Shown: one piece after another, positions 1 through 64,000 of the stretch
Layout: each line of letters starts with the position of its first letter
Numbering within the stretch: the stretch's first letter is position 1
Origin: Candidatus Latescibacterota bacterium
Lineage (GTDB): Bacteria > Latescibacterota > UBA2968 > GCA-2709665
Length of the DNA stretch: 64,000 bases
NCBI GenBank assembly: GCA_965208835.1
Contig: OZ242358.1
Span: 4,000,001-4,064,000 of the forward strand
Direction: 5' to 3'
Program-made: the position numbers and the translations under genes
The notes under the pieces: model-generated
Told to the model about the DNA's origin: nothing
Database searches by the model: none
What the model saw: only the letters and a program-made list of their open reading frames with translations

Positions 1-686
1 CGATCGCGGTGAAGGCTCAGCACGCGTACAACCGCACATTGAACTGGACGGAACGGGACGACTCGGAGGCGGCAACTGCGCTCGATAAGTTACTGAAGGG
101 ACCGGACGAAGAAGCCCCGGTCCAGACGCGTCTCTGCCTCGGGGACTGGTGCTGGGCGAGAGGCGTGGAACTCTCTATTGAACACAACCTGCCGTTCAAA
201 ATCCACACCGGATACTACGCGGGGAACGACCGCATGCCGGTGAGCCGGATCGCCGCGGGGAATATGTGCGCGCTGTTCGCACGATATCCGGACGCGCGTT
301 TTGTCCTGATGCACATCGCCTATCCGTATAACCATGAACTCGTTGCGCTGGCGAAGCACTACCGCAATATCTGGGTCGATCTCTGCTGGGCGTGGAGCAT
401 CGATCCATACAGTTCCAGGGACTTCCTGCGACGTTTTCTGCATGCCGTCCCCGCCAATAAACTGTTCGCGTTCGGGGGCGACACCGGATGGCCGACCGGT
501 GCGCTCGCGTATTCCATTCAGGCGCGAAATGAAATCTGCCGCACGCTTGAGGCGGAGATCGAGGACGGATATATGACGGAGAAACAGGCGATCGACGTTG
601 CGACCCGCATCATGCTGGAGAATCAGTACGCCTGTTTCGATATCGCCGGTACCCGCGCGAATATACGTGAGGCCGCCAATTCGTAG
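1..686 (+). CDS. amidohydrolase family protein (amidohydro_2 type), 5'-truncated by window edge
   Basis: Motifs KIHTG, FVLMHIAYP, DLCW and FAFGGD are typical of the amidohydrolase_2 TIM-barrel C-terminal half. Confidence 0.8.
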   Translation, partial: IAVKAQHAYNRTLNWTERDDSEAATALDKLLKGPDEEAPVQTRLCLGDWCWARGVELSIEHNLPFKIHTGYYAGNDRMPVSRIAAGNMCALFARYPDARFVLMHIAYPYNHELVALAKHYRNIWVDLCWAWSIDPYSSRDFLRRFLHAVPANKLFAFGGDTGWPTGALAYSIQARNEICRTLEAEIEDGYMTEKQAIDVATRIMLENQYACFDIAGTRANIREAANS

Positions 687-728
687 CTCCGAGTTGGCAA
701 CGCAGTTACGTTTCTTTCGTTGAACAGT

Positions 729-762
729 AAAAGCCGCCGGCTCCCTGCTACCGGCGGCTTTT
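729..762. terminator. bidirectional rho-independent terminator
   Basis: AAAAGCCGCCGG-loop-CCGGCGGCTTTT hairpin with A and T tails, between convergent genes. Confidence 0.8.
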
Positions 763-796
763 GTTGTAACTTATCCGGATGTCTCGGGCGTCCGCG

Positions 797-2080
797 CTAC
801 CAATCGGCCTCCGCGTCGAAATTCACGCGCATGGAAACCAGCGCGCGTATGGTACGTACCCTGTCTTCGCGATTGCCTTCCGTCTGTTTATACCCGCCAA
901 CCACGGCGGCCAAGTCCAGCGCGAAATACCGGTCCAGCTCAGCGCCGATCCCGAGCGTCCACGCGTCGCGGTCCGTCTCGATCCGCACCTCCGGTACGGG
1001 GCCGCCGCCCACGTATCGAACGGGATCGCGATAGTATCCGGCCCTTAGTGCAACACCCCTGCCGGGAATGGCGTATTCACCGCCCAGATGGACCCGCACC
1101 GCACTTCGGTACTGCTGTCGAAAGTCGTCGACGTACGGCGTGTTGTTCCGGGCCAGTACGTTGTAGGTCGCTTCCTGTAAATCCCCGTAGTGCACGTCGC
1201 CGCTCAACGTCAATCCCTTCGAGGACCATCCCAGACCGAATCCCAGCGAAACCGGCTGCCGTATCTCATATCTGTCAGCGTAGTTGTCGCGAGGATAAGT
1301 ATCCTTCCGGTCGTCGAACGTATCTTCGAATTCATCGACCAGTTCGGCCGACACCCGTATGGGTGTAGCCGCTGAGACCGTAAAGCCAAGGCGGAAATTG
1401 GACGGATGCCAGTAATGGATGCCGCCCTGAACGCCCAACGAGGAAAAGCTGTCGTCGGATTCGAAACGCTGGTAGATACTTACCGTATCCACGTGGACCT
1501 GTCGAACGTCTTCAAGCGTGAGTTCCTGCATGAATCGGTTGGTTCCACGCCATTTGTAAAGCGAAATACCCGCTGACAGGCGCGGCGCCAGATCGATAGC
1601 GGCGCCCATTGTCCAGGCGCCGAAGGTGCCTCTGTCTTCCGAGAATCCCGACTTGTCGAATTCGTCGACTTCATCGTACGCGTCGATCCGCAATCCGCCG
1701 TCGAAGTGCCGGACGCGACCGAATCCCCCCGCAACTACAAGGCTTCCCCGGTAGACCGGTATGGGGTAGACGATCCCTCCAGTAGCAAAGCGTGTGCTGT
1801 TCAGCTTAAACGCCGAAGCCTGGCTGAAGAAATGCGACTCATTCCGATAGCGGTCATGGGACATCCCCCACGAGATGGACCCGCGCCGGGCCCGTGCCAA
1901 GCCTGCCGGGTTCCAGAAGAGACCGGAGAAGTCATCCGATACCGTGACGTAAGCGCCCCCCATCCCCATCGCGCGCGCGCCGATTCCGGAAAACCCGTCC
2001 AGCGCAACCTCCTGCGCGTTGAGCGCTGCTGTCCAGGCGCATATCGCCACAATCGGAACCATATGAAGCACTCGCCTCAT
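797..2080 (-). CDS. outer-membrane beta-barrel protein, OmpP1/FadL-like
   Basis: Signal peptide; GARAMGMGGA...DDFSGLFWNPAGLA N-terminal motif; alternating beta-strand pattern. Confidence 0.75.
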   Translation of the reverse strand: MRRVLHMVPIVAICAWTAALNAQEVALDGFSGIGARAMGMGGAYVTVSDDFSGLFWNPAGLARARRGSISWGMSHDRYRNESHFFSQASAFKLNSTRFATGGIVYPIPVYRGSLVVAGGFGRVRHFDGGLRIDAYDEVDEFDKSGFSEDRGTFGAWTMGAAIDLAPRLSAGISLYKWRGTNRFMQELTLEDVRQVHVDTVSIYQRFESDDSFSSLGVQGGIHYWHPSNFRLGFTVSAATPIRVSAELVDEFEDTFDDRKDTYPRDNYADRYEIRQPVSLGFGLGWSSKGLTLSGDVHYGDLQEATYNVLARNNTPYVDDFRQQYRSAVRVHLGGEYAIPGRGVALRAGYYRDPVRYVGGGPVPEVRIETDRDAWTLGIGAELDRYFALDLAAVVGGYKQTEGNREDRVRTIRALVSMRVNFDAEADW

Positions 2081-2748
2081 CGCATTCCCCCTCTGCGACG
2101 CTGACCCTCGCGTTTCTCCTCGCGCTTTTCCTCCTGTTTCTTCTCTTCTTTGGGTTTAGACGACTGACCGCCGTCCGAATCACGTGGTTTCGAGGCGGTC
2201 CTCGATGTGCTGCCCGATCGTTCAGTCTTCGAATCGGTTCGGATGGCGCTTGCCGCGGGCGCTTGTCGCCTCCGCGTCGTCTTTTTTATCCTGCCCTTCC
2301 GGACGGTACCGGCGGGCGCGTGCTCCCCACCCCGTAATCCGGTGTATCTGATGCGCAGGCGTGGTTCGTGAAGGTCGATCGGATCTGCGTCGACCGGACG
2401 ATATCTGTACGTGGGAGCGGGCAATCGTCCGCGCGCAAGAACCCGCCGCATCCACCCCCTCCACCAGGGTCCGTATGCTGCCGTCCAGTAGGCATGTCTC
2501 CATCGGAAACCGCGTCTCGCCCACGACGGATATGCCGGGAAATAGGGTTCGTAATACCGCGCCACACCCCATCCGTACGAATCGAAACTGTTATACACAT
2601 ACTGTCTGTATACGACAACAGTGTCGATATCCGCGGGCGAAGCGTAACCGACCGGTCCTTCCGTTTCGTATTCTGGCGGCCGAATCTGCGTATAACATCC
2701 GGCAAGTGAGAACACACACGTCAGCGCACGGCAGATACGATACACCAT
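2077..2748 (-). CDS. hypothetical lipoprotein with low-complexity basic tail
   Basis: GGGAGG RBS before ATG 2748; lipobox-like LAGC-YTQ; stop overlaps the start of the OMP gene. Confidence 0.6.
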   Translation of the reverse strand: MVYRICRALTCVFSLAGCYTQIRPPEYETEGPVGYASPADIDTVVVYRQYVYNSFDSYGWGVARYYEPYFPAYPSWARRGFRWRHAYWTAAYGPWWRGWMRRVLARGRLPAPTYRYRPVDADPIDLHEPRLRIRYTGLRGGEHAPAGTVRKGRIKKTTRRRQAPAASAIRTDSKTERSGSTSRTASKPRDSDGGQSSKPKEEKKQEEKREEKREGQRRRGGMR

Positions 2749-3029
2749 GGCAGCCTCCCTTGATCTGAAATCCGCACATCTCTTCTGTGCCGCCGCCACA
2801 ACGCCTCCCATACACCAAATAATAGCCAATTTCCAAACTGGACACAATACCACGAGCATTGAAGTTACTTGTGGGAAAAAGGGAGAGGTGAGAAAATCGG
2901 GTAGACGCGAGACGTGAGACGGCAGAAGAAAACCTTGCCCGTTATTCTATTTCTCATCGCCTACGGCAGGAGGAGAAACCTTACAAGGCATATAATCTCT
3001 ACCGTCTCCCGGCTTACGTCTTCCCGCCT

Positions 3030-3401
3030 TTAGCAGACTGCTGATCGCTGATTGCGTTTTTTGCTGTTCTTCCGGAACAGCGTCGCGATGAGGGAACGGA
3101 ACCCCATGATCTTGCCTCTGCCAGGTTCTTCTTCCACACAGCAGGATTCCGAACCGGAACCGCTGCTTCCTGTTATTTCGGCGAGTCGGGACTCAATTTC
3201 GTCGTTTTCAGGAAACCGACCCTCCTTCAGCTTTGAGAAGACCGTCTCCCCATCAGCAGCGATCTCAAATCTTCCCCTTCCCGAGGGAACCAGCGTGAAA
3301 CGCGAGATATCCGTCTTGTATTTTTCCAGCACGTGGCGCGTCAAACTGACGGCCTGGTCCTCGTAGCCTCACCTGGCGCAGTAGACGAGTTCGATGTCCA
3401 A
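3030..3401 (-). CDS. SelT/SelW/SelH (Rdx family) selenoprotein, CxxU with in-frame UGA at 3369-3371
   Basis: GGAGG RBS then TTG; reads MDIELVYCAR-UGA-GYEDQAVSL...LVPSGRGRFEI...VFSKLKEGRFP, the canonical Rdx pattern; the two ORF-track pieces are in the same frame. Confidence 0.85.
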
Positions 3402-3504
3402 AGTGGACCTCCTTCCGGTGAGAACAATTGTCTGGTAAGAGAGCGGACTGGTTTGACATCGCCGCAGCCCCAGCTCGATCGCGAATTTCGACCAGACGCG
3501 GGTT

Positions 3505-4137
3505 TCAGCCCGAATCGCCGGTATAGAAGGCGGTCGTGCGCCTTGCCGCCGCGCGTGCGGCGATGGGGTCTGTGCCGGCCGCAACGGCAGCCTTTTCCCA
3601 TCCCCTGCTGCTGCCTGCAATATACGCCCTGCCTTCAGGAGAAACGGTGAACCCGGCTTCGTCCAGCAATGGCTCTTCCGGTTGGCTGACATGGATGGAT
3701 AGTCCCATGAGACCCATTTCCCACCCTACACCGGCCGCGCCGGGTCCATATTCGTCCCAGTGTTGCGAATGGTAGGCCGTGTGGGTGAGAGTAAGCCGCG
3801 CATGTCCGGCATGATCCTCTGAGATACCCGCCTCCACCCAGCTGACGTCCCCGCCGAATTCCCAGGTGACCTCGAAATAAGATGGTCGCCGGCACGCATT
3901 AATCACCCCGCCCGCGTTGCCCTCCAGTTGAAAACGGCCGTTCAGTTCCAGTTCGCCGCAGATCGGGAGAAACCAGCGCGAAATCCGCCGACCGTTTGTC
4001 ACAGCTTCCCACAAGTCCGCGACCGTCGTGGGGTAGCTGCGGACAACCGCGACCGAGTGAGCTGATCTTCCATCGCGCTCCAGCGACGACACGCAGCGTG
4101 CTGCCGCGTTCAATTGCGCTTCGACATCGAAGCGCAT
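3505..4137 (-). CDS. SRPBCC/AHSA1-like (START) domain protein
   Basis: DLWEAVT...RISRWFLP...GRFQLEGNAGG and GPGAAGVGWE motifs; AGGAGG RBS before ATG 4137. Confidence 0.8.
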   Translation of the reverse strand: MRFDVEAQLNAAARCVSSLERDGRSAHSVAVVRSYPTTVADLWEAVTNGRRISRWFLPICGELELNGRFQLEGNAGGVINACRRPSYFEVTWEFGGDVSWVEAGISEDHAGHARLTLTHTAYHSQHWDEYGPGAAGVGWEMGLMGLSIHVSQPEEPLLDEAGFTVSPEGRAYIAGSSRGWEKAAVAAGTDPIAARAAARRTTAFYTGDSG

Positions 4138-4153
4138 GGCGTCCTCCTGTTGA

Positions 4154-5614
4154 TTAAGGCACAGTCCCGACAGCTCGTCGTGCGATGCTTCGAAGAAGCC
4201 CACCGAACAACAGAACATGAATTGGATACAGGGCGTGCCAGTAGAAGCGCCCCCATAAGCCCGTCGGGTCGAAAACGGCGGTCTGGCGCACCCTGGATCC
4301 CCCTCCGTTCCGCGAAGTGACGTCGAATTCGAGCCAGCCTCGCCCTGGCAGCTTCATCTCTGCTGCAAGCCTGAGACGAACATTCGGCTCGCAGACATCC
4401 ACCCGCCAACAGTCCAGGACGTCCCCCGCGGCCAGGTTCTCCGGGTCTCGCCGACCGCGGTTCATGCCAACCCCGCCCAGGAGAAGATCGACCAGACCGC
4501 GCAGGCGCCACATCCAGTCACCGAAGTACCAGCCCCGGACCCCTCCAATGCGCCGTATGGGGGCGAAAGCTGCCTCGGGTTTGACCGGGAGATCGACAGC
4601 GGCCGAGTGGATCATCCGGCCACGGATACGTACGCCGCCCCAGCGCAGGGCCATTCCGGCCGTCAGCAGGGTCTCCGACCACGGCGTGACGGCGAACGTC
4701 GCGTCCTCTTCCTCTACGGCCCGTGAGATGGCCGCCCGCAATCCGAGCGGCGTAATTGGAAAAGCGGTCCGCGCAGCAGCGTCGTTTACGACGGTGGCAG
4801 TGCGAAGACCGTCGACCAGTTCGCGGCCGACCCGCGCGTAAACCGGAGTTGTCAGCCCCAGCCAGAGGCTCGAAAGGCGGGGTGTCAGCAGCGGCACGGG
4901 AATCAACAGGCGCCGAAGACCGCGCTGCCGGGCGTACTCCCGCATGATCTCGCGGTAGGAGACCACGTCTGCTCCGCCCACTTCGAACTGCCGGCTTTCT
5001 CCATGAGGAAGGCCAAGTGCCGCAACAAGATACGCGATCAGGTCGGCAAGTGCGATCGGTTGGGTGGGCGTACGCACCCACGAGGGGCAGACCATCACAG
5101 GCAGGCGCTCCACGAGGGCCCGGATCAGTTCGAACGAGAGGCTGCCGGCGCCAAGCACGATCCCGCTGCGGAACTCGATCACGGGCACGCCGGACTCCCG
5201 CAACACCTCGCCTGTCTCGTGACGACTGCGCAGGTGTTTGGAGAGCCCCTCGGCGGCGCCGAGCCCACCCACGTATACGATGCGCCGCACGCCGGCGGCG
5301 CGAGCCGCGTCACCGAAGTTGCGAGCCGCGTCACGGTCCCGGGATTCGAAATCGGCGCTTCCGCCCATCGAGTGAACCAGGTAATACGCGGTTTCGACGC
5401 CCGAAAATGCGGCCGCAAGCGACGCCGGATCGAAGCAGTCACCGCGAGCAATGCTGCTCTGCGGTCCGACCTTCCCGTTGAGCGCCGCAGGACGGCGGGT
5501 CATGCAACGGACCGGTCGACCCTTCGCCTCGAGTGCCTCGAGCAGCCGTCCGCCGATGCAACCCGTGGCGCCGGTCAGCAGAATCTCGGGCTGTGGTTGC
5601 GTCTCATTCGTCAT
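4154..5614 (-). CDS. NAD(P)-binding SDR/epimerase-like protein with C-terminal DUF2867-like domain (YbjT-like)
   Basis: LLTGATGCIG Rossmann motif; YYLVHSM, SKHLRSR and LRLAAEMKLPGRGWLEF motifs. Confidence 0.8.
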   Translation of the reverse strand: MTNETQPQPEILLTGATGCIGGRLLEALEAKGRPVRCMTRRPAALNGKVGPQSSIARGDCFDPASLAAAFSGVETAYYLVHSMGGSADFESRDRDAARNFGDAARAAGVRRIVYVGGLGAAEGLSKHLRSRHETGEVLRESGVPVIEFRSGIVLGAGSLSFELIRALVERLPVMVCPSWVRTPTQPIALADLIAYLVAALGLPHGESRQFEVGGADVVSYREIMREYARQRGLRRLLIPVPLLTPRLSSLWLGLTTPVYARVGRELVDGLRTATVVNDAAARTAFPITPLGLRAAISRAVEEEDATFAVTPWSETLLTAGMALRWGGVRIRGRMIHSAAVDLPVKPEAAFAPIRRIGGVRGWYFGDWMWRLRGLVDLLLGGVGMNRGRRDPENLAAGDVLDCWRVDVCEPNVRLRLAAEMKLPGRGWLEFDVTSRNGGGSRVRQTAVFDPTGLWGRFYWHALYPIHVLLFGGLLRSIARRAVGTVP

Positions 5615-5665
5615 GCGGTCATTTCAGTTACGTCTCTGTCAGGTTGTGCCGAGGTCCAATCTGGC

Positions 5666-5847
5666 GTAGAGGCGACCCGCAGGTCGCCCCTACAGAGAGG
5701 AGGATCTCGGCGATCCGATCTGGTACGAATATACAAAAGGGGGAGGCGGGACTCAACCCGTTCCCCTTTGAATTCGAAAGGCAATCGTGAGATCATCCGG
5801 GTCATTAGGTCAAATCAGACGCAGGGCGACCGGCCGGTCGCCCCTAC
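5666..5847. repeat. two REP palindromes (GTAG-type) downstream of RAYT
   Basis: GTAGAGGCGACCCGCAGGTCGCCCCTAC at 5666-5693 and GCAGGGCGACCGGCCGGTCGCCCCTAC at 5821-5847. Confidence 0.8.
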
Positions 5848-5860
5848 AAAACGATGGGTT

Positions 5861-6424
5861 TCAACATTCCGCTACGACAGGATTCTCCGGGTCTTCCGGC
5901 CATCTGACCGGGTTTTCCCCGATGTATTGCCGAATCCTATTTAAGCTAGACTGATTCCTGATTACGTGGTCGTAGTAACTGCGCTGCCAGACCGCCGCAC
6001 CCGGCGTGCCGCGGAACGAGTTGATGCGTTTGGTTACGGAAGACTTGAACCCTGCCATAAGTGCGCCAAGTGACCTGGCGTGTGGCCCTCCAGGAGCGAC
6101 CGGCCGCTCTGTCCCCTTTCGTTCGTCATTGAGCATGACGATTCCGTGAATATGGTTGGGCATCACAATCCAGGCGTCCAATTGGACTTCACTGCGGACT
6201 TGTGCAGACTTCAACCATTCCTCGGCGGCGATCCGCCCCAAGTCGTTTAGCTGCGTCTCAGCGTCGACCACTTCGCCAAAAAGCAGCTCCCGTCCGAACG
6301 TGCAAGCCGTAATAAAGTAAGCTCCTTTACGAGAATAGTCATATTTCCGCAATCGGAGCGACTGACGACGACGTTTTCCAGGATAGAAAGAAGCGTTCGC
6401 TATCATCTCGGTGTTTTGAAACAC
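5861..6424 (-). mobile_element. REP-associated tyrosine transposase (RAYT, Y1/HUH)
   Basis: RRQSLRL..YDY..GAYFITACT, HUH motif IVMPNHIHGI, WQRSYYDHVIRN, YI..NP; flanked by REPs. Confidence 0.9.
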
Positions 6425-6464
6425 GTAATCTCGTCACGATAGTATGCAAGCGATCAATTTCGGC

Positions 6465-6492
6465 GTAGGGGCGACCGGCCGGTCGCCCGTAC
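6465..6492. repeat. REP palindrome; further copies at 7764-7790, 8691-8707 (partial), 39698-39721, 40451-40478, 42143-42166, 43861-43887
   Basis: GTAGGGGCGACCGGCCGGTCGCCC(C/G)TAC recurs in intergenic regions. Confidence 0.85.
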
Positions 6493-6706
6493 AACAGCAA
6501 TTCCCGCGCCACGAACCAGGCGTCACACCTGTTCGGATCGGTCGCGACGCGGGATTTTCAGTCGTCGCCAGGGAGAACTGGAGCTCCCATCAATTCCCCA
6601 GATCCAACACCTTGGCGCCCAGATATGGAATTGAGAAGGAAAGAGTTGACATCGTGCACTATATCAGGTAGTTATATTGCAGGCTGAAAAAAAACGGAGG
6701 CCTCTG

Positions 6707-6958
6707 ATGAAGACCGCTCTCGTACAAATCGGAGATTCACGCGGCATCCTTATACCCGGGTCGTTCCTGGAACAATGCCAATTTCCGGACGAAGTGGAGC
6801 TCGAAAACCACGGAGATCATTTGATTGTTCGTCCCACTTCGAAGCCCCGAAGCGGATGGGAGGACGCCTTTCGTCGTATGCGCGAAAACGGGGACGATAA
6901 CTTACTGGATGATGCGTCTCAGTCATTCGACGAATGGGACATCACGGAGATTCCTTAG
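6707..6958 (+). CDS. AbrB/MazE/SpoVT-family antitoxin (no adjacent toxin seen)
   Basis: MKTALVQIGDSRGILIP...VEL...LIVRP..PRSGWEDAF pattern; GGAGG RBS. Confidence 0.75.
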   Translation: MKTALVQIGDSRGILIPGSFLEQCQFPDEVELENHGDHLIVRPTSKPRSGWEDAFRRMRENGDDNLLDDASQSFDEWDITEIP

Positions 6959-7101
6959 GTCCAAACTTCGGCGATAGAAGCGGCAATCGGCAAGTCGAAA
7001 TAGACGGGTTCTTAGGTAGGTCGCTCAAGAGGACGACACTAGCGGGACTCAGGTGCAGCCTGTCGCTAGCCGGATGTTAACCAAGCAGATTGGAGGAAGT
7101 G

Positions 7102-7767
7102 ATGCGTACACTCTTGGTATTCCTCTCGATGACGTTTGCCTCGATTCAATTCGCACAGGCGCAGCCGGCAGATGTCGCGAGTCATGTTGCGGCGCTTAAA
7201 GGCAAGACGTTCTGGCTGAAGATCGCTTTTGTAGAGGTGAACGACGGGATTCGGGGCATCGATGCCGCAAATGTCCTGGAGAACGGCGAAGTTTCGTATC
7301 GCGCAACAATAGGTGGTTTTCGCCAGTCGCAATCCCAGTCGGCCGAGGATTTCGCCGAAGAAGTCCGGAATATAGTTATTCGGGATGAACTTTCCGGTTG
7401 GAGCGTGCGGGTTATTGAAAGGGGCGCGAAAGCTGTCATCCGAAAAGCCGAGGCAAGGGAGAAAGAGGTCTATATAGAACTCGACAAGCTGTCAGGCGCC
7501 CGGCATGCCGTTCGCCTTAAAGTCAATAGAGACAATTATACAATTGCCGAAGTCGATCGCCTCTTCAAGATTGCCTTTGCCGCAAGCGAAGCGAAACTGG
7601 CAGGTTCGGAAGCAACCGTGCTACTTGAGATGAATATGTCCATCGAGGAAGTAATCGACCGCAAAGGCAAGCCCGGAACGCGCATTGAACTCGGCACCAA
7701 AACCATTCTCGCCTATGATGGCCTGAAGCTGATATTCACGGATGGGAAGCTGGTGGATGCGCAGTAG
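7102..7767 (+). CDS. hypothetical secreted protein
   Basis: GGAGG RBS, N-terminal signal peptide, 221 codons; C-terminal KLIFTDGKLVDAQ. Confidence 0.65.
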   Translation: MRTLLVFLSMTFASIQFAQAQPADVASHVAALKGKTFWLKIAFVEVNDGIRGIDAANVLENGEVSYRATIGGFRQSQSQSAEDFAEEVRNIVIRDELSGWSVRVIERGAKAVIRKAEAREKEVYIELDKLSGARHAVRLKVNRDNYTIAEVDRLFKIAFAASEAKLAGSEATVLLEMNMSIEEVIDRKGKPGTRIELGTKTILAYDGLKLIFTDGKLVDAQ

Positions 7768-7964
7768 TGCGACCGGCCGGTCGCCCCTTCAGGCATCATT
7801 GTGGGTCCGAGACGGACCACGCTTCGCAGACCCTTTACACCGGATTGCTCTCGCCGGTTCCCTCGCTATAGTACGCCGTCCCCACATTGTAAATCGCGTC
7901 GCGCCTCTGGCAATACCCGTTTCTGCTCAAGGCGCGCTGCGCGTTTAAGGCGATGTCTCCATCC

Positions 7965-8186
7965 TCATTCTGATCCAGGATCCTCACCAGGTTCGTTTCG
8001 GCGCGGGGCGCAGACACGTTCCGCATCCGCCGCTTCCCACGCGGCCAGTTGTTCCGCGGTGGGCACATACAAGCCTGCTCTCCTGTAGTCGTCATCACTA
8101 AACGGCGTGCCGCCGGCATGCCAGGCGCGGCCGACGATCGGGTCAGTGAATCTTGAACCTCCCGGAGCGGGGTTTCGTTCGTCCAT
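7965..8186 (-). CDS. small protein, WHxDGTP family copy A
   Basis: DPIVGRAWHAGGTPFSDDDYRRAGLYVPTAEQLAAW; ATG 4 nt after the repeat end; homologous to five other ORFs in the window. Confidence 0.7.
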   Translation of the reverse strand: MDERNPAPGGSRFTDPIVGRAWHAGGTPFSDDDYRRAGLYVPTAEQLAAWEAADAERVCAPRRNEPGEDPGSE

Positions 8187-8193
8187 GATAGTT

Positions 8194-8418
8194 TCAATCC
8201 TTGTTCTGAAGGTGGACTTCGTCCGGTCCGACCCGCGGGCCTTCGTCAGTGTCGTGCTTGGCTTTCATATCGTCAATCAGTCGCTCGGTCTCGGCCCAAT
8301 GGGCAAGCTGTTCCGGGGTCGGAACGGGCAGGTTCGCCCGGCGATAGTCGGCATCGGAGAAGGGCGTGCCGTCCGGGTGCCAGCACTGAAAGCCGGCGGA
8401 GTCTTGTCTGTTTCGCAT
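8194..8418 (-). CDS. small protein, WHxDGTP family copy B
   Basis: CWHPDGTPFSDADYRRANLPVPTPEQLAHW; ATG 4 nt after the repeat; stop is the TGA of the next repeat's ATTGAAAC. Confidence 0.7.
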   Translation of the reverse strand: MRNRQDSAGFQCWHPDGTPFSDADYRRANLPVPTPEQLAHWAETERLIDDMKAKHDTDEGPRVGPDEVHLQNKD

Positions 8419-8615
8419 AGCTGTTTCAATCCCTATTCTGTTTGAAGGTCTCCGCCGTGCGAGCCGGCGACGAACGCTCAGCCCTCCACCCGGTTGTACC
8501 TCCGCAACTCCTCCCGCAGCCGGTCATGCGGAAGCGCGCACAATATCACTTCGTTGAATTCCTTCATCTACTCGCCCGCCGCGATCATTTCGACCGCGAC
8601 AAGATAAATCCGATA

Positions 8616-8634
8616 TGTCGCAGGAATTGCGACA
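8616..8634. promoter_or_regulatory. palindromic operator TGTCGCA-N5-TGCGACA (candidate WYL site)
   Basis: Same arms and spacing as the palindrome at 41712-41730 upstream of the WYL gene. Confidence 0.55.
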
Positions 8635-8803
8635 ATCAGGTTAAAAAACCTACCATCGGCGGTGCGCTGTCAGCTGAAGGTTCGGGCCAACGGCCGGTCG
8701 CCCCTACCTAACGGTTATTGTTAAACCAGCTTCCAGGCTGGCGGGTGCCGACACTGACGAGCATACAAAAGCGATCTCTTTCGCTGAATTCTCAATCGTG
8801 CGC

Positions 8804-8850
8804 TTGACAACGTATTCCGTTCGTTTATATTGTTATGTTATAACATAACA
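8804..8850 (+). promoter_or_regulatory. sigma70 promoter with overlapping Zur box
   Basis: TTGACA-N16-TATATT followed by the perfect 20-bp palindrome TGTTATGTTATAACATAACA (8831-8850), upstream of the zinc-uptake cluster. Confidence 0.75.
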
Positions 8851-8990
8851 TCATTCAATCGTAGAGGACGACCCGCCTGTCATGAAACCAGCCGCAACCT
8901 GGCCTGTATCGACAGCCTCTACATCACGCCAGGCCGCGGGCGATCAGCCCGTTGAACTGCACCAGAACCTCGACTCCGGCGTAAACCTAA

Positions 8991-9150
8991 CAGCCCGTTG
9001 AAAAAGTCCATCCGGGCTACGGCCGGCCCTTGCGGTCGAAATACTGCGTTGTGCTCCCTCGCCGAATCGCAGGATGGGACTCGGTCGCGCGCCTTGTCTT
9101 CGACCACAATGGTTCGGCCTCGCCTGCAGAGCGACTTTATCAACGAACTG
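8991..9150. mobile_element. 160-bp MITE copy 1
   Basis: Imperfect TIRs CAGCCCGTTGAAAAAGTC / GACTTTATCAACGAACTG; flanked by CTAA direct repeat; near-identical to 56215-56374. Confidence 0.75.
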
Positions 9151-9253
9151 CTAAGCCCGTGGCAAAAGCCAGCCCAAATGCCGCCTCAACCGGCATCAAT
9201 GAAAGCGGCGGCGATGGCCTCGGCATTCGGTTTTCTGAAACGGTGACGATTTG

Positions 9254-10279
9254 ATGCGATTGAGTTACGACAAGGTGGTCTTTCTCGCATGGCTGTGTGC
9301 CGCCGCATTCTCGGCGGATCTCCACGCGGCAACGATGCTGCCCGGCGAGCCGATCGCGGCCGAGTACTCCAGCGGTGAAAGTCACGCTGACACCGGGCAG
9401 GCATCTTCGCTCTGGGATCAGGCTGCGACGTGGGTCCTGGATAAGCAACGCGATTTTCTCGTACAGCTGACAACCGAATTGCGAACGCTGCGCGGCAAGG
9501 ATGACGTCGGCTGGGCTTTGGTGCTGATGAGCTTTCTCTACGGTGTCTTGCATGCCGCGGGGCCCGGGCACGGGAAGGTCGTGTTGACGACCTATCTGCT
9601 GACCCACCGAAGCCGGCTGAATCGCGGGGTCGCCATGGGCGCCGCAGCCGGACTCCTTCAGGGGGTGACGGCGCTGGTGCTGGTCTACGTCCCGATCGGT
9701 CTGGCAGGTTGGCTGCCGTTGGAGACGGAGACGGCATCATTGTGGGCTACGCGAGTCAGTTTCACGCTGCTTGCGATCGTCGGACTCTACCTGTTGGTAC
9801 GCGCGGCAGGCGCCCTGTCAGAAAGCATTCGCCAATTGCGCCGAGAAACCGGCGAAGTCCACCACGACCATGCCGATCATGTACACGGGGCGGATGGCGG
9901 CTGCCGGCATCTGCCCAGCGCTGCAGAGATTGACACTGCCGGCAGCCGGCATGCGGCGGCTGGCGTGGTTTTGGCCATTGGGCTGCGCCCTTGCAGCGGA
10001 GCAGTGTTGGTGCTCGTCCTCGCCGCCGTGATGGATTTACACTGGCATGGGGCGCTTTCCGTGTTTGCCATGTCCATAGGTACCGCGATCACCGTTGTTG
10101 TCCTGGCCGTTATTGCGACGCGTGCGCGAGACTGGGCGAGTGAGGTCGTCGCTCACAGGTCGCCGTTGTGGACGCTGGCGGCCGGTGGCGTGGGCGCGTT
10201 TGGCGGCGCCCTTCTGGTTGTTTTCGCGCTGTGGCTGCTTAACACGTCGTTTGCACTTAAACCAGCAATGGGTATGTAA
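9254..10279 (+). CDS. nickel/cobalt transporter (RcnA/NiCoT-like)
   Basis: YGVLHAAGPGHGK motif, His-rich loop HHDHADHVH, GLRPCSGA motif, multiple TM helices. Confidence 0.85.
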   Translation: MRLSYDKVVFLAWLCAAAFSADLHAATMLPGEPIAAEYSSGESHADTGQASSLWDQAATWVLDKQRDFLVQLTTELRTLRGKDDVGWALVLMSFLYGVLHAAGPGHGKVVLTTYLLTHRSRLNRGVAMGAAAGLLQGVTALVLVYVPIGLAGWLPLETETASLWATRVSFTLLAIVGLYLLVRAAGALSESIRQLRRETGEVHHDHADHVHGADGGCRHLPSAAEIDTAGSRHAAAGVVLAIGLRPCSGAVLVLVLAAVMDLHWHGALSVFAMSIGTAITVVVLAVIATRARDWASEVVAHRSPLWTLAAGGVGAFGGALLVVFALWLLNTSFALKPAMGM

Positions 10280-10331
10280 GCGGTGGGCCCTGGCCTCGTT
10301 GTCCGCGCGAATTGTTATTAGGACTATCCGA

Positions 10332-10439
10332 ATGAATCCACAATTCTCTCCCCTTCGGGCCGGTATCGGAGCGCGCCTCGCGCTTGCCGGCGTCGCCGCC
10401 GGTCTGTTGTGGTTCGCGGTCGCATGGGCCCTGCTATGA
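10332..10439 (+). CDS. small single-TM peptide coupled to the metal ABC operon
   Basis: 35-aa hydrophobic ORF; TGA overlaps the ATG of the ATPase (ATGA). Confidence 0.5.
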   Translation: MNPQFSPLRAGIGARLALAGVAAGLLWFAVAWALL

Positions 10440-11185
10440 GTGCGCCAACGGACGGTACGATCCTGCATTTTGATAACCTGACCCTCGGATACGACCGCCA
10501 CCCCGCAGTCCATCATCTCGATTACGCCATCCGCGCTGGCGCCCTGGTCGCCGTGGTGGGACCGAACGGCGCCGGAAAGTCGACTCTACTTAAAGGGACC
10601 GCGGGCAGCCTCGCGCCCCTTGAAGGCGAAATCAGGTTGACGGGGATCAAAGCCTCGGACATCGCGTACCTCCCTCAACAGTCCGATATCGATCGGAGCT
10701 TTCCGATCTCGGTCTTCGACATGGTGGCCATGGGATTGTGGCGAAAGACGGGGGCTTTCCGTCGATTCGGACGTGAGGGCAACCGGAAGGTCGGCGAAGT
10801 CCTGGATATCGTGGGTCTGGGTGGTTTCGAGAAACGCTCCATCGGCACCCTCTCCGGCGGGCAGATGCAACGTTCCCTGTTCGCCCGCCTGCTCCTCCAG
10901 GACGCGCGGCTGATTCTTCTCGACGAGCCGTTCACGGCGATCGATTCGGCGACAGTACGTGACCTAAAGGGACTCATTCGTCGCTGGCACGGGGAGGCGC
11001 GGACGGTCGTCGCCGTCTTGCACGACCTGGATCAGGTTCGGACGGATTTCCCCGAGACCCTGCTGCTGGCCCGCGAGCGGATCGCCGCCGGTCCAACGGA
11101 GGACGTCCTTTCTCAGGGGAATCTCGATCGAGCGCGCCGGCTTACAGAGGCCTTTAACGAAGAGGCGGCCGTATGTGGGAGATAA
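10436..11185 (+). CDS. zinc/manganese ABC transporter ATPase (ZnuC/AztA-like)
   Basis: GPNGAGKST, AYLPQQ, LSGGQMQR, LLDEPF. Confidence 0.9.
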   Translation: MSAPTDGTILHFDNLTLGYDRHPAVHHLDYAIRAGALVAVVGPNGAGKSTLLKGTAGSLAPLEGEIRLTGIKASDIAYLPQQSDIDRSFPISVFDMVAMGLWRKTGAFRRFGREGNRKVGEVLDIVGLGGFEKRSIGTLSGGQMQRSLFARLLLQDARLILLDEPFTAIDSATVRDLKGLIRRWHGEARTVVAVLHDLDQVRTDFPETLLLARERIAAGPTEDVLSQGNLDRARRLTEAFNEEAAVCGR

Positions 11186-11291
11186 ACGCCAGGGCCACCT
11201 ACTGTCCTGTCCCAAAAACACCTCACCATTCGGCCGAATTCAGGCAACTTATTTCCGGGACTGAACACTACCCTCCTGTAAGGGGCGCGTG

Positions 11292-12158
11292 ATGTACGAT
11301 GCCGTCATCGCCCCGTTCGTTGAATTCGGCTTCATGCGTCGGGCCCTGGTCGGGTGCCTCGCCCTTTCGCTGGGAGCGACGCCCATCGGGGTGTTTCTGA
11401 CCTTGCGGCGGATGAGTCTTGCCGGGGATGCCATGGCCCATGCAATCCTTCCCGGTGCGGCGCTCGGGTACCTCGTTGCAGGGCTGTCGCTCGGCGCCAT
11501 GACACTCGGCGGGGTCATTGCGGGAGTGGCTGTGGCTTTGCTCTCCGGAATGGCGGCCCGAACCACCGTGGCCCGTGAGGATTCCAGCCTGGCCGCCTTC
11601 TATCTGATTTCCCTCGCCGTCGGGGTCGTGATCGTCTCGACGCGCGGAAGCAATGTCGACCTGTTGCACATCCTGTTCGGCACGGTACTCGCCTTGAACG
11701 ATGCGGCCATATTCCTGGTCTCGGGAATCGCCACGGTCACCCTTTTCGGGCTTGCCATCATCTACAGACCATTGGTGATGGAGTGTTTCGACCCGGGCTT
11801 TCTCCGCTCGGTCAGTCCCTTGAGTCCGGTTGCCCACTACAGCTTTCTCGTCCTGACTGTCCTCAATCTGGTGGGCGGGTTTCATGCACTGGGGACCCTG
11901 ATGGCAGTGGGCATCATGATACTTCCCGCCGCTGCCGCCCGGTTCTGGACGCGCGACGTCACGCCCCTGGTGGTCATCAGTGTGATTGCGGCCTTCCTGG
12001 GCGGGTTCGTGGGCTTATTGTTGTCCTATTACGCCAGTCTGCCTTCCGGCCCCGCCATCATCCTGACGGCGGGCGCGTTCTATCTGTTTTCGCTGTCTTT
12101 CGGACCTGACGGCGTAATCATGACGCGCCTCAGGCCACGCCGTCATCTGGAAGCATGA
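11292..12158 (+). CDS. zinc/manganese ABC transporter permease (ZnuB/AztB-like)
   Basis: RRMSLAGDAMAHAILPG, LLHILFG, LPSGPAII. Confidence 0.9.
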   Translation: MYDAVIAPFVEFGFMRRALVGCLALSLGATPIGVFLTLRRMSLAGDAMAHAILPGAALGYLVAGLSLGAMTLGGVIAGVAVALLSGMAARTTVAREDSSLAAFYLISLAVGVVIVSTRGSNVDLLHILFGTVLALNDAAIFLVSGIATVTLFGLAIIYRPLVMECFDPGFLRSVSPLSPVAHYSFLVLTVLNLVGGFHALGTLMAVGIMILPAAAARFWTRDVTPLVVISVIAAFLGGFVGLLLSYYASLPSGPAIILTAGAFYLFSLSFGPDGVIMTRLRPRRHLEA

Positions 12159-12185
12159 TTTTAATACCGAGCTACGAGTAAGCTT

Positions 12186-13199
12186 ATGACATCGAAGCGA
12201 TCTATCCTGTTTTCCGTCTTCGCCGCTTGTTTGATCGCCGTGTCAGGTTCGGGGACCGTCGGCGCCGATGCCCCCATTGACGTTGTCGCATCGTTCAGCA
12301 TCCTGGGTGATATGGTCCGGCAGGTAGGCGGTGAACGGGTGCGCGTCACTACCCTCGTCGGCCCCGACAGTGACGCGCACGTCTATCGGCCGACTCCGGC
12401 CGACGCGCGGGCCATCGCCGGGGCCAGGCTGTTGGTCGTCAATGGATTGGGCTTTGAGGGCTGGATAGACCGTCTCACGGAGGCATCCGACTACAGGGGG
12501 CCAGTGGTGACGGCGACAGCAGGCGTCGAACCCCGCAGGGTGGCGGATCCCGATCGCGGCGAAATCGATCCCCATGCCTGGCAGAGTCTGGCCAATGCCC
12601 GGATCTACGTCCGCAATATCGCCGACGGATTGGCTGCGATCGACCTGGCGGGGGCCGAAATCTATCGCGGCAACGTGGCGCGTTACATGAAGGAGATCGA
12701 CGAGGTCGAGGCACAGGTTCGCGAGGCGATCGGTTCGCTGCCGGTCGATCGGCGCAAGGTGGTCACATCCCATGACGCTTTCGGCTATCTGTCTGCAGCC
12801 TACGGCATCGAGTTCCATGCACCGGTCGGGTTCAGCACCGAAGCGGAGGCCTCCGCGGGTGACGTGGCCAGGCTGATTCGTCAGATCAACAGCGAGAAGA
12901 TTCCGGCGGTCTTCGTCGAGAACATCTCCGACCGCCGCCTGCTCGACCAGATCGTCCGGGAAACCGGAGCGAAGATCGGCGGCACGCTCTACTCAGACGC
13001 TCTGTCGAAGGCGGACGGGCCGGCCGGCACGCACCTTGACATGATGCTGCACAACATCCTGACGTTGTTCGCCGCCCTGTGCGACTCATCGGGTTCAGAG
13101 ACCAGGGGTGTACGTCTTGTCCGTGGAGCTGACGCAAGCCCTCGAACGCCGTGCGCAACCAGCTGCCACGAGAGTTGCGCGGCGAGGAGAAGCCCATGA
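12186..13199 (+). CDS. metal ABC transporter substrate-binding protein (ZnuA/AztC-like)
   Basis: VVASFSILGD, DAHVY, DPHAW, TSHDAFGY, LYSDAL. Confidence 0.9.
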   Translation: MTSKRSILFSVFAACLIAVSGSGTVGADAPIDVVASFSILGDMVRQVGGERVRVTTLVGPDSDAHVYRPTPADARAIAGARLLVVNGLGFEGWIDRLTEASDYRGPVVTATAGVEPRRVADPDRGEIDPHAWQSLANARIYVRNIADGLAAIDLAGAEIYRGNVARYMKEIDEVEAQVREAIGSLPVDRRKVVTSHDAFGYLSAAYGIEFHAPVGFSTEAEASAGDVARLIRQINSEKIPAVFVENISDRRLLDQIVRETGAKIGGTLYSDALSKADGPAGTHLDMMLHNILTLFAALCDSSGSETRGVRLVRGADASPRTPCATSCHESCAARRSP

Positions 13200-13657
13200 A
13201 TAGCAAAGCGCTTTCCCGGATCCTGGAACGAGCCGAGGCGTTGTGCCATGAGCGCGGCGCGCGGCTGACCGAACAACGCAAGGCCGTGCTTCAACTGCTG
13301 TGCGTATCGGACAAACCACTCAGTGCTTACGAGCTGTTGGAACGCATGCGCGGCGTTGTCAGAAATCCCGCGCCGCCCACGGTCTACAGGGCATTGGATT
13401 TCCTGCTTGGGCAGGGCCTGGCGCACAGGCTCGAGAGCCTGAACGCATACGTGGGCTGCGCACATCCGGATCATCCGCACGCCAGCCAGTTCCTGATCTG
13501 TGATGACTGTGGCGACGTGGCCGAGGTTGAAGACCCCATTGTGGTCAGGAGCCTGAAAGCGGCAGGCAAGGAGATAGGATTTCGTACCAGGCGGCCGGTC
13601 GTCGAACTGCTGGGAACCTGTGCGCAGTGCATTTCGGATAGAGACGGTCTTGCTTGA
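13196..13657 (+). CDS. zur: Fur-family zinc uptake regulator
   Basis: RLTEQR, SAYELL, PPTVYRALDFL, FLICDDCG, GTCAQC. Confidence 0.8.
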   Translation: MNSKALSRILERAEALCHERGARLTEQRKAVLQLLCVSDKPLSAYELLERMRGVVRNPAPPTVYRALDFLLGQGLAHRLESLNAYVGCAHPDHPHASQFLICDDCGDVAEVEDPIVVRSLKAAGKEIGFRTRRPVVELLGTCAQCISDRDGLA

Positions 13658-13805
13658 GACGAATCCTCATCAAACCCACGGACGCCGTTGACGCCGGGCT
13701 ACGTAAATAGCGAAGCGCTACAGCATCGATCGCGACCGGCGAGGCGCACTGCTGGAGCCGAGCCCGCCCGACTACATCATCACCCTTTTTGAGTGAGGGA
13801 ACTGA

Positions 13806-15026
13806 ATGCCCCTGTCAGAGAGACTTCCCGTTACTGTCCTTTCCGGCTTTCTCGGCGCAGGCAAGACCTCGCTTCTCAACAACGTGCTCCACAACCGCAA
13901 GGGCATGCGCGTCGCGGTCATCGTCAATGATATGAGCGAGGTCAACATCGACGCGACGCTCGTTGAGCGCGGCGGTGCGGAACTCTCGCGGACCGAGGAG
14001 ACGCTGGTCGAGATGTCGAACGGCTGCATCTGCTGCACGTTGCGAGACGACCTGCTTGCCGAAGTCTCACGGCTCGCACAGGAGAGACGCTTCGACTACC
14101 TGCTCATCGAGTCCACCGGGATTTCGGAGCCCATTCCGGTCGCGCAGACCTTCACCTTCGAGGACGAAAAAGGTGTGAGCCTGAGCCAGGTTTCGCGCCT
14201 CGATACCATGGTCACGGTCGTGGACGCGGCGAGCTTTCTGCGGGATTACAACGCCGCCGAAGCGCTCCAGGACCGCGGTGAGTCGCTGGGCGAAGAAGAT
14301 CAACGGACGGTGACCGACCTGCTTATCGACCAGATCGAGTTCGCCGACGTCATCGTGCTGAACAAGCTCGATCTCGTAGGCAACAATCAGGCTCTCGAGG
14401 TCGAGGCCATCGTGAAAGCGCTCAACCCCGGCGCGAAGATCCTCAAGGCGACGCGCGGACGGGTCCCGCTCGAATGCGTGCTCGACACGGGCCTGTTCGA
14501 CTACGATAAGGCGGAAAGCTCCGCCGGCTGGATTCGAGAGCTTCGGGGTGAGCACACGCCGGAGACCGAGGAGTACGGGATCTCGAGTTTCACCTATCGG
14601 ACGCCACAGCCCTTCGACGCCGAGAAGCTCTGGGCGTTCCTGCACGACGCCGAGAACTGGACCGGCGTGCTCCGTTCGAAGGGTTTCTTCTGGGTCGCCG
14701 CCGACCATCGGGTCGCCTACGAGTGGGCTCAAGCCGGCGGGGTCAGCGACGTGAACCCCTCGGGGATGTGGTGGGCAGCCGTGCCCTGCGAACACTGGGA
14801 ACACCCCGAAGATCAGCGACCCGACAAGCAGCCGGGCTGGCATTCCCGCTTCGGCGATCGCGCGCAGGAGCTCGTTTTCATCGGCCAGGAGATGAACGAG
14901 GCGGCGATACGCGCTCGCCTCGACGCGTGCCTGCTCGACGAACGCCTCGCCTCCGCCGACAGCAATGCCTGGGCAGAGCTCCGGAACCCGTTTCCGGAGC
15001 TTATCCTGGAAGAGGCTTCAGCCTGA
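13806..15026 (+). CDS. COG0523 zinc metallochaperone GTPase (ZigA/YciC-like)
   Basis: [30 protein letters not shown]-terminal CobW_C domain. Confidence 0.9.
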
Positions 15027-15195
15027 CCGAGTATGCCTCACCCGTTTTTGCGAAAGGGTCACTCTACATCGATACCGGAGACGGGTTCATGCCGCGGGAT
15101 TGATTTCCGAATCTCCTCCGAGCAAGCATACCGGGGCGTGTGCCGCTATCCGGTCCCATCTTCGGTCTCGCCGTGTCACAGGGAGAAGAGGGTAT

Positions 15196-15498
15196 ATGTT
15201 GATCAACACCTCACGCCCGAACCGCGCACGGGTTCGCCGTATCAAAAACGCATTGCGCGAAGCGTTGAGCCTACCTGATGACACGGCGATTTCGGTCACC
15301 GAACTGGCGTGCCTCGAAGAAGGCTGCCCGCCTGTTGAGACCATGTTTGCTCTGCTTCAGCGCGATGCCCCACCGAATCAACACAAGCTTCACAAAGCCA
15401 CGGACGCCGTTGACGCCGAAGACCTGTTGCAGGTCTGCACGTCGTGGGGATTCGACGTCCAACTTCCATTGCTCAAACGTCTGCTCCAGGGGGACTAG
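15196..15498 (+). CDS. hypothetical small protein in the metal cluster
   Basis: RBS-like GAGGG; SVTELAC.EEGCPPVET motif; abuts the next gene. Confidence 0.65.
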   Translation: MLINTSRPNRARVRRIKNALREALSLPDDTAISVTELACLEEGCPPVETMFALLQRDAPPNQHKLHKATDAVDAEDLLQVCTSWGFDVQLPLLKRLLQGD

Positions 15499-16938
15499 AT
15501 GAACAAGCCGAATTTGAAAATTCCACCTCGAAAAGTACCCGTTACGATCCTTACCGGCTTCCTCGGCTCCGGCAAGACAACCCTGCTCAACCGGATTTTG
15601 AGCGAGGAGCACGGCAAGCGCATTGCCGTAATCGAGAACGAGTACGGGGAGGTCGGCATCGATCAGGGGCTCGTCATCAACGCTGACGAGGAGATCTTCG
15701 AGATGTCGAACGGTTGCATCTGCTGCACGGTGCGCGGAGACCTGATTCGCGTACTCGGCAATCTCATGAAGCGCCGTGACAAGTTCGACTATGTGTTGGT
15801 GGAAACCACAGGGCTCGCAGACCCCGGTCCGGTCGCTCAGACCTTCTTCATGGACGAGGAGATTCACGGGGAGTTTTCGCTCGACGGGATCGTCACGCTC
15901 GTCGATGCGGCCCACGTCGAGCAGCAAATCGGCCGGAGCGACGAAAGCACGGAGCAAATCGCGTTCGCAGACGTCCTGGTTCTCAACAAGACGGACCTCG
16001 TGAACGGCGAGGCGCTCGACAGGCTCGAAGCCCGGCTGCGGGACATGAATCAAATGGCGCGAGTCGTGCGCAGCGAGCGGGCGAACGTGTCCCTCGATAC
16101 TGTACTCAACCTCGGCGCCTTCGACCTGGACCAGGCGCTCGAGCGTCGTCCCACCTTTCTCGAGCCGGAGTATCCGTTCGAATGGACTGGCGTCTATTCG
16201 CTCGATATCGGGCGCTACGAACTCAGCCTCGCCGATGGACCCGATCCGGCGATGTCCCTCGTCGTCGCGCCCGACCAGGGCACGAATGACGCCGCCCTCC
16301 GCGAGGGTGCGGAGTGGTGTGTACGGCGATTCGGCGAACCCGCGGAGCTCATTTGCCCGGGGGACGAGATTCCAGTCGGAAGGCACGTGAACCTCCGGCT
16401 CGACTCTCCAGGGCATAAGTCGTTCTTCTTGACAGTCAATACGCGGGCGAGGGTAGGCCTCTACGCTCAACACATCGCGGAGGAGTTCGATCTCAAACTG
16501 AAAAACGCGGATGGGGCGACAGTCAGCCTGGAGGACAGTCCACGCTCCGGGATCACCTCCAAAGAGAACGGCGCCCCGCGTGTTAAAGGAGCGGTGGTTC
16601 CAGTTGAGGTCGAGCGGACATGGGTCGCACAGCACGAGCACGACGACGAGGTCGGCTCGTTCGCGATCGAGAGGAGCGGCGACGTCGATCCTGAAAGTCT
16701 CAACGCCTGGCTAGGCAAACTGCTCCGTGAGCGCGGGGTGGACATCTTCCGAATGAAGGGCTTCATCAGCGTGGCAGGTGAGTCGCATCGCTTCGTCTTC
16801 CAGGGGGTTCACATGCTCTTTGACGGCCAGCGGGATCGCGAATGGGGGGACGCGCCCCGCCGCAATCAGCTCGTGTTCATCGGCCGCAACCTCGATGAGC
16901 AGAGCATTCGGAAGGAATTCGAAGCATGTCTAGTTTAA
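15499..16938 (+). CDS. CobW/COG0523 GTPase with internal insert
   Basis: [46 protein letters not shown]. Confidence 0.9.
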   Translation: MNKPNLKIPPRKVPVTILTGFLGSGKTTLLNRILSEEHGKRIAVIENEYGEVGIDQGLVINADEEIFEMSNGCICCTVRGDLIRVLGNLMKRRDKFDYVLVETTGLADPGPVAQTFFMDEEIHGEFSLDGIVTLVDAAHVEQQIGRSDESTEQIAFADVLVLNKTDLVNGEALDRLEARLRDMNQMARVVRSERANVSLDTVLNLGAFDLDQALERRPTFLEPEYPFEWTGVYSLDIGRYELSLADGPDPAMSLVVAPDQGTNDAALREGAEWCVRRFGEPAELICPGDEIPVGRHVNLRLDSPGHKSFFLTVNTRARVGLYAQHIAEEFDLKLKNADGATVSLEDSPRSGITSKENGAPRVKGAVVPVEVERTWVAQHEHDDEVGSFAIERSGDVDPESLNAWLGKLLRERGVDIFRMKGFISVAGESHRFVFQGVHMLFDGQRDREWGDAPRRNQLVFIGRNLDEQSIRKEFEACLV

Positions 16939-16960
16939 ATGGACGGCAGGAGGCGTCTGC

Positions 16961-18091
16961 ATGATCGGTACCGAGAGCAGCGAAGTCGTCTATGATGTCG
17001 TGGTCGTCGGCGCCGGTGCCGCAGGCGTGGGCGCCGCGGTGGCTCTCAGGCATGCCGGCATCGAGAACTTCATCGTATCCGAGCGTCACTCCGTTGGCGC
17101 ATCGTTCGACTCATGGCCGGCCGAGACTCGCTTCATCACGCCCTCGTACCCAACCAATTCGATCGGCATGCTCGACTTGAACTCGATCGCGATCGGGACT
17201 TCACCCGCGTTCAGTCTGGGGATCGAGCATCCAACGGGTGAAGACTACGCGGCCTATCTGCGTGCAGTTGCACACTTTTTTGAGGTACCTGTCCGCGAGA
17301 ATACGGACGTGCTGCAGGTAGCAAAGGTTGGCGACGGCTTTCGCATCGATACGGCCGACGAGACCCTGCAAGCCAGGCACGTGATTTGGGCGGCCGGCGA
17401 ATTCCAATACCCACGCGTAAGTGGGTTTGATGGTAGCCAGTTGTGTTGCCACACCGCGACCATCGCCAGCTATGAAGAGCTGGACGGTGACGACTTCATC
17501 GTTGTGGGCGGCTACGAAAGTGGTGTCGACGTGGCCTACCACCTGGCGTGTCGCGACAAACGGGTGCGGTTGTTCGACAAGGATTGCCCGTGGGAGGACG
17601 AGAGTTCCGATCCCAGCGTCGCGCTTTCCCCGTTTACGCTCGAACGGATGCGTGAAGACTGCTTTGTTGAGCAGGTGGAACTGTTTCCGCACACACCTGT
17701 CGAGTCGGTCACTCGCGTGGACGCCATGTTTGAAGTTAAGGCTCGGGACGGGCAACGGTTTCAAACCGGCGTGCCGCCTCTGTTGGCAGGCGGATTTGAG
17801 GGGAGTCACAAGTTGGTCGCCGATTTGTTTGAGCGACGCGACGATGGCTCCCTGCTGCTGAGCGAACACGATGAATCGACCATCGTACCGGGAGTATTTC
17901 TCTGCGGCCCCGCAGTTCGCCATGACAATTTCGTCTTCTGCTTCATCTTCAAGTATCGACAACGATTCGCCGTTGTCGCCAAAGCAATTGCAACCTCGCT
18001 AGGGCTGCCGGCCGAAGCGTTGGAAGAGTACCGCAACTGGGGCATGTATCTCGATGACCTCTCCTGCTGTGGGGAGGAGTGCGTATGTTGA
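16961..18091 (+). CDS. NAD(P)/FAD-dependent oxidoreductase
   Basis: VVVVGAGAAG, IWAAGEFQYP, FCFIFKYRQRF, Cys-rich end CCGEECVC. Confidence 0.85.
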   Translation: MIGTESSEVVYDVVVVGAGAAGVGAAVALRHAGIENFIVSERHSVGASFDSWPAETRFITPSYPTNSIGMLDLNSIAIGTSPAFSLGIEHPTGEDYAAYLRAVAHFFEVPVRENTDVLQVAKVGDGFRIDTADETLQARHVIWAAGEFQYPRVSGFDGSQLCCHTATIASYEELDGDDFIVVGGYESGVDVAYHLACRDKRVRLFDKDCPWEDESSDPSVALSPFTLERMREDCFVEQVELFPHTPVESVTRVDAMFEVKARDGQRFQTGVPPLLAGGFEGSHKLVADLFERRDDGSLLLSEHDESTIVPGVFLCGPAVRHDNFVFCFIFKYRQRFAVVAKAIATSLGLPAEALEEYRNWGMYLDDLSCCGEECVC

Positions 18092-18312
18092 CGGGAAACG
18101 ACGAAGGGACCGTCGCACCCGGCGTAGGGCGACGCCGGCGAAACAGGGTGCGGAGCATCGCATGGCTCGGACAAACGGCTGCCAGCGTTTGCTGGATTGG
18201 CAGCATGCTGACTTACGGAATCAGATCCAGTGGGGATTGGTTGCAGTTGTTTGCCGCATCCGCATGGCTGTTGGCCAACATCGCAGTGATTGCGAATTCG
18301 GAGGCTGATTGA
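18085..18312 (+). CDS. small two-TM membrane protein
   Basis: GGAGGAG RBS; two hydrophobic segments; coupled to both neighbours. Confidence 0.55.
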   Translation: MLTGNDEGTVAPGVGRRRRNRVRSIAWLGQTAASVCWIGSMLTYGIRSSGDWLQLFAASAWLLANIAVIANSEAD

Positions 18313-18313
18313 G

Positions 18314-19366
18314 ATGTCGGCAGCACTTCACGGAGTCGGCAGCCCGAGGGGCGCGCTTCGCCGGGGCTGGTCTGCGGAGGTTGACGATTACGCCATCGCC
18401 GGGGGCTGGAGCCTGCGCGGCGAGGCGCTGATGGTCGGCGACGCCGCGGGCGGCGTTTACGCATTCGACGGCAGGTCTGGGGCGACCGCCTGGGAGCGGC
18501 GCGGTGTTCATGAAGGCGGTTTACTCGCAATGGCGATCCACCCGGGCGAAACCGCGTTCGCTACGGCCGGCCAGGACAGCCGGGTCTTGATCTGGAGCGC
18601 CGCTGAGGGTCGGGTAAGCCGGACCATCGACGTTGGCGGCGGTTGGGCAGAAAACGTGGCGTGGTCGCCGGACGGCCGATGGCTGGCGGCCTCCTGCTCC
18701 CGGCAGGTTCACGTGTATGGTTTGGATGGCGCGGAGATTTGGCGATCTGATGATCATCCCAGCACCGTCAGCGCGCTCGCCTGGTCGAGCGCAGGCGAGC
18801 TGGCGACGGCCTGTTACGGTCGCGTGACGTTCTTCGACGCGCCCACCGGCCAGATTCGCCAGAAGCTGGAGTGGCAGGGATCCCTGGTGTCGATGGTACT
18901 GAGCCCGGACGGCGACATCGTGGTCTGCGGCAGCCAGGACAATTCGGTACACTTCTGGCGTCGTGCCACGGAGGAGGACTCCATGATGTCAGGATATCCC
19001 GCCAAGCCGTCGGCCCTGGCTTTCGATGACACCGGCACACTCCTGGCCACCGGCGGAGCGGAGGCGGTGACCGTCTGGAACTTCTCGGGAAGTGGCCCCG
19101 AAAACACGCGGCCCGGCGTCCTGGAGTTTCATATTCAACCCGTCACGACACTTTCCTTCGCTCGCCGCACGATGCGCCTGGTATCGGGGGGCCGCGATGG
19201 CGCCGTGGTTGTGTGGTCGATTCAGAGAGATGGGAAAGGCGATCCGATCGGGACCGCGTCCGTGGAGGATACAGTGGCCGAATTGTACTGGCGGCCGGAC
19301 GGTCGCGCCCTCGCCGCGCTCGACGCGCGGGGTGGCGTGACGGCCTGGCGAGTGAGCGACGCGTAA
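18314..19366 (+). CDS. WD40-repeat protein (commonly next to CobW GTPases)
   Basis: Repeated ATAGQD..V.IW, WSPDG, SGGRDGAVVVW units. Confidence 0.85.
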   Translation: MSAALHGVGSPRGALRRGWSAEVDDYAIAGGWSLRGEALMVGDAAGGVYAFDGRSGATAWERRGVHEGGLLAMAIHPGETAFATAGQDSRVLIWSAAEGRVSRTIDVGGGWAENVAWSPDGRWLAASCSRQVHVYGLDGAEIWRSDDHPSTVSALAWSSAGELATACYGRVTFFDAPTGQIRQKLEWQGSLVSMVLSPDGDIVVCGSQDNSVHFWRRATEEDSMMSGYPAKPSALAFDDTGTLLATGGAEAVTVWNFSGSGPENTRPGVLEFHIQPVTTLSFARRTMRLVSGGRDGAVVVWSIQRDGKGDPIGTASVEDTVAELYWRPDGRALAALDARGGVTAWRVSDA

Positions 19367-19845
19367 TGAATGCACAGACTGAACGCATCCGAGAAACGCT
19401 CGCCAGGGACGGAACATTGGCTCCGGCCCGAGACTGCGTTCTTGGGCAGGTCGTGTTCTGCGAAGGCTGTTGCTGCGGACGGACGGAAAACGGCTTCCCA
19501 CCGGTGCCCCGCGACTGGCTCAAGTATCGGTGGAAGGTTGAAAAACTCAGCAAGTCGGTGCAACTGACGTTCTCCGGTTGCCTTGGCCCGTGCGATCTTG
19601 CCAATGTCGTCTGTGTCATCTCGCCCCTGGGAATGCAGTGGTTTGGGGGCCTCCAGGAGCAGTGGCAATACAACTTGCTCCTGGATTGGGCCATTGCCTC
19701 GCGTGACGCGGGTGCCCTGGTCGAATTTCCTGCAGAACTGAACCGCCACCGGTTTGAACGGTTCGCTGTTTCCGACTCCCGTGAGAATCCCGATTGCAGA
19801 CGGTCACACACCCAGGACCGCAGCTTTCAGGATGCATCCCCGTAA
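19366..19845 (+). CDS. thioredoxin-like (2Fe-2S) ferredoxin-domain / Cys-rich protein
   Basis: CEGCCCGRT and SGCLGPCDLANV motifs; TAATG coupling. Confidence 0.7.
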   Translation: MNAQTERIRETLARDGTLAPARDCVLGQVVFCEGCCCGRTENGFPPVPRDWLKYRWKVEKLSKSVQLTFSGCLGPCDLANVVCVISPLGMQWFGGLQEQWQYNLLLDWAIASRDAGALVEFPAELNRHRFERFAVSDSRENPDCRRSHTQDRSFQDASP

Positions 19846-19957
19846 ACGACTCACCCACCAGCCGGGGCAAGGCCGGCGCGAGACGTTTTCGCGACACTCT
19901 GCCGTACGGTGTATCGATACGCGGCACATTCCTTTAATCCGTCCCGGGAATGGACGG

Positions 19958-20386
19958 TTACACGCGTAACTTCCGCGATCCGAACCAGACGCCAGCCACC
20001 CCGATCAGCGGGTTGAGCCAAGTGAACCATGCCGGCTGGCGGGCGCCTGCGGTTGCCTCCATCATTGACACGTCGTCGGGACGAGGTCCGGCCGCCATCT
20101 CTGCCGGCATCAGGGCCGTCACCACCCCGAGTACGAGCACGACGGCCATCAGAATCGTGGCGGCCCTGGCATCGTGCGCCACCCTGGCACAGACGACTCC
20201 GCCTATGTACGCGCCTACGAGCCCGAGCACGACCGAGCCGAGTGCCCATCCTCCGGATACCTCCCACGAACCCGGCTGGAAGGCGCGCGAGGGCCCCAAC
20301 GACAGCCACAGAATCGAGAAGAGTGCGAAGAGTACGACGGCCATGGCAATGTAGCCGACGACGGCGGCGAGAATGTTCCTGAGCAT
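19958..20386 (-). CDS. hypothetical four-TM membrane protein
   Basis: AAGGAGG RBS; four hydrophobic helices. Confidence 0.7.
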   Translation of the reverse strand: MLRNILAAVVGYIAMAVVLFALFSILWLSLGPSRAFQPGSWEVSGGWALGSVVLGLVGAYIGGVVCARVAHDARAATILMAVVLVLGVVTALMPAEMAAGPRPDDVSMMEATAGARQPAWFTWLNPLIGVAGVWFGSRKLRV

Positions 20387-20625
20387 CTTGTTCCTCCTTG
20401 AAAACGAGTAGCGTTGTCCAGCGAAGTGTGGACCTGAAGCGGGCTCGGATTTACAACGAGGCGTAAGCCTGACGACTGTGGCCGCAACGACCCTGGAGGC
20501 ATATCTGAGAACGTCGCCCTAAACAGGATCAGGACCGTCGACGACGGGCACCTGATTTCGGAGCGGTCGATCCGGCATGCTGCCTGCTCTCATTATTCAG
20601 AGATACACTTGATTTGCCGGCGTCG

Positions 20626-21149
20626 TCAGCAGTCTGGCGTACCTGACCCGCGCCACGGCGTCAAACGTGGCCACCAGCGGCGCACGTTCAGGCAGTAGGT
20701 CTCGTTCGACCCCCGAATCTTTCTCGGAGTTTCGGCTCTTCATAAAGCAGCACGGTCAGGTGGAACGCGGCGAGCATCACCCCGGCGTACGCCGCAAGCC
20801 GGGCCCGGCCAAACAGTAGCGCCTGCCCTGAAATGATGATCAGCACGGAGATGTACATCGGGTTTCGCACGAACCGATAGAGGCCGGAAGCGACCAGCAT
20901 TTCGGTTTACGCCACCGGCGCCGGTGTGCCGCGCCCCTCGAGGACGAAACGGGCGAAGCAGTCCAGCAGGCAGGCCAGACCCGTCGCAACCGCCGCAACC
21001 CCCATTAATCGCTCGCCGGGCAACCCGAGCAGCAGTGGCTGTATCGTCCAGCCGACCAGTGCGAACGGGACGACACCGGCAACGACAGCCGGAGCGACCC
21101 AGAAGAAGACGAACGACCCGACGATCGCACGCGTACGTGTGCGCTTCAC
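20626..21149 (-). pseudogene. isoprenylcysteine carboxyl methyltransferase (ICMT/PEMT) family pseudogene
   Basis: EGRGTPAPVA-TAA-TEMLVASGLYRFVRNPMY in a single frame (nonsense at 20907-20909); the C-terminal YCLNVRRWWPRLTPW lies in another frame. Confidence 0.75.
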
Positions 21150-21186
21150 GTTTCAATCCTTGTACTGATGGGAGTGACCAGAGATC
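21150..21186 (-). repeat. solitary CRISPR-like repeat of the second (AAGGATTGAAAC) family
   Basis: Minus strand CCATCAGTACAAGGATTGAAAC, directly followed by the GTG start of the pseudogene. Confidence 0.65.
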
Positions 21187-21292
21187 GATCAGTGTACTGG
21201 TCTTGACGATCGGTGTACATGTTTCAACTGGAATGTATAACATCCCCGGGAAATCCCCAGGTTCCAGACCCCCGCGGCTACTTGTGAGAGTT

Positions 21293-24200
21293 TCAATATT
21301 CCGGTGGTGAGAGATCGATCGCCCATTCTTTGAACTTCGAGACGTTGACGTCGGATCGGTCGAGGAGTGTAAGGAGTTCCTCCTGGCGGGGTTGCCCAAA
21401 GACAACCCGGTAGGCTGCGAGTTGACGTTTGAGGCGTACGAACGCTTCGACCTCCGTCGTGTATGGCAATAGTGGTACATGGCGCTGCACGAAGCAGTCT
21501 CCGGGGGCGATCCAGTGAGGTACCAGGTCGCTTTTCCCGGCGGCTCGCGCAGCCTGGTCGGCCAGCGCGAACATCTGTCTCCAGATATCTTCACCCGCCC
21601 TCCATGACGTCAAGGCGTCGTGCGCGTGGCGAGCAGCGACGTTTCGCCGGACCGCATGGCCCTTATAACGGTGAATCCGGCCTTCGCGTTGCTCAAGATC
21701 GACCGGATTGCCCGGAAGGTTCCAGTGGACCAGGGAGTGACACCACGGATGGAAGTCGAGCCCCTCCTGTCCAATCGACGTACTGGCAAGCACAAACGGC
21801 CGAAACGGGCTATTGAAAGCGTCCCTCACGACGTCCTGGCTGATGTGATCACCTTCGTCCGTTCGGATGTGGCCGAAGCGTAGCGCGAACGCCGTGCGAA
21901 GGCGGGTTACTTCGAGTTCAGGCTTTGTTCCACTTCCTCCCGCACCTTCTGTCTCAAAGAACCTCGCATGGACGCGAGAACGCATTGGACGTACAACCTG
22001 GATGAGTTTGCGGGCGCATCTGCCGGCGATCTCGTCACCGCTGGCGTCGCCGGACCACGACTCCTGGTCCCACAGCAGGTGCCACTGCTCGTCAAGTACT
22101 GCCTGCAGGTTCCCGTGGCGGCAGTAGCGAAGTACCAGTCGCCAGTAGGCCGAACCATCGCGCTCTTCCGCTCCTCTGTCGGCAAGCTGGCGCAGCAGCG
22201 CCGTCACGGCAGGCTGATTGAAGAGACGCCAGAACGCGACTGCAATCATGGCCGCGAACCGGCGACGTGAATCATCGCCAATTCCCGTCCCGTTTCTCAG
22301 GCTGCGTGCCGCGAGAATCGCCGGCGAACCAATGGCGACCTCGGTGAGCAATCTCGCAAGATTTGCCGGACGCCGGCCGAGTTTTCGCGGATCGACCCTG
22401 AGCAGATCGTCGATGTACGCACCGAAGCCTTCCGGATTTGGACGACCCGTGTCATCCGATAATCCAGGAAGTTCGCCATCCGCCCACGTGCCAAGAAAAC
22501 TGCGCAGATCCGGATCCATCAACAGCGGCGCCATCCACTCCCACCTGTCATCAATATCTCCTTCTTGCGGGTTAGGAAGCTTCGGATCGGCAAGAAGTTC
22601 GTCGACCCGGTCTCGCACCCACGCCCGGCGATCCTGTCCAGACCGAAAGTCCAACGGATGCGCCCGGTCCGCCAGCGGAAGGCACGGTATGAGCAGCAGC
22701 AGGAGACGATGGCGGGAAAGGCCGCCCAATTTCGACTTTGCGAGCCTTAAAAGTGGTCTCTGCTGCTCGGCAAGTTTCTCATATGACCCATTCCGGCCAC
22801 GCGTCATCAGTCGTTCAGCTTCGTAGCTTAGTACGGCGCTGACAACGTCGGGCACCACGTTCCAAGCCGAAAACAACAGGCGCTTCGTTGCTTTTTCCTT
22901 GCCCTTGAAGGGTCCTTCAAGCGGCCAGTACGGAAGCGTCGGCGGCATCCAAAGAAGGCGCCATATCCCCTTGTCGATCAACTCCCCGACCAATTCACGC
23001 AGCTTGGCACTTCCGGGGTCGATGCTTTCCCACCTACGTATCGTCGCTGGCGTCAAGAACGCCGACTTATGTTGCTGAAGAACCTCGACGATCTTTCCCG
23101 GCGTGTTAATTGCCTCGTCGAGTAGTTCGTTGAACCTGTAACCTCGCATGAAGTGAGCCAAATACGGAGCTGATTTCCAAAACGGCATCGGATCGCGGTC
23201 ACCGACGGCCCGAAACAACGCGTCGGCGGCCAGGTACTGGCGCACGTCGGTTGAGGTCACGGTCGCGTTACTCGGGACCTCTGCCACCATCGCGTCATTG
23301 TCTTCACTGGCTGCGACGCGCTCGGATCGCGCCATCACGTTCCTGAGCGTTCCTTCGACCTCGCGTTTCGCTTGTTCGACTCGCCCCGGCCCATCCGGTT
23401 CTCCCGCTGCCGCGCGCTTTAATGCTGACCCGAAACGCGAGAACTGGCTCTTAATCTCTTCGACAACCGCGTCATCGTCGCCATACAAGAACCTTGTTGT
23501 GGCCAGGAAGTCCTCGTAGTGGTCCTCGTGTTCGATCTCCGCATCTGCGGTGTAGAGTTTGTACGGCGTCGCGGAGAGCAAGAGCGTCCGCACACGCTTA
23601 CCGTCGTGCGCTTTGGCCTGGAACAACTCATGAGCCAGGTGCGCCGCGGGGTCTCGCTCGCCGTCACTTGTGTCGAGCAGCGACTTAAAGCGCTGGAACT
23701 CGTCCAGGATTACGAGGTCGGGCTCCAGGGCCTTGACGCACACTTTGGCGAGTACCCGGCGCAAATCCGATATAAGCCGGTCTCGCCGGTACCGCAGATC
23801 GTCCGGCCAGTAATTCCGGTAGTAGCCGAACGCACTCAGGATTTCTCTAAATCTGTACTCCAGACCGTGGCACTCATGAAACGCATTCTCAAACCTTCGC
23901 CGTATTGAGTCTTCGATAGGTCGGGGGCGGTTGTTGAGGAACCATCGCCAGTCATCCCGGTTCGTAATCCATCCCTGCAGGAAATTCATAAGCGCCGTGC
24001 GCCGTTCGGTCAGGGGATCGAGCAGTTGAAACAGCACCTCCCGTTCCGGGCGCTGGCCGGCGGATTGCCCCATGTTGAAGGATGTTCCCGGCGTGAAACT
24101 GACGAAGTTCAGCTTGCTGTCGACGAGACCTGGTTCGCCTTCCTTACGCGCCAGTTGCGTGGCCAACATCGTGAGACGTGTCGCCAATGCGAACGACCGT

Positions 24201-24487
24201 TCTTCGGCGCCTCCGATCCTCAGCTTTGGGAGATTGGCTCGTGCGATGCCGGCATTGCTGCAAATGTAGATGATGTCGATCCGTTTGACGTCGTCCCAGA
24301 GGTGATCGATGGCGCGCGCAATGATACCGCGGGCGACCAGCGTCTTCCCAAGGCCCACCTCGTCGGCCACCAGGAAGCGTCCTGTACTGTCTTCCGCAGT
24401 GAACAAGCGGTGGAAGGCATGTTCTACTGTCCGCCGTTGGAAGGATTTGAGTGGTTTAAGACCCGCGTCTACCGATGGACGCTTCAT
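21293..24487 (-). CDS. SF2/SNF2-like helicase of a putative defence operon
   Basis: ADEVGLGKT, ILDEFQ, LLLSATP, QEGLDFH, EQREGRIHRY. Confidence 0.85.
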   Translation of the reverse strand: MKRPSVDAGLKPLKSFQRRTVEHAFHRLFTAEDSTGRFLVADEVGLGKTLVARGIIARAIDHLWDDVKRIDIIYICSNAGIARANLPKLRIGGAEERSFALATRLTMLATQLARKEGEPGLVDSKLNFVSFTPGTSFNMGQSAGQRPEREVLFQLLDPLTERRTALMNFLQGWITNRDDWRWFLNNRPRPIEDSIRRRFENAFHECHGLEYRFREILSAFGYYRNYWPDDLRYRRDRLISDLRRVLAKVCVKALEPDLVILDEFQRFKSLLDTSDGERDPAAHLAHELFQAKAHDGKRVRTLLLSATPYKLYTADAEIEHEDHYEDFLATTRFLYGDDDAVVEEIKSQFSRFGSALKRAAAGEPDGPGRVEQAKREVEGTLRNVMARSERVAASEDNDAMVAEVPSNATVTSTDVRQYLAADALFRAVGDRDPMPFWKSAPYLAHFMRGYRFNELLDEAINTPGKIVEVLQQHKSAFLTPATIRRWESIDPGSAKLRELVGELIDKGIWRLLWMPPTLPYWPLEGPFKGKEKATKRLLFSAWNVVPDVVSAVLSYEAERLMTRGRNGSYEKLAEQQRPLLRLAKSKLGGLSRHRLLLLLIPCLPLADRAHPLDFRSGQDRRAWVRDRVDELLADPKLPNPQEGDIDDRWEWMAPLLMDPDLRSFLGTWADGELPGLSDDTGRPNPEGFGAYIDDLLRVDPRKLGRRPANLARLLTEVAIGSPAILAARSLRNGTGIGDDSRRRFAAMIAVAFWRLFNQPAVTALLRQLADRGAEERDGSAYWRLVLRYCRHGNLQAVLDEQWHLLWDQESWSGDASGDEIAGRCARKLIQVVRPMRSRVHARFFETEGAGGSGTKPELEVTRLRTAFALRFGHIRTDEGDHISQDVVRDAFNSPFRPFVLASTSIGQEGLDFHPWCHSLVHWNLPGNPVDLEQREGRIHRYKGHAVRRNVAARHAHDALTSWRAGEDIWRQMFALADQAARAAGKSDLVPHWIAPGDCFVQRHVPLLPYTTEVEAFVRLKRQLAAYRVVFGQPRQEELLTLLDRSDVNVSKFKEWAIDLSPPEY

Positions 24488-26319
24488 GATCGTGGCTCCG
24501 GTGCGATTGCCTCCTCGACTGCCGTCCAAATACTGAATAGTTCGTCTGGCACGATCAGGCGCCCTTCTTCAGTCTTCCGAAGTTCGTCGATCAGGCGACG
24601 TACCGGCTTCAGGCGATCGGGGTCTCGGGACGCGGTACGGACGAGATCATCCAGCAAGGTCTCACCGCTCTGCCCTATTCCCCAGTTAGAGGAAGGTTCT
24701 CCTTCTCCGCTATCTTGCGCCCAGCCGAGTACAGTGTCGAGTCCGCCCAGCAACGCCCTCAGGAAACGAAGGAACTTCTCAGGGGTGTCCAGCAATCCCT
24801 TGAGTACGTGATGCATGCGATCTTCAGGCATACCGTGAGCCGGAAGTCGCAGGGTCATGCGGACGTCGTCCACGCCCTGGACGTTGACACTCAGCCGAAA
24901 GGCGATGAATGCCGTCAGACGCACAATGGGCAGATTCCAACTGATCGTTTTCTCCAGGCGCAGTGCTTGATCTTCGGCTACGGAGACGGGCCAGGCTTCG
25001 ACCTGGACATCGTCGGCCATTTGAAATTCGGGCCCGGTGATAGCCAGCGTCCATGAGTCGCCTGAGGAACCGCATCTCACTTGCAGGTTAGAATTCAAGA
25101 GGTCGTCCCCCAAGGCTTCAAGGCGTTTTCGGGCAGCGGCGATGGCTGGGTCTTCTATCTCCGGATCGACTCTCTTATACTTCATGCACAGCTTCCGAAA
25201 TCCGGCGTCAAGGAACCTATCGATGCCCTGACCGCTGTGGCCCCCTTTGCGTCCCTTCTTTCCCGTGATGGATGCAACCATTTCGACGTTTCTGCCATTG
25301 AACGCCGACGCTGTCAGGTTGGCGGAACCGACGTACCACGTAACGTCCCAACGGTGCTCCACGGCGATCATCTTGGCGTGCAGCCCCGACGGGCGATCAA
25401 TCCCGCCAGTCATCGGTTCGTTCTGCTCAGCCAGACTTTCCTCGGGCTCCCCATGCGCGGTATCCCTAAGGACGAATACATCGTTCCATTCCGCCAGTGC
25501 ATCTTCAGCGAGTCTGTCGAGTTCCTCCTGCCTGCTCACGAGCATTCGGTCGTTACCGCTCAACTCCCTGACGACCCCCAGTCCGGTCCGACTGATGAAC
25601 GGCGCCACCGCAAGTGTTCGATATCCATTCGACGGCGGTCGCCAGTGACGGCGACGCCTGGACAATCCGATTGAATGGAATTCGACAGGAGATGCGAAGC
25701 CGTCCGGGGCGGGAAACCTGATTCGTGAAACCTGATCGGCAAGTGCATCAATGCGATCGGCGACATCCGTGAGAACCGGGTTTACGGCCAGACGAGGTAG
25801 CGCTTCGAGGAATTCACGGAGTGGTCGGCTGACGGCCGCACGCCTCCTGCCCCGAAGCCGCGCCTCGCTCGCGAGCGCAACGTCCCACGAACGGTCAAAT
25901 GTCAGATTGCGCGACAGGATTGCAACGCGCAAAACGTCTTCGGCATCCTCCCCCGAGGCAACAAACCGAGCCGCCCACACCTTCGGGTGGAATGCGCCAC
26001 CGTTTGGGGCGCGTACGGCATGCACACTCGGCTCGAGCATTGAGTACAGAGGTCTCACGTTGCGTGGAATTGCAATGCCCGTTTCATCAACAAACACGTG
26101 GATACGGTCGCCAGCGTCACGGATCGCCTGGTGCAGCCTCAGTGGATCTTGAAGCAACTCATTCAACCCTTCGTCCGTATGCGCGAGCACCGATAACGGA
26201 AGCAGCAGCATCGTTTCCAGATCCAGGGTATAGGTCGTCAGTACAGCAAAGTCGAGGTCGTATCCGCTCGGCGGGCGGAGCAACTCGAAGGCTGTGGTAC
26301 GCGATTCGGGCGATAACAT
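24484..26319 (-). CDS. phospholipase D-family (HKD-type) nuclease-like protein
   Basis: FHPKVW...SRNLT and LHAKMI...YVGSANLT motifs; overlaps both neighbours. Confidence 0.8.
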   Translation of the reverse strand: MLSPESRTTAFELLRPPSGYDLDFAVLTTYTLDLETMLLLPLSVLAHTDEGLNELLQDPLRLHQAIRDAGDRIHVFVDETGIAIPRNVRPLYSMLEPSVHAVRAPNGGAFHPKVWAARFVASGEDAEDVLRVAILSRNLTFDRSWDVALASEARLRGRRRAAVSRPLREFLEALPRLAVNPVLTDVADRIDALADQVSRIRFPAPDGFASPVEFHSIGLSRRRRHWRPPSNGYRTLAVAPFISRTGLGVVRELSGNDRMLVSRQEELDRLAEDALAEWNDVFVLRDTAHGEPEESLAEQNEPMTGGIDRPSGLHAKMIAVEHRWDVTWYVGSANLTASAFNGRNVEMVASITGKKGRKGGHSGQGIDRFLDAGFRKLCMKYKRVDPEIEDPAIAAARKRLEALGDDLLNSNLQVRCGSSGDSWTLAITGPEFQMADDVQVEAWPVSVAEDQALRLEKTISWNLPIVRLTAFIAFRLSVNVQGVDDVRMTLRLPAHGMPEDRMHHVLKGLLDTPEKFLRFLRALLGGLDTVLGWAQDSGEGEPSSNWGIGQSGETLLDDLVRTASRDPDRLKPVRRLIDELRKTEEGRLIVPDELFSIWTAVEEAIAPEPRS

Positions 26320-27530
26320 CAGGCGGCCAACCCCCTGTGAAGGTCGGTGAGAAACTGCCGGACGCGAACCCAGCGAAAGTCCATCCGACCAACGCCGACC
26401 CATGGTTTCCACTCCATCAGGCGACTCCGGTTTCCAAGTCGTGCGCGTGCTCCCTTCAGGTGTGACTCGCGTTCGGTAACCAACTCTCTTAACTGTTGGT
26501 CGTTGGCGATCCTGCCGGCATTCAACTTGGTAATGTGTCGAGACCAATCTTGAATGAAGAGTCGTTGGTGATGTGGAGCAAGCCCGCCGCGTCGAGCTAC
26601 CAATTCCCAGAGCGGATCCGGATCGAATGGTTGAGCTTCTTCCGCCTCACGCCCCGCCCATTCAGTGAGCTCTGCACGGAACGAACTGATTAATTCGCCA
26701 TCATCGTCAGTGTCAAGCATCTCGCGACGGTGTTCGGCCACAACCAGATTGTAGAGCAGTGGCATGCCCTCGACGTGTAGAGAGAACCGCCGGGCTAGTT
26801 CCACGGTATCACGAATACTCTGAGGTGCGCGGAGGGCGTCCGGATCGTCCCAGAAGTCGTCCCCGGGCGAATCGGATCCATTGCGGGCCAGCCACGCCAG
26901 CAGGGCACCGGCGCAACGTTCCTCCAGGCGGCCGAGAAGGAAGTCGGCCTCGTCACGGTTCAACGCGAAGGATGCCTCCCACGGAAAGCCAGCCGGCGGC
27001 GACGGCATACGCGGATGCCAGTGCGCATCACGGCTCCAGATAACGCCTGGATCGTCCGCCCGCCCCACACTGCCGCGGCCATCCGCAAGCGCGTCAAAGT
27101 GCGAGTGGTACCAACTCAGGCTCTGCTGCGGCCTAAAGATGCCCCATCGAGTCAGCGCGCTCCAGTATATCGAACTTGGTAACCGGACGAGTGAGTGGCG
27201 GGCGTATACGCCGATGATGCCCTTCTTGTCTTCGCCCTGTTCCAATCGTCCGATAAGATCGACTTCCGCCTGACGCGCGGCTCGCTCCACGTCTACACTC
27301 CTTACCCGACGCGTCTCCAACCTCCGGTAGATCCATGGAATGAGGAGTACATAACGCAGCCGCGTCTGGATATAAGACGTGCCGGGAAAAAGTGCGTCAG
27401 AGATCGCGTCCCGTAGGTTTCCGAGCCCCATCTCGTCGAGCGTGCCCTGCTCGTTGAACAGGTCCAGCACCCGCCGCATCTTGTCGCGGTCGCCCGCCGT
27501 CAGGTCGAGCCAGGTCAACGTCGCCTGCAT
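26319..27530 (-). CDS. DUF6361-like protein, first gene of the defence-type operon
   Basis: LTWLD...GTLDEMGLG.LRDAISD.LFPGTS.IQTRLRY...PSSIYWSAL..WGI, recognised from memory as DUF6361. Confidence 0.7.
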   Translation of the reverse strand: MQATLTWLDLTAGDRDKMRRVLDLFNEQGTLDEMGLGNLRDAISDALFPGTSYIQTRLRYVLLIPWIYRRLETRRVRSVDVERAARQAEVDLIGRLEQGEDKKGIIGVYARHSLVRLPSSIYWSALTRWGIFRPQQSLSWYHSHFDALADGRGSVGRADDPGVIWSRDAHWHPRMPSPPAGFPWEASFALNRDEADFLLGRLEERCAGALLAWLARNGSDSPGDDFWDDPDALRAPQSIRDTVELARRFSLHVEGMPLLYNLVVAEHRREMLDTDDDGELISSFRAELTEWAGREAEEAQPFDPDPLWELVARRGGLAPHHQRLFIQDWSRHITKLNAGRIANDQQLRELVTERESHLKGARARLGNRSRLMEWKPWVGVGRMDFRWVRVRQFLTDLHRGLAA

Positions 27531-27557
27531 TGCGTGAGTCCTTGTACTGATGGATTC

Positions 27558-27749
27558 CTACCGGGAACCGCCGGACTGACGACGTCGACGCGCACATTCA
27601 GCATCGGCCTTTGCCCACAGAGTGAGCTGGGAGAGCGTAGGCACAGGCAGGCCGGCGTTGCGGTAGTCCTGGTCACGGTAAGGTGTCCCGTCCGCATGCC
27701 AGCACCGGCCTGGGCCACCTGTCTGTTTGTCGACGACTCGCTTGGTCAT
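27558..27749 (-). CDS. small protein, WHxDGTP family copy C
   Basis: GPGRCWHADGTPYRDQDYRNAGLPVPTLSQLTLW; ATG 4 nt after the repeat. Confidence 0.7.
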   Translation of the reverse strand: MTKRVVDKQTGGPGRCWHADGTPYRDQDYRNAGLPVPTLSQLTLWAKADAECARRRRQSGGSR

Positions 27750-27756
27750 ATTGGTT

Positions 27757-27960
27757 TCAATCCCCGTTCTGATGAAAGATCCCCAACGGGTTTTGTCTTT
27801 CCGCTTCAGCCCAGGCTAATAGCTGTTCATCCGTTGGGGGAGTCAATCCCGCCTTGATGTAGTCGGCTTTGTTGAAGGGCGTTCCGTCTTCATGCCAAGC
27901 CTGACCAACAATCGGATCGGCCATTTTTCTGCCTTTGGTGATGTTGGGATCTCTTGGCAT
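27757..27960 (-). CDS. small protein, WHxDGTP family copy D
   Basis: DPIVGQAWHEDGTPFNKADYIKAGLTPPTDEQLLAW; AAGGAAGG RBS; stop inside the repeat. Confidence 0.7.
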   Translation of the reverse strand: MPRDPNITKGRKMADPIVGQAWHEDGTPFNKADYIKAGLTPPTDEQLLAWAEAERQNPLGIFHQNGD

Positions 27961-28111
27961 GTCAAACCTTCCTTGATTCGGCGTTTATGATTATGGGAGC
28001 GTCTAATTTTGATTCTTTGGCGTCTTGCCAACCGTCAAGGCAGGCTTTCATGGATGCACGGGAAAAGGTTGGGCCGTTTCTGTAATTTGTGCGCTTGTCG
28101 CTGTAGGGATT

Positions 28112-28332
28112 TCAATCCTTGTTCTGATGGAAGATCCCCAACGAGTCGACCTGCTGGCGCTGGTCGTCTTGGGCCCACTCGAGCAGCTGCTTGGCCGTGG
28201 GACAACCTGTCCGGCACGGCGATACTCTTCCAGTGTGCAGGGTGTACCGTCCTCACGCCACATACGAGAGATGCCGCCTGACTGTCTGTTTGGGCCTTTG
28301 ATGAGGCGGAATCTTCTTGGTCGCTTGGGCAT
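28112..28332 (-). pseudogene. small protein, WHxDGTP family copy E (1-nt frameshift near 28200)
   Basis: MWREDGTPCTLEEYRRAGQVV, then PTAKQLLEWAQ...GIFHQNKD* in the adjacent frame. Confidence 0.65.
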
Positions 28333-28394
28333 GCTGGTTTCAATCCTTGTTGTGACGGAAGATACTCGCAGGGCACCGGCCACTGTTTTTGTTT

Positions 28395-28610
28395 TCAATC
28401 CGCTCCCCTGCGCGGGGAGCGACTGGAGTTGCCCGAGGACTGACGCCGCCGCGCTCGCCGAGCATCGGCGCGAGCCCAGAGCATGAGCTGGAAGAGCGTA
28501 GGTACAGGCAGGCCGGCCTTGCGGTAGTCCTGGTCACTGTAAGGTGTTCCGTCGGCATGCCAGCAGCGGCCTGGGCCGCCTGTGTGTCTGTCAAGGATTC
28601 GCTTGGGCAT
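28395..28610 (-). CDS. small protein, WHxDGTP family copy F
   Basis: GPGRCWHADGTPYSDQDYRKAGLPVPTLFQLMLW; lies between the terminal I-C repeat and an I-C-like repeat; close paralogue of copy C. Confidence 0.7.
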   Translation of the reverse strand: MPKRILDRHTGGPGRCWHADGTPYSDQDYRKAGLPVPTLFQLMLWARADARRARRRQSSGNSSRSPRRGAD

Positions 28611-28615
28611 GCGGT

Positions 28616-30360
28616 GTATCACTCCGCGCCCCCGCGTGGGGGGCGACCCAAGACCCGAGACGTGGGCGGTATGGCTTTCGTGTTTCAATCCACGCCCCCG
28701 CGTGGGGGGCGACGTCCGGCTGCTGCCGGCGTCAGGATAACGCGGTCGTTTCAATCCACGCCCCCGCGTGGGGGGCGACGTATATGTTGGAAAACCTTTG
28801 GTTCTTTGTCTGTTTCAATCCACGCCCCCGCGTGGGGGGCGACAGACCGGCCCGACTTCGATGTGCGGGATAGGGTTGTTTCAATCCACGCCCCCGCGTG
28901 GGGGGCGACTGTGACTACTGCCATACGCTATCCGAATCGACCGGTTTCAATCCACGCCCCCGCGTGGGGGGCGACAGATTCACTCTCAAGCGGGGGAGTC
29001 CAATCAAATTGTTTCAATCCACGCCCCCGCGTGGGGGGCGACCGCCATCAGAGGCGGCACACGCACCTCCATCTTGTTTCAATCCACGCCCCCGCGTGGG
29101 GGGCGACGTGTCAATCGTTCCGCCGAAAAACAAATCCGGGTGTGTTTCAATCCACGCCCCCGCGTGGGGGGCGACCTGGGCCGTATCCGTGACGACCCGC
29201 AGCCGGTTCTGTTTCAATCCACGCCCCCGCGTGGGGGGCGACTGACCATACGGCAGTTTTTCGCCGCCGTTGCCATGTTTCAATCCACGCCCCCGCGTGG
29301 GGGGCGACCCCGCCTGGGTTCCGCCAAACAGACGCCTGACAAGTTTCAATCCACGCCCCCGCGTGGGGGGCGACCCTGATACGATCAAACCACATTCACC
29401 TATTAAGGTTTCAATCCACGCCCCCGCGTGGGGGGCGACTCAGGATCTCGGCGTCATCATCCAGAGATCGGAGTTTCAATCCACGCCCCCGCGTGGGGGG
29501 CGACCAGCATATCGAAGACGCCATCAACCAGGCACTGGAGGTTTCAATCCACGCCCCCGCGTGGGGGGCGACAGCCGGAGAAGTTTGTGCGCCGCATCTT
29601 CGGATGTTTCAATCCACGCCCCCGCGTGGGGGGCGACACACGAAATATCCGGGCCATCCCTACGAGTTTATGTTTCAATCCACGCCCCCGCGTGGGGGGC
29701 GACGAGGTATCGGAGGCCAAAGTCCTTGATGCCAAGGTTTCAATCCACGCCCCCGCGTGGGGGGCGACCGGAGGCTACCGCGGCGGCGGAGGACATCCTA
29801 TTTGTTTCAATCCACGCCCCCGCGTGGGGGGCGACTCACGGGCAAGAGAACGGGCGGCGGGCCGGGCAAGAGTTTCAATCCACGCCCCCGCGTGGGGGGC
29901 GACCTTGTACGTCGCCTCGAGCAGCTGGCGGGCCGTGTTTCAATCCACGCCCCCGCGTGGGGGGCGACTGGCCTCCCGGCTCTCTTTCGCTATGCTGATT
30001 AGTTTCAATCCACGCCCCCGCGTGGGGGGCGACCCAGCCGGCGGGCCAGGGTCTGGACGTGGGTCTGTTTCAATCCACGCCCCCGCGTGGGGGGCGACAC
30101 CCTCGTCAGACAGTACCCGGGCAGAGTATGAGTTTCAATCCACGCCCCCGCGTGGGGGGCGACCAAACACATGGATCAAACTCTGTAGTAAATATAGTTT
30201 CAATCCACGCCCCCGCGTGGGGGGCGACATCGGAATGAAATCCGAATGCCGGATGCTGGAGGTGTTTCAATCCACGCCCCCGCGTGGGGGGCGACGATTG
30301 TGGGCAAAGACAACCAGATGGACGGTTTGTTTCAATCCACGCCCCCGCGTGGGGGGCGAC
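28616..30360 (-). CRISPR. type I-C CRISPR array, 27 repeats (26 consensus plus 1 degenerate trailer), 26 spacers of ~32-36 nt
   Basis: 32-nt repeat GTCGCCCCCCACGCGGGGGCGTGGATTGAAAC at ~66-nt period; degenerate copy at 28616-28647. Confidence 0.98.
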
Positions 30361-30546
30361 TGTTGCAAGCTAATACGTTGTGTCGCAATACGAAAATGAC
30401 GAGCTGGCGCGAACCGTATCCAGCTCTCTTAGTTTAGAATAGCTACTTGCACCATCGTGACTCGAATCTCTTTAAGTATCAATGGGTTGTACAATGCGCG
30501 GACCTCCCCGTGTTTACCTGACCGCTTGTGGTTCGCACCTGCCCAC
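30361..30546 (-). promoter_or_regulatory. CRISPR leader
   Basis: AT-richer non-coding stretch between cas2 and the first repeat, at the end opposite the degenerate repeat. Confidence 0.7.
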
Positions 30547-30837
30547 TCACACAATCAATGTTCCGTTCAAGTCGGTCGCCGGCTTGGCACCAATGTGCTC
30601 TACACGTCGCTTCCAATTAGCACCAAGGAAATAATATCTGAGACTGTCGGTTTCTAAATTGATGATCGCCTCAAGCTGGGCACTTAAAGCGGCCCATTGC
30701 GCGGGCTCCACCTCAATCTCGAACACAGAAAACTGCACTCTTTGTCCAAAATCGCGACATATCTTAGCGACACGACGTAAACGACGTGCGCCGCCATCGG
30801 ATGTCGTCGAGACGTCGTACGTAACGAGAACCATCAT
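30547..30837 (-). CDS. cas2: CRISPR-associated endoribonuclease Cas2
   Basis: MMVLVTYDV...RRLRRVAK.C..FGQRVQFSVFE...DSLRYY. Confidence 0.95.
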   Translation of the reverse strand: MMVLVTYDVSTTSDGGARRLRRVAKICRDFGQRVQFSVFEIEVEPAQWAALSAQLEAIINLETDSLRYYFLGANWKRRVEHIGAKPATDLNGTLIV

Positions 30838-30899
30838 GGTTGTTGGCTTTTCTTTCCTCGCGGATGCGGCCGTCGTTCAAGAGAGTAGGTTGAGTAGCC

Positions 30900-31934
30900 T
30901 CATTTCCATAACCACGGCGGGTGGGCATCTAAGTCGCCTCGAAGATGCCGAGCCAGCAATTGTGCTTGGAGATATGGAACTAAACCGAGCGGTGCCTGCT
31001 CCCCAAGAAAGGGATGGCGACGCTCTACACGCTTTCGCTCCTGCCATGCACTGAGAACCGTTTTGCGAGCGGCATCGCTCATTGAGACGCTGCCGCCTTC
31101 TCGAACTTGGAAGTCCTTAGCGCGTATTTGCCGACGATTGACTAGCGATAGCACAAGCCGATCAGCCAAGACGGGTCGCAGCTCTTCCATAAGGTCTAGC
31201 GCAAGACTCGGACGGCCGGGACGATCTCTATGAAAGAAGCCCACTGCCGGATCCAAGCCAACGCTCTCGGCGGCAGAGTTGCAGTCGTGAACGAGAAGCG
31301 TATATAGAAATGAAAGCAGGGCATTCACAGGGTCACGTGGTGGCCGACGGTTGCGACCTGCAAATGCCATCTCTGGTTCGGGTACGCGGATCAGGAGACC
31401 AAAGAACGAAAAATAGAGCCGTGCGGCCTCGCCTTCAAAACCTCGTAGTCTATCAACACTGTCGTGGCCGTCGCTAATGCGTTGCACAATCTGCCGCAGG
31501 CGATTTGTGGCGACGGACATAGCTTCTCGGCTAGAAAGCTCAAGTTGGTCTCCATAGTCGCGCTGCGCTCTTTGCAAGACGGCTCTCTGATTAGCGATCT
31601 TGCCGACGAGAATGCTGCGGACGATTTCTTCCGGTGTGTCGCTGACTCTATATTGTGCGCGACGCAGCAGTACATTGCCAGAAACTGGACCCTCGACTCG
31701 GGCTTGGAATCGGCCGAATCGACTTAGGAGTACTAAGACGATGCCACCGGCAGCGCAGGCTTGGATCAGAGGTGGAGATATATAGATGCTGCCGAACACC
31801 ACCACCGACCCCAGCATGTGGAACGGAACCCTCACACGTTCCTCGCCCTCTACTTCCGCGACCAGATTCTCGCCGTCCTTGGTCAGACGTGCTTCAGGCG
31901 TAGTAACGTATAGCGTATTGAGCAACCGCCTCAT
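30900..31934 (-). CDS. cas1: type I-C Cas1 integrase
   Basis: MRRLLNTLYVT, SGNVLLRRAQY, LRGFEGEAA, RRPPRDPVNALLSF, LALDLMEELRP. Confidence 0.95.
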   Translation of the reverse strand: MRRLLNTLYVTTPEARLTKDGENLVAEVEGEERVRVPFHMLGSVVVFGSIYISPPLIQACAAGGIVLVLLSRFGRFQARVEGPVSGNVLLRRAQYRVSDTPEEIVRSILVGKIANQRAVLQRAQRDYGDQLELSSREAMSVATNRLRQIVQRISDGHDSVDRLRGFEGEAARLYFSFFGLLIRVPEPEMAFAGRNRRPPRDPVNALLSFLYTLLVHDCNSAAESVGLDPAVGFFHRDRPGRPSLALDLMEELRPVLADRLVLSLVNRRQIRAKDFQVREGGSVSMSDAARKTVLSAWQERKRVERRHPFLGEQAPLGLVPYLQAQLLARHLRGDLDAHPPWLWK

Positions 31935-32629
31935 GGGTGTTCTCCAGACTCGGCAAGGTGCGACGATAGAGTGCGGGTTCGCCAAGCGAGAACCGAATGT
32001 TCCATTGCCTTTGGGCGACACTGGTCAAGCAGAGAACAGCCTCGGCACTTGGCCGCTTCGTATTCGGCTGGGGGTGTACGACCATGTGCAAAGAGCGCGG
32101 CTACTTGCCCGACCGTCGTCTCGGTCAGGGTACGGAGCTCAGCCTCAAAAGACACTTCTCTCCGTCGTTTGGTTTGGTTGTAATAAAACGCTCCTATCGG
32201 CACCTCTGTATCGGTCATTTCTTCAAGGCAAAGTGCCTGAGCGCATAGTTGCACTTCGTCGGCGCGATGCACTTTGGCCTTGCCGCGTTTAAACTCGACA
32301 GGGAACGGGGTCGTCCCTGTCGGTCTTTCGTGGAACTCGACCATATCGGCGACGCCTGTAAGATTGAGTCGAGTACTGTAAATCGGAAGTGACATCACCT
32401 GACGTACACCCGACTTTCGCCGATGCCCTGATTCGTCGATGATTTGATGTAGTACCCGACCTTCAGCGGTAAAGCGATTTTCCTCCCAAAGCCGTTCCAA
32501 GTGAATCAGAGCGCATTGCCTCATACAGTACACCGCGTGTTGCAAAGCCGACACGGGTATCGACTCCATTCTATGTTCCGGTCCACGCCTCTGCGCCGGA
32601 GGTACTCGTCCGGGCTGTTTTTCACTCAT
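31931..32629 (-). CDS. cas4: Cas4 exonuclease (start uncertain)
   Basis: SALQH..YC.RQCALIH, GVADMVEF, PVEFKRGK, QLCAQALCLEEM, C..CSL...C. Confidence 0.93.
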   Translation of the reverse strand: MSEKQPGRVPPAQRRGPEHRMESIPVSALQHAVYCMRQCALIHLERLWEENRFTAEGRVLHQIIDESGHRRKSGVRQVMSLPIYSTRLNLTGVADMVEFHERPTGTTPFPVEFKRGKAKVHRADEVQLCAQALCLEEMTDTEVPIGAFYYNQTKRRREVSFEAELRTLTETTVGQVAALFAHGRTPPAEYEAAKCRGCSLLDQCRPKAMEHSVLAWRTRTLSSHLAESGEHP

Positions 32630-32676
32630 CGTAATATCCACTCCGCATGTTTAATGCAATGTCCTACGCGGGGGGA

Positions 32677-33619
32677 CTAGGAAATCAACTCGATGGCCTC
32701 GACATTTGCTGGCATATCTTCTAAGTCGAATTCCACGCTATAATCGGCAAAGCTGCGGGCGGGCCTAAGGGTACCTTCGCTACCGTTCTCTTCTGTGCGT
32801 CGTACACTTACCCGCTCAAAGAGCTTATGTGCAGGCGCGTTACCCAAGGCGCTAGTGTGCTTAAAGGCGATGAGCTGACGGGCGACCATTTCGCCTCGGG
32901 CGGCCGAGTGGTCGTGCTCAAACATCTGTGTCAAAGCACTCCAGAGGACATCGAGATCATCCGGCGAAAAGCCGGTGCGTTCGGCGAGCTTGGCGGAGAT
33001 AAAACCATGTGCTCGATACAGCCCGTAGGGCACAATGTGTTTGCGACCCATGGTACGATGCTCGGTCCGCTCGTCCCCGTCGTTTTCGCCGCTGGCCTTC
33101 TCGCGCTCCTCCTTTTCCTTTTCGTTGGTCGCTGCCATGCGCGTTATGGACATTTCGAGCGGTACGATCGGCTCAATGGACCGCGCAAAGGTCACTTGTA
33201 CTGGCCCACGTACTTGGCCACAGTTGATGCCGGTGCTCATTACCGCACCGAAGGTACGCACATCAAAAAAATTGTCGCACATGAAGCCGCGCAAGGCGTC
33301 CATCTCCTCGTCGCTTTGTGGGTTTAGTTTTTTTTGTGTTAACCTTTTCGTCGTCGGGGCGCACAACTTGATACGCCTTCCGGTGTTGCTCGTTGAGCAA
33401 AGCACCTTCTTGGACGTAGATCGCATAGCCGGACTCGTCGCCTTTAGCTAGTTCGACAAAGTTTCGCACCTTGCGCTTGAGGCAGACATCTGTGACCAAC
33501 CCTTGGTTCGTTTCAGGGTCGAGGCGCGGGAGGTTGCCTGCATCCGGGTCGCCGTTGGGATTGCCGTTGTTGACGTCGAACAGATAGACGAAGTCGTAGC
33601 GATGATTGAGTGCGGTCAT
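32677..33619 (-). pseudogene. cas7: type I-C Cas7/Csd2, frameshifted at an A8 run (33328-33335)
   Basis: N-terminal half ([24 protein letters not shown]) and C-terminal half ([32 protein letters not shown]) are in different frames. Confidence 0.88.
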
Positions 33620-35400
33620 TCTTCGTTCTCCTTTTCTTCTTTTTTGGTGAAGAATACGTTTTTCTGGTGGTAGTAGCCGATGGCGAAGAACGCTTGACGC
33701 TCCATCGTCAGCGTTGACACAAACAGCTTCTCGGGTGTAGCGCATTCGTAAATTTGGGTGATGTCCCGGTCAAGGCGAATCTCTGCACCTCGACTGTTGG
33801 GGTCCTTCCGAAGTTTGGCCAAGTGGTTCATGGCGTTGCGTTGCAAGATGGGAAATACAGAACGCGGCGTCGCCGAAGCTGCCCCATAGTACTTATCGCG
33901 TATCGTGGCGTTAACATTGCCACCGAGAGCTTGCCTTTGCGCGTGCTCAAAGCAAGCAAAGAGCCGACCAAGCAAGTAGCCAGGATCGACGTTTGTAGGA
34001 TCGAGAGACACGAGATTATCCTCCTTTGTTGAGTGTATAGCCGTGCGCCGGTTGCGGCATACCACGGCTTTGAGTAAGGCTACGCGCAGGTCCGTTACGG
34101 CTTTGTCTGACCGCAGGCGCATGAGAATCGTAGATAACAAAGTCTGCGGATAGGTGCGACCCGTCAAGATGGCGCGCAACATCTCCCCAGCGAGTTGGGG
34201 AGGGATGTGTTCGTATGGGTTTTTCACCTTCGTTGTGGCGACCTCACGTAGACAGCGTCGAACGCTTGGCTGCTCGTGGCGTGGCGGCGGGTCAATACGC
34301 ATATCCCGATAGTGCCAGAGGATATGCTCTGCAATCGTCGCAAAGTCGTCCTCCAGCCAGAAGCGAGTCGAAATACGAGCTGCATTGGGGGCCAATCCCA
34401 GCACATGGAAGCGCACACCTTGGGGCAAATCCGGACTAATTTCTATTATGGGACGGCCCTTTGCCATTTTTTCGAGGATGGACTTGACGGCCTGATCGCT
34501 TATTTCATCGTCCGCGCCATTGGCATCATTGAGGAAGCAGGCAAATATAGCCTCGCTTTGTGCCGTTTCTTCCTCGTTCGATCCATCGGCCCAGAATACG
34601 GTCGAGGCGTCTCCGAGTTGGACTTTGTTTTCGTTGGTACGGAGAAAGTGGTTGAGGGACGTCGTATAGGCAGCGGCCGCATCTTCGCTCACAGGCGCAT
34701 TGTTGCCCTGTTTATGCTCATACGACTCAAAGGCGTCGAGATTGAAAGAGACGATGTTTGCGCCGGAAGACTGTGCGCCGCGTACCCCTTTAATTGAAGG
34801 GTGAGTCTGAGCGATGGGTGATTTCTTTCCGGTCACCAAGCAAACGGCTTGGTCTGTGTTACGACCCTGATTCATCTGCAAGGTCCAAAGCTGGCGTGCG
34901 GCCTCGCGATCATGAATAAAGTTGCGATCTCCATCTAGCCGGAAAACCACATTGGCTCCCTTCATTTCGTCTGGCCAGCCATGAGAATCGAAGTACTCTG
35001 GCTTCCACCATTGCAAGAAACGATAACAAGCCATAAGCCCTGCGTCGTTTTCGCCTTGCAGGGCATCGAGGTGCCGTTCCCGAAAAGCCTCTTGCTCTTT
35101 CTCCACCCTCTCCAAGGCTTTGCCACCTTCCGCAACGCCAAGCGCATAAGACGCCTTATCCCATAGAAAGTTCGGCACAACTTTGACTGTCCGCTTTTCC
35201 GGCCTCGGAACCGAGTGCCGTGGTGCCAACGGGTTCTTCCCTGAGTGATCTCGTAGGTCCACGGGCTTTCCCACGGGCTGACCGTCGGTTCCCAAGACGA
35301 CGCAATAGCCGACCCGCTCATCGGAATAGCCAAGCGCCGGCACTTTGTCTTCTTCTGAGAGAAGGTGATAGGCCCGCTCAAGAGAAGCTAAAATGCTCAT
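33616..35400 (-). CDS. cas8c: type I-C Cas8c/Csd1
   Basis: [60 protein letters not shown]. Confidence 0.93.
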
Positions 35401-36056
35401 CGCCTCACCTCTGGTGAATTAGGTGAAGGAACTTCGACCACGCCCCGTTTCAATTCGGCGCGAAAGAAAACAGGCTGTCGCTCGTTTGCGTGGTCAATAT
35501 CGTAGAGCATCCAGCCCAAGTCGCGGTTTTCTTCGATTGCAGGCGGCAGGTCGTCGCTCTCAATGAGAGTGTAGTCTGCGGCGAATTCTCGCGTTCCGAG
35601 ACAGGGCTGGTGAAAGCACTGCCCGTTCCTGGCGCGGCGATTGAAGATGTCGAGATGTTTGCCCACGTTATCGCTTTCACTCGCTTCGTCCGATAGGTCA
35701 AAGTGCGCTTCAATGGCGTAATCGACATTGACCAAGACGGTGGCGGCGCGTTGCTGGCGATCATCCTCAACCCTGGTGTAGAGGGTCTCAATGGATCCCC
35801 GGTTTCTTGCCGTGCGGACGGATCCCGTGGGAATTTTCTTACCGACTTCGTTGCGCCGGATCGACTGAAACTGAATCCGCTTGAGGACGTGAATGCGGTC
35901 AATGCGCCAGACGATAGCCGGTTTCCAGTGAATGGCCTCCAGGATGCCGCGTGCCGCCGAAGGTGTCATTACGTCGTAGGACACGCGTTCGACCTTCATT
36001 TCCGGCCGGGTGAAACAGGCGTACTTGCCCTCTACGCGCAGACGTACTCCAAACAT
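35397..36056 (-). CDS. cas5: type I-C Cas5d (crRNA-processing)
   Basis: YACFTRPEMKVERVSYDVMTPSAARGILEAIHWKP, GQCFHQPCLGTREF. Confidence 0.95.
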   Translation of the reverse strand: MFGVRLRVEGKYACFTRPEMKVERVSYDVMTPSAARGILEAIHWKPAIVWRIDRIHVLKRIQFQSIRRNEVGKKIPTGSVRTARNRGSIETLYTRVEDDRQQRAATVLVNVDYAIEAHFDLSDEASESDNVGKHLDIFNRRARNGQCFHQPCLGTREFAADYTLIESDDLPPAIEENRDLGWMLYDIDHANERQPVFFRAELKRGVVEVPSPNSPEVRR

Positions 36057-36121
36057 GGAGGAACTCCTTTAATGTGGCTTTGTAGTGTTTCAATGCCTCC
36101 CGCCGGTAGGCCACTTTCCAA

Positions 36122-38350
36122 TTATACCAGCATCACCTCATCGCCGAGCAAATCGAAATCTTCCCAAAGTAGGCCGACATCATCTTGATAGAGGCTGTTG
36201 GTGAAGAGAACTGTGAATTGATCACCGAAGCGTTCTGACTCCGCAGAGAATACGTGATTATTTGTGACGAGTTGCTCTCGGAAACGAGGGTAAACTTGCA
36301 CAACGTAGGGCTGGACCCGCCGTGCTATGCCGCTGGGCCGTTCGGTATATGCGAGTTCGCGCAAAGCCTTATGTGCCTCTTCTTCTCGATCAATGATCAC
36401 CGGCAAGAACCCGCTCTGGATCAGGCGAAAGCTCTCGCCAACCTCGCGGAAGGAGAAAGAAGTGCCGTGCTTACTCATCTTAAACTTTCGCAAGAAATCA
36501 TCGCCAAGGCCCTCTCCTTTGCGCCAGTACACCTCTTGGCAGTAGTCTTCCATAGCCTCCGGCGACAGCAGGTGGTCGTGGTGATCCCTGATGCGTTCCA
36601 TATCTCCGGCGAGTTGGCTCAACTCAGCCGGAGTGGAATGTTCCGCTGGTTGGAACACAGTAACAATGCTGTCCGCAACATCTCGTCGTCCCTCCCTATT
36701 GCAGCGTCCAGCAGCTTGGGCAATCGAATCAAGCCCTGCCTCGGCCCGCCAAACCCTCGGAAAATCCAGATCAACACCCGCCTCAACCAGCGAGGTAGCA
36801 ATCAATCGGCATGGCGTTCCTGCCTTTAACCGCTGGCGCACATCCGCAAGAATGCGGCGGCGATGCGCTGCGTACTGCCGCGTACTCAGATGCACGACGC
36901 CATCAATGTCTGCTTCACAGGCTTGCCAATAGAGGTCTAGAGCGTGTTTCCGACTGTTGACAATAATCAGGCCTTGCGACGTTTGCGCGAGGGCATCGCA
37001 TAGGCTATCGTCGGTGAGTATGCCTTCGTTGGTGATAGTGACGCGAGCGAGCTTCTGGTGCAAGAGCGGCGGATTGGGCGCGAGTTCGCGTACTTGGATG
37101 AAGCCCCCTTTGAAATCAGGCGCCTTGAGTGCCGGTTGGGTCGCGGTGCAGAGTACGATGGATGAGCCATAGTTGCGAGCAAGTTCGTCAAGGACAGCAA
37201 CCGCTGGCCGCAGCACATGCAGGGGGATCGTCTGCGCTTCGTCGAGGACAATGACCGCACGAGCCACGTTGTGCAGCTTGCGGCACCGCGATGGGCGATG
37301 GGAGAACAAGCTTTCAAAGAGCTGGACGTTAGTAGTCACGACGATGGGAGCTGCCCAGTCGTCCATGGCGAGCCTTAATTTATCGGAACCCTCCCGTTTT
37401 GTGGTCTTCGTTTCGTCAATCGCCGAATGGTGTTCGAGGACGACACCCTCCCCCAGCACATCCCGAAAAATCTCCACAGTCTGATCAATCACGGAAGTAA
37501 AGGGAATCGCATAGACGATGCGCTCAAGCCCATGTGTTTTGGCATGGTCGAGAGCAAACGCGAGGGAAGTCAAAGTCTTGCCTCCACCGGTCGGTACATT
37601 GAGCGAGAACAGGCCCGGAGAGCAATCCGCTTGAGTCCGAACATGCTCCAGAATTTCGCGGCGCATGCGGTTGACCTTGCCTTCACTGGCAAGTCCGTTG
37701 AAGTGACTATTGAGTCTATTGCGTAGATGAGCGACTATTTCGGAAAGCACTGGCCAGTCGCGGTCAATGATCTCGCCCTTTGCATCAGCGTAAAAGCGCT
37801 CGGTGTCGCGGAAATCTCCGTCAACAAGGCACGAGAAGATCATCCGCGTCAGGAAGGAAAGCTGAAACGCCGTCGTCTCGAGTTTTTTCGTTAATGTGAA
37901 CCCTTTAAGCCAAAGACCGGTAGCATCGGGCCGAATCTCCAACTCCCAAGCCGAGTCAAGTGGGTCGAGCGTTTTTCTCAGCCGTTCATAAAGCGAACCA
38001 GTTTCACGGCGCATGTCCGGCAGGCCCCCATGATGCCCAGCGATGGCATAGGCAATCAGTTCCGCCATTGCCTTGTCCTTATCTGATTCTGTCAAGTTCC
38101 TGACCATTTTTGCGCCAGCGGTCGCGTGATCAACCGCTGGTCCGCCGTGCAAGCGCTTCTGGTACGGTTTCGTGTACTTGCCAACATCATGTAGAAGCCC
38201 AGTCAATCCCGCAGCTTTGCCAGCACCAAACTTGGCTCCCCGTACTGCCGCCTCATCTTGGACACTTAGCAGGTGCTCTCGTAGCGGCTGCCAATATTCC
38301 GTGGACCGATCTTCTAGCGAATGTGCGTAAAAGATCCCGTGCCTCCACAT
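36122..38350 (-). CDS. cas3: Cas3 HD nuclease-helicase (start near FYAHS)
   Basis: YAHS, LLHDVGK, IAGHHGGL, VPTGGGKT, LDEAQ, QAAGRCNREG. Confidence 0.95.
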   Translation of the reverse strand: MWRHGIFYAHSLEDRSTEYWQPLREHLLSVQDEAAVRGAKFGAGKAAGLTGLLHDVGKYTKPYQKRLHGGPAVDHATAGAKMVRNLTESDKDKAMAELIAYAIAGHHGGLPDMRRETGSLYERLRKTLDPLDSAWELEIRPDATGLWLKGFTLTKKLETTAFQLSFLTRMIFSCLVDGDFRDTERFYADAKGEIIDRDWPVLSEIVAHLRNRLNSHFNGLASEGKVNRMRREILEHVRTQADCSPGLFSLNVPTGGGKTLTSLAFALDHAKTHGLERIVYAIPFTSVIDQTVEIFRDVLGEGVVLEHHSAIDETKTTKREGSDKLRLAMDDWAAPIVVTTNVQLFESLFSHRPSRCRKLHNVARAVIVLDEAQTIPLHVLRPAVAVLDELARNYGSSIVLCTATQPALKAPDFKGGFIQVRELAPNPPLLHQKLARVTITNEGILTDDSLCDALAQTSQGLIIVNSRKHALDLYWQACEADIDGVVHLSTRQYAAHRRRILADVRQRLKAGTPCRLIATSLVEAGVDLDFPRVWRAEAGLDSIAQAAGRCNREGRRDVADSIVTVFQPAEHSTPAELSQLAGDMERIRDHHDHLLSPEAMEDYCQEVYWRKGEGLGDDFLRKFKMSKHGTSFSFREVGESFRLIQSGFLPVIIDREEEAHKALRELAYTERPSGIARRVQPYVVQVYPRFREQLVTNNHVFSAESERFGDQFTVLFTNSLYQDDVGLLWEDFDLLGDEVMLV

Positions 38351-38395
38351 TTTAAGGATTCGGCTGCCATTCCGGCGCCAAGCCTTGTCATTCGG

Positions 38396-38412
38396 CGTCG
38401 CAAAATGCGACG
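38396..38412. promoter_or_regulatory. palindrome CGTCGCA-N3-TGCGACG upstream of cas3
   Basis: Perfect inverted repeat; variants at 38493-38509, 39382-39398, 39484-39500 and 40652-40668. Confidence 0.45.
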
Positions 38413-38429
38413 TCGGCAATCTTGCAACG

Positions 38430-39206
38430 TCAACGCAGTGACATTGCAAGATCAGAATCTGCTCGTCGCAGGCAGGTGTCATCGGTCCTAAGTGTCTCAA
38501 AATGCGACAGCGATGCGAGAATGGCCGCGGGATCGTCCATTTTCCATCTCCGTGTGACTTCTCGCCTGCACCTCACCGCCGAATTCATATCCGCGGCTGT
38601 TTCCTGTTCCAGTTCCTCCGGCCGAAATCTTCCGAACCGCCGGGATTGCTGCGGCGACTCTCGTATGGAATTGGCTTTCCTGACGGCATTCCTGGCTGCA
38701 CACTTGGCCTCCCCAACGGCATCCCTGACCGCTCTTCTGGCGATCCTCTCCGCTTTGTAGGCTGCTTCGCTTTCCATCTTGGCGTCTTCATACCTCTGCA
38801 GGACTGTCTGATAGTTCTCCCAGGCCGCGATGTCTCTCTCCCGGCCCGTTTCGAATATCGCTCGGGCAACCTTCGCGGCTGCGTTTCTGGCAGCGCTTTC
38901 CGCCTTCATTGAAGCATTGTGTTTCATTCTGGCATCTTCATATGTCTGCACGGCAAACCGGTAGTTCTCCCCGGCCGCCGCAACGTGTCCTTCCCGGTCC
39001 GCTTCGTAAATCGCCCGGGTGCGTTTGAAGATCACCCAGGCGTCAGTCTTTTCCCGGCGCCGTTGTTCGTAAAGGGCGACAATCCATGCGGCTTCCCACA
39101 CGTCGAGTTCGGCTCCGGCCGCTTGATGCTCTGTACTTTCGATTGCGACGACGCCGATTGCAAGCGTGGAGATGGCCAAGACAACGTATCGGGTTGTGCT
39201 CATCAT
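38430..39206 (-). CDS. hypothetical secreted alpha-helical protein with an internal repeat
   Basis: Signal-like N-terminus; duplicated RAI(Y/F)E..RE...AA.ENY....Q.YEDA(R/K)M unit. Confidence 0.5.
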   Translation of the reverse strand: MMSTTRYVVLAISTLAIGVVAIESTEHQAAGAELDVWEAAWIVALYEQRRREKTDAWVIFKRTRAIYEADREGHVAAAGENYRFAVQTYEDARMKHNASMKAESAARNAAAKVARAIFETGRERDIAAWENYQTVLQRYEDAKMESEAAYKAERIARRAVRDAVGEAKCAARNAVRKANSIRESPQQSRRFGRFRPEELEQETAADMNSAVRCRREVTRRWKMDDPAAILASLSHFETLRTDDTCLRRADSDLAMSLR

Positions 39207-39308
39207 AGGTTTTTCACCTGGCTGTGGTTTTGTGGCGTGTTTTCGGGCCGAGGATCGCGCCGGGTGCGATCCTTGGTGTCAAACCTGTGTCGGGAATCCA
39301 CCGTAAAT

Positions 39309-40670
39309 GCGGGCAACCACAAGGGTTGCCCCTACAAATGCAAACGCGGCGTTACGAGGGCAGCATGCCCTCGGTCCCGGGTGTTGTAAAACGCGACAGT
39401 CGCCCACATAAGTGCATGATACGGAATATTTGTTGAACTTGCGTTGAATTCTTAAGCCTATTCGTTGATTTTATGGTGAAATACGTCGCATTTTGCGTCA
39501 GAGAGGCCACAACGATGCGACGGTAGCTGGATTTCACAGCCGTCTATCGAAATTGCGTTCAGACAATCAACGGGAAGTCAACCGGCGGTGCATGGGGACG
39601 GAAGGATTGCAGCGCCTGAAAAATCCCTTTGCAACGGCAAGACGTCAGACGAGGTAAGAGGGCCGCCTGCAGCCCAAACCTGGGTTTGGCGCCACACGGG
39701 CGACCGGCCGGTCGCCCCTACGGAGCCTAGGCGTGGAAACGTGTACAGAAATCGCCAATGACCGTACAACCAAAAACATAAAGCCTTTCCGTTTACGTCA
39801 GCGCGGAGACCTGGCAGGAACTGAAACGACGGTTCGAGGGCAGGATGCCCTCGGTCCCGGGAGGAATAAAGCAGCTGACAGCTATTGGTGTACAGCCGTC
39901 AGCCAGGAACAAGAAGCAACAAGCCCGCCCGACCATCCCCGGCCACCGGCAAAACGCAAGGCGTTGGGGTGCCCGCGTACAGGGCTCCCGATAGTAACCT
40001 CAATCGTATCAAAACAGTTGCTTTTCGCCGGGAAGTTGTCTATATCTTGCTAGGCGCCGTGACGGACCGGCGCCCGGGTGACGAGACCGCATTGTGCCCG
40101 TTCGGACCGCACGGGTGCCCTGTTTAGACGGCGCCCTTCGACCGATCCAAGACAAACCGGAGCATATTCCCCGCATCCACGACGTTATCGAGGGCAGGTT
40201 GGAATCCAGATACCGCCTGATGCGTTAATATTTGCAAGGGAGTTTTCAATGCTTAACACTACCTTTGGGATTGTGAAAGATGGCAGAATCGAAACTCTGG
40301 AACGCATCCCGTTGCCCGAAGGAAAGAGAGTATTGGTAACGATCTTGCCCGATGACGATGCGTTCTGGCGTGAAGCCAGCGGGGAATCCCTGGAGCAGAT
40401 TTGGAACAATGATGAGGACGATGTTTATGTCCGATTAATCGACCAATGAAGTAGGGGCGACCGGCCGGTCGCCCCTACACGAAAACAAGAAGGAATCGGT
40501 AAGGTGGAAGCGGCAAGAGACGAACACCGTTAAGTGACAGGGATCGTCGAAGACGCCCTTCCATATATGCGCCTTTACGCGGGAAACCACAAGGGTTGCC
40601 CCTCCAAATGCAAACGCGGCGCATCGAGGGCAGGATGCCCTCGGCCCGGGATGTTGCGAAATGCGACAGT
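39309..40670 (+). repeat. ~90-bp direct repeat (39309-39400 and 40578-40670) built from REP-like hairpins
   Basis: GG(C/A)AACCACAAGGGTTGCCCCT(A/C)CAAATGCAAACGCGGCG...GAGGGCAG(C/G)ATGCCCTCGG; the GAGGGCAGGATGCCCTC hairpin also occurs at ~39836 and ~41830. Confidence 0.7.
40249..40449 (+). CDS. small antitoxin-like protein (AF2212/DUF104-like), orphan
   Basis: GIVKDGRIE..E...LPEG.RVLVTIL...W...S..SLEQIWNNDEDDVY; GGGAG RBS. Confidence 0.6.
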   Translation: MLNTTFGIVKDGRIETLERIPLPEGKRVLVTILPDDDAFWREASGESLEQIWNNDEDDVYVRLIDQ

Positions 40671-40701
40671 GATCCGAAAGTAGGCGTGGACATCGCACAT
40701 T

Positions 40702-41679
40702 TCACACCCCGGCGCCGCTCTTCCCATACATCTCCCCCGCCGCGATCATATCCTCTGCGATCTCCTGTCTCAGTTCTTCCGGCGCGAGGACCTCGCACTC
40801 CGGCCCCCAGCTTCGAATCCAGGGTTTCATCTCGAGCGTGTGTTTCACCCTGAGCCGCATCCTGCACCCGCCGTCCGGCTCGTCCGTCACGTCCACCACG
40901 CCCGGCCAGTCCGATTCACGCACGCGGTACGCGACCTTCCCTGAAAACCGAAGTACGACGTCCACGACTTCGTCGCCGCCCATGATGCCCCACGAGTGCT
41001 CGAGGAATTCGTACGGATCGAATCCATCCCTCGTCTTGAATTTCGTCTCCAGCAGCGTCGCCCGTTCAATTCGCTCCACTTTGAACTCTCGGATGTCCAG
41101 CCGCAAATGGTCATATCCGATGACGTAGCAGGCGTATCCCACGGGCGACGGCTCGATGAAGTACGGATCTACCGTACGATCTGTGGTTTCGCCAGTCTGC
41201 GGATTGTGGTAGATCATCCGAACCTGCCTGCGTTCGGACCATGCGTGCGTGAGCGTCTCCAGAACGCGCAAATGGTCGCGATCCGGCCTGCGCCTGTCGG
41301 CGACCGCGGCCGTTCGATTGATGTGTTCGCCGATGGACTCCGGCATTGCGCTCGCGAGCTTTTCGAGTGCAGACACGACGTGCGGATTGTGTTCGTCGCT
41401 GTGCGCGGAGAGCAGGCGCGCGGCCAGGTAGAGCGCCAGGGCTTCGTGCAGATTGACCCGTACGGTGGTCAGATATCGTTCCTTCAGCACACCGAACCGC
41501 CCGTCATCCTCCCATATCGGCGACCCCGATTCGCCCAGCGACTGAATGTCCCGGTACACCGTACTTCGGTGTACGTCGAATCGCGAAGCAATTTCCGTCG
41601 CCTTCCTGCCGCCTGACGATTGGTAGAGATAGGTCTCGATCGCCTTGAGGCGTTCAGCGCGGGTCATTGTTCGTTCCAT
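40702..41679 (-). CDS. WYL-domain transcriptional regulator (HTH-WYL-WCX)
   Basis: N-terminal HTH (EIASRFDVHRSTVYRDI), RTVDPY...YVIGYD..R.DIREFKVERI, WIRSWGPECEVLAPEELR. Confidence 0.9.
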   Translation of the reverse strand: MERTMTRAERLKAIETYLYQSSGGRKATEIASRFDVHRSTVYRDIQSLGESGSPIWEDDGRFGVLKERYLTTVRVNLHEALALYLAARLLSAHSDEHNPHVVSALEKLASAMPESIGEHINRTAAVADRRRPDRDHLRVLETLTHAWSERRQVRMIYHNPQTGETTDRTVDPYFIEPSPVGYACYVIGYDHLRLDIREFKVERIERATLLETKFKTRDGFDPYEFLEHSWGIMGGDEVVDVVLRFSGKVAYRVRESDWPGVVDVTDEPDGGCRMRLRVKHTLEMKPWIRSWGPECEVLAPEELRQEIAEDMIAAGEMYGKSGAGV

Positions 41680-41710
41680 CAGGAATCCTCCACCGGAATG
41701 TAAGTACCGG

Positions 41711-41731
41711 TTGTCGCAAGTATTGCGACAA
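41711..41731. promoter_or_regulatory. palindromic operator upstream of the WYL gene (likely autoregulatory)
   Basis: TTGTCGCAA-GTA-TTGCGACAA, ~30 nt upstream of the start codon. Confidence 0.6.
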
Positions 41732-42228
41732 AAAGCTTTCAGCTATCAGTATACAGCTGTCAGCCAAAAGCCAAAGAGCCAAACGATTGACGTCAGCACC
41801 GTGAGGCGGGAGGTACAAAGTGGCGCGGCGAGGGCAGGATGCCCTCGGTCCGGGGGACAAAGGCAGCGGTCAGCTATCAGTGTACAGCTGTCAGCCAGAA
41901 GCAAAATACAAAAGGCCAGTCGGCTGACGTCAGCGCCGGGTCGTTAGAGGACAAAATGGCGCGCCAAGGGCATAGCGACGGCGTGAGGCGGCCTTGGACG
42001 ATTGGCCAGGCGGGCGAACATGAACCGATCTCATGTATACAGAGCGCTTTCCGCAGATGGCAATCCTCGACTGGACACCATGGAGAAGGTTCTGAACAGC
42101 CTCGGTTTCAGACTGTCTATCGAACCGCTGACAAATGAATAAGGGCGACCGGCCGGTCGCCCCTACGGATACTGCGCATCGGGATGATTCGGTAGGGGCA
42201 ACCCTTGTGTTTGCCCATGTCACGCTGT

Positions 42229-42546
42229 TCAGTCCGTCAACACGGCCGTTCCGCTGACCGAGACCATGAGCATGCTGCCATCCCCAACGACTTCGTAGTC
42301 CAGGTCGATTCCTACGACCGCGTTGGCGCCCTCCTGCCGGGCGGCTTCCTCCATTTCCGAAAATGCGATCTCGCGGGCCTGTTTGAGTTCCTTTTCATAC
42401 GCCGCGGACCGCCCCCCCACGATGTCGCGAATGCCGGCGAAGAAATCCTTGAAGATGTTCGCGCCCAGAATGGCCTCGCCGGTGACGATGCCCCTGTAAT
42501 CACGGATGGTCTTGCCTTCGATGCCGGGTGTGGTGGTCATAATCAT
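42229..42546 (-). CDS. YbjQ/UPF0145 family protein
   Basis: [45 protein letters not shown]. Confidence 0.9.
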
Positions 42547-42629
42547 GGATGGGCCTCCTCAGATCAATTGGACGGTTTGCTGCCGGCTTCGGTGGTCCGG
42601 TATACGGTGTCGGACTGTCCTATCAACGC

Positions 42630-43493
42630 TTATTTGTAGCTGTTATAGACGATCGAGAGCCAGCGGTCGGTACTCATCCAGCCCTGGCCCCACGACTGCC
42701 ATTTCTCCGGGACTCCGGCGGCCTGGATTTCTTCCAGGGTCTTTCCAGCCGCGATGGACGCTTTGACAAGGTTGGCGCACGTTTCCAGCATCTCGAGCGC
42801 AGCCTTCATGTCTTCCGGCCCGGCGAGCGGCCCGTGACCGGGGATTATACGCGCATCCGGAGGGATTTGTTTCAAGAGAGACCGTACGGCCTCAATGTAA
42901 CCCTGAACGTCTCCGCCGCCGCGCAGGTCGACATATGGAAATCTACCGTTGAATAAGAGGTCTCCGGTGTGGACGACATTGGATCCGGTGAAAAATACGA
43001 CGCCGTCGCCATCCGTGTGGGCCTTCGGAAAATGGACGACGCGCAGTTCCTCGCCATTGAAGTGAATCGACAGTCCTCTGTCGAAGGTGATTTCCGGCAG
43101 CGCGGCTTCGGGCAAAGGCCTGTCGTCGACGCGCTTGGCCGCAAGACGGTTTCGGACGTTCCGATGCGCGACGATAACGCCTGTTTTTCCGAAATGCGCG
43201 TTCCCGCCGGTATGGTCGCCATGGTAGTGCGTATTCAGGACGAAGGTCGGATCCCCGCCCCCCAACTCGCCGATGGCTGCGCGGATCTTTCCGGCCAGCG
43301 GCGCGAATTGATCGTCGACAATCAGGACACCGTCCGCGCCCACCGACACGCCGATATTGCCGCCCCTCCCCTCGAGCATATAAATGCTGTCCGTGAGTCT
43401 GGTGGATTTAATCTTGACCGCGGAATAATCCCTCTGCGCGAACGCCGTGCCGGTAACGGCCAGTATCGCGGCTATCGGTAACCAACTGGACAT
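42630..43493 (-). CDS. secreted MBL-fold metallo-hydrolase
   Basis: NTHYHGDHTGGN, AHTDGD, HTGDL, IPGHG; signal peptide. Confidence 0.9.
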   Translation of the reverse strand: MSSWLPIAAILAVTGTAFAQRDYSAVKIKSTRLTDSIYMLEGRGGNIGVSVGADGVLIVDDQFAPLAGKIRAAIGELGGGDPTFVLNTHYHGDHTGGNAHFGKTGVIVAHRNVRNRLAAKRVDDRPLPEAALPEITFDRGLSIHFNGEELRVVHFPKAHTDGDGVVFFTGSNVVHTGDLLFNGRFPYVDLRGGGDVQGYIEAVRSLLKQIPPDARIIPGHGPLAGPEDMKAALEMLETCANLVKASIAAGKTLEEIQAAGVPEKWQSWGQGWMSTDRWLSIVYNSYK

Positions 43494-43934
43494 AGCGAAG
43501 TTCCTCCAGAAGAGGTGAGAAAGGAAGAAGGAAAAAGGAAGAACGAAGAAAAAGAGAAACCATCGTGGAGTCGGCGAAGGGTGTCGAGAGACATCGCGAT
43601 AGTGTAGCGTAACACGGGCATTTCGACAAGCTCAATGACCACGTCTCGATTCACTCGCAATTACAAGCTCACCTTGCACGAGCCGCAATTCGAAGCACCG
43701 TCGACCTTGCGGAGAAGAAAATCGAATGCAAATAACTGAAAACCTGCAGAAGCCTGGCGGGAACGCCGGATCCTCTTCCTTTTTCCTTCTGCCTTCTTCC
43801 TTCCTCATCAAAAAAGGCCCGGAGCCATATTCCCGGGCCTGTTGAAACCATCCTAGCAAATAGGGGCGACCGGCCGGTCGCCCCTGCTCCACGCGAGATC
43901 CGAATCGCCCGAACGTGTACTTTCGCGACTGGCG

Positions 43935-44663
43935 CTACGCCGTCCTTCCGTCGATGGTGCCCACTTCGATCTTCAGCTCGTCCCGGTTCACCACGCGGTC
44001 GACGCGCCCGTCACGCACCCATACCACCCGGTCGGAAACGCTCAGCATCTTGTGGTCGTGCGTGGCCGAAACCACGGTTACGCCCGAATCCTTGTTCATC
44101 TGACGCAACAATTCTATTATCTCCGTTCCGGTCCGCAGATCCAGGTTTCCAGTGGGTTCGTCGGCCAGAATGAGGGCCGGATCGTTGGCGAACGCCCGGG
44201 CAACAGCCACGCGCTGCTGCTGTCCGCCCGATAGCTCGAAAGGCTTGTGCGACACCCGATCGCCCAACCCCACCTTGTTCAGGAGTTCCACTCCCTTGTC
44301 CCTGGCCTCGTCGCTGGTCAGCCCCGCGAATACCATGGGCAACGTCACGTTTTCCAGCGCCGTCATCACCGGAATCAGATTGAACGTCTGGAAAATGTAC
44401 CCGATTTTCCGGCATCTCAACCACGCCAGTTCATAGGCGTCGAGCTGCGCGACGTCTACGTCGTCGATGTACACCTTGCCGTCGCTGGGTTTGTCCAGAC
44501 CGCCAACCATATTGAACAGCGTGGTTTTCCCGGAGCCCGAAGGTCCCATAATGGAAATGTACTCGCCCTGTTCAATTTCGATATCCACCCCTTTCAGCGC
44601 GGACACACGAACGTCACCCATCTCGTAGACTTTTTTCACATCCTGCGTTCGTACGACAGCCAT
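43935..44663 (-). CDS. ABC transporter ATPase (LolD/MacB-type)
   Basis: [37 protein letters not shown]. Confidence 0.92.
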
Positions 44664-44718
44664 CGTCGACCTCTTTCATGTATTACGGAAACAGGGTCTT
44701 CGACCCGAATCAGGCGCG

Positions 44719-45408
44719 TCAGACCTCCAGACGCATTGCGTCCACCGGCTCCATCTTGGCGGCGCGATAAGCGGGAAGAATTCCGCCCATCAGGGAAAGG
44801 AAGGAACCAAGCACGATCGCCATCAGCCCGCGTTCCAGGATTGTGGGCCACGGTACGTGACCCATGACGCCGGTGCCATACCCGATCCAGGACGTTAGAA
44901 TGGACAGTAGAAAACCCACTGCCACGCCCAGCACGGTACCCGCCATGCCCATAAAGGCGGACTCGAGAATGAACAGTTTGACAATGAATCCATCCAGCGC
45001 TCCCATGCATTTCATGGTGCCGATCTCCCGGAAGCGCTCGGTGACGGACATCAGCATCGCGTTTGTAATGCCCACCAGGCAAACCAGAAGTGAAAGCACA
45101 ACCAGCCAGGTGTTCTTGGCCTCCTCCTGTCGATTGGCTTCGCTCTCCTGACTGATGTCGATTCCCTTCTGTTGTAGAATGAGGTTCATCTTCGGATCGT
45201 TGGCGTTTCGAAGACTGTTGACTATGGAACTGGTTGTCCAGATGGACATCAGAAACGAGATAGCCAGAATTATGCTGCTAACGGTGATCAACGACCGCCC
45301 GAACCGGATTTTCACACTGTTGAAACTGATTTCGACGGCCTTTCTGACTGGCAGTTTGACCTGCGTGCCGATTTCCCGGCGGGCAGGTGACGAATAACTC
45401 TCCGCCAT
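44719..45408 (-). CDS. ABC transporter permease (FtsX/MacB-like)
   Basis: GITNAMLMSVTERFREIGTMK..GA, PAYRAAKMEPVDAMR. Confidence 0.88.
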   Translation of the reverse strand: MAESYSSPARREIGTQVKLPVRKAVEISFNSVKIRFGRSLITVSSIILAISFLMSIWTTSSIVNSLRNANDPKMNLILQQKGIDISQESEANRQEEAKNTWLVVLSLLVCLVGITNAMLMSVTERFREIGTMKCMGALDGFIVKLFILESAFMGMAGTVLGVAVGFLLSILTSWIGYGTGVMGHVPWPTILERGLMAIVLGSFLSLMGGILPAYRAAKMEPVDAMRLEV

Positions 45409-45543
45409 GAACTCCTCCAACCGCTATCTGTAGCCAACGACACGTCGCGGTTCCACATCTGCGCAAATGCGACGCTCGAATGGGTCTATTCGTTGCCGGG
45501 ATTCCCCGGCTGTTTCATCCGGGCCGGCGCCGGTGCGCCCGCC

Positions 45544-47292
45544 CTATCTGACTTCTGCACCGCGCATCGCCGGGACGTGGGTGCGCCCCTGGCGCGTGGA
45601 ATAATGCGTCCGATCCGCAAGCAGCTTTCTCGCCCGGTCGAACAACGCCAGCGTCTGAACGACTTCCGGATCCTGACTCACGGCGACCTTGCCCGCCTCC
45701 CGGTCTCCCCAACGGAATTTCGCGAAATATCGTTTCATCTGCCGCTTGATCAAAGCGATGCCCGATTCGAAATCCGCATCCGAAAAGGTCATGTCGCTTT
45801 CCCACGCCTTGAGGAATTCCTTGAATTCCGTCATTTCGCGCGGACCAGGCGTATATTGCAGAAGATAGGTATCGAAATCCGGGTACGCCCCGGTGAACTC
45901 CGACCCGCGTTTACTGGCGAATTCAAAAAAGTGCCGCCGGGTCAGCCGCTGTTCGAAATCGCCCGGACGCACCGGTTCCAATTCCACGTCGGGTGTGATC
46001 CCGCCGCTGCCGTAAACCTTACGGTTCAGAATCTGTGTGAAATAAACCGGTTGAGAGAGTACGCTGTCCGGATCGGCATTTGGATCGTATCTGTCGTGCG
46101 CCTCCTGCAGATAGGCGCGCCTGTCGCTCGAATACGGACGCTGGATCGGCCGCTCGCTGGGCGTGAAATAGCGCGCAACTGTAAGCAGGACTGCGCCGCC
46201 GTTCTTCAGCGAATATTGCTTTTGAACCAGCCCTTTGCCAAATGTGGTCCTGCCGACGATGAGCCCGCGATCATAGTCCTGAACGGCGCCCGCCACGATT
46301 TCTGAAGCGCTGGCGCTGTAGTTGTCGACAAGCACCGTCAGGGGCATATCGAGAGGAACGATCGGATCGCGATCCGCGAAATGATCTTCGCGGGAACCCC
46401 TTCTGCGGCCCTCTGTATACACCAGGAGGCGGTCCTTTTCCAGCAACTGGTCCGCCACCGCAACAGCCTGCTCAAGGTAGCCGCCACTGTTGCCGCGCAG
46501 ATCGAGGATAAGTTTTCCTGCGCCTTCCTCGACCAGTCCTTCGAGAGCAACCCGCAACTCACTGGACGTACGACTCGAGAACCGGTCGATCTTCACGTAA
46601 CCCACATCCGCATTCAGTTTGAACGCATACGGCACGCTGGGCACTTCGATCTTGTCGCGAATAATCTCAAACGTGAGGGGGTCGGCCACTCCCGATCGAT
46701 GAACCAGAACGATGACCCTGCTGCCCTTGGGCCCCTTAAGCCGCCGTTTCACCTCGTCGGTCTTCCGAATGCCGACCACCGATACCCCGTCGATCTTCAC
46801 GATGCGGTCGCCAGCCTGGAGTCCCGCCTTATAGGCCGGAGATCCGACAATTGGAGACAATACCGTCAACTGGCCCGCGATGATCTCGAAATAAATCCCG
46901 ATTCCCTCGAACGAGCCCTGCATCCTGTCCTGGGTGTCCTGGAGCTCCTCCGGTGAGATATAGGTTGAATGGGGGTCCAGCCGGGAAAGATAGCCTTCGA
47001 TCGCGCCATGAAACAACTCAACCGGATCGGTCGAGTCATAGTACTGGCGCCGCACCAGGTCGGCCAGCTGATCCAGGGTGTGCACCTGCATCGCCGTATT
47101 CACGCGAGGCGCCTCGTCCGCGACGGCCGTCCCCGGGCGACCCGGCCCCCAGACGAGGATCAGTATGGAAACAACTCGAAATACGACCGACATACAGAAC
47201 TTTCGAGAGTCGAGTGTCCTGTCTCGAAAATACATTGGCATTCGGCTGAAAAAAAAGCGTTTCAACTTAACGACGCCATCCTGAGATGTCAA
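45544..47292 (-). CDS. S41 carboxy-terminal processing protease (start uncertain)
   Basis: LDPHSTY, PDZ domain, LILDLRGNSGG, SASASEIVAGA.QD, TFGKGLVQ. Confidence 0.9.
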   Translation of the reverse strand: MTSQDGVVKLKRFFFSRMPMYFRDRTLDSRKFCMSVVFRVVSILILVWGPGRPGTAVADEAPRVNTAMQVHTLDQLADLVRRQYYDSTDPVELFHGAIEGYLSRLDPHSTYISPEELQDTQDRMQGSFEGIGIYFEIIAGQLTVLSPIVGSPAYKAGLQAGDRIVKIDGVSVVGIRKTDEVKRRLKGPKGSRVIVLVHRSGVADPLTFEIIRDKIEVPSVPYAFKLNADVGYVKIDRFSSRTSSELRVALEGLVEEGAGKLILDLRGNSGGYLEQAVAVADQLLEKDRLLVYTEGRRRGSREDHFADRDPIVPLDMPLTVLVDNYSASASEIVAGAVQDYDRGLIVGRTTFGKGLVQKQYSLKNGGAVLLTVARYFTPSERPIQRPYSSDRRAYLQEAHDRYDPNADPDSVLSQPVYFTQILNRKVYGSGGITPDVELEPVRPGDFEQRLTRRHFFEFASKRGSEFTGAYPDFDTYLLQYTPGPREMTEFKEFLKAWESDMTFSDADFESGIALIKRQMKRYFAKFRWGDREAGKVAVSQDPEVVQTLALFDRARKLLADRTHYSTRQGRTHVPAMRGAEVR

Positions 47293-47319
47293 GGAGAAAC
47301 CGCATCCGCCGGGGCGACA

Positions 47320-48045
47320 TCAGCACCCGGATCTCGCGGCCCTGCCTTTCGACCGGGTCAGGGAAAACACGAGAAGCTGCTTGGAAAACAGATAATACTC
47401 CTTGAGATTCAGCTTGCTGGTGCTGTACTGCCGGTTGCGGAACACGTAAGGCACCTCGATGTACGTCGACCAGGTTCCCTTAACCAGTATCTCCAGCAGT
47501 ATCTTATACCCGGGAGAAGTCAGCGTCACACCCCGCAGCACCCGGCGATGCAGGAAAAAATACCCGCTGAGCGGATCCTGTACCCCGGTCAGCTGCCTGG
47601 CTGCCAGTACGCCTGCCTGGGAGATCAGCTTTCGATACCAGGGCCACCTCTCCACACGGCTGTCCGGATTATACCGGCTGCCCAGCGCAAGATCGTTTTC
47701 ACGAAGCCCGAGGATCAAGCGGGGCAATACCGAAGGATCGTGGCTAAGGTCTGCGTCGATCACTCCAAGGCAGTCGCGGTCCGACTTCTGAAATCCCGCC
47801 ATAACGGCGCTGCCCAGTCCGAGTTTTCCTGGGCGGTGTACCACCTGAACGGGATACCGGTCCGCGAGCTTCTCCGCTTCCTCGCCGGTACCGTCCGGAG
47901 AGTTGTCGTCTACGACGATCAATTCAACATCCATCTCCGGAAACCCTCCGACCGCCGCGAATATCTCCTCCGCCAGCAGTGAAATGTTCGGGCGTTCGTT
48001 GTAGGTTGGCGTAATCAGAGACACGCGCAGAGGGGTTTCACCCAT
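47320..48045 (-). CDS. polyprenol monophosphomannose synthase (GT2)
   Basis: PTYNERPN, VVDDNSPDGT, GLGSA, IDADLSHDP, DPLSGYF. Confidence 0.88.
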   Translation of the reverse strand: MGETPLRVSLITPTYNERPNISLLAEEIFAAVGGFPEMDVELIVVDDNSPDGTGEEAEKLADRYPVQVVHRPGKLGLGSAVMAGFQKSDRDCLGVIDADLSHDPSVLPRLILGLRENDLALGSRYNPDSRVERWPWYRKLISQAGVLAARQLTGVQDPLSGYFFLHRRVLRGVTLTSPGYKILLEILVKGTWSTYIEVPYVFRNRQYSTSKLNLKEYYLFSKQLLVFSLTRSKGRAARSGC

Positions 48046-48133
48046 GCCGATCACCTCTTGAGAAAGGTCCCCGCAGGCAGAATGCGGCCCATGCGGAGAT
48101 TGAAGACAGCCGCAGCCGGTAAATGAGGTTCGA

Positions 48134-49054
48134 TCAACCGGCTGCAACACCCATTTTCGTGCCAGTCCGCTTCAGGTTTTCGGAAAAAGATCGCAGCGCC
48201 GGATCGAACAGTTCGCGTGCGAGATCCAGCTTCAGGCCCGCACCGGGGGGTCTGGGCGCAACCTGTCCCAACTCACGGGAAGTCACCGGCACAACCAGAT
48301 CGGTGTCGAGATCGAAACAACGGCAGATCCGCTCGACCATCTCAAACCTGGTCATGATTTCGGGACCCGCAAAATGGATCACGCCCCGGAATTTCCCGCG
48401 GCACAATCCAAGGAGAAATACGGCAAGTTCATCCACGAAGGTGGGATTGGCCCATTCGTCGGTAACGATCCGGACGGTTTCGCCGCGAAGAAGGGATTCG
48501 AGGGCCCACGTCACGAAATTGGGCCTGCAACCCGCGCGATACCCGTAGAGTACCGCCGTTCTGACCACCACTCCCTGGCAGGACGAGGCCAGAACGACCT
48601 CCTCTGATTCCAACTTGGTCCGTCCGTAAACGTTAACTGGATTGACGGGATCGGTCTCCGCGTACGGACCGGACAGACCGTCGAAGACATAGTTCGTCGA
48701 AACGGTCACCAGGCCGACGCCTGCGTCTTCACACGCCCGAATCAGGTTTCGGGTTCCGCATACGTTGACGCGGTGCGCCAGGTCGGGACTACGCTCACAT
48801 CGGTCCACGCCAGCTTCAGCGGCCGCATTGACTATCCAGTCGGGACGCACCTGCGAAACCGCACGGACAACTGACTCCGCATCCGTGACGTCCATACGGA
48901 CACAGTCCGACCCCAGAAACGGCGGCTGGGGGTCCCGCGCGGCGGCAGTCAGGAATAAACCCTGAAACGGCACGTCACACAGCGCCCGACCCAGAAACCC
49001 GGAAGCTCCCACGATCAATACTTTTCCATTTGACCCTTTACCCATCGACTCCAC
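48134..49054 (-). CDS. dTDP-4-dehydrorhamnose reductase-family SDR (RmlD-like)
   Basis: GASGFLG, NAAA..VD.CE, STNYVFDG, YGRTK, NPTFV. Confidence 0.85.
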   Translation of the reverse strand: MESMGKGSNGKVLIVGASGFLGRALCDVPFQGLFLTAAARDPQPPFLGSDCVRMDVTDAESVVRAVSQVRPDWIVNAAAEAGVDRCERSPDLAHRVNVCGTRNLIRACEDAGVGLVTVSTNYVFDGLSGPYAETDPVNPVNVYGRTKLESEEVVLASSCQGVVVRTAVLYGYRAGCRPNFVTWALESLLRGETVRIVTDEWANPTFVDELAVFLLGLCRGKFRGVIHFAGPEIMTRFEMVERICRCFDLDTDLVVPVTSRELGQVAPRPPGAGLKLDLARELFDPALRSFSENLKRTGTKMGVAAG

Positions 49055-49065
49055 CGCACAGGTTA

Positions 49066-50895
49066 TTAATTGTCGCGGTTTTGCGGAACGGACGGCGGCG
49101 CCGGCCCTCCCTCCAGGCGCAGGTACATTGCCATCCCTCTGTGCAGAGCGCCCGCGCTGGAGGCACGCGCCAGATGCGAATTCGCCAACGCCGCGAGTAT
49201 CTCACCGGCCGTTTCCGCATAACGCCGGTTCGCGGTCAGCCCGTACAACCTCGTAAGCACCTGAACGGCAACCCCGTTACCCGACGGCACCAGACGGTCC
49301 ACGGCGTGGAAGACGGCCGCGTCAGGCTCTGGCCAGCGGTCGCGCAGCGCGCCGGTGTCATCGAGAAGCCGCTCCAGCATCACATCGGTGAGCTTCAATG
49401 CGAAACGTAATTCGGCGGTATCACCACCCGCGCTGTAGAGATCCAGCGCGGCCCGTGAAACAACGGCCTGGTCGGCAAGCAGGAAAACCGGCGATGCAGG
49501 CTGGTCGAGGACATGTCGCATACCACCCGCAGGATGCGTAAGCCGCGTGCGGATAGACGCCATGACGTCACGCGCCAGGTCCAGGTAGTCCGTTCTTGAA
49601 GAAGCCTGATAGAGCGCTGCGAGTCCGGTAACTGCCAGGGCGTTCCACGAGGTGTAGACAGCCGGGTCTCTCGGCGGCGCGCGACCCGCCTCCAGCAGGA
49701 CCGCACCACTCGATTCTTCGGAAAACCCCGCGAAACCTGCGACAAACATGCCGTTCCGCGGTGCATGGAATCCACCAATTAGCGCATCGCCCAGCTCAAT
49801 CGCGGCCGCCGTGTCCGTCCGAGCCAGGACTGCCAGCCAGCCCGCATTCATGGCCAGCGTCTTCTCCCGGTCGAGTACCGCTCCGTCGGGCGTGAGCCGC
49901 CGCTGGAAGAACGTACCGTCGGAATCGCGCAGCGGGCTTTCGACGATCTTATGCAGCCGATCCAGCGCCAGAGCCCGCGCCACCGAGTCATCGCCGTCAA
50001 GAAGTGCAAGAAACGACTCCGGACCCTGGACCTCATCCCGTTTCAACGCGGCCACCGTGCTGTCCGTAAACGACTGCAGCAGGCCGGACGACACCTCCGC
50101 ACGAGGGGAAGGCAGCGCTTCTCTCGCTGTCCACAGGGCGAGATTCCGTCGCTCGCGTTCAAAATCAGCCCAACGCTTCGGATTATTGGAATAGACCCAC
50201 ACCCGTCGCAACAATTCCCGGAGGTCATCCGGATCCAGATAGGTGGAACCGGTCATCCACTCGCCTTCGGGAGTCAGAATCGCCGTTGACGGCCAGCCGC
50301 CCAGTCCGAATCGCTCCGCAAGGTCGGGGCGCCGGTCCACGTCCACCCGTACCGGCCACGTTCCCCGTCCGATCGCCCGCGCCAACTCCGGGTCTTCGAA
50401 ACCGCGACTTGCCATTTCCCGGCACCAGTAGGACCGGCTGGAATAAAGAAAAACAAACAGCGGTCGATTGAGAACACGCGCGGAATCCCGCTCTGCCCAC
50501 CCTCTCCAGGTCACCCGTCCGGGAGGCTGCGCGGACAGTTCGGAGAATGCGGCGGATTCCGGAACCCGATCGCAGGTGCCAGACCCGATGCTCAAAGTCA
50601 CCAACACGCAGGCCAGACGCAGATGACTCGGCGCGATACGCAAGAGGACCCCCCGGGGACGACAGCCACGCGCATCGAGCGAGAGATCGTGTTCCGTCCC
50701 GGAAATACGTGGCCTGATTTCGACCGCCAGGTCGCCCGGCTCGCATCCCTTCGGCAAGCTCAGGACGGCGCCTTCGACAGGCTCAGCAAGCAACGCAGCG
50801 AGACGGGATGAATCGTCGGTCGAACGGTGAGGAATTTTCGGGACAGGACACTGATTGAGAGTCGAGAATTCTTTTCCAATGTTAAAGGCCGCCAA
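49066..50895 (-). CDS. YyaL/DUF255 thioredoxin-domain protein (true start probably near 50650)
   Basis: YWCREM...FED, VDVDRRPD, GGWPSTAILTPEG, WNALAV, PSGNGVA. Confidence 0.75.
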   Translation of the reverse strand: MAAFNIGKEFSTLNQCPVPKIPHRSTDDSSRLAALLAEPVEGAVLSLPKGCEPGDLAVEIRPRISGTEHDLSLDARGCRPRGVLLRIAPSHLRLACVLVTLSIGSGTCDRVPESAAFSELSAQPPGRVTWRGWAERDSARVLNRPLFVFLYSSRSYWCREMASRGFEDPELARAIGRGTWPVRVDVDRRPDLAERFGLGGWPSTAILTPEGEWMTGSTYLDPDDLRELLRRVWVYSNNPKRWADFERERRNLALWTAREALPSPRAEVSSGLLQSFTDSTVAALKRDEVQGPESFLALLDGDDSVARALALDRLHKIVESPLRDSDGTFFQRRLTPDGAVLDREKTLAMNAGWLAVLARTDTAAAIELGDALIGGFHAPRNGMFVAGFAGFSEESSGAVLLEAGRAPPRDPAVYTSWNALAVTGLAALYQASSRTDYLDLARDVMASIRTRLTHPAGGMRHVLDQPASPVFLLADQAVVSRAALDLYSAGGDTAELRFALKLTDVMLERLLDDTGALRDRWPEPDAAVFHAVDRLVPSGNGVAVQVLTRLYGLTANRRYAETAGEILAALANSHLARASSAGALHRGMAMYLRLEGGPAPPSVPQNRDN

Positions 50896-51157
50896 TCATC
50901 CCTGTACCGAAACACCTGCCGGGAAAACGTGACGGCCGAAAGGAAAAGTAGGGAACCACTGTGCGCCAGATGCGTCTATATCTTGAAATCGACAAAAAGA
51001 CTTGACATTTCAATGGCGATTAACGTAATTTTTTCGCTTGACGAGATCCGAAGCGGCCCGATATCCGGGTGGCGTTCGTAACGGCCTGCGCAACCAGGAC
51101 CCATCGTTGCACATAAGGTTTGACATCAGGTTAGAAATCCAGAAAGCGCTCGAGTCT

Positions 51158-51418
51158 TCACCCGATCTTCGAAAGCAGTATCGCCTCTTCGATCAACATA
51201 ATGGGAATGTCGTCTTCAATCGGGTAAAGGTAAGCCCCGTCCTCACGAACAAGGCCTCCGTCAACGGGTTTCTCAACGCGGGTTCCCCCCCGGTTGCACA
51301 ACTCGCCCTTTTCAATAAGATTGTTGACTTTTTCGATCAGTTCCCGACCTGCCAGACTGACAGGTGATTTGTCTTCGGGACAGGCCAGAATATCGAGAAG
51401 TTCCTTGTCGATGCTCAC
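51158..51418 (-). CDS. Trm112 family protein
   Basis: DKELLDILACPEDK...YPIEDDIPIMLIEEAI. Confidence 0.85.
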   Translation of the reverse strand: MSIDKELLDILACPEDKSPVSLAGRELIEKVNNLIEKGELCNRGGTRVEKPVDGGLVREDGAYLYPIEDDIPIMLIEEAILLSKIG

Positions 51419-51852
51419 CCTCGAGCCCCTTAGAAATGTAATCGCCTGATTGGTGTATCCGGTTCTCCGCAGCACCCAGTCTGAGAAAATATACAACAAG
51501 AGGTTGTCTAACAAGCTTTTTCCGGCAGGAGCGCCTATTCCGAACATTCGCTGACGTGTTTTGCCCGTAGATCCACAATTCCGTTCCACAAAAGAAGCTG
51601 TCGACAAGGCTGATCATCACCGCCTTCGCCTCCCTGGGCGTTCGTCGCGTTGTGGACTTGTTGCCAAAACCTTTAGCGAGTGGAGTGAGTGCCCGTGCCG
51701 TTCGAGAGATTACCCGGGTCGTCGGGCAATAGAGTGGCCCAAGCCTTCCAGCCCTCTCCGCACCCGGTTTTTTATGCCCTGTCGCTCTGTCATTTCCCGT
51801 CGGGCTCAATCGCGCGATTAGAAAACCGTTACGACTCAAGGAGCCGAAACCC

Positions 51853-52899
51853 ATGAAAAACAACCAGATGTGCGTATGCCTGATGGGCTTTATTCTGGCC
51901 GCTGCGTTTGTATTCCCGGTCCCGACGTGGGCGACGCCGGAAAGCCAGGCCGCGGCGCCCTTTCTACTGTTTCAGCCCAGCGCACGTTCTGCTGGAATGG
52001 GCGAAGCCTATATTGCCATTGCCGACGGCGCCAATGCCACATATTACAATCCGGCGGCCCTAGCCGACGACACCGACAGGCACATGAGTACGACGATGTA
52101 CAAGCCCGTTCCATCATTGGCAAGCGACATCTTCACGTCGTTCGGCGCCTACACGCAACCGGTTGAAGGCGTGGGCAACCTGGGCTTCAGCCTGATCTAC
52201 ACTTCGCTCGGGTCCCAGCACCGTACGGACTCGCAGGGGCAGGATCTGGGCAAATTTACGAGCTTTGGGGTGGCTGTGGCAGTGTCCTATGGAACTTTTG
52301 TCGTTAAAGACGTGTCTGTCGGCGCAACCATGAAGTTCATTCATGAAAAGCTGGCCAGTCAGGGCGCAGGCATCGAAAAGGGCAAAGGCGCAGGTACGTC
52401 TTTCGCAGGCGACCTGGGCTTTATGTGGAAAACCTCCGATCGGTTCACGCTTGCGTGGGCGTTGCGAAACGTCGGGCCGAACATTACGTTCATCGATGCG
52501 GACCAGGCGGACCCGCTGCCTCAGAATTTCACCATCGGGGTTGCCTATACGGCGCTCCAGCGCGGGAATTCAACGCTGCTCTTCGCCGCTGACATCTATA
52601 AACCGCTTGCAGACAGGGGCTTTTTCTCGTTTGTCACGGGTTGGAACGACCGCGGCAGCAGGGAAGAACTCGAGGATATGGATTACCATACCGGCATCGA
52701 GTGGACATACAACCTTTCCGAAGAATCCGCCTTCGCCCTGCGAACGGGATATTTTCACGATCAGGACGGCGACCGGAAGAGCCCGACGTTCGGCCTGGGC
52801 CTCAAATACAACTGGGCGTCGTTCGATCTCTCGTACTTCGCCAGGAGCAACTCCGCCCTCCGAAACGTCTTTCGCTTCACTGGCGGGTTTTCCTTCTAG
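51853..52899 (+). CDS. PorV/PorQ-family outer-membrane protein
   Basis: FLLFQPSARSAGMGEAY.AIAD..NATYYNPA; C-terminal Phe; AAGGAG RBS. Confidence 0.85.
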   Translation: MKNNQMCVCLMGFILAAAFVFPVPTWATPESQAAAPFLLFQPSARSAGMGEAYIAIADGANATYYNPAALADDTDRHMSTTMYKPVPSLASDIFTSFGAYTQPVEGVGNLGFSLIYTSLGSQHRTDSQGQDLGKFTSFGVAVAVSYGTFVVKDVSVGATMKFIHEKLASQGAGIEKGKGAGTSFAGDLGFMWKTSDRFTLAWALRNVGPNITFIDADQADPLPQNFTIGVAYTALQRGNSTLLFAADIYKPLADRGFFSFVTGWNDRGSREELEDMDYHTGIEWTYNLSEESAFALRTGYFHDQDGDRKSPTFGLGLKYNWASFDLSYFARSNSALRNVFRFTGGFSF

Positions 52900-53058
52900 C
52901 AGTCCGATGATAAAGCCGCTCTGCAGGCGAGGCCGAGCCATTGTGGCCGAAGACAAGGCGCGCGACCGAGTCCCATCCAGCGATTCGGAGCGGGAGCGCA
53001 ACGCAGTATTTCGACCGCAAGGGCCGGCCGTGGCCCGGATGGGCCCTTCATCGGGCTG
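52900..53058. mobile_element. MITE copy 2 (diverged, inverted relative to copy 1)
   Basis: Colinear with 56215-56374; flanks CTAG/CCAG; abuts a TAG stop. Confidence 0.7.
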
Positions 53059-53115
53059 CCAGGGCGTTCCCTTCCGTCACTTTTCGTCTGACTTCTCATA
53101 GGGTCGAAAACCATC

Positions 53116-56100
53116 GTGTGGTTGCGGCGGGTTGAACCCAGACGCAGTCTGCAATTGGCGCGGAAGAGAACGAGGTTGGCGTTCCTTTTCGCCGTTTGCT
53201 TTTTTTCTTCCGTCCTTTCGCCGCCTGCCGTCCAGGGCGCCGGGGAAACCTGGCGCATCCTGGCTGTCCGGGTCTCATTCTCCGTGGAAGACCCCGACGA
53301 CGTGACCACCAGCGGAAACGGCGCTTTCGACCTCCGGACTTTCGACTCGGTCCGCGACGATTATATCTTCCCCTTCGACGCCCCCCCGCACGACAAACCC
53401 TTCTTTGAAGCGCACCTTCAGGCCCTGCGCAATTATTATCTGGATATATCCGACGGTCAACTTGAAATCGATTACACCGTGTTCCCGGAGGAAGCGAATG
53501 AAAGCTACGTCATCGACAGGCCCCTCAAGGAATACGGCAACGGGCGCACCCGGACTGAAATCGCCCAGCGAATCACGCAACTCTTTCACGACGGCATCGT
53601 GGCCGCCGACTCCGTGGAAGGAGCGAACCTGGATTTTTCCGGCTTTAAGGCCTTCGTGGTCTTTCACGCCGGGCTCGGCGCTGAGGCAGGCGGGCAGGCC
53701 ATCAACGACATACCGTCCGCATTCGTTTCCGGCAAGGATCTCGATCGCTTTGTGGACGGACCAATCGCGGTGGACGACGGGGCAGCGGTTGTGCACAACG
53801 GCATGTTGCTTCCCGAAGCCGTCAGTACGGACGGCAGGGGCGGCCTGAACGGCACGCTGGTTCGTTTTTTCGCGCATCAGCTCGGTCTGCCCGGGCTGTC
53901 CAACTTCGAAGATGAACTCCCCGCGGTGGGAGACTGGAGCCCGCTGGATACCGGTGGTCCGGGCGCGGTTGCCTCCGCCGCCCGCCTGGAACTTCAGCCG
54001 CTTTCTGGTGAACCTGCGGACAGCCTGCTCATCGGATTCGTCCCAAGCCGCCTCCTCGCGTGGTCCCGAATCCGTCTCGGATGGCTGGAGCCGGTGGTGG
54101 TCACGCGGAACGACACGGTGCGGCTGGTTGCGCCGCATGTTGCGGATTCCGATCTTCCGCGGGCGGTCAAAGTCCCCCTCAGCGCCACCGAGTACTTCCT
54201 TCTGGAAAACCGCATCTCACGACTTGCTGTATACGGGCGGAAACCGAACATAGCGTTTTCAGCCGGACAACGCGTCTGGCTCTCCATGGACGACTACGAT
54301 GCCTTCATTCCCGGTTCGGGCATTCTGATCTGGCATGTCGACGACGCCGTCATCCAGGCCAGCGGCGACGGCACGGCCGTCAACAGCAATCCACAGTACC
54401 TCATCAGCCCGGGGCAATACAGGCGCGGCATCTCGCTCGAGGAGGCGGACGGGCTGGAGGATATCGGGAACAACGCCGCAGACCGGATCGTACAGGCCGG
54501 AATCATCAGCCTGGATGCCATAGAAGGCGGCGTCCGGGATCCGTTCTACGCCGGAAACGCTGCACGTTTCGGGCCGGATACCGTGCCCTCGACCAACAGT
54601 AACCTGAACTATCCCACCGGCATTACGATTCAGATCCTCAGCCCGCCCGCCGATACCATGGAGGTGGTTGTCACCTTTGACTTCCAGGAGGACGCCTGGC
54701 CCGCAACCGGGTTGGCAAACGTCGGGCCGCAGGCCCCCCGCGCAATCGACCTGAACGGAGACGGCGTCAAAGAGATACTGCGCAGCGGCGGTCCCGTCGA
54801 GACGTCACCTGGCGGAAATGCCCTGCCGCTGTCTTTATCCGGAAATGCCGCCACGCTCGAACCGGACGCGACGTTTCCGTTCTTCACGCCATTCACCCCC
54901 GCCGTCGGTGACGTCGACGGAGACGGCCAGGACGATTTCATCTTCGCCCGGGGCCACACGCCGACCCTCTGGAGTCGCAGCAAAACCACCACTTCGCCGG
55001 CCGGACCGGCGCAGGACATCACATGCCCGCCTCTCGTCGCCAGCATTGGCGGCGCGTTGGTGGACGTTTGGGGATGGTCCAACGGCGACGTTACCTGGGG
55101 CAACCTTGCGGGAAAAAATACCGGCGTTGCGCAGACGGGATCGGAACCCGTCGCCGGACTGGCGGCGGGAAACGTGGACGACGATCCGGAAGACGAGCTT
55201 GTCGCACTGGCGGGACAGGGTCGGCTCTTCATTGCCGAAGCCGATGGACGTGTTCGACAGGTGGCCGATCTTTCCGGGCCCGTCATGGGATCCCCCGTAC
55301 TGGGCGACCTCGACCGTGATGGCGGGGACGAGATCGTCACGCTGGGCGCGGACGGTGTGGTATCCATCTTTTCCAGGGGGCACATGACGGCGCAAAGCAT
55401 GCCGGTGCCCGGGGGTGCAGGGTCGGCGCCCGTGTTGGGCGACCTGGACGAAGACGGCTACATCGAGGTGCTATTCGGCGGCGAGGGTCGCCTCTGGGTC
55501 GTGCGCTTCAACGGCGTGCATCAGACCGATACGCCGCTTGCGTTTCCTCTCAAGGACGAGACCGGCCTGATATCCGCGCCGCCCGTACTTGCCGACATCA
55601 ACCTGGACGGCGACCCGGACATATTCGTGGCCACCGGCGGCGGCTTGGTTTATGGCCTCGGCGCCGACGGCTCGATCCTGCCGTCCTTTCCCCTGCCCGT
55701 TTCAAGCCCGGTGCACGCCTCGCCCCTGGCCGACGATCTGGATGGCGACGGCACCCTGGAGCTGGTTGTCTTCACAACGGAGGGCGCGGCGCATCTCTGG
55801 CACCTCGAGACCTTTGACGCCCATTTTACGGGCAATCATCTCGTCTGGAGCCAGGCCGGAGGTGGGCCCGGAAACGCGAGTCGACTGCTCACGCTGCCCA
55901 GCGACCCGCCGCCGGAGACTACGTCGCTGCTTCTCCCCCCGGACCAGGTCTACTGCTATCCCAACCCCATTCGCGGCACGTCTGCCACGATCCGGTTCTT
56001 CCTCGGAAAGAGCGCCCGTATCCAGGTGGCCGTGTTCAACGCGCTGGGTGAAATCGTCGAACGGATGACTATGGAGAATCCGACGCCTCGCACGGACAAC

Positions 56101-56214
56101 GAACTGCGCTGGAACACGGTCGAGTATGCCAGCGGCTTCTACGTTTGCCGCGTGGAAGCCATCTCGGAAGAACGATCGGAAGTCCGCTTCGTAAAAACCG
56201 CGATAATCAAATAG
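53116..56214 (+). CDS. secreted M6/InhA-like domain protein with FG-GAP/VCBS repeats and a T9SS-type C-terminal domain
   Basis: VFHAG.G, EYFLLENR, GILIWHVD, repeated GD.DGDG..E motifs, YCYPNP...GFYVCRVEA...K. Confidence 0.8.
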   Translation: MWLRRVEPRRSLQLARKRTRLAFLFAVCFFSSVLSPPAVQGAGETWRILAVRVSFSVEDPDDVTTSGNGAFDLRTFDSVRDDYIFPFDAPPHDKPFFEAHLQALRNYYLDISDGQLEIDYTVFPEEANESYVIDRPLKEYGNGRTRTEIAQRITQLFHDGIVAADSVEGANLDFSGFKAFVVFHAGLGAEAGGQAINDIPSAFVSGKDLDRFVDGPIAVDDGAAVVHNGMLLPEAVSTDGRGGLNGTLVRFFAHQLGLPGLSNFEDELPAVGDWSPLDTGGPGAVASAARLELQPLSGEPADSLLIGFVPSRLLAWSRIRLGWLEPVVVTRNDTVRLVAPHVADSDLPRAVKVPLSATEYFLLENRISRLAVYGRKPNIAFSAGQRVWLSMDDYDAFIPGSGILIWHVDDAVIQASGDGTAVNSNPQYLISPGQYRRGISLEEADGLEDIGNNAADRIVQAGIISLDAIEGGVRDPFYAGNAARFGPDTVPSTNSNLNYPTGITIQILSPPADTMEVVVTFDFQEDAWPATGLANVGPQAPRAIDLNGDGVKEILRSGGPVETSPGGNALPLSLSGNAATLEPDATFPFFTPFTPAVGDVDGDGQDDFIFARGHTPTLWSRSKTTTSPAGPAQDITCPPLVASIGGALVDVWGWSNGDVTWGNLAGKNTGVAQTGSEPVAGLAAGNVDDDPEDELVALAGQGRLFIAEADGRVRQVADLSGPVMGSPVLGDLDRDGGDEIVTLGADGVVSIFSRGHMTAQSMPVPGGAGSAPVLGDLDEDGYIEVLFGGEGRLWVVRFNGVHQTDTPLAFPLKDETGLISAPPVLADINLDGDPDIFVATGGGLVYGLGADGSILPSFPLPVSSPVHASPLADDLDGDGTLELVVFTTEGAAHLWHLETFDAHFTGNHLVWSQAGGGPGNASRLLTLPSDPPPETTSLLLPPDQVYCYPNPIRGTSATIRFFLGKSARIQVAVFNALGEIVERMTMENPTPRTDNELRWNTVEYASGFYVCRVEAISEERSEVRFVKTAIIK

Positions 56215-56374
56215 CAGTCCGTTGATAAAGTCGCTCTGCAGGCGAGGCCGAGCCAATGTGGTCGAAGACAAGGCGCGCGACCGAGTCCCATCCTGCGATT
56301 CGGCGAGGGAACGCAACGCAGTATTTCGACCGCAAGGGCCGGCCGTAGCCCGGATGGACTTTTTCAACGGGCTG
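56215..56374. mobile_element. MITE copy 3
   Basis: TIRs CAGTCCGTTGATAAAGTC / GACTTTTTCAACGGGCTG; begins immediately after a TAG stop. Confidence 0.75.
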
Positions 56375-56385
56375 AAAGACGTCAG

Positions 56386-59300
56386 ATGGATGCGATGGTC
56401 ATACAACGGAGAAGGAAGGCGTACCGTACCGGACTGACGAGTCCCTCATCCGGCCTGATCTTCGGGATTTGCCTTGCCCTGCTGCTCTCGGCGTCTCTGC
56501 CGGCCGGCGCCCAGTTCGACGCCAACCATCCCGAACTGCACTGGGAGGTAATGGAGACCGCCCATTTCAAGATATATTACCACCAGGGTCTCGCGGATTT
56601 TGCCCGCCGCGCCGCCAGGGCAGCTGAGACCGTGTACGGTCCGGTCACGGCATTCTACGATTTCACACCCGACGAAAAAATACGGCTGATTTTGAAAGAC
56701 ACAGACGATTATGCCAATGGCGTGGCCTTCTATTACCATAACACCATGGAAATCTGGGCATCCAACCTGGAATTCGAACTGCGGGGCGACACCAACTGGC
56801 TCCAGAACGTGATCGCGCACGAATTCACCCATATCGTTTCGCTTCAGACTGCCCGAAAGGGTCCGCGACGCCTCCCGGCCATTTACTTCCACTATCTGGG
56901 GTACCAGAATGAAGAGCGCCGCGACGACGTTCTCACGGGCTATCCGGACGTCTTTGCGTCTTACGCCGTTCCGCTTACGATCGTACCGCCCTGGTTCGCC
57001 GAAGGCACCGCACAATTCATGGCGCCGGGCGTCCATTTTGACCGCTGGGATTCCCACCGCGACATGATCCTGCGCATGGCCACGTTGAAAGATCGACTGC
57101 TCACCTACGACGAAATGGGGGTGTTCGGCTCCAAAACCGGTCTGGGACTCGAAAAAGTCTACGACCACGGCTACGCCCTGACCCTGTTCATCGTCAACAC
57201 CTTCGGCGAGGACAAATTGCCGAAGATCTACAACAATATGAACGCGCTCTGGCGTACCGACTTCGAATCAGCCGTACGCGGCGCAATCGGTATTTCAGGA
57301 CGCGAACTCCACCGGCGTTGGGTTTCCGCCCTCGAGGAGCGGTACGAGGCGAAAGAGTCCGAACTTGAGGGACGCCTGGTAGACGGCGAATTCCTGCATG
57401 GAAACGGATACTTCAACCTCCACCCCCGCTGGTCACCCGACGGGGGCCAACTCGCCTATCTGTCCAACCAGGGCGGCGACTTCGGACGCACCGCACTGGT
57501 TGTACATACCCTTTCCGACAGCTCTTCCGAGACACTCGCCGGCGGCGTCGACACCGCTCCGGACTGGTCGCCCGACGGACCCCGTCTGATTTTTGCGCGA
57601 CACAGCCATCCCGACAGATACGGCTCGCGGTTCTGGGATCTCTACACGGTGGACCCGACTGTGACGCGGGGACACGGGCTGTTCGCAAAAACCAAGGCGA
57701 CGCTCGGCCTGTCGCTGAAGTTGCCGCCCAACCAGAAACGTCTGACCCACGGACTCCGGGCAAGCCACCCTGCATATTCGCCTGATGGCAAACAGATCGC
57801 ATTCGTCGTCAACGGCCGAGGCTCGACCAACCTCGCCGTAATGGACGCAGAGAGTGGAAATGTCCGACGGCTCACGTCCTTCGACGACGGCTCACAGGTC
57901 TATACGCCCCGATGGTCGCCCGACGGTTCGCAGATCGCCTGCTCGGTCTTCCATCCGGAGGACACGCGGAATATCGCCATCGTACCCGCAAGCGGCGGGC
58001 GGTTGAATACCGTCATTTCCTCCGCGGGCACGGATCGCGATCCATGCTGGACTCCCGACGGGGCGGGCCTGGTTTTTTCCTCGGATCAGGACGGAATTTT
58101 CAACCTCTACCACTTCAACCTTACGAACGGGTCCGTTCACCGCATCACCCGAGTACTTGGCGGCGCCCTTCAGCCACACGTCAATCCTGAAGACCGTCGA
58201 ATCGCCTTCTCCCACTACGGCGCCAATGGATATGAGATCCGGATCCTCTCGGGAAATGGCGCCTGGGAGCCGGTCGCATCCGCAATCTTTCAACCGGAGG
58301 CCGGGCGTCCGCCCGCCGCTGCGGCAGGGGACGACCCCGTACCGGAAAGCCGGCCCTACGGCAACGAATTCTCCACGACTTCGTTTTTTCCCCGCATTGC
58401 CGTGGACGCCGGAAAGGTGAAACTGGGCATCTTCGCCGGATCCAACGACGTCCTGAACAAACAGTCCCTCCTCGTAGGCGCAATGGCCGCCCGCGACCGG
58501 GATCTGGATCTCTTCGCGGTGTATGAATATCGCCGCTGGCGTCCAACGGTTTATCTGGAAGCCTATCGGGCCGTGCGCCACGAAGAAGACGACGTTCTCA
58601 ACCGTGACGAAAACTTCCGCATCTTCAGCCAGACGTTCACAATCTCCGGTGTGGAACTCGGCGCCAGGAACAAGCTCGGCACGGGCAGCCGCCTGGACGC
58701 CAGGTTTATCTACAACCTGTCATCCACCGACCAGGACGTCGCCCGGTTCAACGGCATGGATGAAGTAAGCGTGGGCGCCACCACACATCATGGATTCAAT
58801 TTCGCGTTCACGTATTCACTGCGCAACATCAGCCGGACCAGAGACCGGGAAATCAACCCCCGGGCCGGACGGGAGATGTGGTTCCGTTACGACCGCCAGT
58901 TCAACTATTTCATCAGCGGGTTCAAGGAAGACACGTCTCTTCTGATCGAAACGTTCGACCGCTACTTTTTCAACCGGTTTACACTGAGCTGGAGTGAATA
59001 TCTGCCGGTAGGTCCCGGACGATCCGCCCTGGGTTTGCGATTCTACGGCGGGCTGATCGACAGTGAAGTGGATGATTACTTCGATTTTTTTCTTGGCGGC
59101 CTGCCTTACATGAAAGGATATACGTTCTATAGCCTCGAAGGGCGCAGGGCAGCCATGTTTCGCGCCGCCTACCGCTTCCCCATCAGGACGCGGATGGATC
59201 GTCAAACCGGACCCATCTACTCCGATCAGCTCTTCGGATCCATCTTCGCCGGCATCGGCCGCGCGTGGGACGGAAACGATATGGACGACGTTCTGAACCG

Positions 59301-59502
59301 CGGCTGGAAGCGCGACGTGGGGATCCAGATCCGTTACGACGCCACCTCCTTTTACACCTTTCCGACCCGCGCCAGCCTCGATCTCGCCTACGGTATGGAT
59401 ACGTTGCCGCGAGTGGTCGCGGGGGAGGAATTGACAAAAAGCGGTTTCAAGGTCTACTTCGCCCTGCTTTTCGGATACCTGCAAAGCGTCGGAGGAAGAT
59501 AG
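56386..59502 (+). CDS. outer-membrane protein with peptidase MA-like, TolB/PD40 propeller and BamA-like barrel domains
   Basis: IAHEFTH, PPWFAEG, repeated P.WSPDG, C-terminal beta-strands. Confidence 0.8.
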   Translation: MDAMVIQRRRKAYRTGLTSPSSGLIFGICLALLLSASLPAGAQFDANHPELHWEVMETAHFKIYYHQGLADFARRAARAAETVYGPVTAFYDFTPDEKIRLILKDTDDYANGVAFYYHNTMEIWASNLEFELRGDTNWLQNVIAHEFTHIVSLQTARKGPRRLPAIYFHYLGYQNEERRDDVLTGYPDVFASYAVPLTIVPPWFAEGTAQFMAPGVHFDRWDSHRDMILRMATLKDRLLTYDEMGVFGSKTGLGLEKVYDHGYALTLFIVNTFGEDKLPKIYNNMNALWRTDFESAVRGAIGISGRELHRRWVSALEERYEAKESELEGRLVDGEFLHGNGYFNLHPRWSPDGGQLAYLSNQGGDFGRTALVVHTLSDSSSETLAGGVDTAPDWSPDGPRLIFARHSHPDRYGSRFWDLYTVDPTVTRGHGLFAKTKATLGLSLKLPPNQKRLTHGLRASHPAYSPDGKQIAFVVNGRGSTNLAVMDAESGNVRRLTSFDDGSQVYTPRWSPDGSQIACSVFHPEDTRNIAIVPASGGRLNTVISSAGTDRDPCWTPDGAGLVFSSDQDGIFNLYHFNLTNGSVHRITRVLGGALQPHVNPEDRRIAFSHYGANGYEIRILSGNGAWEPVASAIFQPEAGRPPAAAAGDDPVPESRPYGNEFSTTSFFPRIAVDAGKVKLGIFAGSNDVLNKQSLLVGAMAARDRDLDLFAVYEYRRWRPTVYLEAYRAVRHEEDDVLNRDENFRIFSQTFTISGVELGARNKLGTGSRLDARFIYNLSSTDQDVARFNGMDEVSVGATTHHGFNFAFTYSLRNISRTRDREINPRAGREMWFRYDRQFNYFISGFKEDTSLLIETFDRYFFNRFTLSWSEYLPVGPGRSALGLRFYGGLIDSEVDDYFDFFLGGLPYMKGYTFYSLEGRRAAMFRAAYRFPIRTRMDRQTGPIYSDQLFGSIFAGIGRAWDGNDMDDVLNRGWKRDVGIQIRYDATSFYTFPTRASLDLAYGMDTLPRVVAGEELTKSGFKVYFALLFGYLQSVGGR

Positions 59503-59661
59503 GCAAGAACGGGGAGAGGTGAGCCGGGAGACGGGAGATGAAATCCTTGCCCGATATCTTCTCTCCACTCGCCTCCGGCCTGAGAAGAAACCCCACGGGG
59601 CGGGCAATCTCTCCCCTCTTACGTCTTACTTCTTCCCCGGTTTTTATGACAGGAGTTCCTC

Positions 59662-60393
59662 GTGTACCGTGCCATCCCGATCCTGGTCCTGTTGACCGTT
59701 CTCCCGATCCAGGCGGCAGACCGTCCCGAATTGCGCCAAGCCAACGCGAATGTGTGGCTGCAGGATAACGATCCCCTGAAGACCGACCGGAAATCGCCCA
59801 AACTGGCCTTCGCGATGTCCCTTGCGGTTCCGGGACTGGGCGAACTCTACGCGGGCGAGCCGAAGCGGGCGGCTGTTTTCATGGGGATCGAAGCGCTCAC
59901 GTGGTTCAACTATCTGCGCTGGCGAAACAAAGGGAACGACCTCAAGGCGGAATTCCGGACCTTTGCCGACCGGAACTGGGACGAAGGCCGGTATCGGGAA
60001 TGGCAGGACTACAACAGGGCCAGGGGCTCGCCGTATATTGAAACCGAGACCCTGCCGTGCAAACATGCCCTGGACGGGTGCCACAGGGTGGACACCCAGC
60101 AGTACTACGAGATGATCGGCAAGTACGACCAGTTCGTATTCGGGTGGAGGGACGTCCGCGAGGTGGGCTTCGAGACCGGAAACGGCAACGTCGTCTCCAA
60201 TCAGCGCATCGACTACGAAAATCAGCGTAACGAGAGCAACAAACTGCTCAAACGCGCCTCGGTGATCGTCGGCCTTACCGTTGTCAACCGCATCGCGAGT
60301 TCGATCCATGCCGCGTTGCGTGTGCGGTCCGCGCAAGTGTCGGTTTTGCCCCGGCCTGACCGGACCGAACTGGCAATCCACGTCCTGTTCTGA
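59662..60393 (+). CDS. hypothetical exported/membrane protein
   Basis: AGGAG RBS, signal peptide, KSP..A..SL.VPGLGELYAG motif shared with the next gene. Confidence 0.7.
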   Translation: MYRAIPILVLLTVLPIQAADRPELRQANANVWLQDNDPLKTDRKSPKLAFAMSLAVPGLGELYAGEPKRAAVFMGIEALTWFNYLRWRNKGNDLKAEFRTFADRNWDEGRYREWQDYNRARGSPYIETETLPCKHALDGCHRVDTQQYYEMIGKYDQFVFGWRDVREVGFETGNGNVVSNQRIDYENQRNESNKLLKRASVIVGLTVVNRIASSIHAALRVRSAQVSVLPRPDRTELAIHVLF

Positions 60394-60427
60394 TCGCCGG
60401 GCGACCCGTTTTTCCGTAGCCGAAAAT

Positions 60428-61075
60428 ATGTCAAAACCACTCTCCAAAGCCCGCGTCCTTTGCACGGTCCTGTCCCTCACTCTGATTGGCGTCCCTTCGG
60501 CCGGACACGCCAGGGGCAAGTCACCGGCCGGCGCGGCGGCGCTGTCGCTCGTACTGCCGGGACTCGGTGAGTTCTACGCCGGCGGACGCCGGTCGGCGCG
60601 CTTCTTTCTGGTCACGGAAGGGATCTTCTGGTCCGGCATGGCCACCTTCCGGTTCCTCGAATCCTATCGCGTCGATGCGTATCACGCCCACGCCGCGGCC
60701 CACGCCGGCATTCGCCTCAATAACTTTCCCGAGTCCTACATCAAGGAAGTGGGAGACTTCGACAGCATCTACGAACGAAACCAGCGAGAACGCTTTCTGG
60801 CCGGCGAAAGTGCGAACATACGGGCCGAAACGGCGGGCAATATCTGGGAGTGGGATACGGAGGCCTCCCGGATCGAATTTCTGGATCTGCGAAGCAAAGC
60901 TACTTCCGCTGAACAGAAGGCATTCCTGTTCGTAGGTGGCCTGATTCTCAACCGCTTCGCCAGCGCACTCAACGCGGCTTCGATTGCGCGGAAAAGCCGC
61001 GCGCAGGGCACGGGCGTCCAGCTTCAGATTGTCCCTCGGGGCGGCCTGTACGCAAGCATTCGCCGGGTTTTCTGA
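60428..61075 (+). CDS. hypothetical protein, paralogue of the upstream gene
   Basis: KSP..A.LSLVLPGLGEFYAG and NR.AS...AA motifs. Confidence 0.7.
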   Translation: MSKPLSKARVLCTVLSLTLIGVPSAGHARGKSPAGAAALSLVLPGLGEFYAGGRRSARFFLVTEGIFWSGMATFRFLESYRVDAYHAHAAAHAGIRLNNFPESYIKEVGDFDSIYERNQRERFLAGESANIRAETAGNIWEWDTEASRIEFLDLRSKATSAEQKAFLFVGGLILNRFASALNAASIARKSRAQGTGVQLQIVPRGGLYASIRRVF

Positions 61076-61136
61076 GATCCGAACCCCAGTAGGTGCAAGG
61101 GCTTCTTCCCGGCAGTCATGAAAGGGTGGAAACAGC

Positions 61137-62729
61137 TTGGCTTCTTCCGTATCGAGTCGGGCATCTTGCGTCCGGATTCCTTCCCTTGCAGGGATCGTGC
61201 TTTGCCTTCTGCTCTGGACCGCGGCGTTCGCCGACCCCGGAGGCCGCTGCGGCACGCCCTATCTGCCCGTACGTCCACATCCCGGGTCCGCGGCAAAAAT
61301 AAAGGCCGCCGAAACGTTTGACGTCGGCGACCCCCTGACCGTTCGCGTCTTCAATTTCGCCGCGCTTCCAGGTACCGATCCATACTACAGGACGACGACG
61401 ACGTGCCGTCTGAAGGGCGAGCACTGCTATATTTTCGTGGAGGACGTTATCTGGGGCGGTTCGCGTGTTACGCCCACTGCCCTGACGTCCCTTGCCCGCG
61501 CTTTCGACAGCTCCACACCCCGCTATCCCGACCGCGGCATTTTTTCCGTCGACACCGAGATCTTCGGCCCCCCGCCAGACGCTGACGGCGATCCACGGGT
61601 CGTAATCGTTCTGCTGGATATTATGGACAGTATCCTGGGCGGCAGGATCCTGGGATATTACGATACCGCGAACCAGGCGGCGCCTGTCGGCCGGGAAATA
61701 CTCTACATCGACAGCGATCCTCTGGACCTGAACAGCAATCTGGCGCGCGCGACCCTTGCACACGAGTTCCAGCACATGCTGCACTGGAACGGCGATCCCG
61801 ACGAAGCCAGATGGGTGGACGAGGGCTGTGCGGAATACGCAGAACTGGCCTGCGGATACAAGAACACGACGAGCGGGGCCGCGATGAACTTTCTGGGCGT
61901 TCCCAATCTGCTCAAATCGCCGGACCCGACCCTGGCTGTACCATCCGAAACAGGGCTGACGGACGCGGCCAGCTGGTCAAAAGGCGAATTCCTGCCTTTC
62001 CTCTTCGACCAGACGTTTCTGGTCATGACCTACTTCGCCCAGCGCTACGGAGACCGGGCCGTCGCACGCCTGGTCGCCGAACCAAAAAACAGCATTGCCG
62101 GCTTCAACCGCGCCCTTGAAACCATCGGTGCGGAGGAGCAATTCGAACAATTCTGGGCAGATTGGGCGGCTGCCGTGTTCGTCAACGACGAGAGCGGCCT
62201 GGGATTCCGAGGTCTCACCCTTGAACCGGTCAGAAGGGACACCGTCGCGGTTCCTGCCGACGACCTTGGCGGCGCCCTCCAGCTCTGGGGCATCGACTAT
62301 CTCGTGCCGCTTACGTCAGGTCCGACCGGCCTCTCAATGGACGTCAGAAGTAACAGCGACCTGCTTGTGACACTGGTTTCCGAACGGGAAGACACGCACG
62401 ACGTCGCCGCCGTCTCGGTGCGGCGCGGCGTCCCTCGCCGCATCGGTCTCTACGGCGGATCCCCAACCGTATTGGCCATCACCCGGACCACGGCCGGAGA
62501 TCGGACCTACGACCTCTCGCTGGCCGCGCGCGAAGGCCACGTTCCCGGCGCCGCTGACTTTGACGCCAGCGGCACGGTCGGCTTTTCCGACTTCATTGCA
62601 TTTGCCGAGGCCTTCGGCAAATCGGCGGACCGACCGGGTTTTGACCCCTCGTTCGACCTGGATGGGGACCGCACCGTGACATTCTCAGACTTCATCATGT
62701 TCGCGCGGAATTTCGGCAAGTCTCCGTGA
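61137..62729 (+). CDS. secreted zinc metallopeptidase (M30-like) with C-terminal dockerin/EF-hand-like repeat
   Basis: TLAHEFQHMLH, WVDEG.AEYA, and DFDASGTVGFSDF / DLDGDRTVTFSDF. Confidence 0.8.
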   Translation: MASSVSSRASCVRIPSLAGIVLCLLLWTAAFADPGGRCGTPYLPVRPHPGSAAKIKAAETFDVGDPLTVRVFNFAALPGTDPYYRTTTTCRLKGEHCYIFVEDVIWGGSRVTPTALTSLARAFDSSTPRYPDRGIFSVDTEIFGPPPDADGDPRVVIVLLDIMDSILGGRILGYYDTANQAAPVGREILYIDSDPLDLNSNLARATLAHEFQHMLHWNGDPDEARWVDEGCAEYAELACGYKNTTSGAAMNFLGVPNLLKSPDPTLAVPSETGLTDAASWSKGEFLPFLFDQTFLVMTYFAQRYGDRAVARLVAEPKNSIAGFNRALETIGAEEQFEQFWADWAAAVFVNDESGLGFRGLTLEPVRRDTVAVPADDLGGALQLWGIDYLVPLTSGPTGLSMDVRSNSDLLVTLVSEREDTHDVAAVSVRRGVPRRIGLYGGSPTVLAITRTTAGDRTYDLSLAAREGHVPGAADFDASGTVGFSDFIAFAEAFGKSADRPGFDPSFDLDGDRTVTFSDFIMFARNFGKSP

Positions 62730-62772
62730 AACGCCGCGCTGGCAATGGTCCCCTGCTCAAATGAATCTCACG

Positions 62773-63507
62773 CTACTCCGCAAGCGTGGACCGGCGCCAA
62801 TAACCCGCAAAGTGTCGCTTCAGCCACGCCAACGGCGCACGGAGCAGCACGTTGTAGCCACCCCAGGTCCATCGTGTCACCCGCTTCAGTCCCGCAACGG
62901 ACGCAATAACGGCCGCACGTGATTCATCCAGCCGCGCCGCCTTTCTGCCCAGCGTCAACAATTCCCTCTCGTAGTTGAATCGAACCATATTCTGCGCATG
63001 GGCGGCCAGCGCTTCAGGCGCCTGGATGCGGGTATGGGGACAGACCGTTTGGCGTTCCGTAAATACAAAGGAGGCGACCCACTGCGCGGAGACTTTGCCG
63101 CGGGCGTCGCGCGCCGTCTCCTCGACGGCTTCCCGGCTCAATACCCCGTAGGTGCGGCAGACGAGGGGACGAACCGGGTAAATTGAACACCCGCCGATTT
63201 CGGTCAGAAACGGGCATCGCACAGGCCGTTCTTCCGTCAGAGCCAGAACGGCGTCGCGTCTTTCGGGTTCGAAGTGGTCCTGCACGTAGTCGACGATGTT
63301 GAAGTACTCAATCGAATACAGCGGATACATCGTCGCAAAATCCGCTTCCATTTCCTCCTTCGTTAGCTCGCAGCACTGTCCCAACCGGTCGCAGTGGCAC
63401 GACACAGCAGGGACCTGGTCGTAGACCGCCTGCAGGCGGCGTCGATCCGGTTCCGAAAGCCATCGTTGTTCACGTGATGGCGCGATCTGTAACAAGGGTG
63501 TTCTCAC
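62773..63507 (-). CDS. YkgJ/FliB-type cysteine-cluster protein
   Basis: CHC...GQCC, CPFL....CSIYPVRPLVCRTYG. Confidence 0.8.
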   Translation of the reverse strand: MRTPLLQIAPSREQRWLSEPDRRRLQAVYDQVPAVSCHCDRLGQCCELTKEEMEADFATMYPLYSIEYFNIVDYVQDHFEPERRDAVLALTEERPVRCPFLTEIGGCSIYPVRPLVCRTYGVLSREAVEETARDARGKVSAQWVASFVFTERQTVCPHTRIQAPEALAAHAQNMVRFNYERELLTLGRKAARLDESRAAVIASVAGLKRVTRWTWGGYNVLLRAPLAWLKRHFAGYWRRSTLAE

Positions 63508-63522
63508 AATCAATGTACCTAT

Positions 63523-63598
63523 CAGCCCGTTGAAAAAGCCCATCCGGGCTGCGTCCGGCTCTCGCCCTCGCCTGCGGAACGACTTTATCAACGGACTG
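63523..63598. mobile_element. MITE copy 4 (internally deleted, 76 bp)
   Basis: Both TIRs retained; abuts the enolase TAG stop. Confidence 0.7.

Positions 63599-64000
<402 letters not shown>

Follow-up and report, generated by a model that had tools for sequence, protein, structure and literature searches.

Genes and repeats at the locus

The window, that is, the whole 64,000-nt stretch of DNA analysed here, carries on its minus strand a type I-C cas operon and a type I-C CRISPR array (Table 1). The operon contains the sole cas1 of the genome, the array is the only one in the genome by a k-mer scan, and no Cas6 was found in this genome by four queries. The I-C repeat folds into a 7-pair hairpin (-15.1 kcal/mol) with an 11-nt tail behind it. 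The array leader contains a promoter-like site (30658-30631), and no terminator-like site was found on the minus strand from the leader to 27000.

Our analyses revealed eight solo copies of a second repeat, of type I-B kind. Every one is on the minus strand and no farther than 20.5 kb downstream of the array. The motif ahead of each small ORF is the 3' 27-37 nt of this separate, unstructured 37-nt repeat, whose copies fold no better than shuffles and recur with a period of 221-232 nt. An assignment of the motif to the tail of the local I-C repeat was rejected; the conserved part reaches ~27-37 nt upstream of the tail. The copies at 28109 and 21150 and the degenerate ones at 27557-27531 and 7991-7955 were absent from the list of the sequence-only reading. 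With at most one mismatch, GATTGAAAC has 49 matches, compared with 13.4 +/- 3.7 in shuffles (shuffle maximum 24). At the same tolerance, the 5.18-Mb genome has six matches to the 17-nt pattern CAGWACRRGGATTGAAA, each of them at 8192-28354 of the window and on the minus strand; the reversed pattern, used as a control, has none in that genome.

Between the solo copies lie six members of a small-protein family whose core is WHxDGTPF..DY..AGL..PT..QL..W. The family has no match in family libraries and hardly occurs outside one genus; this genome has no family ORFs beyond these six. Family ORFs are 57-74 codons long and are under purifying selection, with a median dN/dS of 0.37 (145 pairs) and values of 0.12-0.49 in most close pairs. 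By eye, the alignment resolves five subfamilies that are common to several genomes and share ~50% protein identity or less. Within the window, ORF D and ORF F are 83% identical in nucleotides over 169 nt, and the gapless sequence of the frameshifted ORF E is identical in contigs from two studies. Our guess for the small proteins would be a binding or regulatory role in defence islands.

Two further genes start directly behind repeat copies. The first gene of a defence operon matching the ZacA, ZacB and ZacC models (E 2.6e-121, 7.7e-162 and 0) follows a repeat relic, and this repeat-relic/zacA junction recurs in the sister genome G011. The other, a methyltransferase-like gene, has an in-frame TAA at codon 81, and its first 80 aa have no Pfam, PADLOC or NCBIfam match; its junction with the repeat recurs in G002.

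Table 1. Features of the locus, with window positions and strand
Feature	Position	Strand	Details
Type I-C cas operon: cas3, cas5d, cas8c (Csd1), cas7, cas4, cas1	30900..38500	-	Pfam, E 1.8e-12 to 4.5e-172
Type I-C CRISPR array	28616..30360	-	26 exact 32-nt repeats GTCGCCCCCCACGCGGGGGCGTGGATTGAAAC plus degenerate terminal repeat
Degenerate terminal I-C repeat ..GCGGAGTGATAC	28647-28616	-	End of array
ORF F, 71 aa, family member	28395..28610	-	E 1.9e-34; ATG 5 nt past terminal I-C repeat
Solo I-C-type hairpin repeat, different variant GTCGCTCCCCGCGCAGGGGAGCGGATTGAAAAC	28392..28423	-	Hairpin -18.6 kcal/mol, z -3.5
I-B-type copy	28337..28373	-	Relic C-terminus (..IFRHNKD*) before, CAGC-ATG after; 25/27 to consensus
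ORF E, family member	28112..28332	-	E 3e-6; broken by one-base frameshift
I-B-type copy	28109..28145	-	Ends GATTGAAAT; no start codon within 7 nt downstream
ORF C, 67 aa	27757..27960	-	E 8e-25; stop QNGD* inside next repeat copy
I-B-type copy	27754..27790	-	..AACGGGGATTGAAAC, then CAAT-ATG; 24/27 to consensus
ORF D, 63 aa	27558..27749	-	E 2e-33; paralogue of ORF F
Degenerate I-B-type relic GAATCCATCAGTACAAGGACTCACGCA	27531..27557	-	Abuts zacA ATG; AAGGA kept, 8 nt from ATG; handle lost
Three-gene defence operon	21293..27530	-	PADLOC models ZacA (DUF6361), ZacB (PLD-like), ZacC (helicase)
I-B-type copy	21150..21186	-	Abuts GTG of membrane methyltransferase-like gene
Membrane methyltransferase-like gene	20688..21149	-	Likeness to isoprenylcysteine carboxyl methyltransferases by eye only
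I-B-type copy	8423..8459	-	..AATAGGGATTGAAAC, then AGCT-ATG; 22/27 to consensus
ORF B, 74 aa	8194..8418	-	E 5e-33; QNKD* in next copy, 7 nt before next ATG
I-B-type copy	8191..8227	-	Then TATC-ATG; 23/27 to consensus
ORF A, 73 aa	7965..8186	-	E 3e-30; 3' end and stop within degenerate repeat copy
Degenerate I-B-type copy	7955..7991	-	28/37 positions equal solo consensus (hand count on printed sequence)

Spacing and constraint at the junctions

The sequence-only reading had proposed that the repeat doubles as translation punctuation, and its description of the junctions holds. At four places on the minus strand (repeat ends at 8191, 8423, 27754 and 28337), exactly 4 nt separate GATTGAAAC from the ATG behind it. 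The repeat tail also supplies stop codons, giving the C-termini QNKD*, QNGD*, FHQNKD* (second frame of ORF E, at 28114-28112 in the next copy) and GAD* (ORF F, in the solo hairpin repeat), with the TGA inside ATTGAAA in all of them. The terminal I-C repeat is altered as reported, to ..GCGGAGTGATAC, with 5 nt, not 4, to the ATG. No repeat precedes ORF C, whose ATG has a AAGGAAGG of its own six nt upstream, and several family members in other genomes likewise have their own Shine-Dalgarno sequence without an upstream repeat.

The spacing extends to the relatives. The ATG lies 3-5 nt past the repeat in 23 cassettes of 12 genomes (4 nt in 13, 5 nt in eight, 3 nt in two), counts that overstate independence because the genomes compared are close kin. 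The letters between repeat and ATG vary among these cassettes, identity to the 27-nt consensus ranges from 22 to 27 positions, positions -10 to -8 carry the GGA in 22-23 of the 23, and all 23 have the G at -9 and the A at -8. Over 155 pairs in the two upper divergence bins, mean pairwise divergence per site is 0.19-0.20 in the 3' 27 nt of the repeat. The 5' 10 nt of the repeat diverge more (0.41-0.45), and so do the adjacent ORFs at their fourfold-degenerate sites (0.46-0.69). The 3' 27 nt is thus under purifying selection. The fixed spacing, the kept GGA and this low divergence support the punctuation proposal. The constraint spans all 27 nt, including the CTTCCATCA block, which lies beyond the needs of a ribosome-binding site. 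A ribosome-binding site cannot explain that block, and another reader, be it a protein, an RNase or recombination, is therefore possible.

The claim that the repeat places its AAGGA at Shine-Dalgarno distance stands only loosely. The 16S tail is canonical (..CACCUCCUUUCU), and Shine-Dalgarno-like motifs precede 38% of 2732 long ORFs in this genome, compared with a 13% background. The AGGA of the repeat ends 11-12 nt before the ATG vs a genome mode of 7 nt, a distance in the long tail of the genome's distribution.

Among 65 solo copies in the window and 18 loci, 28 are followed 0-7 nt downstream by the start of an ORF of at least 30 aa, namely 23 family ORFs, two methyltransferase-like genes, one zacA and two short GTG ORFs. 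The other 37 have no start codon within 7 nt, as would be expected if the copies were inert, decaying remnants of a lost I-B array, with the ORFs merely lying among them and the repeats having no present function. The loss of the I-B system and array from this genome, the two degenerate copies, the frameshifted ORF and the nonsense codon of the neighbouring gene would fit such decay as well. We nevertheless regard it as unlikely, since the 3' 27 nt is two to three times less diverged than the synonymous sites of the adjacent ORFs, even in genomes without any array, the GGA is invariant or nearly so, and the 3-5 nt spacing is held across the divergent subfamilies while its letters vary.

Cas processing and the sister genomes

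In four sister genomes, G010, G012, G003 and G006, the I-B-type repeat forms true arrays (67, 82, 39 and 36 core matches, respectively), an identity that rests on the shared 24-27-nt core. The G010 array adjoins cas6b, a gene of Cas8b size, cas7, cas5, cas3, cas1 and cas4. The small-protein family and the repeat core co-occur in the same 13 of the 15 genomes of the genus, neither being found in G004 and G005.

The sequence-only reading had also proposed that Cas cleavage parts each ORF from its ribosome-binding site and stop codon, so that the proteins would appear only upon failure of crRNA processing and would thereby sense, or safeguard against, Cas loss or anti-CRISPRs. It placed the cut 8 nt before the repeat end, which agrees with the available text of PMC5965381 for Cas6b-type enzymes, although this genome has no Cas6 to make it. 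Such a cut, AAGG^AUUGAAAC, would part the GGA from the ATG and, in the repeat-stopped ORFs, split the GAT-TGA. Three sister genomes do combine Cas6b with arrays of the same I-B-type repeat, and the constraint on all 27 nt, beyond the GGA, would suit a repeat-binding protein.

However, the sensor model is unsupported for the present genome, and we consider it very improbable. The only system here is a single I-C one, and, as far as the text available in PMC5965381 describes, I-C processing by Cas5d leaves an 11-nt tag and requires a stem-loop base with a 3' overhang, whereas the I-B-type copies are unstructured. An 11-nt cut in the terminal I-C repeat would keep the GGAG on the ORF F side. Since none of the Cas enzymes of this genome should cleave the I-B-type copies, translation behind them would be ungated by crRNA processing; ORF F alone stands between two hairpin repeats, which might be open to Cas5d cutting.

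The distribution among the relatives points the same way. Cas6b occurs in only three of the 15 genomes, while cassettes occur in 13, and an exact 8-nt handle precedes the ORF in one of five cases in Cas6b-bearing genomes vs nine of 18 elsewhere. Most family ORFs outside the window have their own stop codon, which precedes the next copy or coincides with its beginning. In G002, G007 and G009, where no Cas1 was found, the cassettes persist with ORF and repeat junction intact, which also argues against an addiction-type toxin.

A cassette model and its known counterparts

Based on the present analysis, we think it probable that the locus is a series of small-gene cassettes that have no promoter of their own and are marked off by solo copies of the second, type I-B-kind CRISPR repeat, whose tail has been reused as a junction. 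A cassette would comprise a repeat copy, 3-5 nt and a family ORF running up to or into the next copy. The 3' tail AAGGATTGAAAC would have been repurposed as an intercistronic junction, in which the GGA core, held at a constant spacing from the ATG, may act as ribosome-binding site. The TGA of the tail would serve as the stop in some cassettes, 7 nt before the next start, making translational coupling possible. The same repeat relic would provide the junction ahead of zacA and the methyltransferase-like gene. As the cassettes are co-oriented with the array and no terminator-like site lies between them, their transcription probably accompanies or follows that of the pre-crRNA. The copy-number differences among genomes probably arose by recombination between repeat copies, and recombination via the GGATTGAAAC tail common to the I-B and I-C repeats probably joined cassettes to either array type. 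The contigs that bear on recombination have low depth and short flanks.

Both in G012 and in the window, the last repeat of an array has a family ORF right behind it, and the units, with their long period, resemble an array with giant spacers. This likeness would suit an origin in adaptation, with Cas1-Cas2 having taken in an unusually long fragment (~190 bp) as a spacer that later spread by duplication. We find such an origin the hardest to credit: new spacers enter at the leader end, while the ORFs sit at trailer ends, and five divergent junction-bearing subfamilies fit ancient duplication better than repeated integration. A canonical I-B array, processed by Cas6b, shares with the solo copies the 3' 24-27 nt seen in the sister-genome arrays, including the AUUGAAAC handle. 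Its period, however, is ~74 nt vs 221-232 nt here, its spacers are replaced here by conserved paralogous genes under purifying selection, and this genome has no I-B cas genes.

The copies also recall the CreTA, CreR and crRNA-like RNAs, which likewise involve partly degenerate repeats that lie beside a cas locus but not in the array and are conserved in relatives. The pair at 28423-28337 is mini-array-like, as in those systems: the hairpin repeat at 28423-28392 is followed, after ~17-27 nt, by a second repeat-like element, and G011 has a similar layout and intervening sequence twice. This pair might thus encode an RNA guiding Cascade to repress a promoter, a role known for ectopic repeats by cas loci, at least in the available text of PMC9458426, PMC8501985 and 10.1101/2023.03.10.532045. 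Such a role is highly improbable, in that it leaves the other seven copies and the fixed ATG distance unexplained, and no TTC-flanked site in the genome matches the initial 14 nt of the pseudo-spacer with fewer than two mismatches, the two hits at that level both being distant. In the CreTA/CreR-type cases, a small guide RNA sends the effector to a promoter, whereas here the repeats bracket ~190-nt coding segments and abut start codons, no pseudo-spacer target was found, and the subtype of the copies is one for which this genome has no cas genes. According to the accessible part of 10.1101/2023.03.03.530964, that survey considered only repeat-like hits off ORFs and defined mini-arrays by a 15-60-bp spacing, criteria under which units like these would have gone unscored.

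Solitary repeat units of phages, or RNA anti-CRISPRs (Racr), are likewise single CRISPR repeats outside arrays, according to the accessible part of PMC10651486. They are virus-encoded decoys for Cas proteins, whereas the present copies belong to the chromosome and form part of a defence island. Searches of viral contigs gave no match to the small-protein family or the repeat core, and there was no PHROG match.

Integron gene cassettes offer a parallel, being promoter-less small ORFs in one orientation, each bounded by a conserved repeat, served by one upstream promoter and variable in copy number among strains. The cassettes proposed here differ in having no integrase and no attC-like folded site, the boundary being a CRISPR repeat that would double as the ribosome-binding site. 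Translationally coupled operon junctions resemble the present ones in the stop 7 nt ahead of the next ATG and the GGA-containing motif upstream. Unlike them, the junction here consists of a conserved 27-nt module that originates from CRISPR and recurs in front of unrelated genes.

Identity of the motif preceding the small ORFs

The 17-nt version of the motif that precedes the small ORFs occurs six times in the whole genome, always on the minus strand and always within this 20-kb stretch, and chance is excluded as the source of these copies. The six copies are alike over about 27–37 nt upstream of their tail (..ATCTTCCATCAGAACAAGGATTGAAAC), a part that is unrelated to the hairpin of the resident type I-C repeat. 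In RNA folding they reach -2.3 to -9.3 kcal/mol, no better than shuffled sequences. G+C hairpins of -15 to -19 kcal/mol followed by an 11-nt tail were found in the I-C repeat, in the terminal repeat of its array and in one solo repeat; the latter two are the only hairpin repeats among the copies. The I-C repeat was considered as the source of the motif and was rejected, because the copies have no G+C hairpin upstream of the GGATTGAAAC tail and their upstream 17 nt match a type I-B repeat instead.

In sister genomes, this sequence makes up the 3' part of true 37-nt CRISPR repeats, whose period is about 74 nt; its 24-nt core is matched 67 times in G010, 82 times in G012, 39 times in G003 and 36 times in G006. 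The array of G010 adjoins cas6b (Cas6b_N and Cas6b_C), a gene of Cas8b size, cas7 (DevR/Csa2), cas5, cas3, cas1 and cas4, and this locus is type I-B; the genome of the window has no such array or genes. Because the same sequence forms an array beside the I-B operon of G010, the copies in the window are identified as solo copies of a type I-B-like repeat. There are eight of them, including two degenerate ones. G012 carries a long I-B-type array (locus L028, 10965-16529, and locus L042; the 82 core matches are genome-wide) with no Cas6b_C match in the genome. The cas operon next to it resembles type I-C and belongs to a second array, of the hairpin type; both arrays end in an ORF of the small family.

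The window covers positions 4,000,001-4,064,000 of a genome that consists of a single contig of 5.18 Mb. The resident system is assigned to type I-C by its gene set, as defined in PMC5965381, and by a 32-nt hairpin repeat with an 11-nt tail. Cas1 is encoded once, and a genome-wide k-mer scan found no second array. No match in this genome was obtained for Cas6, either with PF01881, PF10040 and PF17262 or with the Cas6b protein of G010. A tandem repeat outside the window (G000:C1:47700-48300 of this genome; unit about 77–100 nt, GGATTAAGCAGGATT-rich, with two GGATTGAAAC words) was also considered, and it belongs to neither CRISPR array type.

Features of the repeat-bracketed cassettes and their surroundings
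Feature	Positions	Strand	Remarks
GATTGAAAC-N4-ATG junctions	8191, 8423, 27754, 28337	minus	
Small ORF ending QNKD*	8418-8194	minus	stop is the TGA inside ATTGAAA
Small ORF ending QNGD*	27960-27757	minus	stop is the TGA inside ATTGAAA
ORF E	from 28332	minus	one-base frameshift; continued in the second frame, it ends FHQNKD* within the copy at 28109
ORF F, ending GAD*	28610-28395	minus	stop is the TGA inside ATTGAAA of the solo hairpin repeat
Degenerate I-B-type copies	27557-27531, 7991-7955	minus	
Type I-C operon		minus	complete: cas3, cas5d, cas8c, cas7, cas4, cas1; cas6 absent
I-C array	30360-28682	minus	behind the operon; 26 exact 32-nt repeats
Terminal I-C repeat	28647-28616	minus	degenerate; ends ..GCGGAGTGATAC, then 5 nt and ATG
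Solo hairpin repeat	28423-28392	minus	
Leader promoter-like site	30658-30631	minus	
ZacA (DUF6361), ZacB (PLD-like), ZacC (helicase) operon	21293-27530	minus	PADLOC models; strand of the array; downstream of small ORFs
Membrane methyltransferase-like gene	20688-21149	minus	GTG start abuts a repeat copy; codon 81 is an in-frame TAA
29-aa ORF MKEFNEVILCALPHDRLREELRRYNRVEG	8478-8567	minus	just upstream of the copy 8459-8423
Strong sigma-70-like promoter	8804-8860	plus	TTGACA-16-TATATT; ahead of a plus-strand gene
29-nt palindromic element	5666-8708 and 39694-43888		nine intergenic copies
Other repeat families	39300-41940		clustered
Two CobW/G3E-family GTPase genes	13806-16938	plus	paralogous; between both cassette clusters

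The small-gene family and its junctions with the repeat

The five intact small ORFs and the frameshifted one are paralogues, 48–53% identical to ORF A, and have the core WHxDGTP[FY]..DY..AGL.VPT..QL..W in common; they are the only members of the family in this genome. The frameshift of ORF E is probably real, because the same gapless sequence is found in contigs of two different studies; such contigs from other samples establish presence at the DNA level only, and a gap in their coverage carries no meaning. Among RNA runs, none was listed that contains window positions 27400-28800. No match to the family was found in Pfam, NCBIfam, PHROGs or PADLOC. An AlphaFold2 model built on a 38-row alignment (mean pLDDT 76.4) contains a strand bridge, a short helix and a long helix; Foldseek returned no match for it in the PDB at E <= 0.001, and an ESM Atlas search gave no usable match for the family.

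The distribution of the family is narrow. A profile run against 1.84 billion cluster representatives retrieved 43 proteins at E <= 1e-3, mostly shorter than 120 aa, and a search for homologous proteins yielded one foreign protein. Among the 60 relatives searched, the family is present in 12 of the 14 genomes of the same genus, in one of seven from other genera of the GTDB family and in none of the 39 beyond. When the genome of the window is included, it is present in 13 of the 15 genomes of the genus, and the repeat core is found in the same 13. A scan of genome contigs gave nine loci, most of which duplicate genomes already in the comparison; all nine belong to metagenome-assembled genomes that carry the label Latescibacterota or Gemmatimonadota. 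A metagenome scan gave one real locus, with a broken copy of the ORF A type, and one spurious locus. A phage origin was considered and is unlikely, given that viral contigs contained no match to the family or to the repeat core and that there was no PHROG match.

The median pairwise dN/dS is 0.37 (145 pairs with dS of 0.1–2), with values of 0.12–0.49 for most close pairs. Purifying selection, together with conservation across genomes, indicates that the family ORFs are real protein-coding genes. Five subfamilies, as read by eye from the alignment, are common to several genomes, so that the diversification is old. Two longer proteins of the representative library, P0029 and P0033 (451 and 464 aa), carry the core motif between an N-terminal part of about 300 aa with no Pfam match and a C-terminus with a weak HTH-like match below the Pfam cut-off.

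The positions of the ATG codons 4 nt behind the repeat, and the ORF ends within its ATTGAAA, had been claimed by the sequence-only reading and were borne out, on the minus strand. Junctions were compared in the window and 13 further loci, comprising 38 profile matches, and 23 family ORFs in 12 genomes have an I-B-type copy upstream. The gap between copy and ATG is 4 nt in 13 of these cassettes, 5 nt in eight and 3 nt in two, and its letters vary. The junction copies agree with the 27-nt consensus at 22–27 positions; G at -9 and A at -8 are invariant, G at -10 is present in 22 of the 23, and no more than 10 have the 8-nt handle ATTGAAAC unaltered.

The solo copies might be regarded as inert debris of a lost array with no present function. 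This is contradicted by the constraint on them: between cassettes, the 3' 27 nt of the repeat diverge by 0.19–0.20 per site against 0.41–0.45 for its 5' 10 nt, and fourfold-degenerate sites of the ORFs in the same cassettes diverge by 0.46–0.69.

In the window and 18 loci, 28 of the 65 solo copies have an ORF of at least 30 aa starting 0–7 nt behind them. These ORFs are the 23 family members, zacA of G011, the methyltransferase-like gene of the window and its counterpart in G002, and two short GTG ORFs, which may be fortuitous. The homologue of the methyltransferase-like gene in G002 continues past the position of codon 81, to at least 133 aa within the 400 nt read. In the window, the first gene of the Zac operon starts right behind a decayed repeat copy. 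This relic no longer has the handle; its AAGGA persists, at a distance of now 8 nt from the ATG.

The anatomy is real, conserved and unusual: in a small-gene family and in two further genes of a defence island, the start, and in some cases the stop, incorporates the repeat of a CRISPR subtype that is now absent from the genome. The arrangement is kept across the genus, including genomes without any of the cas genes tested.

The 29-aa ORF at 8478-8567 is similar to the end of a read-through frame in G008 (locus L029), and may represent a second type of small ORF in these cassette clusters. Contigs of two runs from other samples (coded X7 and X5), of low depth, contain joints from 27531 to 28112 and from 28133 to 28337 that skip cassettes. 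Such joints between copies hint at cassette loss by recombination, at low depth and with short flanks.

The repeat tail as a putative ribosome-binding site and its relation to Cas processing

The 16S rRNA of this genome ends ..GGAUCACCUCCUUUCU (genome position 2185209), and AAGGA can pair with its CCUCCUU tail. Of 2732 long ORFs, 38% have a Shine-Dalgarno-like motif upstream, against a background of 13%. The sequence-only reading had placed the purine block of the repeat at Shine-Dalgarno distance; the AGGA of the repeat ends 11–12 nt from the ATG, inside the range observed in this genome but beyond its mode of 7 nt. The fixed spacing and the near-invariant GGA would be compatible with a ribosome-binding site. 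The CTTCCATCA block is equally conserved, and a role in ribosome binding does not account for it. Stop codons inside the repeat are 7 nt away from the ATG that follows, which would allow coupled translation. No terminator-like site was found on the minus strand between the promoter-like site of the leader and the cassettes, and read-through from the array into the cassettes is predicted to be plausible on this ground.

The claim that Cas6 cuts these copies at AAGG^AUUGAAAC is not supported for this genome. It presupposes Cas6 cleavage of an I-C repeat, which is the wrong repeat class and the wrong nuclease: no Cas6 was found, and type I-C employs Cas5d. According to PMC5965381, Cas5d recognises the base of a stem-loop and the 3' overhang and leaves an 11-nt tag, and Cas6b of other species cleaves 8 nt before the repeat end, leaving 8 nt. 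Given the lack of Cas6 and of a hairpin in the copies, cleavage of seven of the eight junctions by a Cas enzyme of this genome is not to be expected, and the proposal that the small proteins are a sensor of Cas loss is unsupported here. Two hairpin repeats flank ORF F, and Cas5d could release it, though after an 11-nt cut at the terminal repeat GGAG would stay with ORF F.

Cas6b was found in three of the 15 genomes of the genus and Cas1 in 10. Intact family ORFs stand behind repeat copies in G002, G007 and G009, which yielded no Cas1, and such ORFs are also present in 10 genomes without detected Cas6b. This speaks against an addiction or safeguard toxin, since a lethal one would not be expected to stay intact without Cas1. 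No link between the integrity of the handle and Cas6b was seen; it is exact in one of five cassettes from genomes with Cas6b and in nine of 18 elsewhere, the numbers being small and the genomes related.

For the relatives that carry Cas6b, we give low odds to a switch operated by crRNA processing. Its fuller form holds that in G003, G006, G010 and the ancestor of this locus, the copies would be true Cas6b substrates and the small genes would be translated only from the unprocessed, pre-crRNA-like transcript; we consider this improbable. If it were true, a cut would separate each small gene from its ribosome-binding site and would leave a non-stop message wherever the repeat contains the stop, and the output of small proteins would report the crRNA-processing capacity of the cell. 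More broadly, CRISPR repeats would be the boundary elements of a recombining gene-cassette array.

Ectopic repeats are known as guide-like RNAs from CreTA and CreR, and also from the solitary repeats of phages (PMC10651486). A survey of repeat-like elements (10.1101/2023.03.03.530964) kept hits outside ORFs and mini-arrays with a spacing of 15–60 bp. Together, the solo hairpin repeat and the I-B-type copy after it (28423-28337) could form a mini-array of the CreA/CreR kind in the window. These two elements, at 28423-28392 and 28373-28337, fit a spacing of 15–60 nt near cas genes, and a similar pair occurs twice in G011; all other copies are at least 221 nt apart. For this one candidate, with a TTC PAM only, the pseudo-spacer has just two TTC-flanked matches in the genome, each with 2 of its 14 nt mismatched and each far away, so that no convincing promoter target emerged.

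Whereas ectopic CRISPR repeats with a non-immune role have so far been known as guide-like RNAs, such as regulators of toxins or cas genes and phage decoys, the repeat is here an element in the gene structure of a small-protein family. A limited literature search found no description of protein-coding genes between CRISPR repeats or of a repeat as ribosome-binding site. If the tail is indeed a ribosome-binding site, it would represent a new route from array debris to gene-expression signals, and array trailers could harbour protein-coding cargo of a kind that is missed, by design, in surveys of repeat-like elements. The cassettes offer a compact system in which to ask whether translation can be gated by the enzymes of crRNA processing.

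Other features of the window

The strong sigma-70-like promoter on the plus strand overlaps a long palindrome (..TTGTTATGTTATAACATAACA..), and by its sequence this overlap looks like an operator site. The 29-nt palindromic element is GTAGGGGCGACCGGCCGGTCGCCCCTAC-like. The CobW/G3E paralogues lie on the strand opposite to the cassettes and share stretches of 70–78% identical DNA.

Follow-up and report, generated by a model that had tools for sequence, protein, structure and literature searches.

CRISPR repeats are usually viewed as elements that bracket short, invader-derived spacers, or that stand alone as small regulatory or decoy RNAs. Ordinary spacers are deleted and duplicated by homologous recombination between the repeats. 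Integron cassette arrays are composed of promoterless, packed genes that are read from one end, with attC hairpin sites and an intI integrase. In engineered operons insulated by Csy4 or Cas6, a CRISPR repeat precedes each cistron, and the cut is made ahead of the ribosome-binding site.

Shmakov et al. 2023 (PMC10120712) describe solitary repeat units and mini-arrays, together with crRNA-like regulators, that lie in and around cas loci. CreA of CreTA (PMC8501985) and Racr (PMC10651486) are reported as small non-coding RNAs that are guide-like or act as decoys. The cyanobacterial array-targeting Tn7-like transposons are described in PMC11837452 as possessing tns genes, inserting into spacers and carrying no cargo.

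In the locus described here, predicted protein-coding genes under selection lie in spacer position and the layout persists across a genus, which departs from the usual view of CRISPR repeats. A literature search, with subscription journals and supplements outside its reach, found no description of genes between CRISPR repeats. The window is the whole 64,000-nt stretch analyzed (positions 4,000,001 to 4,064,000 of contig OZ242358.1) from a Candidatus Latescibacterota bacterium (G000), whose assembly is a single contig and 97.8% complete. The locus resembles ordinary type I-B and I-C arrays in its repeats, orientation and cas-adjacent position, and its units are likewise gained and lost at the repeats. 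It differs in that the 'spacers' are 180-200-nt genes or a 6.4 kb operon rather than 33-37-nt invader fragments, and in that most of the repeats are solitary. The features of the array and the small open reading frames (ORFs) behind it are as follows.

30924-31916: cas1, among the cas genes upstream of the type I-C array
28682-30360, minus strand: type I-C CRISPR array of 26 identical 32-nt repeats GTCGCCCCCCACGCGGGGGCGTGGATTGAAAC (R1) with spacers of ~33-36 nt
28616-28647, minus strand: degenerate terminal I-C repeat, ending 5 nt ahead of the ATG of ORF C
28395-28610, minus strand: ORF C, 71 aa, whose last 9 codons and TGA stop lie within the following repeat
28391-28423, minus strand: I-C-like variant repeat, a hairpin with the handle GGATTGAAAAC
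28374-28390, minus strand: 17-nt 'spacer' separating the I-C-like repeat from R2 copy 1
28337-28373, minus strand: R2 copy 1, 37 nt, ending 4 nt before the ATG of ORF D
28112-28332, minus strand: ORF D, a pseudogene of the small-ORF family
28109-28145, minus strand: R2 copy 2, 3' end ATTGAAAT
27961-28108, minus strand: 148-nt non-coding stretch with a well-placed Shine-Dalgarno sequence, AAGGAAGG, 6 nt before the ATG of ORF E
27757-27960, minus strand: ORF E, 67 aa, whose tail GIFHQNGD and TGA stop are supplied by R2 copy 3
27754-27790, minus strand: R2 copy 3, ending 4 nt before the ATG of ORF F
27558-27749, minus strand: ORF F, 63 aa, with 98% identity to the copy in the sister genome G011
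27531-27557, minus strand: decayed fourth R2 with a mutated handle, directly abutting the ATG of zacA

The R1 array, with its 26 repeats beside cas1, is a CRISPR array. RNA folding predicts a hairpin and a single-stranded handle for R1, and a hairpin of -21 kcal/mol (z -4.3) for the variant repeat at 28391-28423. Between 27531 and 28647, the inter-repeat segments measure 17 to ~330 nt and hold paralogous ORFs, as opposed to uniform, unique spacers of about 30-40 nt. The segment that follows, the 6.4 kb Azaca operon, likewise lies between repeats. The preliminary description had placed paralogous small ORFs between CRISPR repeats past the I-C array and on one strand; this arrangement is confirmed with its coordinates, and all of the ORFs are on the minus strand. 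It had also counted four ORFs of 63-73 aa, which stands for C, E, and F but not for D, which is frameshifted and has lost its stop. The G011 orthologue is intact; relative to it, ORF D lacks 1 nt near 28201/28202 and a further 17 nt, the loss of which took its own stop.

The I-C-like repeat, 17-18 nt and R2 form a module that is found again in G011. This module and the stand-alone repeats resemble the mini-arrays of PMC10120712. Mini-arrays, CreA, and Racr make small non-coding RNAs, whereas the repeats here bracket predicted protein-coding genes. Regulatory mini-arrays and CreA have a short spacer that is partly complementary to a promoter in their locus; of the 17-nt 'spacer' here, a 16-nt part (28374-28389), searched across the window with up to 3 mismatches, matches nothing but itself, a possible difference from them. 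Unlike Racr and the viral mini-arrays, the family has no viral or plasmid copies among the collections searched; none were found in IMG/VR with the profile and two proteins, or by tblastn against phage and plasmid collections. The locus is chromosomal and its position is conserved across the genus, so it is not a viral or plasmid mini-array. The Tn7-like transposons of PMC11837452 are like this locus in that foreign DNA occupies a fixed place inside CRISPR arrays; here, however, transposase genes are absent, and it is the repeats that bound each unit.

A second locus (7955-8459, minus strand) holds two further repeat-ORF units.

8423-8459, minus strand: R2 copy with a decayed 5' part and intact GGATTGAAAC, 4 nt before the ATG of ORF A
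8194-8418, minus strand: ORF A, 74 aa, whose stop lies within the next R2
8191-8227, minus strand: R2 copy ending 4 nt before the ATG of ORF B
7965-8186, minus strand: ORF B, 73 aa, the nearest of the copies to family members outside the genus
7955-7990 (approximate), minus strand: badly decayed R2 that overlaps ORF B at its end

When aligned, the six family copies of the window all keep W, G, T, P, Y, A and P, in agreement with the shared motif reported earlier. Across 36 sequences, W, H, D, G, P, Y and T are almost invariant, one P is fully invariant, and the conserved core is WHxDGTPF..DY..AG..PT..QL. Purifying selection at the protein level had been proposed, and the dN/dS calculation bears it out. 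The 24 intact ORFs give 276 pairs (177 usable, 96 with saturated dS and 3 with too little dS); the median is 0.28, and none of the 177 usable pairs reaches 1. By this measure, the small ORFs are real protein-coding genes on which purifying selection acts; their family is rare and unnamed. A GC-rich genome yields many spurious ORFs, and the small ORFs could in principle be chance products of a non-coding repeat or MITE. This reading was rejected as practically untenable on the basis of the dN/dS, the 69 homologues with a conserved core in other assemblies, and a copy in a Caldilineaceae genome (L057) that has its own Shine-Dalgarno site.

The family is present in 12 of 14 sister genomes (13 of the 15 genomes of the genus, including this one) and is always clustered. 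Of 30 full-length copies, 22 begin within 8 nt of the end of a preceding repeat, mostly at 4-5 nt. In three arrays, each of a different repeat class (R1 here, R3 and R2 in G012), the last repeat is immediately followed by a family ORF. The expectation that homologues would be flanked by repeats and cas genes holds in part: the repeat-ORF linkage is kept within the genus, but L057, the only non-genus homologue with visible context, has neither repeats nor cas genes in its surroundings.

The separators had been described as CRISPR-type repeats, and several comparisons agree. The 27-nt core of R2 occurs 3 times in the window versus 0 in 100 shuffles. A 20-mer of R2, allowed up to 3 mismatches, has 6 matches in the 5.18-Mb genome, all in the window and on the minus strand; the reversed 20-mer has 0 in the same genome. 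R2 aligns with the Rfam model CRISPR-DR7 over all 37 positions at 27 bits (window) and 34.5 bits (G010 array); neither value reaches the gathering score of 37. In the sister genomes G010 and G012, R2 forms arrays of about 65 to about 90 copies with a ~74-nt period, and at least 6 copies are found in the retrieved portion of G003. The G010 array of about 65 repeats adjoins Cas6b, Cas8, Cas7 (DevR), Cas5, Cas3, and Cas1, with matches of 1.6e-17 and 3.6e-32 for Cas6b_N/C and 1.8e-65 for Cas7 DevR. Judged from these sequence relationships, R2 is a genuine type I-B CRISPR repeat.

The small ORFs are directly followed by a defense operon, which is itself followed by a repeat and a further gene.

21293-27530, minus strand: Azaca defense operon, occupying a 'spacer' position
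26319-27530, minus strand: zacA (PADLOC ZacA, 2.6e-121)
24484-26547 (longest ORF), minus strand: zacB (PADLOC ZacB, 7.7e-162)
21293-24529, minus strand: zacC (PADLOC ZacC, E=0)
21150-21186, minus strand: repeat after zacC, a chimera whose 5' half is close to R3 (the I-C-variant class) and whose 3' half is R2
20600 (end approximate)-21149, minus strand: PEMT/ICMT-like membrane methyltransferase gene, decayed by an in-frame TAA (20906-20908) and a frameshift

ZacA, ZacB, and ZacC are encoded in this single operon, as in Azaca, and the operon also contains a DUF6361 match. The small-protein family was considered as an Azaca accessory and rejected, with ZacA in 6 and the family in 13 of the 15 genus genomes. 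The chimeric repeat lies 0 nt from the GTG of the next gene.

Comparison of the assemblies shows that repeat+gene units have been inserted, deleted or exchanged between sister genomes, and the breakpoints lie within the repeats. Exactly one unit, R2 plus ORF F, is present before zacA in G000 and G011 but absent from that site in G009 and G006, and here too the breakpoints are in repeats. The PEMT/ICMT-like gene has other upstream neighbors in G002, where homology begins at the repeat; the repeat that precedes this gene varies among genomes between R2-like, R3-like and chimeric forms. The cargo found between single repeats in sister genomes includes Nmad3, a methyltransferase, DUF4126, an EEP nuclease, DUF4432 and Azaca.

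The reading we consider most likely, at a little better than even, is that a CRISPR locus ends here in a trailer whose spacer positions hold genes, recombined at the repeats and read through from the array promoter. A founder gene would have come to sit between two array fragments. Homologous recombination at the repeats would then have duplicated, moved, and deleted the repeat+gene units, and the same recombination would have shrunk the neighboring arrays to single repeats. The small genes, apparently without a promoter of their own and mostly without a well-placed ribosome-binding site, would be expressed by read-through from the array leader. If the repeats merely mediate recombination, CRISPR arrays would be hot spots that shuffle the genes of defense islands, which bears on how such islands are assembled.

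The expression signals are compatible with read-through of this kind.

30631-30658, minus strand: sigma-70-like promoter, a consensus match in the array leader

This is the only promoter match on the minus strand in 20800-31000, where 2.9 are expected in shuffles. Terminator-like matches on the minus strand occur only within zacC and barely into the decayed methyltransferase gene, and none is found from the array to the small ORFs or zacA. The sequencing runs that hold this stretch are five, from two studies, and are of DNA or unknown type; none is listed as RNA. With a crude greedy ORF call, 69 ORFs of at least 100 aa between repeats are on the same strand and 34 on the opposite strand, so uniform co-orientation of all cargo was rejected. 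Spurious calls probably account for many of the small ORFs on the opposite strand; 7 of the 34 are at least 290 aa. Therefore, a single read-through transcript cannot serve all of the genes.

The repeats are also better preserved than passive boundaries should be. Among 25 R2 copies upstream of ORFs, the consensus reaches at least 72% at 32 of 37 positions and 52-68% at the other five; it is at least 88% at positions 13-17, 19-21, 23, 26-30 and 32-37. Since the intervening ORFs are synonymously saturated, the repeats are either selected for a function of their own or homogenized by recombination. Neutral scars would be expected to decay, and this conservation counts against the repeats as passive boundaries. 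Likewise, start codons fall 0-5 nt past a repeat end in genes of three unrelated kinds (the family ORFs, zacA and the PEMT/ICMT-like gene), a regularity that exceeds what passive trapping predicts.

Conservation over the full length of solitary repeats could also mean that they are processing sites. In this model, which takes up the preliminary proposal of a transcript cut into small mRNAs, a pre-crRNA nuclease (Cas6b, or in this genome Cas5d through the GGATTGAAAC handle) would cut the transcript into one small mRNA per unit, and the repeats would be natural operon 'insulators'. The three repeat classes (R1, R2 and R3) have identical last 10 nt, GGATTGAAAC. Every ORF is oriented like the crRNA sense of its repeat and spans the interval between repeats almost exactly. 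ORF C is flanked by I-C-type repeats, and the intact hairpin downstream of it is a possible Cas5d substrate. However, neither Cas6b nor the I-B Cas7 was found in G000 with PF17262, TIGR02585, PF01881 or the G010 Cas6b protein. Cas6b occurs in 3 and the I-B Cas7 in 4 of the 15 genus genomes, and Cas6b/I-B genes are absent from 10 of the 13 that carry the family. Unlike the hairpin-forming I-C repeats, R2 RNA folds no better than shuffled sequence (z -0.5 to +1.4). The predicted cleavage, 8 nt from the repeat end, would leave a 12-nt leader without a Shine-Dalgarno sequence in a genome that uses such sites, and it would cut off the stop, inside ATTGAAAC, of ORFs A, C, and E, and of D in its restored frame. 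We regard this explanation as possible but rather unlikely. It would be a natural counterpart of the Csy4/Cas6-insulated operons, with the differences that the cut leaves 12 nt without a Shine-Dalgarno site and that the nuclease is absent from the genome. Should the repeats double as processing sites, the locus would be, within the reach of the literature search, the first natural use of pre-crRNA processing for making mRNAs, and innate defense genes such as Azaca would be tied to CRISPR expression.

The supply of a ribosome-binding site was rejected as the main reason for the repeats. The AAGGA in R2 lies 11-12 nt from the ATG, whereas Shine-Dalgarno spacing in this genome peaks at 6-9 nt. 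Genome-wide counts are 10 and 6 at 11-12 nt, near background, compared with 49 at the 7-nt peak.

The loss of AAGGA and of some stops on cleavage may instead be read as a guard. crRNA processing would then silence the embedded genes, whose products would be made only when processing is blocked or cas genes are lost; they would serve as a back-up or as an addiction module in the spirit of CreTA. The predicted cut upstream of the in-repeat TGA of ORFs A, C, E, and D (restored frame) and the Azaca operon directly after the small ORFs are in line with such a role. It is nonetheless very improbable: most sister-genome copies have their own stop ahead of the repeat, the cognate nuclease is absent from most genomes, there is no sign of toxicity, and 4-5 of the family copies are pseudogenes.

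Under the favored reading of repeat recombination and read-through, R2 is an orphan in this genome because no Cas6b or other type I-B gene accompanies it. It would serve here as a recombination boundary and junction sequence, not as a processing site. In the three sister genomes with Cas6b, the corresponding transcript would be cut at each repeat.

The exact junctions raise the question of whether Cas1-Cas2 placed the units, or at least their founders, at the repeat borders as oversized spacers, making an integron-like capture platform. The junctions fall exactly at the repeat-'spacer' border, ahead of three unrelated starts, the stop lies 1 nt ahead of the next 37-nt repeat in many copies, and the cargo between single repeats is varied. 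Against this, the units are at the trailer end and integration happens at the leader, one founder could account for all of the family junctions, and the chimeric R3/R2 repeat and the unit indel are outcomes of homologous recombination. We know of no case in which Cas1-Cas2 has inserted fragments of 180 bp to 6 kb. Integration of this kind is decidedly improbable.

Integrons invite comparison in that they share with this locus mostly promoterless, tightly packed genes and a recurring recombination site; here, too, content varies between close relatives. They differ in that the boundary here is an unstructured CRISPR repeat rather than an attC hairpin, and some cargo is on the opposite strand. 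No integrase is present among the proteins scanned for domains, and R2 does not form an attC hairpin. Still, the arrays of this lineage might be gene-capture and expression platforms, in which promoterless genes, ranging from that of a 60-aa protein up to the entire Azaca operon, are installed and exchanged at repeat borders as giant 'spacers', transcribed from the leader and, where Cas6b is present, released from the pre-crRNA as separate mRNAs. We consider this unlikely; if true, it would be a CRISPR-based analogue of the integron that couples accessory defense genes to array transcription.

The small ORFs make up an apparently new and rare family of small proteins whose core is sharply conserved. 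They have no match in Pfam or PADLOC; 0 of 36 members match NCBIfam, and 1 of 36 matches PHROGs (E 0.004). The best sequence match in the PDB is the N-terminus of a bacterial topoisomerase IB (E 0.01). Foldseek found nothing in the PDB at E up to 0.001, a wide search with VIA-align gave a best Z of 3.5, and the ESM Atlas gave no usable match. An AlphaFold model (pLDDT 79) consists of a hairpin and two helices. The protein is probably a small nucleic-acid-associated adaptor domain, a tentative assignment suggested by its basic tails and by fusions to nuclease-like and helix-turn-helix proteins. Among 301 genomes of the class to which the Caldilineaceae genome belongs, the family is confined to that one genome. 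L057 is the sole locus outside the phylum from the genome-contig profile search and is stand-alone. A profile search of metagenomes yielded one short contig (L058) with a family member.

The coordinates and the shared protein motif given in the preliminary description for 27532-28647 are confirmed, except that ORF D, counted there among the ORFs of 63-73 aa, is a pseudogene. Compared with its intact orthologue in the sister genome G011, it is missing 1 nt, and a further deletion of 17 nt has removed its stop codon. The array, the repeats, the small ORFs and zacA of the Azaca defence operon are all carried on the minus strand.

Features of the locus
30924-31916: cas1, above the I-C array
30360 down to 28682 (-): type I-C array below cas1, 26 identical 32-nt repeats (R1), GTCGCCCCCCACGCGGGGGCGTGGATTGAAAC
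28616-28647 (-): degenerate last repeat of the array; ORF C begins 5 nt on
between the degenerate repeat and the I-C-like variant repeat (-): ORF C
28391-28423 (-): I-C-like variant repeat with intact hairpin, next in order after ORF C
between the variant repeat and the first R2 (-): 17-nt spacer
28337-28373 (-): 37-nt repeat (R2), preceding ORF D
between R2 28337-28373 and R2 28109-28145 (-): ORF D, pseudogene
28109-28145 (-): R2, after ORF D
between R2 28109-28145 and ORF E (-): 148-nt stretch with a proper Shine-Dalgarno site
between the 148-nt stretch and R2 27754-27790 (-): ORF E
27754-27790 (-): R2, between ORFs E and F
between R2 27754-27790 and the decayed R2 (-): ORF F
27531-27557 (-): decayed R2, followed by the zacA ATG
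21150-21186 (-): R2 copy downstream of zacC
~20600-21149 (-): PEMT/ICMT-like methyltransferase gene, next after the Azaca cassette, decayed
7965-8418 (-): ORFs A and B, further family members, bracketed by R2 copies

In alignment, the six copies in the window have an invariant core (W..GTP....Y..A....P). Judged from sequence, the ORFs are genuine genes, and the family to which they belong is rare and has no name. Median pairwise dN/dS among 24 intact ORFs is 0.28 (177 usable of 276 pairs, with 96 of the 276 saturated at synonymous sites), and none of the 177 reaches 1, in agreement with the selection on the protein proposed earlier. The family profile is found in 12 of 14 sister genomes of the genus. 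Among other genera of this taxonomic family, 1 of 7 genomes has it, and it is absent from 19 genomes of a second taxonomic family and from 146 genomes of the remaining phylum. A search of 1.84 billion representatives returned 65 matches at E <=1e-3, several of which are long repeat proteins that were probably caught through the short motif. Among 5.8 billion proteins, 69 small homologues were found. All 69 lack Pfam domains and informative names, and no library searched supplies a name for the family. The AlphaFold model (pLDDT 79) consists of a hairpin with two helices, for which structure searches gave no convincing neighbour. On the sequence side, the sole lead is a likeness over 20 residues (HPDGTPYTDAD, profile residues ~14-33) between the family and PDB 2f4q, a bacterial type IB topoisomerase, in the N-terminal region of the latter (sequence E 0.01, stretch E 0.15). 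This likeness is a lead, not a finding, and may point to a DNA-contacting hairpin.

The family domain also occurs in fusions. Two proteins of ~450 aa carry it ahead of a helix-turn-helix domain, and a 421-aa ORF between repeats in the sister genome G001 (L035, 11993-13258, +) carries it at the C-terminus. The N-terminal part of this ORF has no Pfam match; its motif ...DGCLVIVEIKRD... has what we take to be a PD-(D/E)xK nuclease-like look. The only copy seen in genomic context outside this genus's taxonomic family, in a Caldilineaceae genome, stands alone among housekeeping genes. It has a Shine-Dalgarno site of its own, and neither repeats nor cas genes accompany it.

Loci of the genus hold 37 family-profile matches, 30 of them full-length. 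Within the genus, the flanking by repeats that the preliminary description had proposed to check is seen: in 22 of the 30 full-length copies, the start codon follows a repeat end at a distance of 8 nt or less, mostly 4-5 nt. The stop codon lies 1 nt ahead of the next 37-nt repeat or is a TGA within ATTGAAAC. Thus, the gene fills a spacer position almost exactly. A family ORF immediately follows the last repeat in three arrays of three classes, R1 in the genome under study (G000) and both R3 and R2 in the sister genome G012. The zacA start directly follows a decayed R2, and the PEMT/ICMT-like gene starts 0 nt from a repeat in five genomes. Searches of full texts outside subscription journals and supplementary files turned up no account of translated genes that occupy spacer positions. 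The nearest arrangements in the accessible text are solitary repeats and mini-arrays (PMC10120712) and transposons landing in arrays (PMC11837452). The former give small RNAs, whereas the repeats in G000 bracket predicted protein-coding genes.

The CRISPR-type nature of the 37-nt repeats is borne out by sister genomes in which R2 forms arrays, with ~65 copies in G010 and ~90 in G012 (period ~74 nt) and at least 6 in G003, counted in part of the locus. The G010 array adjoins Cas6b (Pfam Cas6b_N/C), a Cas8-like protein, DevR-type Cas7, Cas5, Cas3 and Cas1, a type I-B system. Its repeat aligns with Rfam CRISPR-DR7 across 37 of 37 positions (34.5 bits, E 7e-5), short of the gathering score of 37. 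The third class, R3, is a hairpin repeat that goes with an I-C variant in G012, and R1, R2 and R3 have a common 3' end, GGATTGAAAC. On folding, R1 and the I-C-like variant give a hairpin and, after it, a single-stranded handle; for R2 the fold is no better than that of shuffled sequence. The R2 core occurs three times in the window versus none in 100 shuffles. Genome-wide (5.18 Mb), an R2 20-mer has six occurrences, all within the window and on the minus strand; the remaining three lie around ORFs A/B and after zacC. Neither Cas6b, I-B Cas7 nor a classical Cas6 was found in G000, which makes the R2 copies there orphans of a system still kept by relatives (Cas6b in 3/15 genus genomes, I-B Cas7 in 4/15).

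G012 (L038/L039, 95% complete) has its R2 array, yet neither Cas6b nor I-B Cas7 was found there, and its only neighbour is the I-C variant together with the R3 array of that variant; the R2 array may be an orphan or shared across systems. In addition, the I-C-like hairpin repeat, a conserved 17-18-nt 'spacer' (…ACAGTGGCCGGTG…) and R2 make up a module (28337-28423, -) that is present once in G000 and twice in G011 (L037) and resembles a regulatory mini-array. No target for its 17-nt spacer was found in the window.

Relative to G009 and G006, the genomes G000 and G011 have exactly one extra [R2 + ORF F] unit ahead of zacA, with breakpoints within repeats. The methyltransferase-like gene is preceded by an R3-like repeat in G011, G009 and G006, by R2 in G002, and by an R3/R2 chimera in G000. 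In G002, the upstream neighbour of this gene is unrelated, and homology starts from the repeat. Such behaviour most likely reflects recombination between CRISPR repeats. A founder gene would have ended up between fragments of a CRISPR array, and recombination would then delete or duplicate spacers, reduce arrays to single repeats and yield chimeric repeats. Cas1-Cas2 integration of gene-length DNA would account for the exact junctions, but the trailer position of the units and the chimeric repeats argue against it. The 4-5 frameshifted family copies in the genus fit fast turnover.

The family ORFs would be expressed by read-through. The array leader holds the sole promoter-like match on the minus strand in 20800-31000, and no terminator-like sites were found on the way from the array to the small ORFs or zacA. 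Shine-Dalgarno sites are in use in this genome, with a spacing that peaks at 6-9 nt, but most family ORFs have none at a suitable distance; the AAGGA of R2 is 11-12 nt from the start codon. The preliminary description had envisaged a CRISPR-like transcript cut at the repeats into one small mRNA per ORF. This processing is possible, chiefly in the three Cas6b genomes, and is favoured by the solitary repeats, as the 25 R2 copies that precede ORFs show conservation over nearly their full length despite synonymous saturation in the ORFs between them. In G000, Cas5d would have to cut an unstructured foreign repeat. The leader left by the cut would be 12 nt long and have no Shine-Dalgarno site, and the stop codon would be lost from ORFs A, C and E, as well as from ORF D once its frame is restored. 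The loss of these stops would suit the opposite reading, that processing silences the embedded genes, which has a low likelihood, given that copies elsewhere mostly carry a stop of their own.

Larger cargo also lies between repeats. The complete Azaca (ZacABC) operon (21293-27530, -) sits between two CRISPR repeats and holds a matching repeat-bounded position in G011, G009 and G006; ZacA is present in 6/15 genus genomes. Decay of the PEMT/ICMT-like gene in the window consists of an in-frame TAA at 20906-20908 (CAG in sister genomes) and a 1-nt gap near the 3' end; sister genomes have intact orthologues of 174 aa. In sister genomes, single repeats also enclose Nmad3, a methyltransferase, DUF4126, an EEP-family nuclease and DUF4432. 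ORF orientation between repeats is mixed, with 69 same-strand and 34 opposite-strand by a crude ORF call.

Originally, the far end of the locus was probably at the A/B pair. In seven sister genomes, the stretch at 7090-7767 beside it, holding an opposite-strand 225-aa ORF, has matches at 0-11 kb from family ORFs. In G006, only ~0.4 kb instead of ~1.4 kb joins the two flanks of the A/B site, and in G011 the A/B stretch is unmatched between its matching flanks. An IS200-like Y1 transposase ORF lies nearby (5861-6424, -; Pfam Y1_Tnp, 2.6e-5, above the 23-bit cut-off), and two copies of a REP-like motif of the GGGGCGACCGGCCG type flank the A/B locus (~7765-7790 and ~8680-8710). An element of ~168 bp at 8986-9154, found again at 56212-56374, looks like a MITE and has at least 20 matches per genus genome at 91-97% identity.
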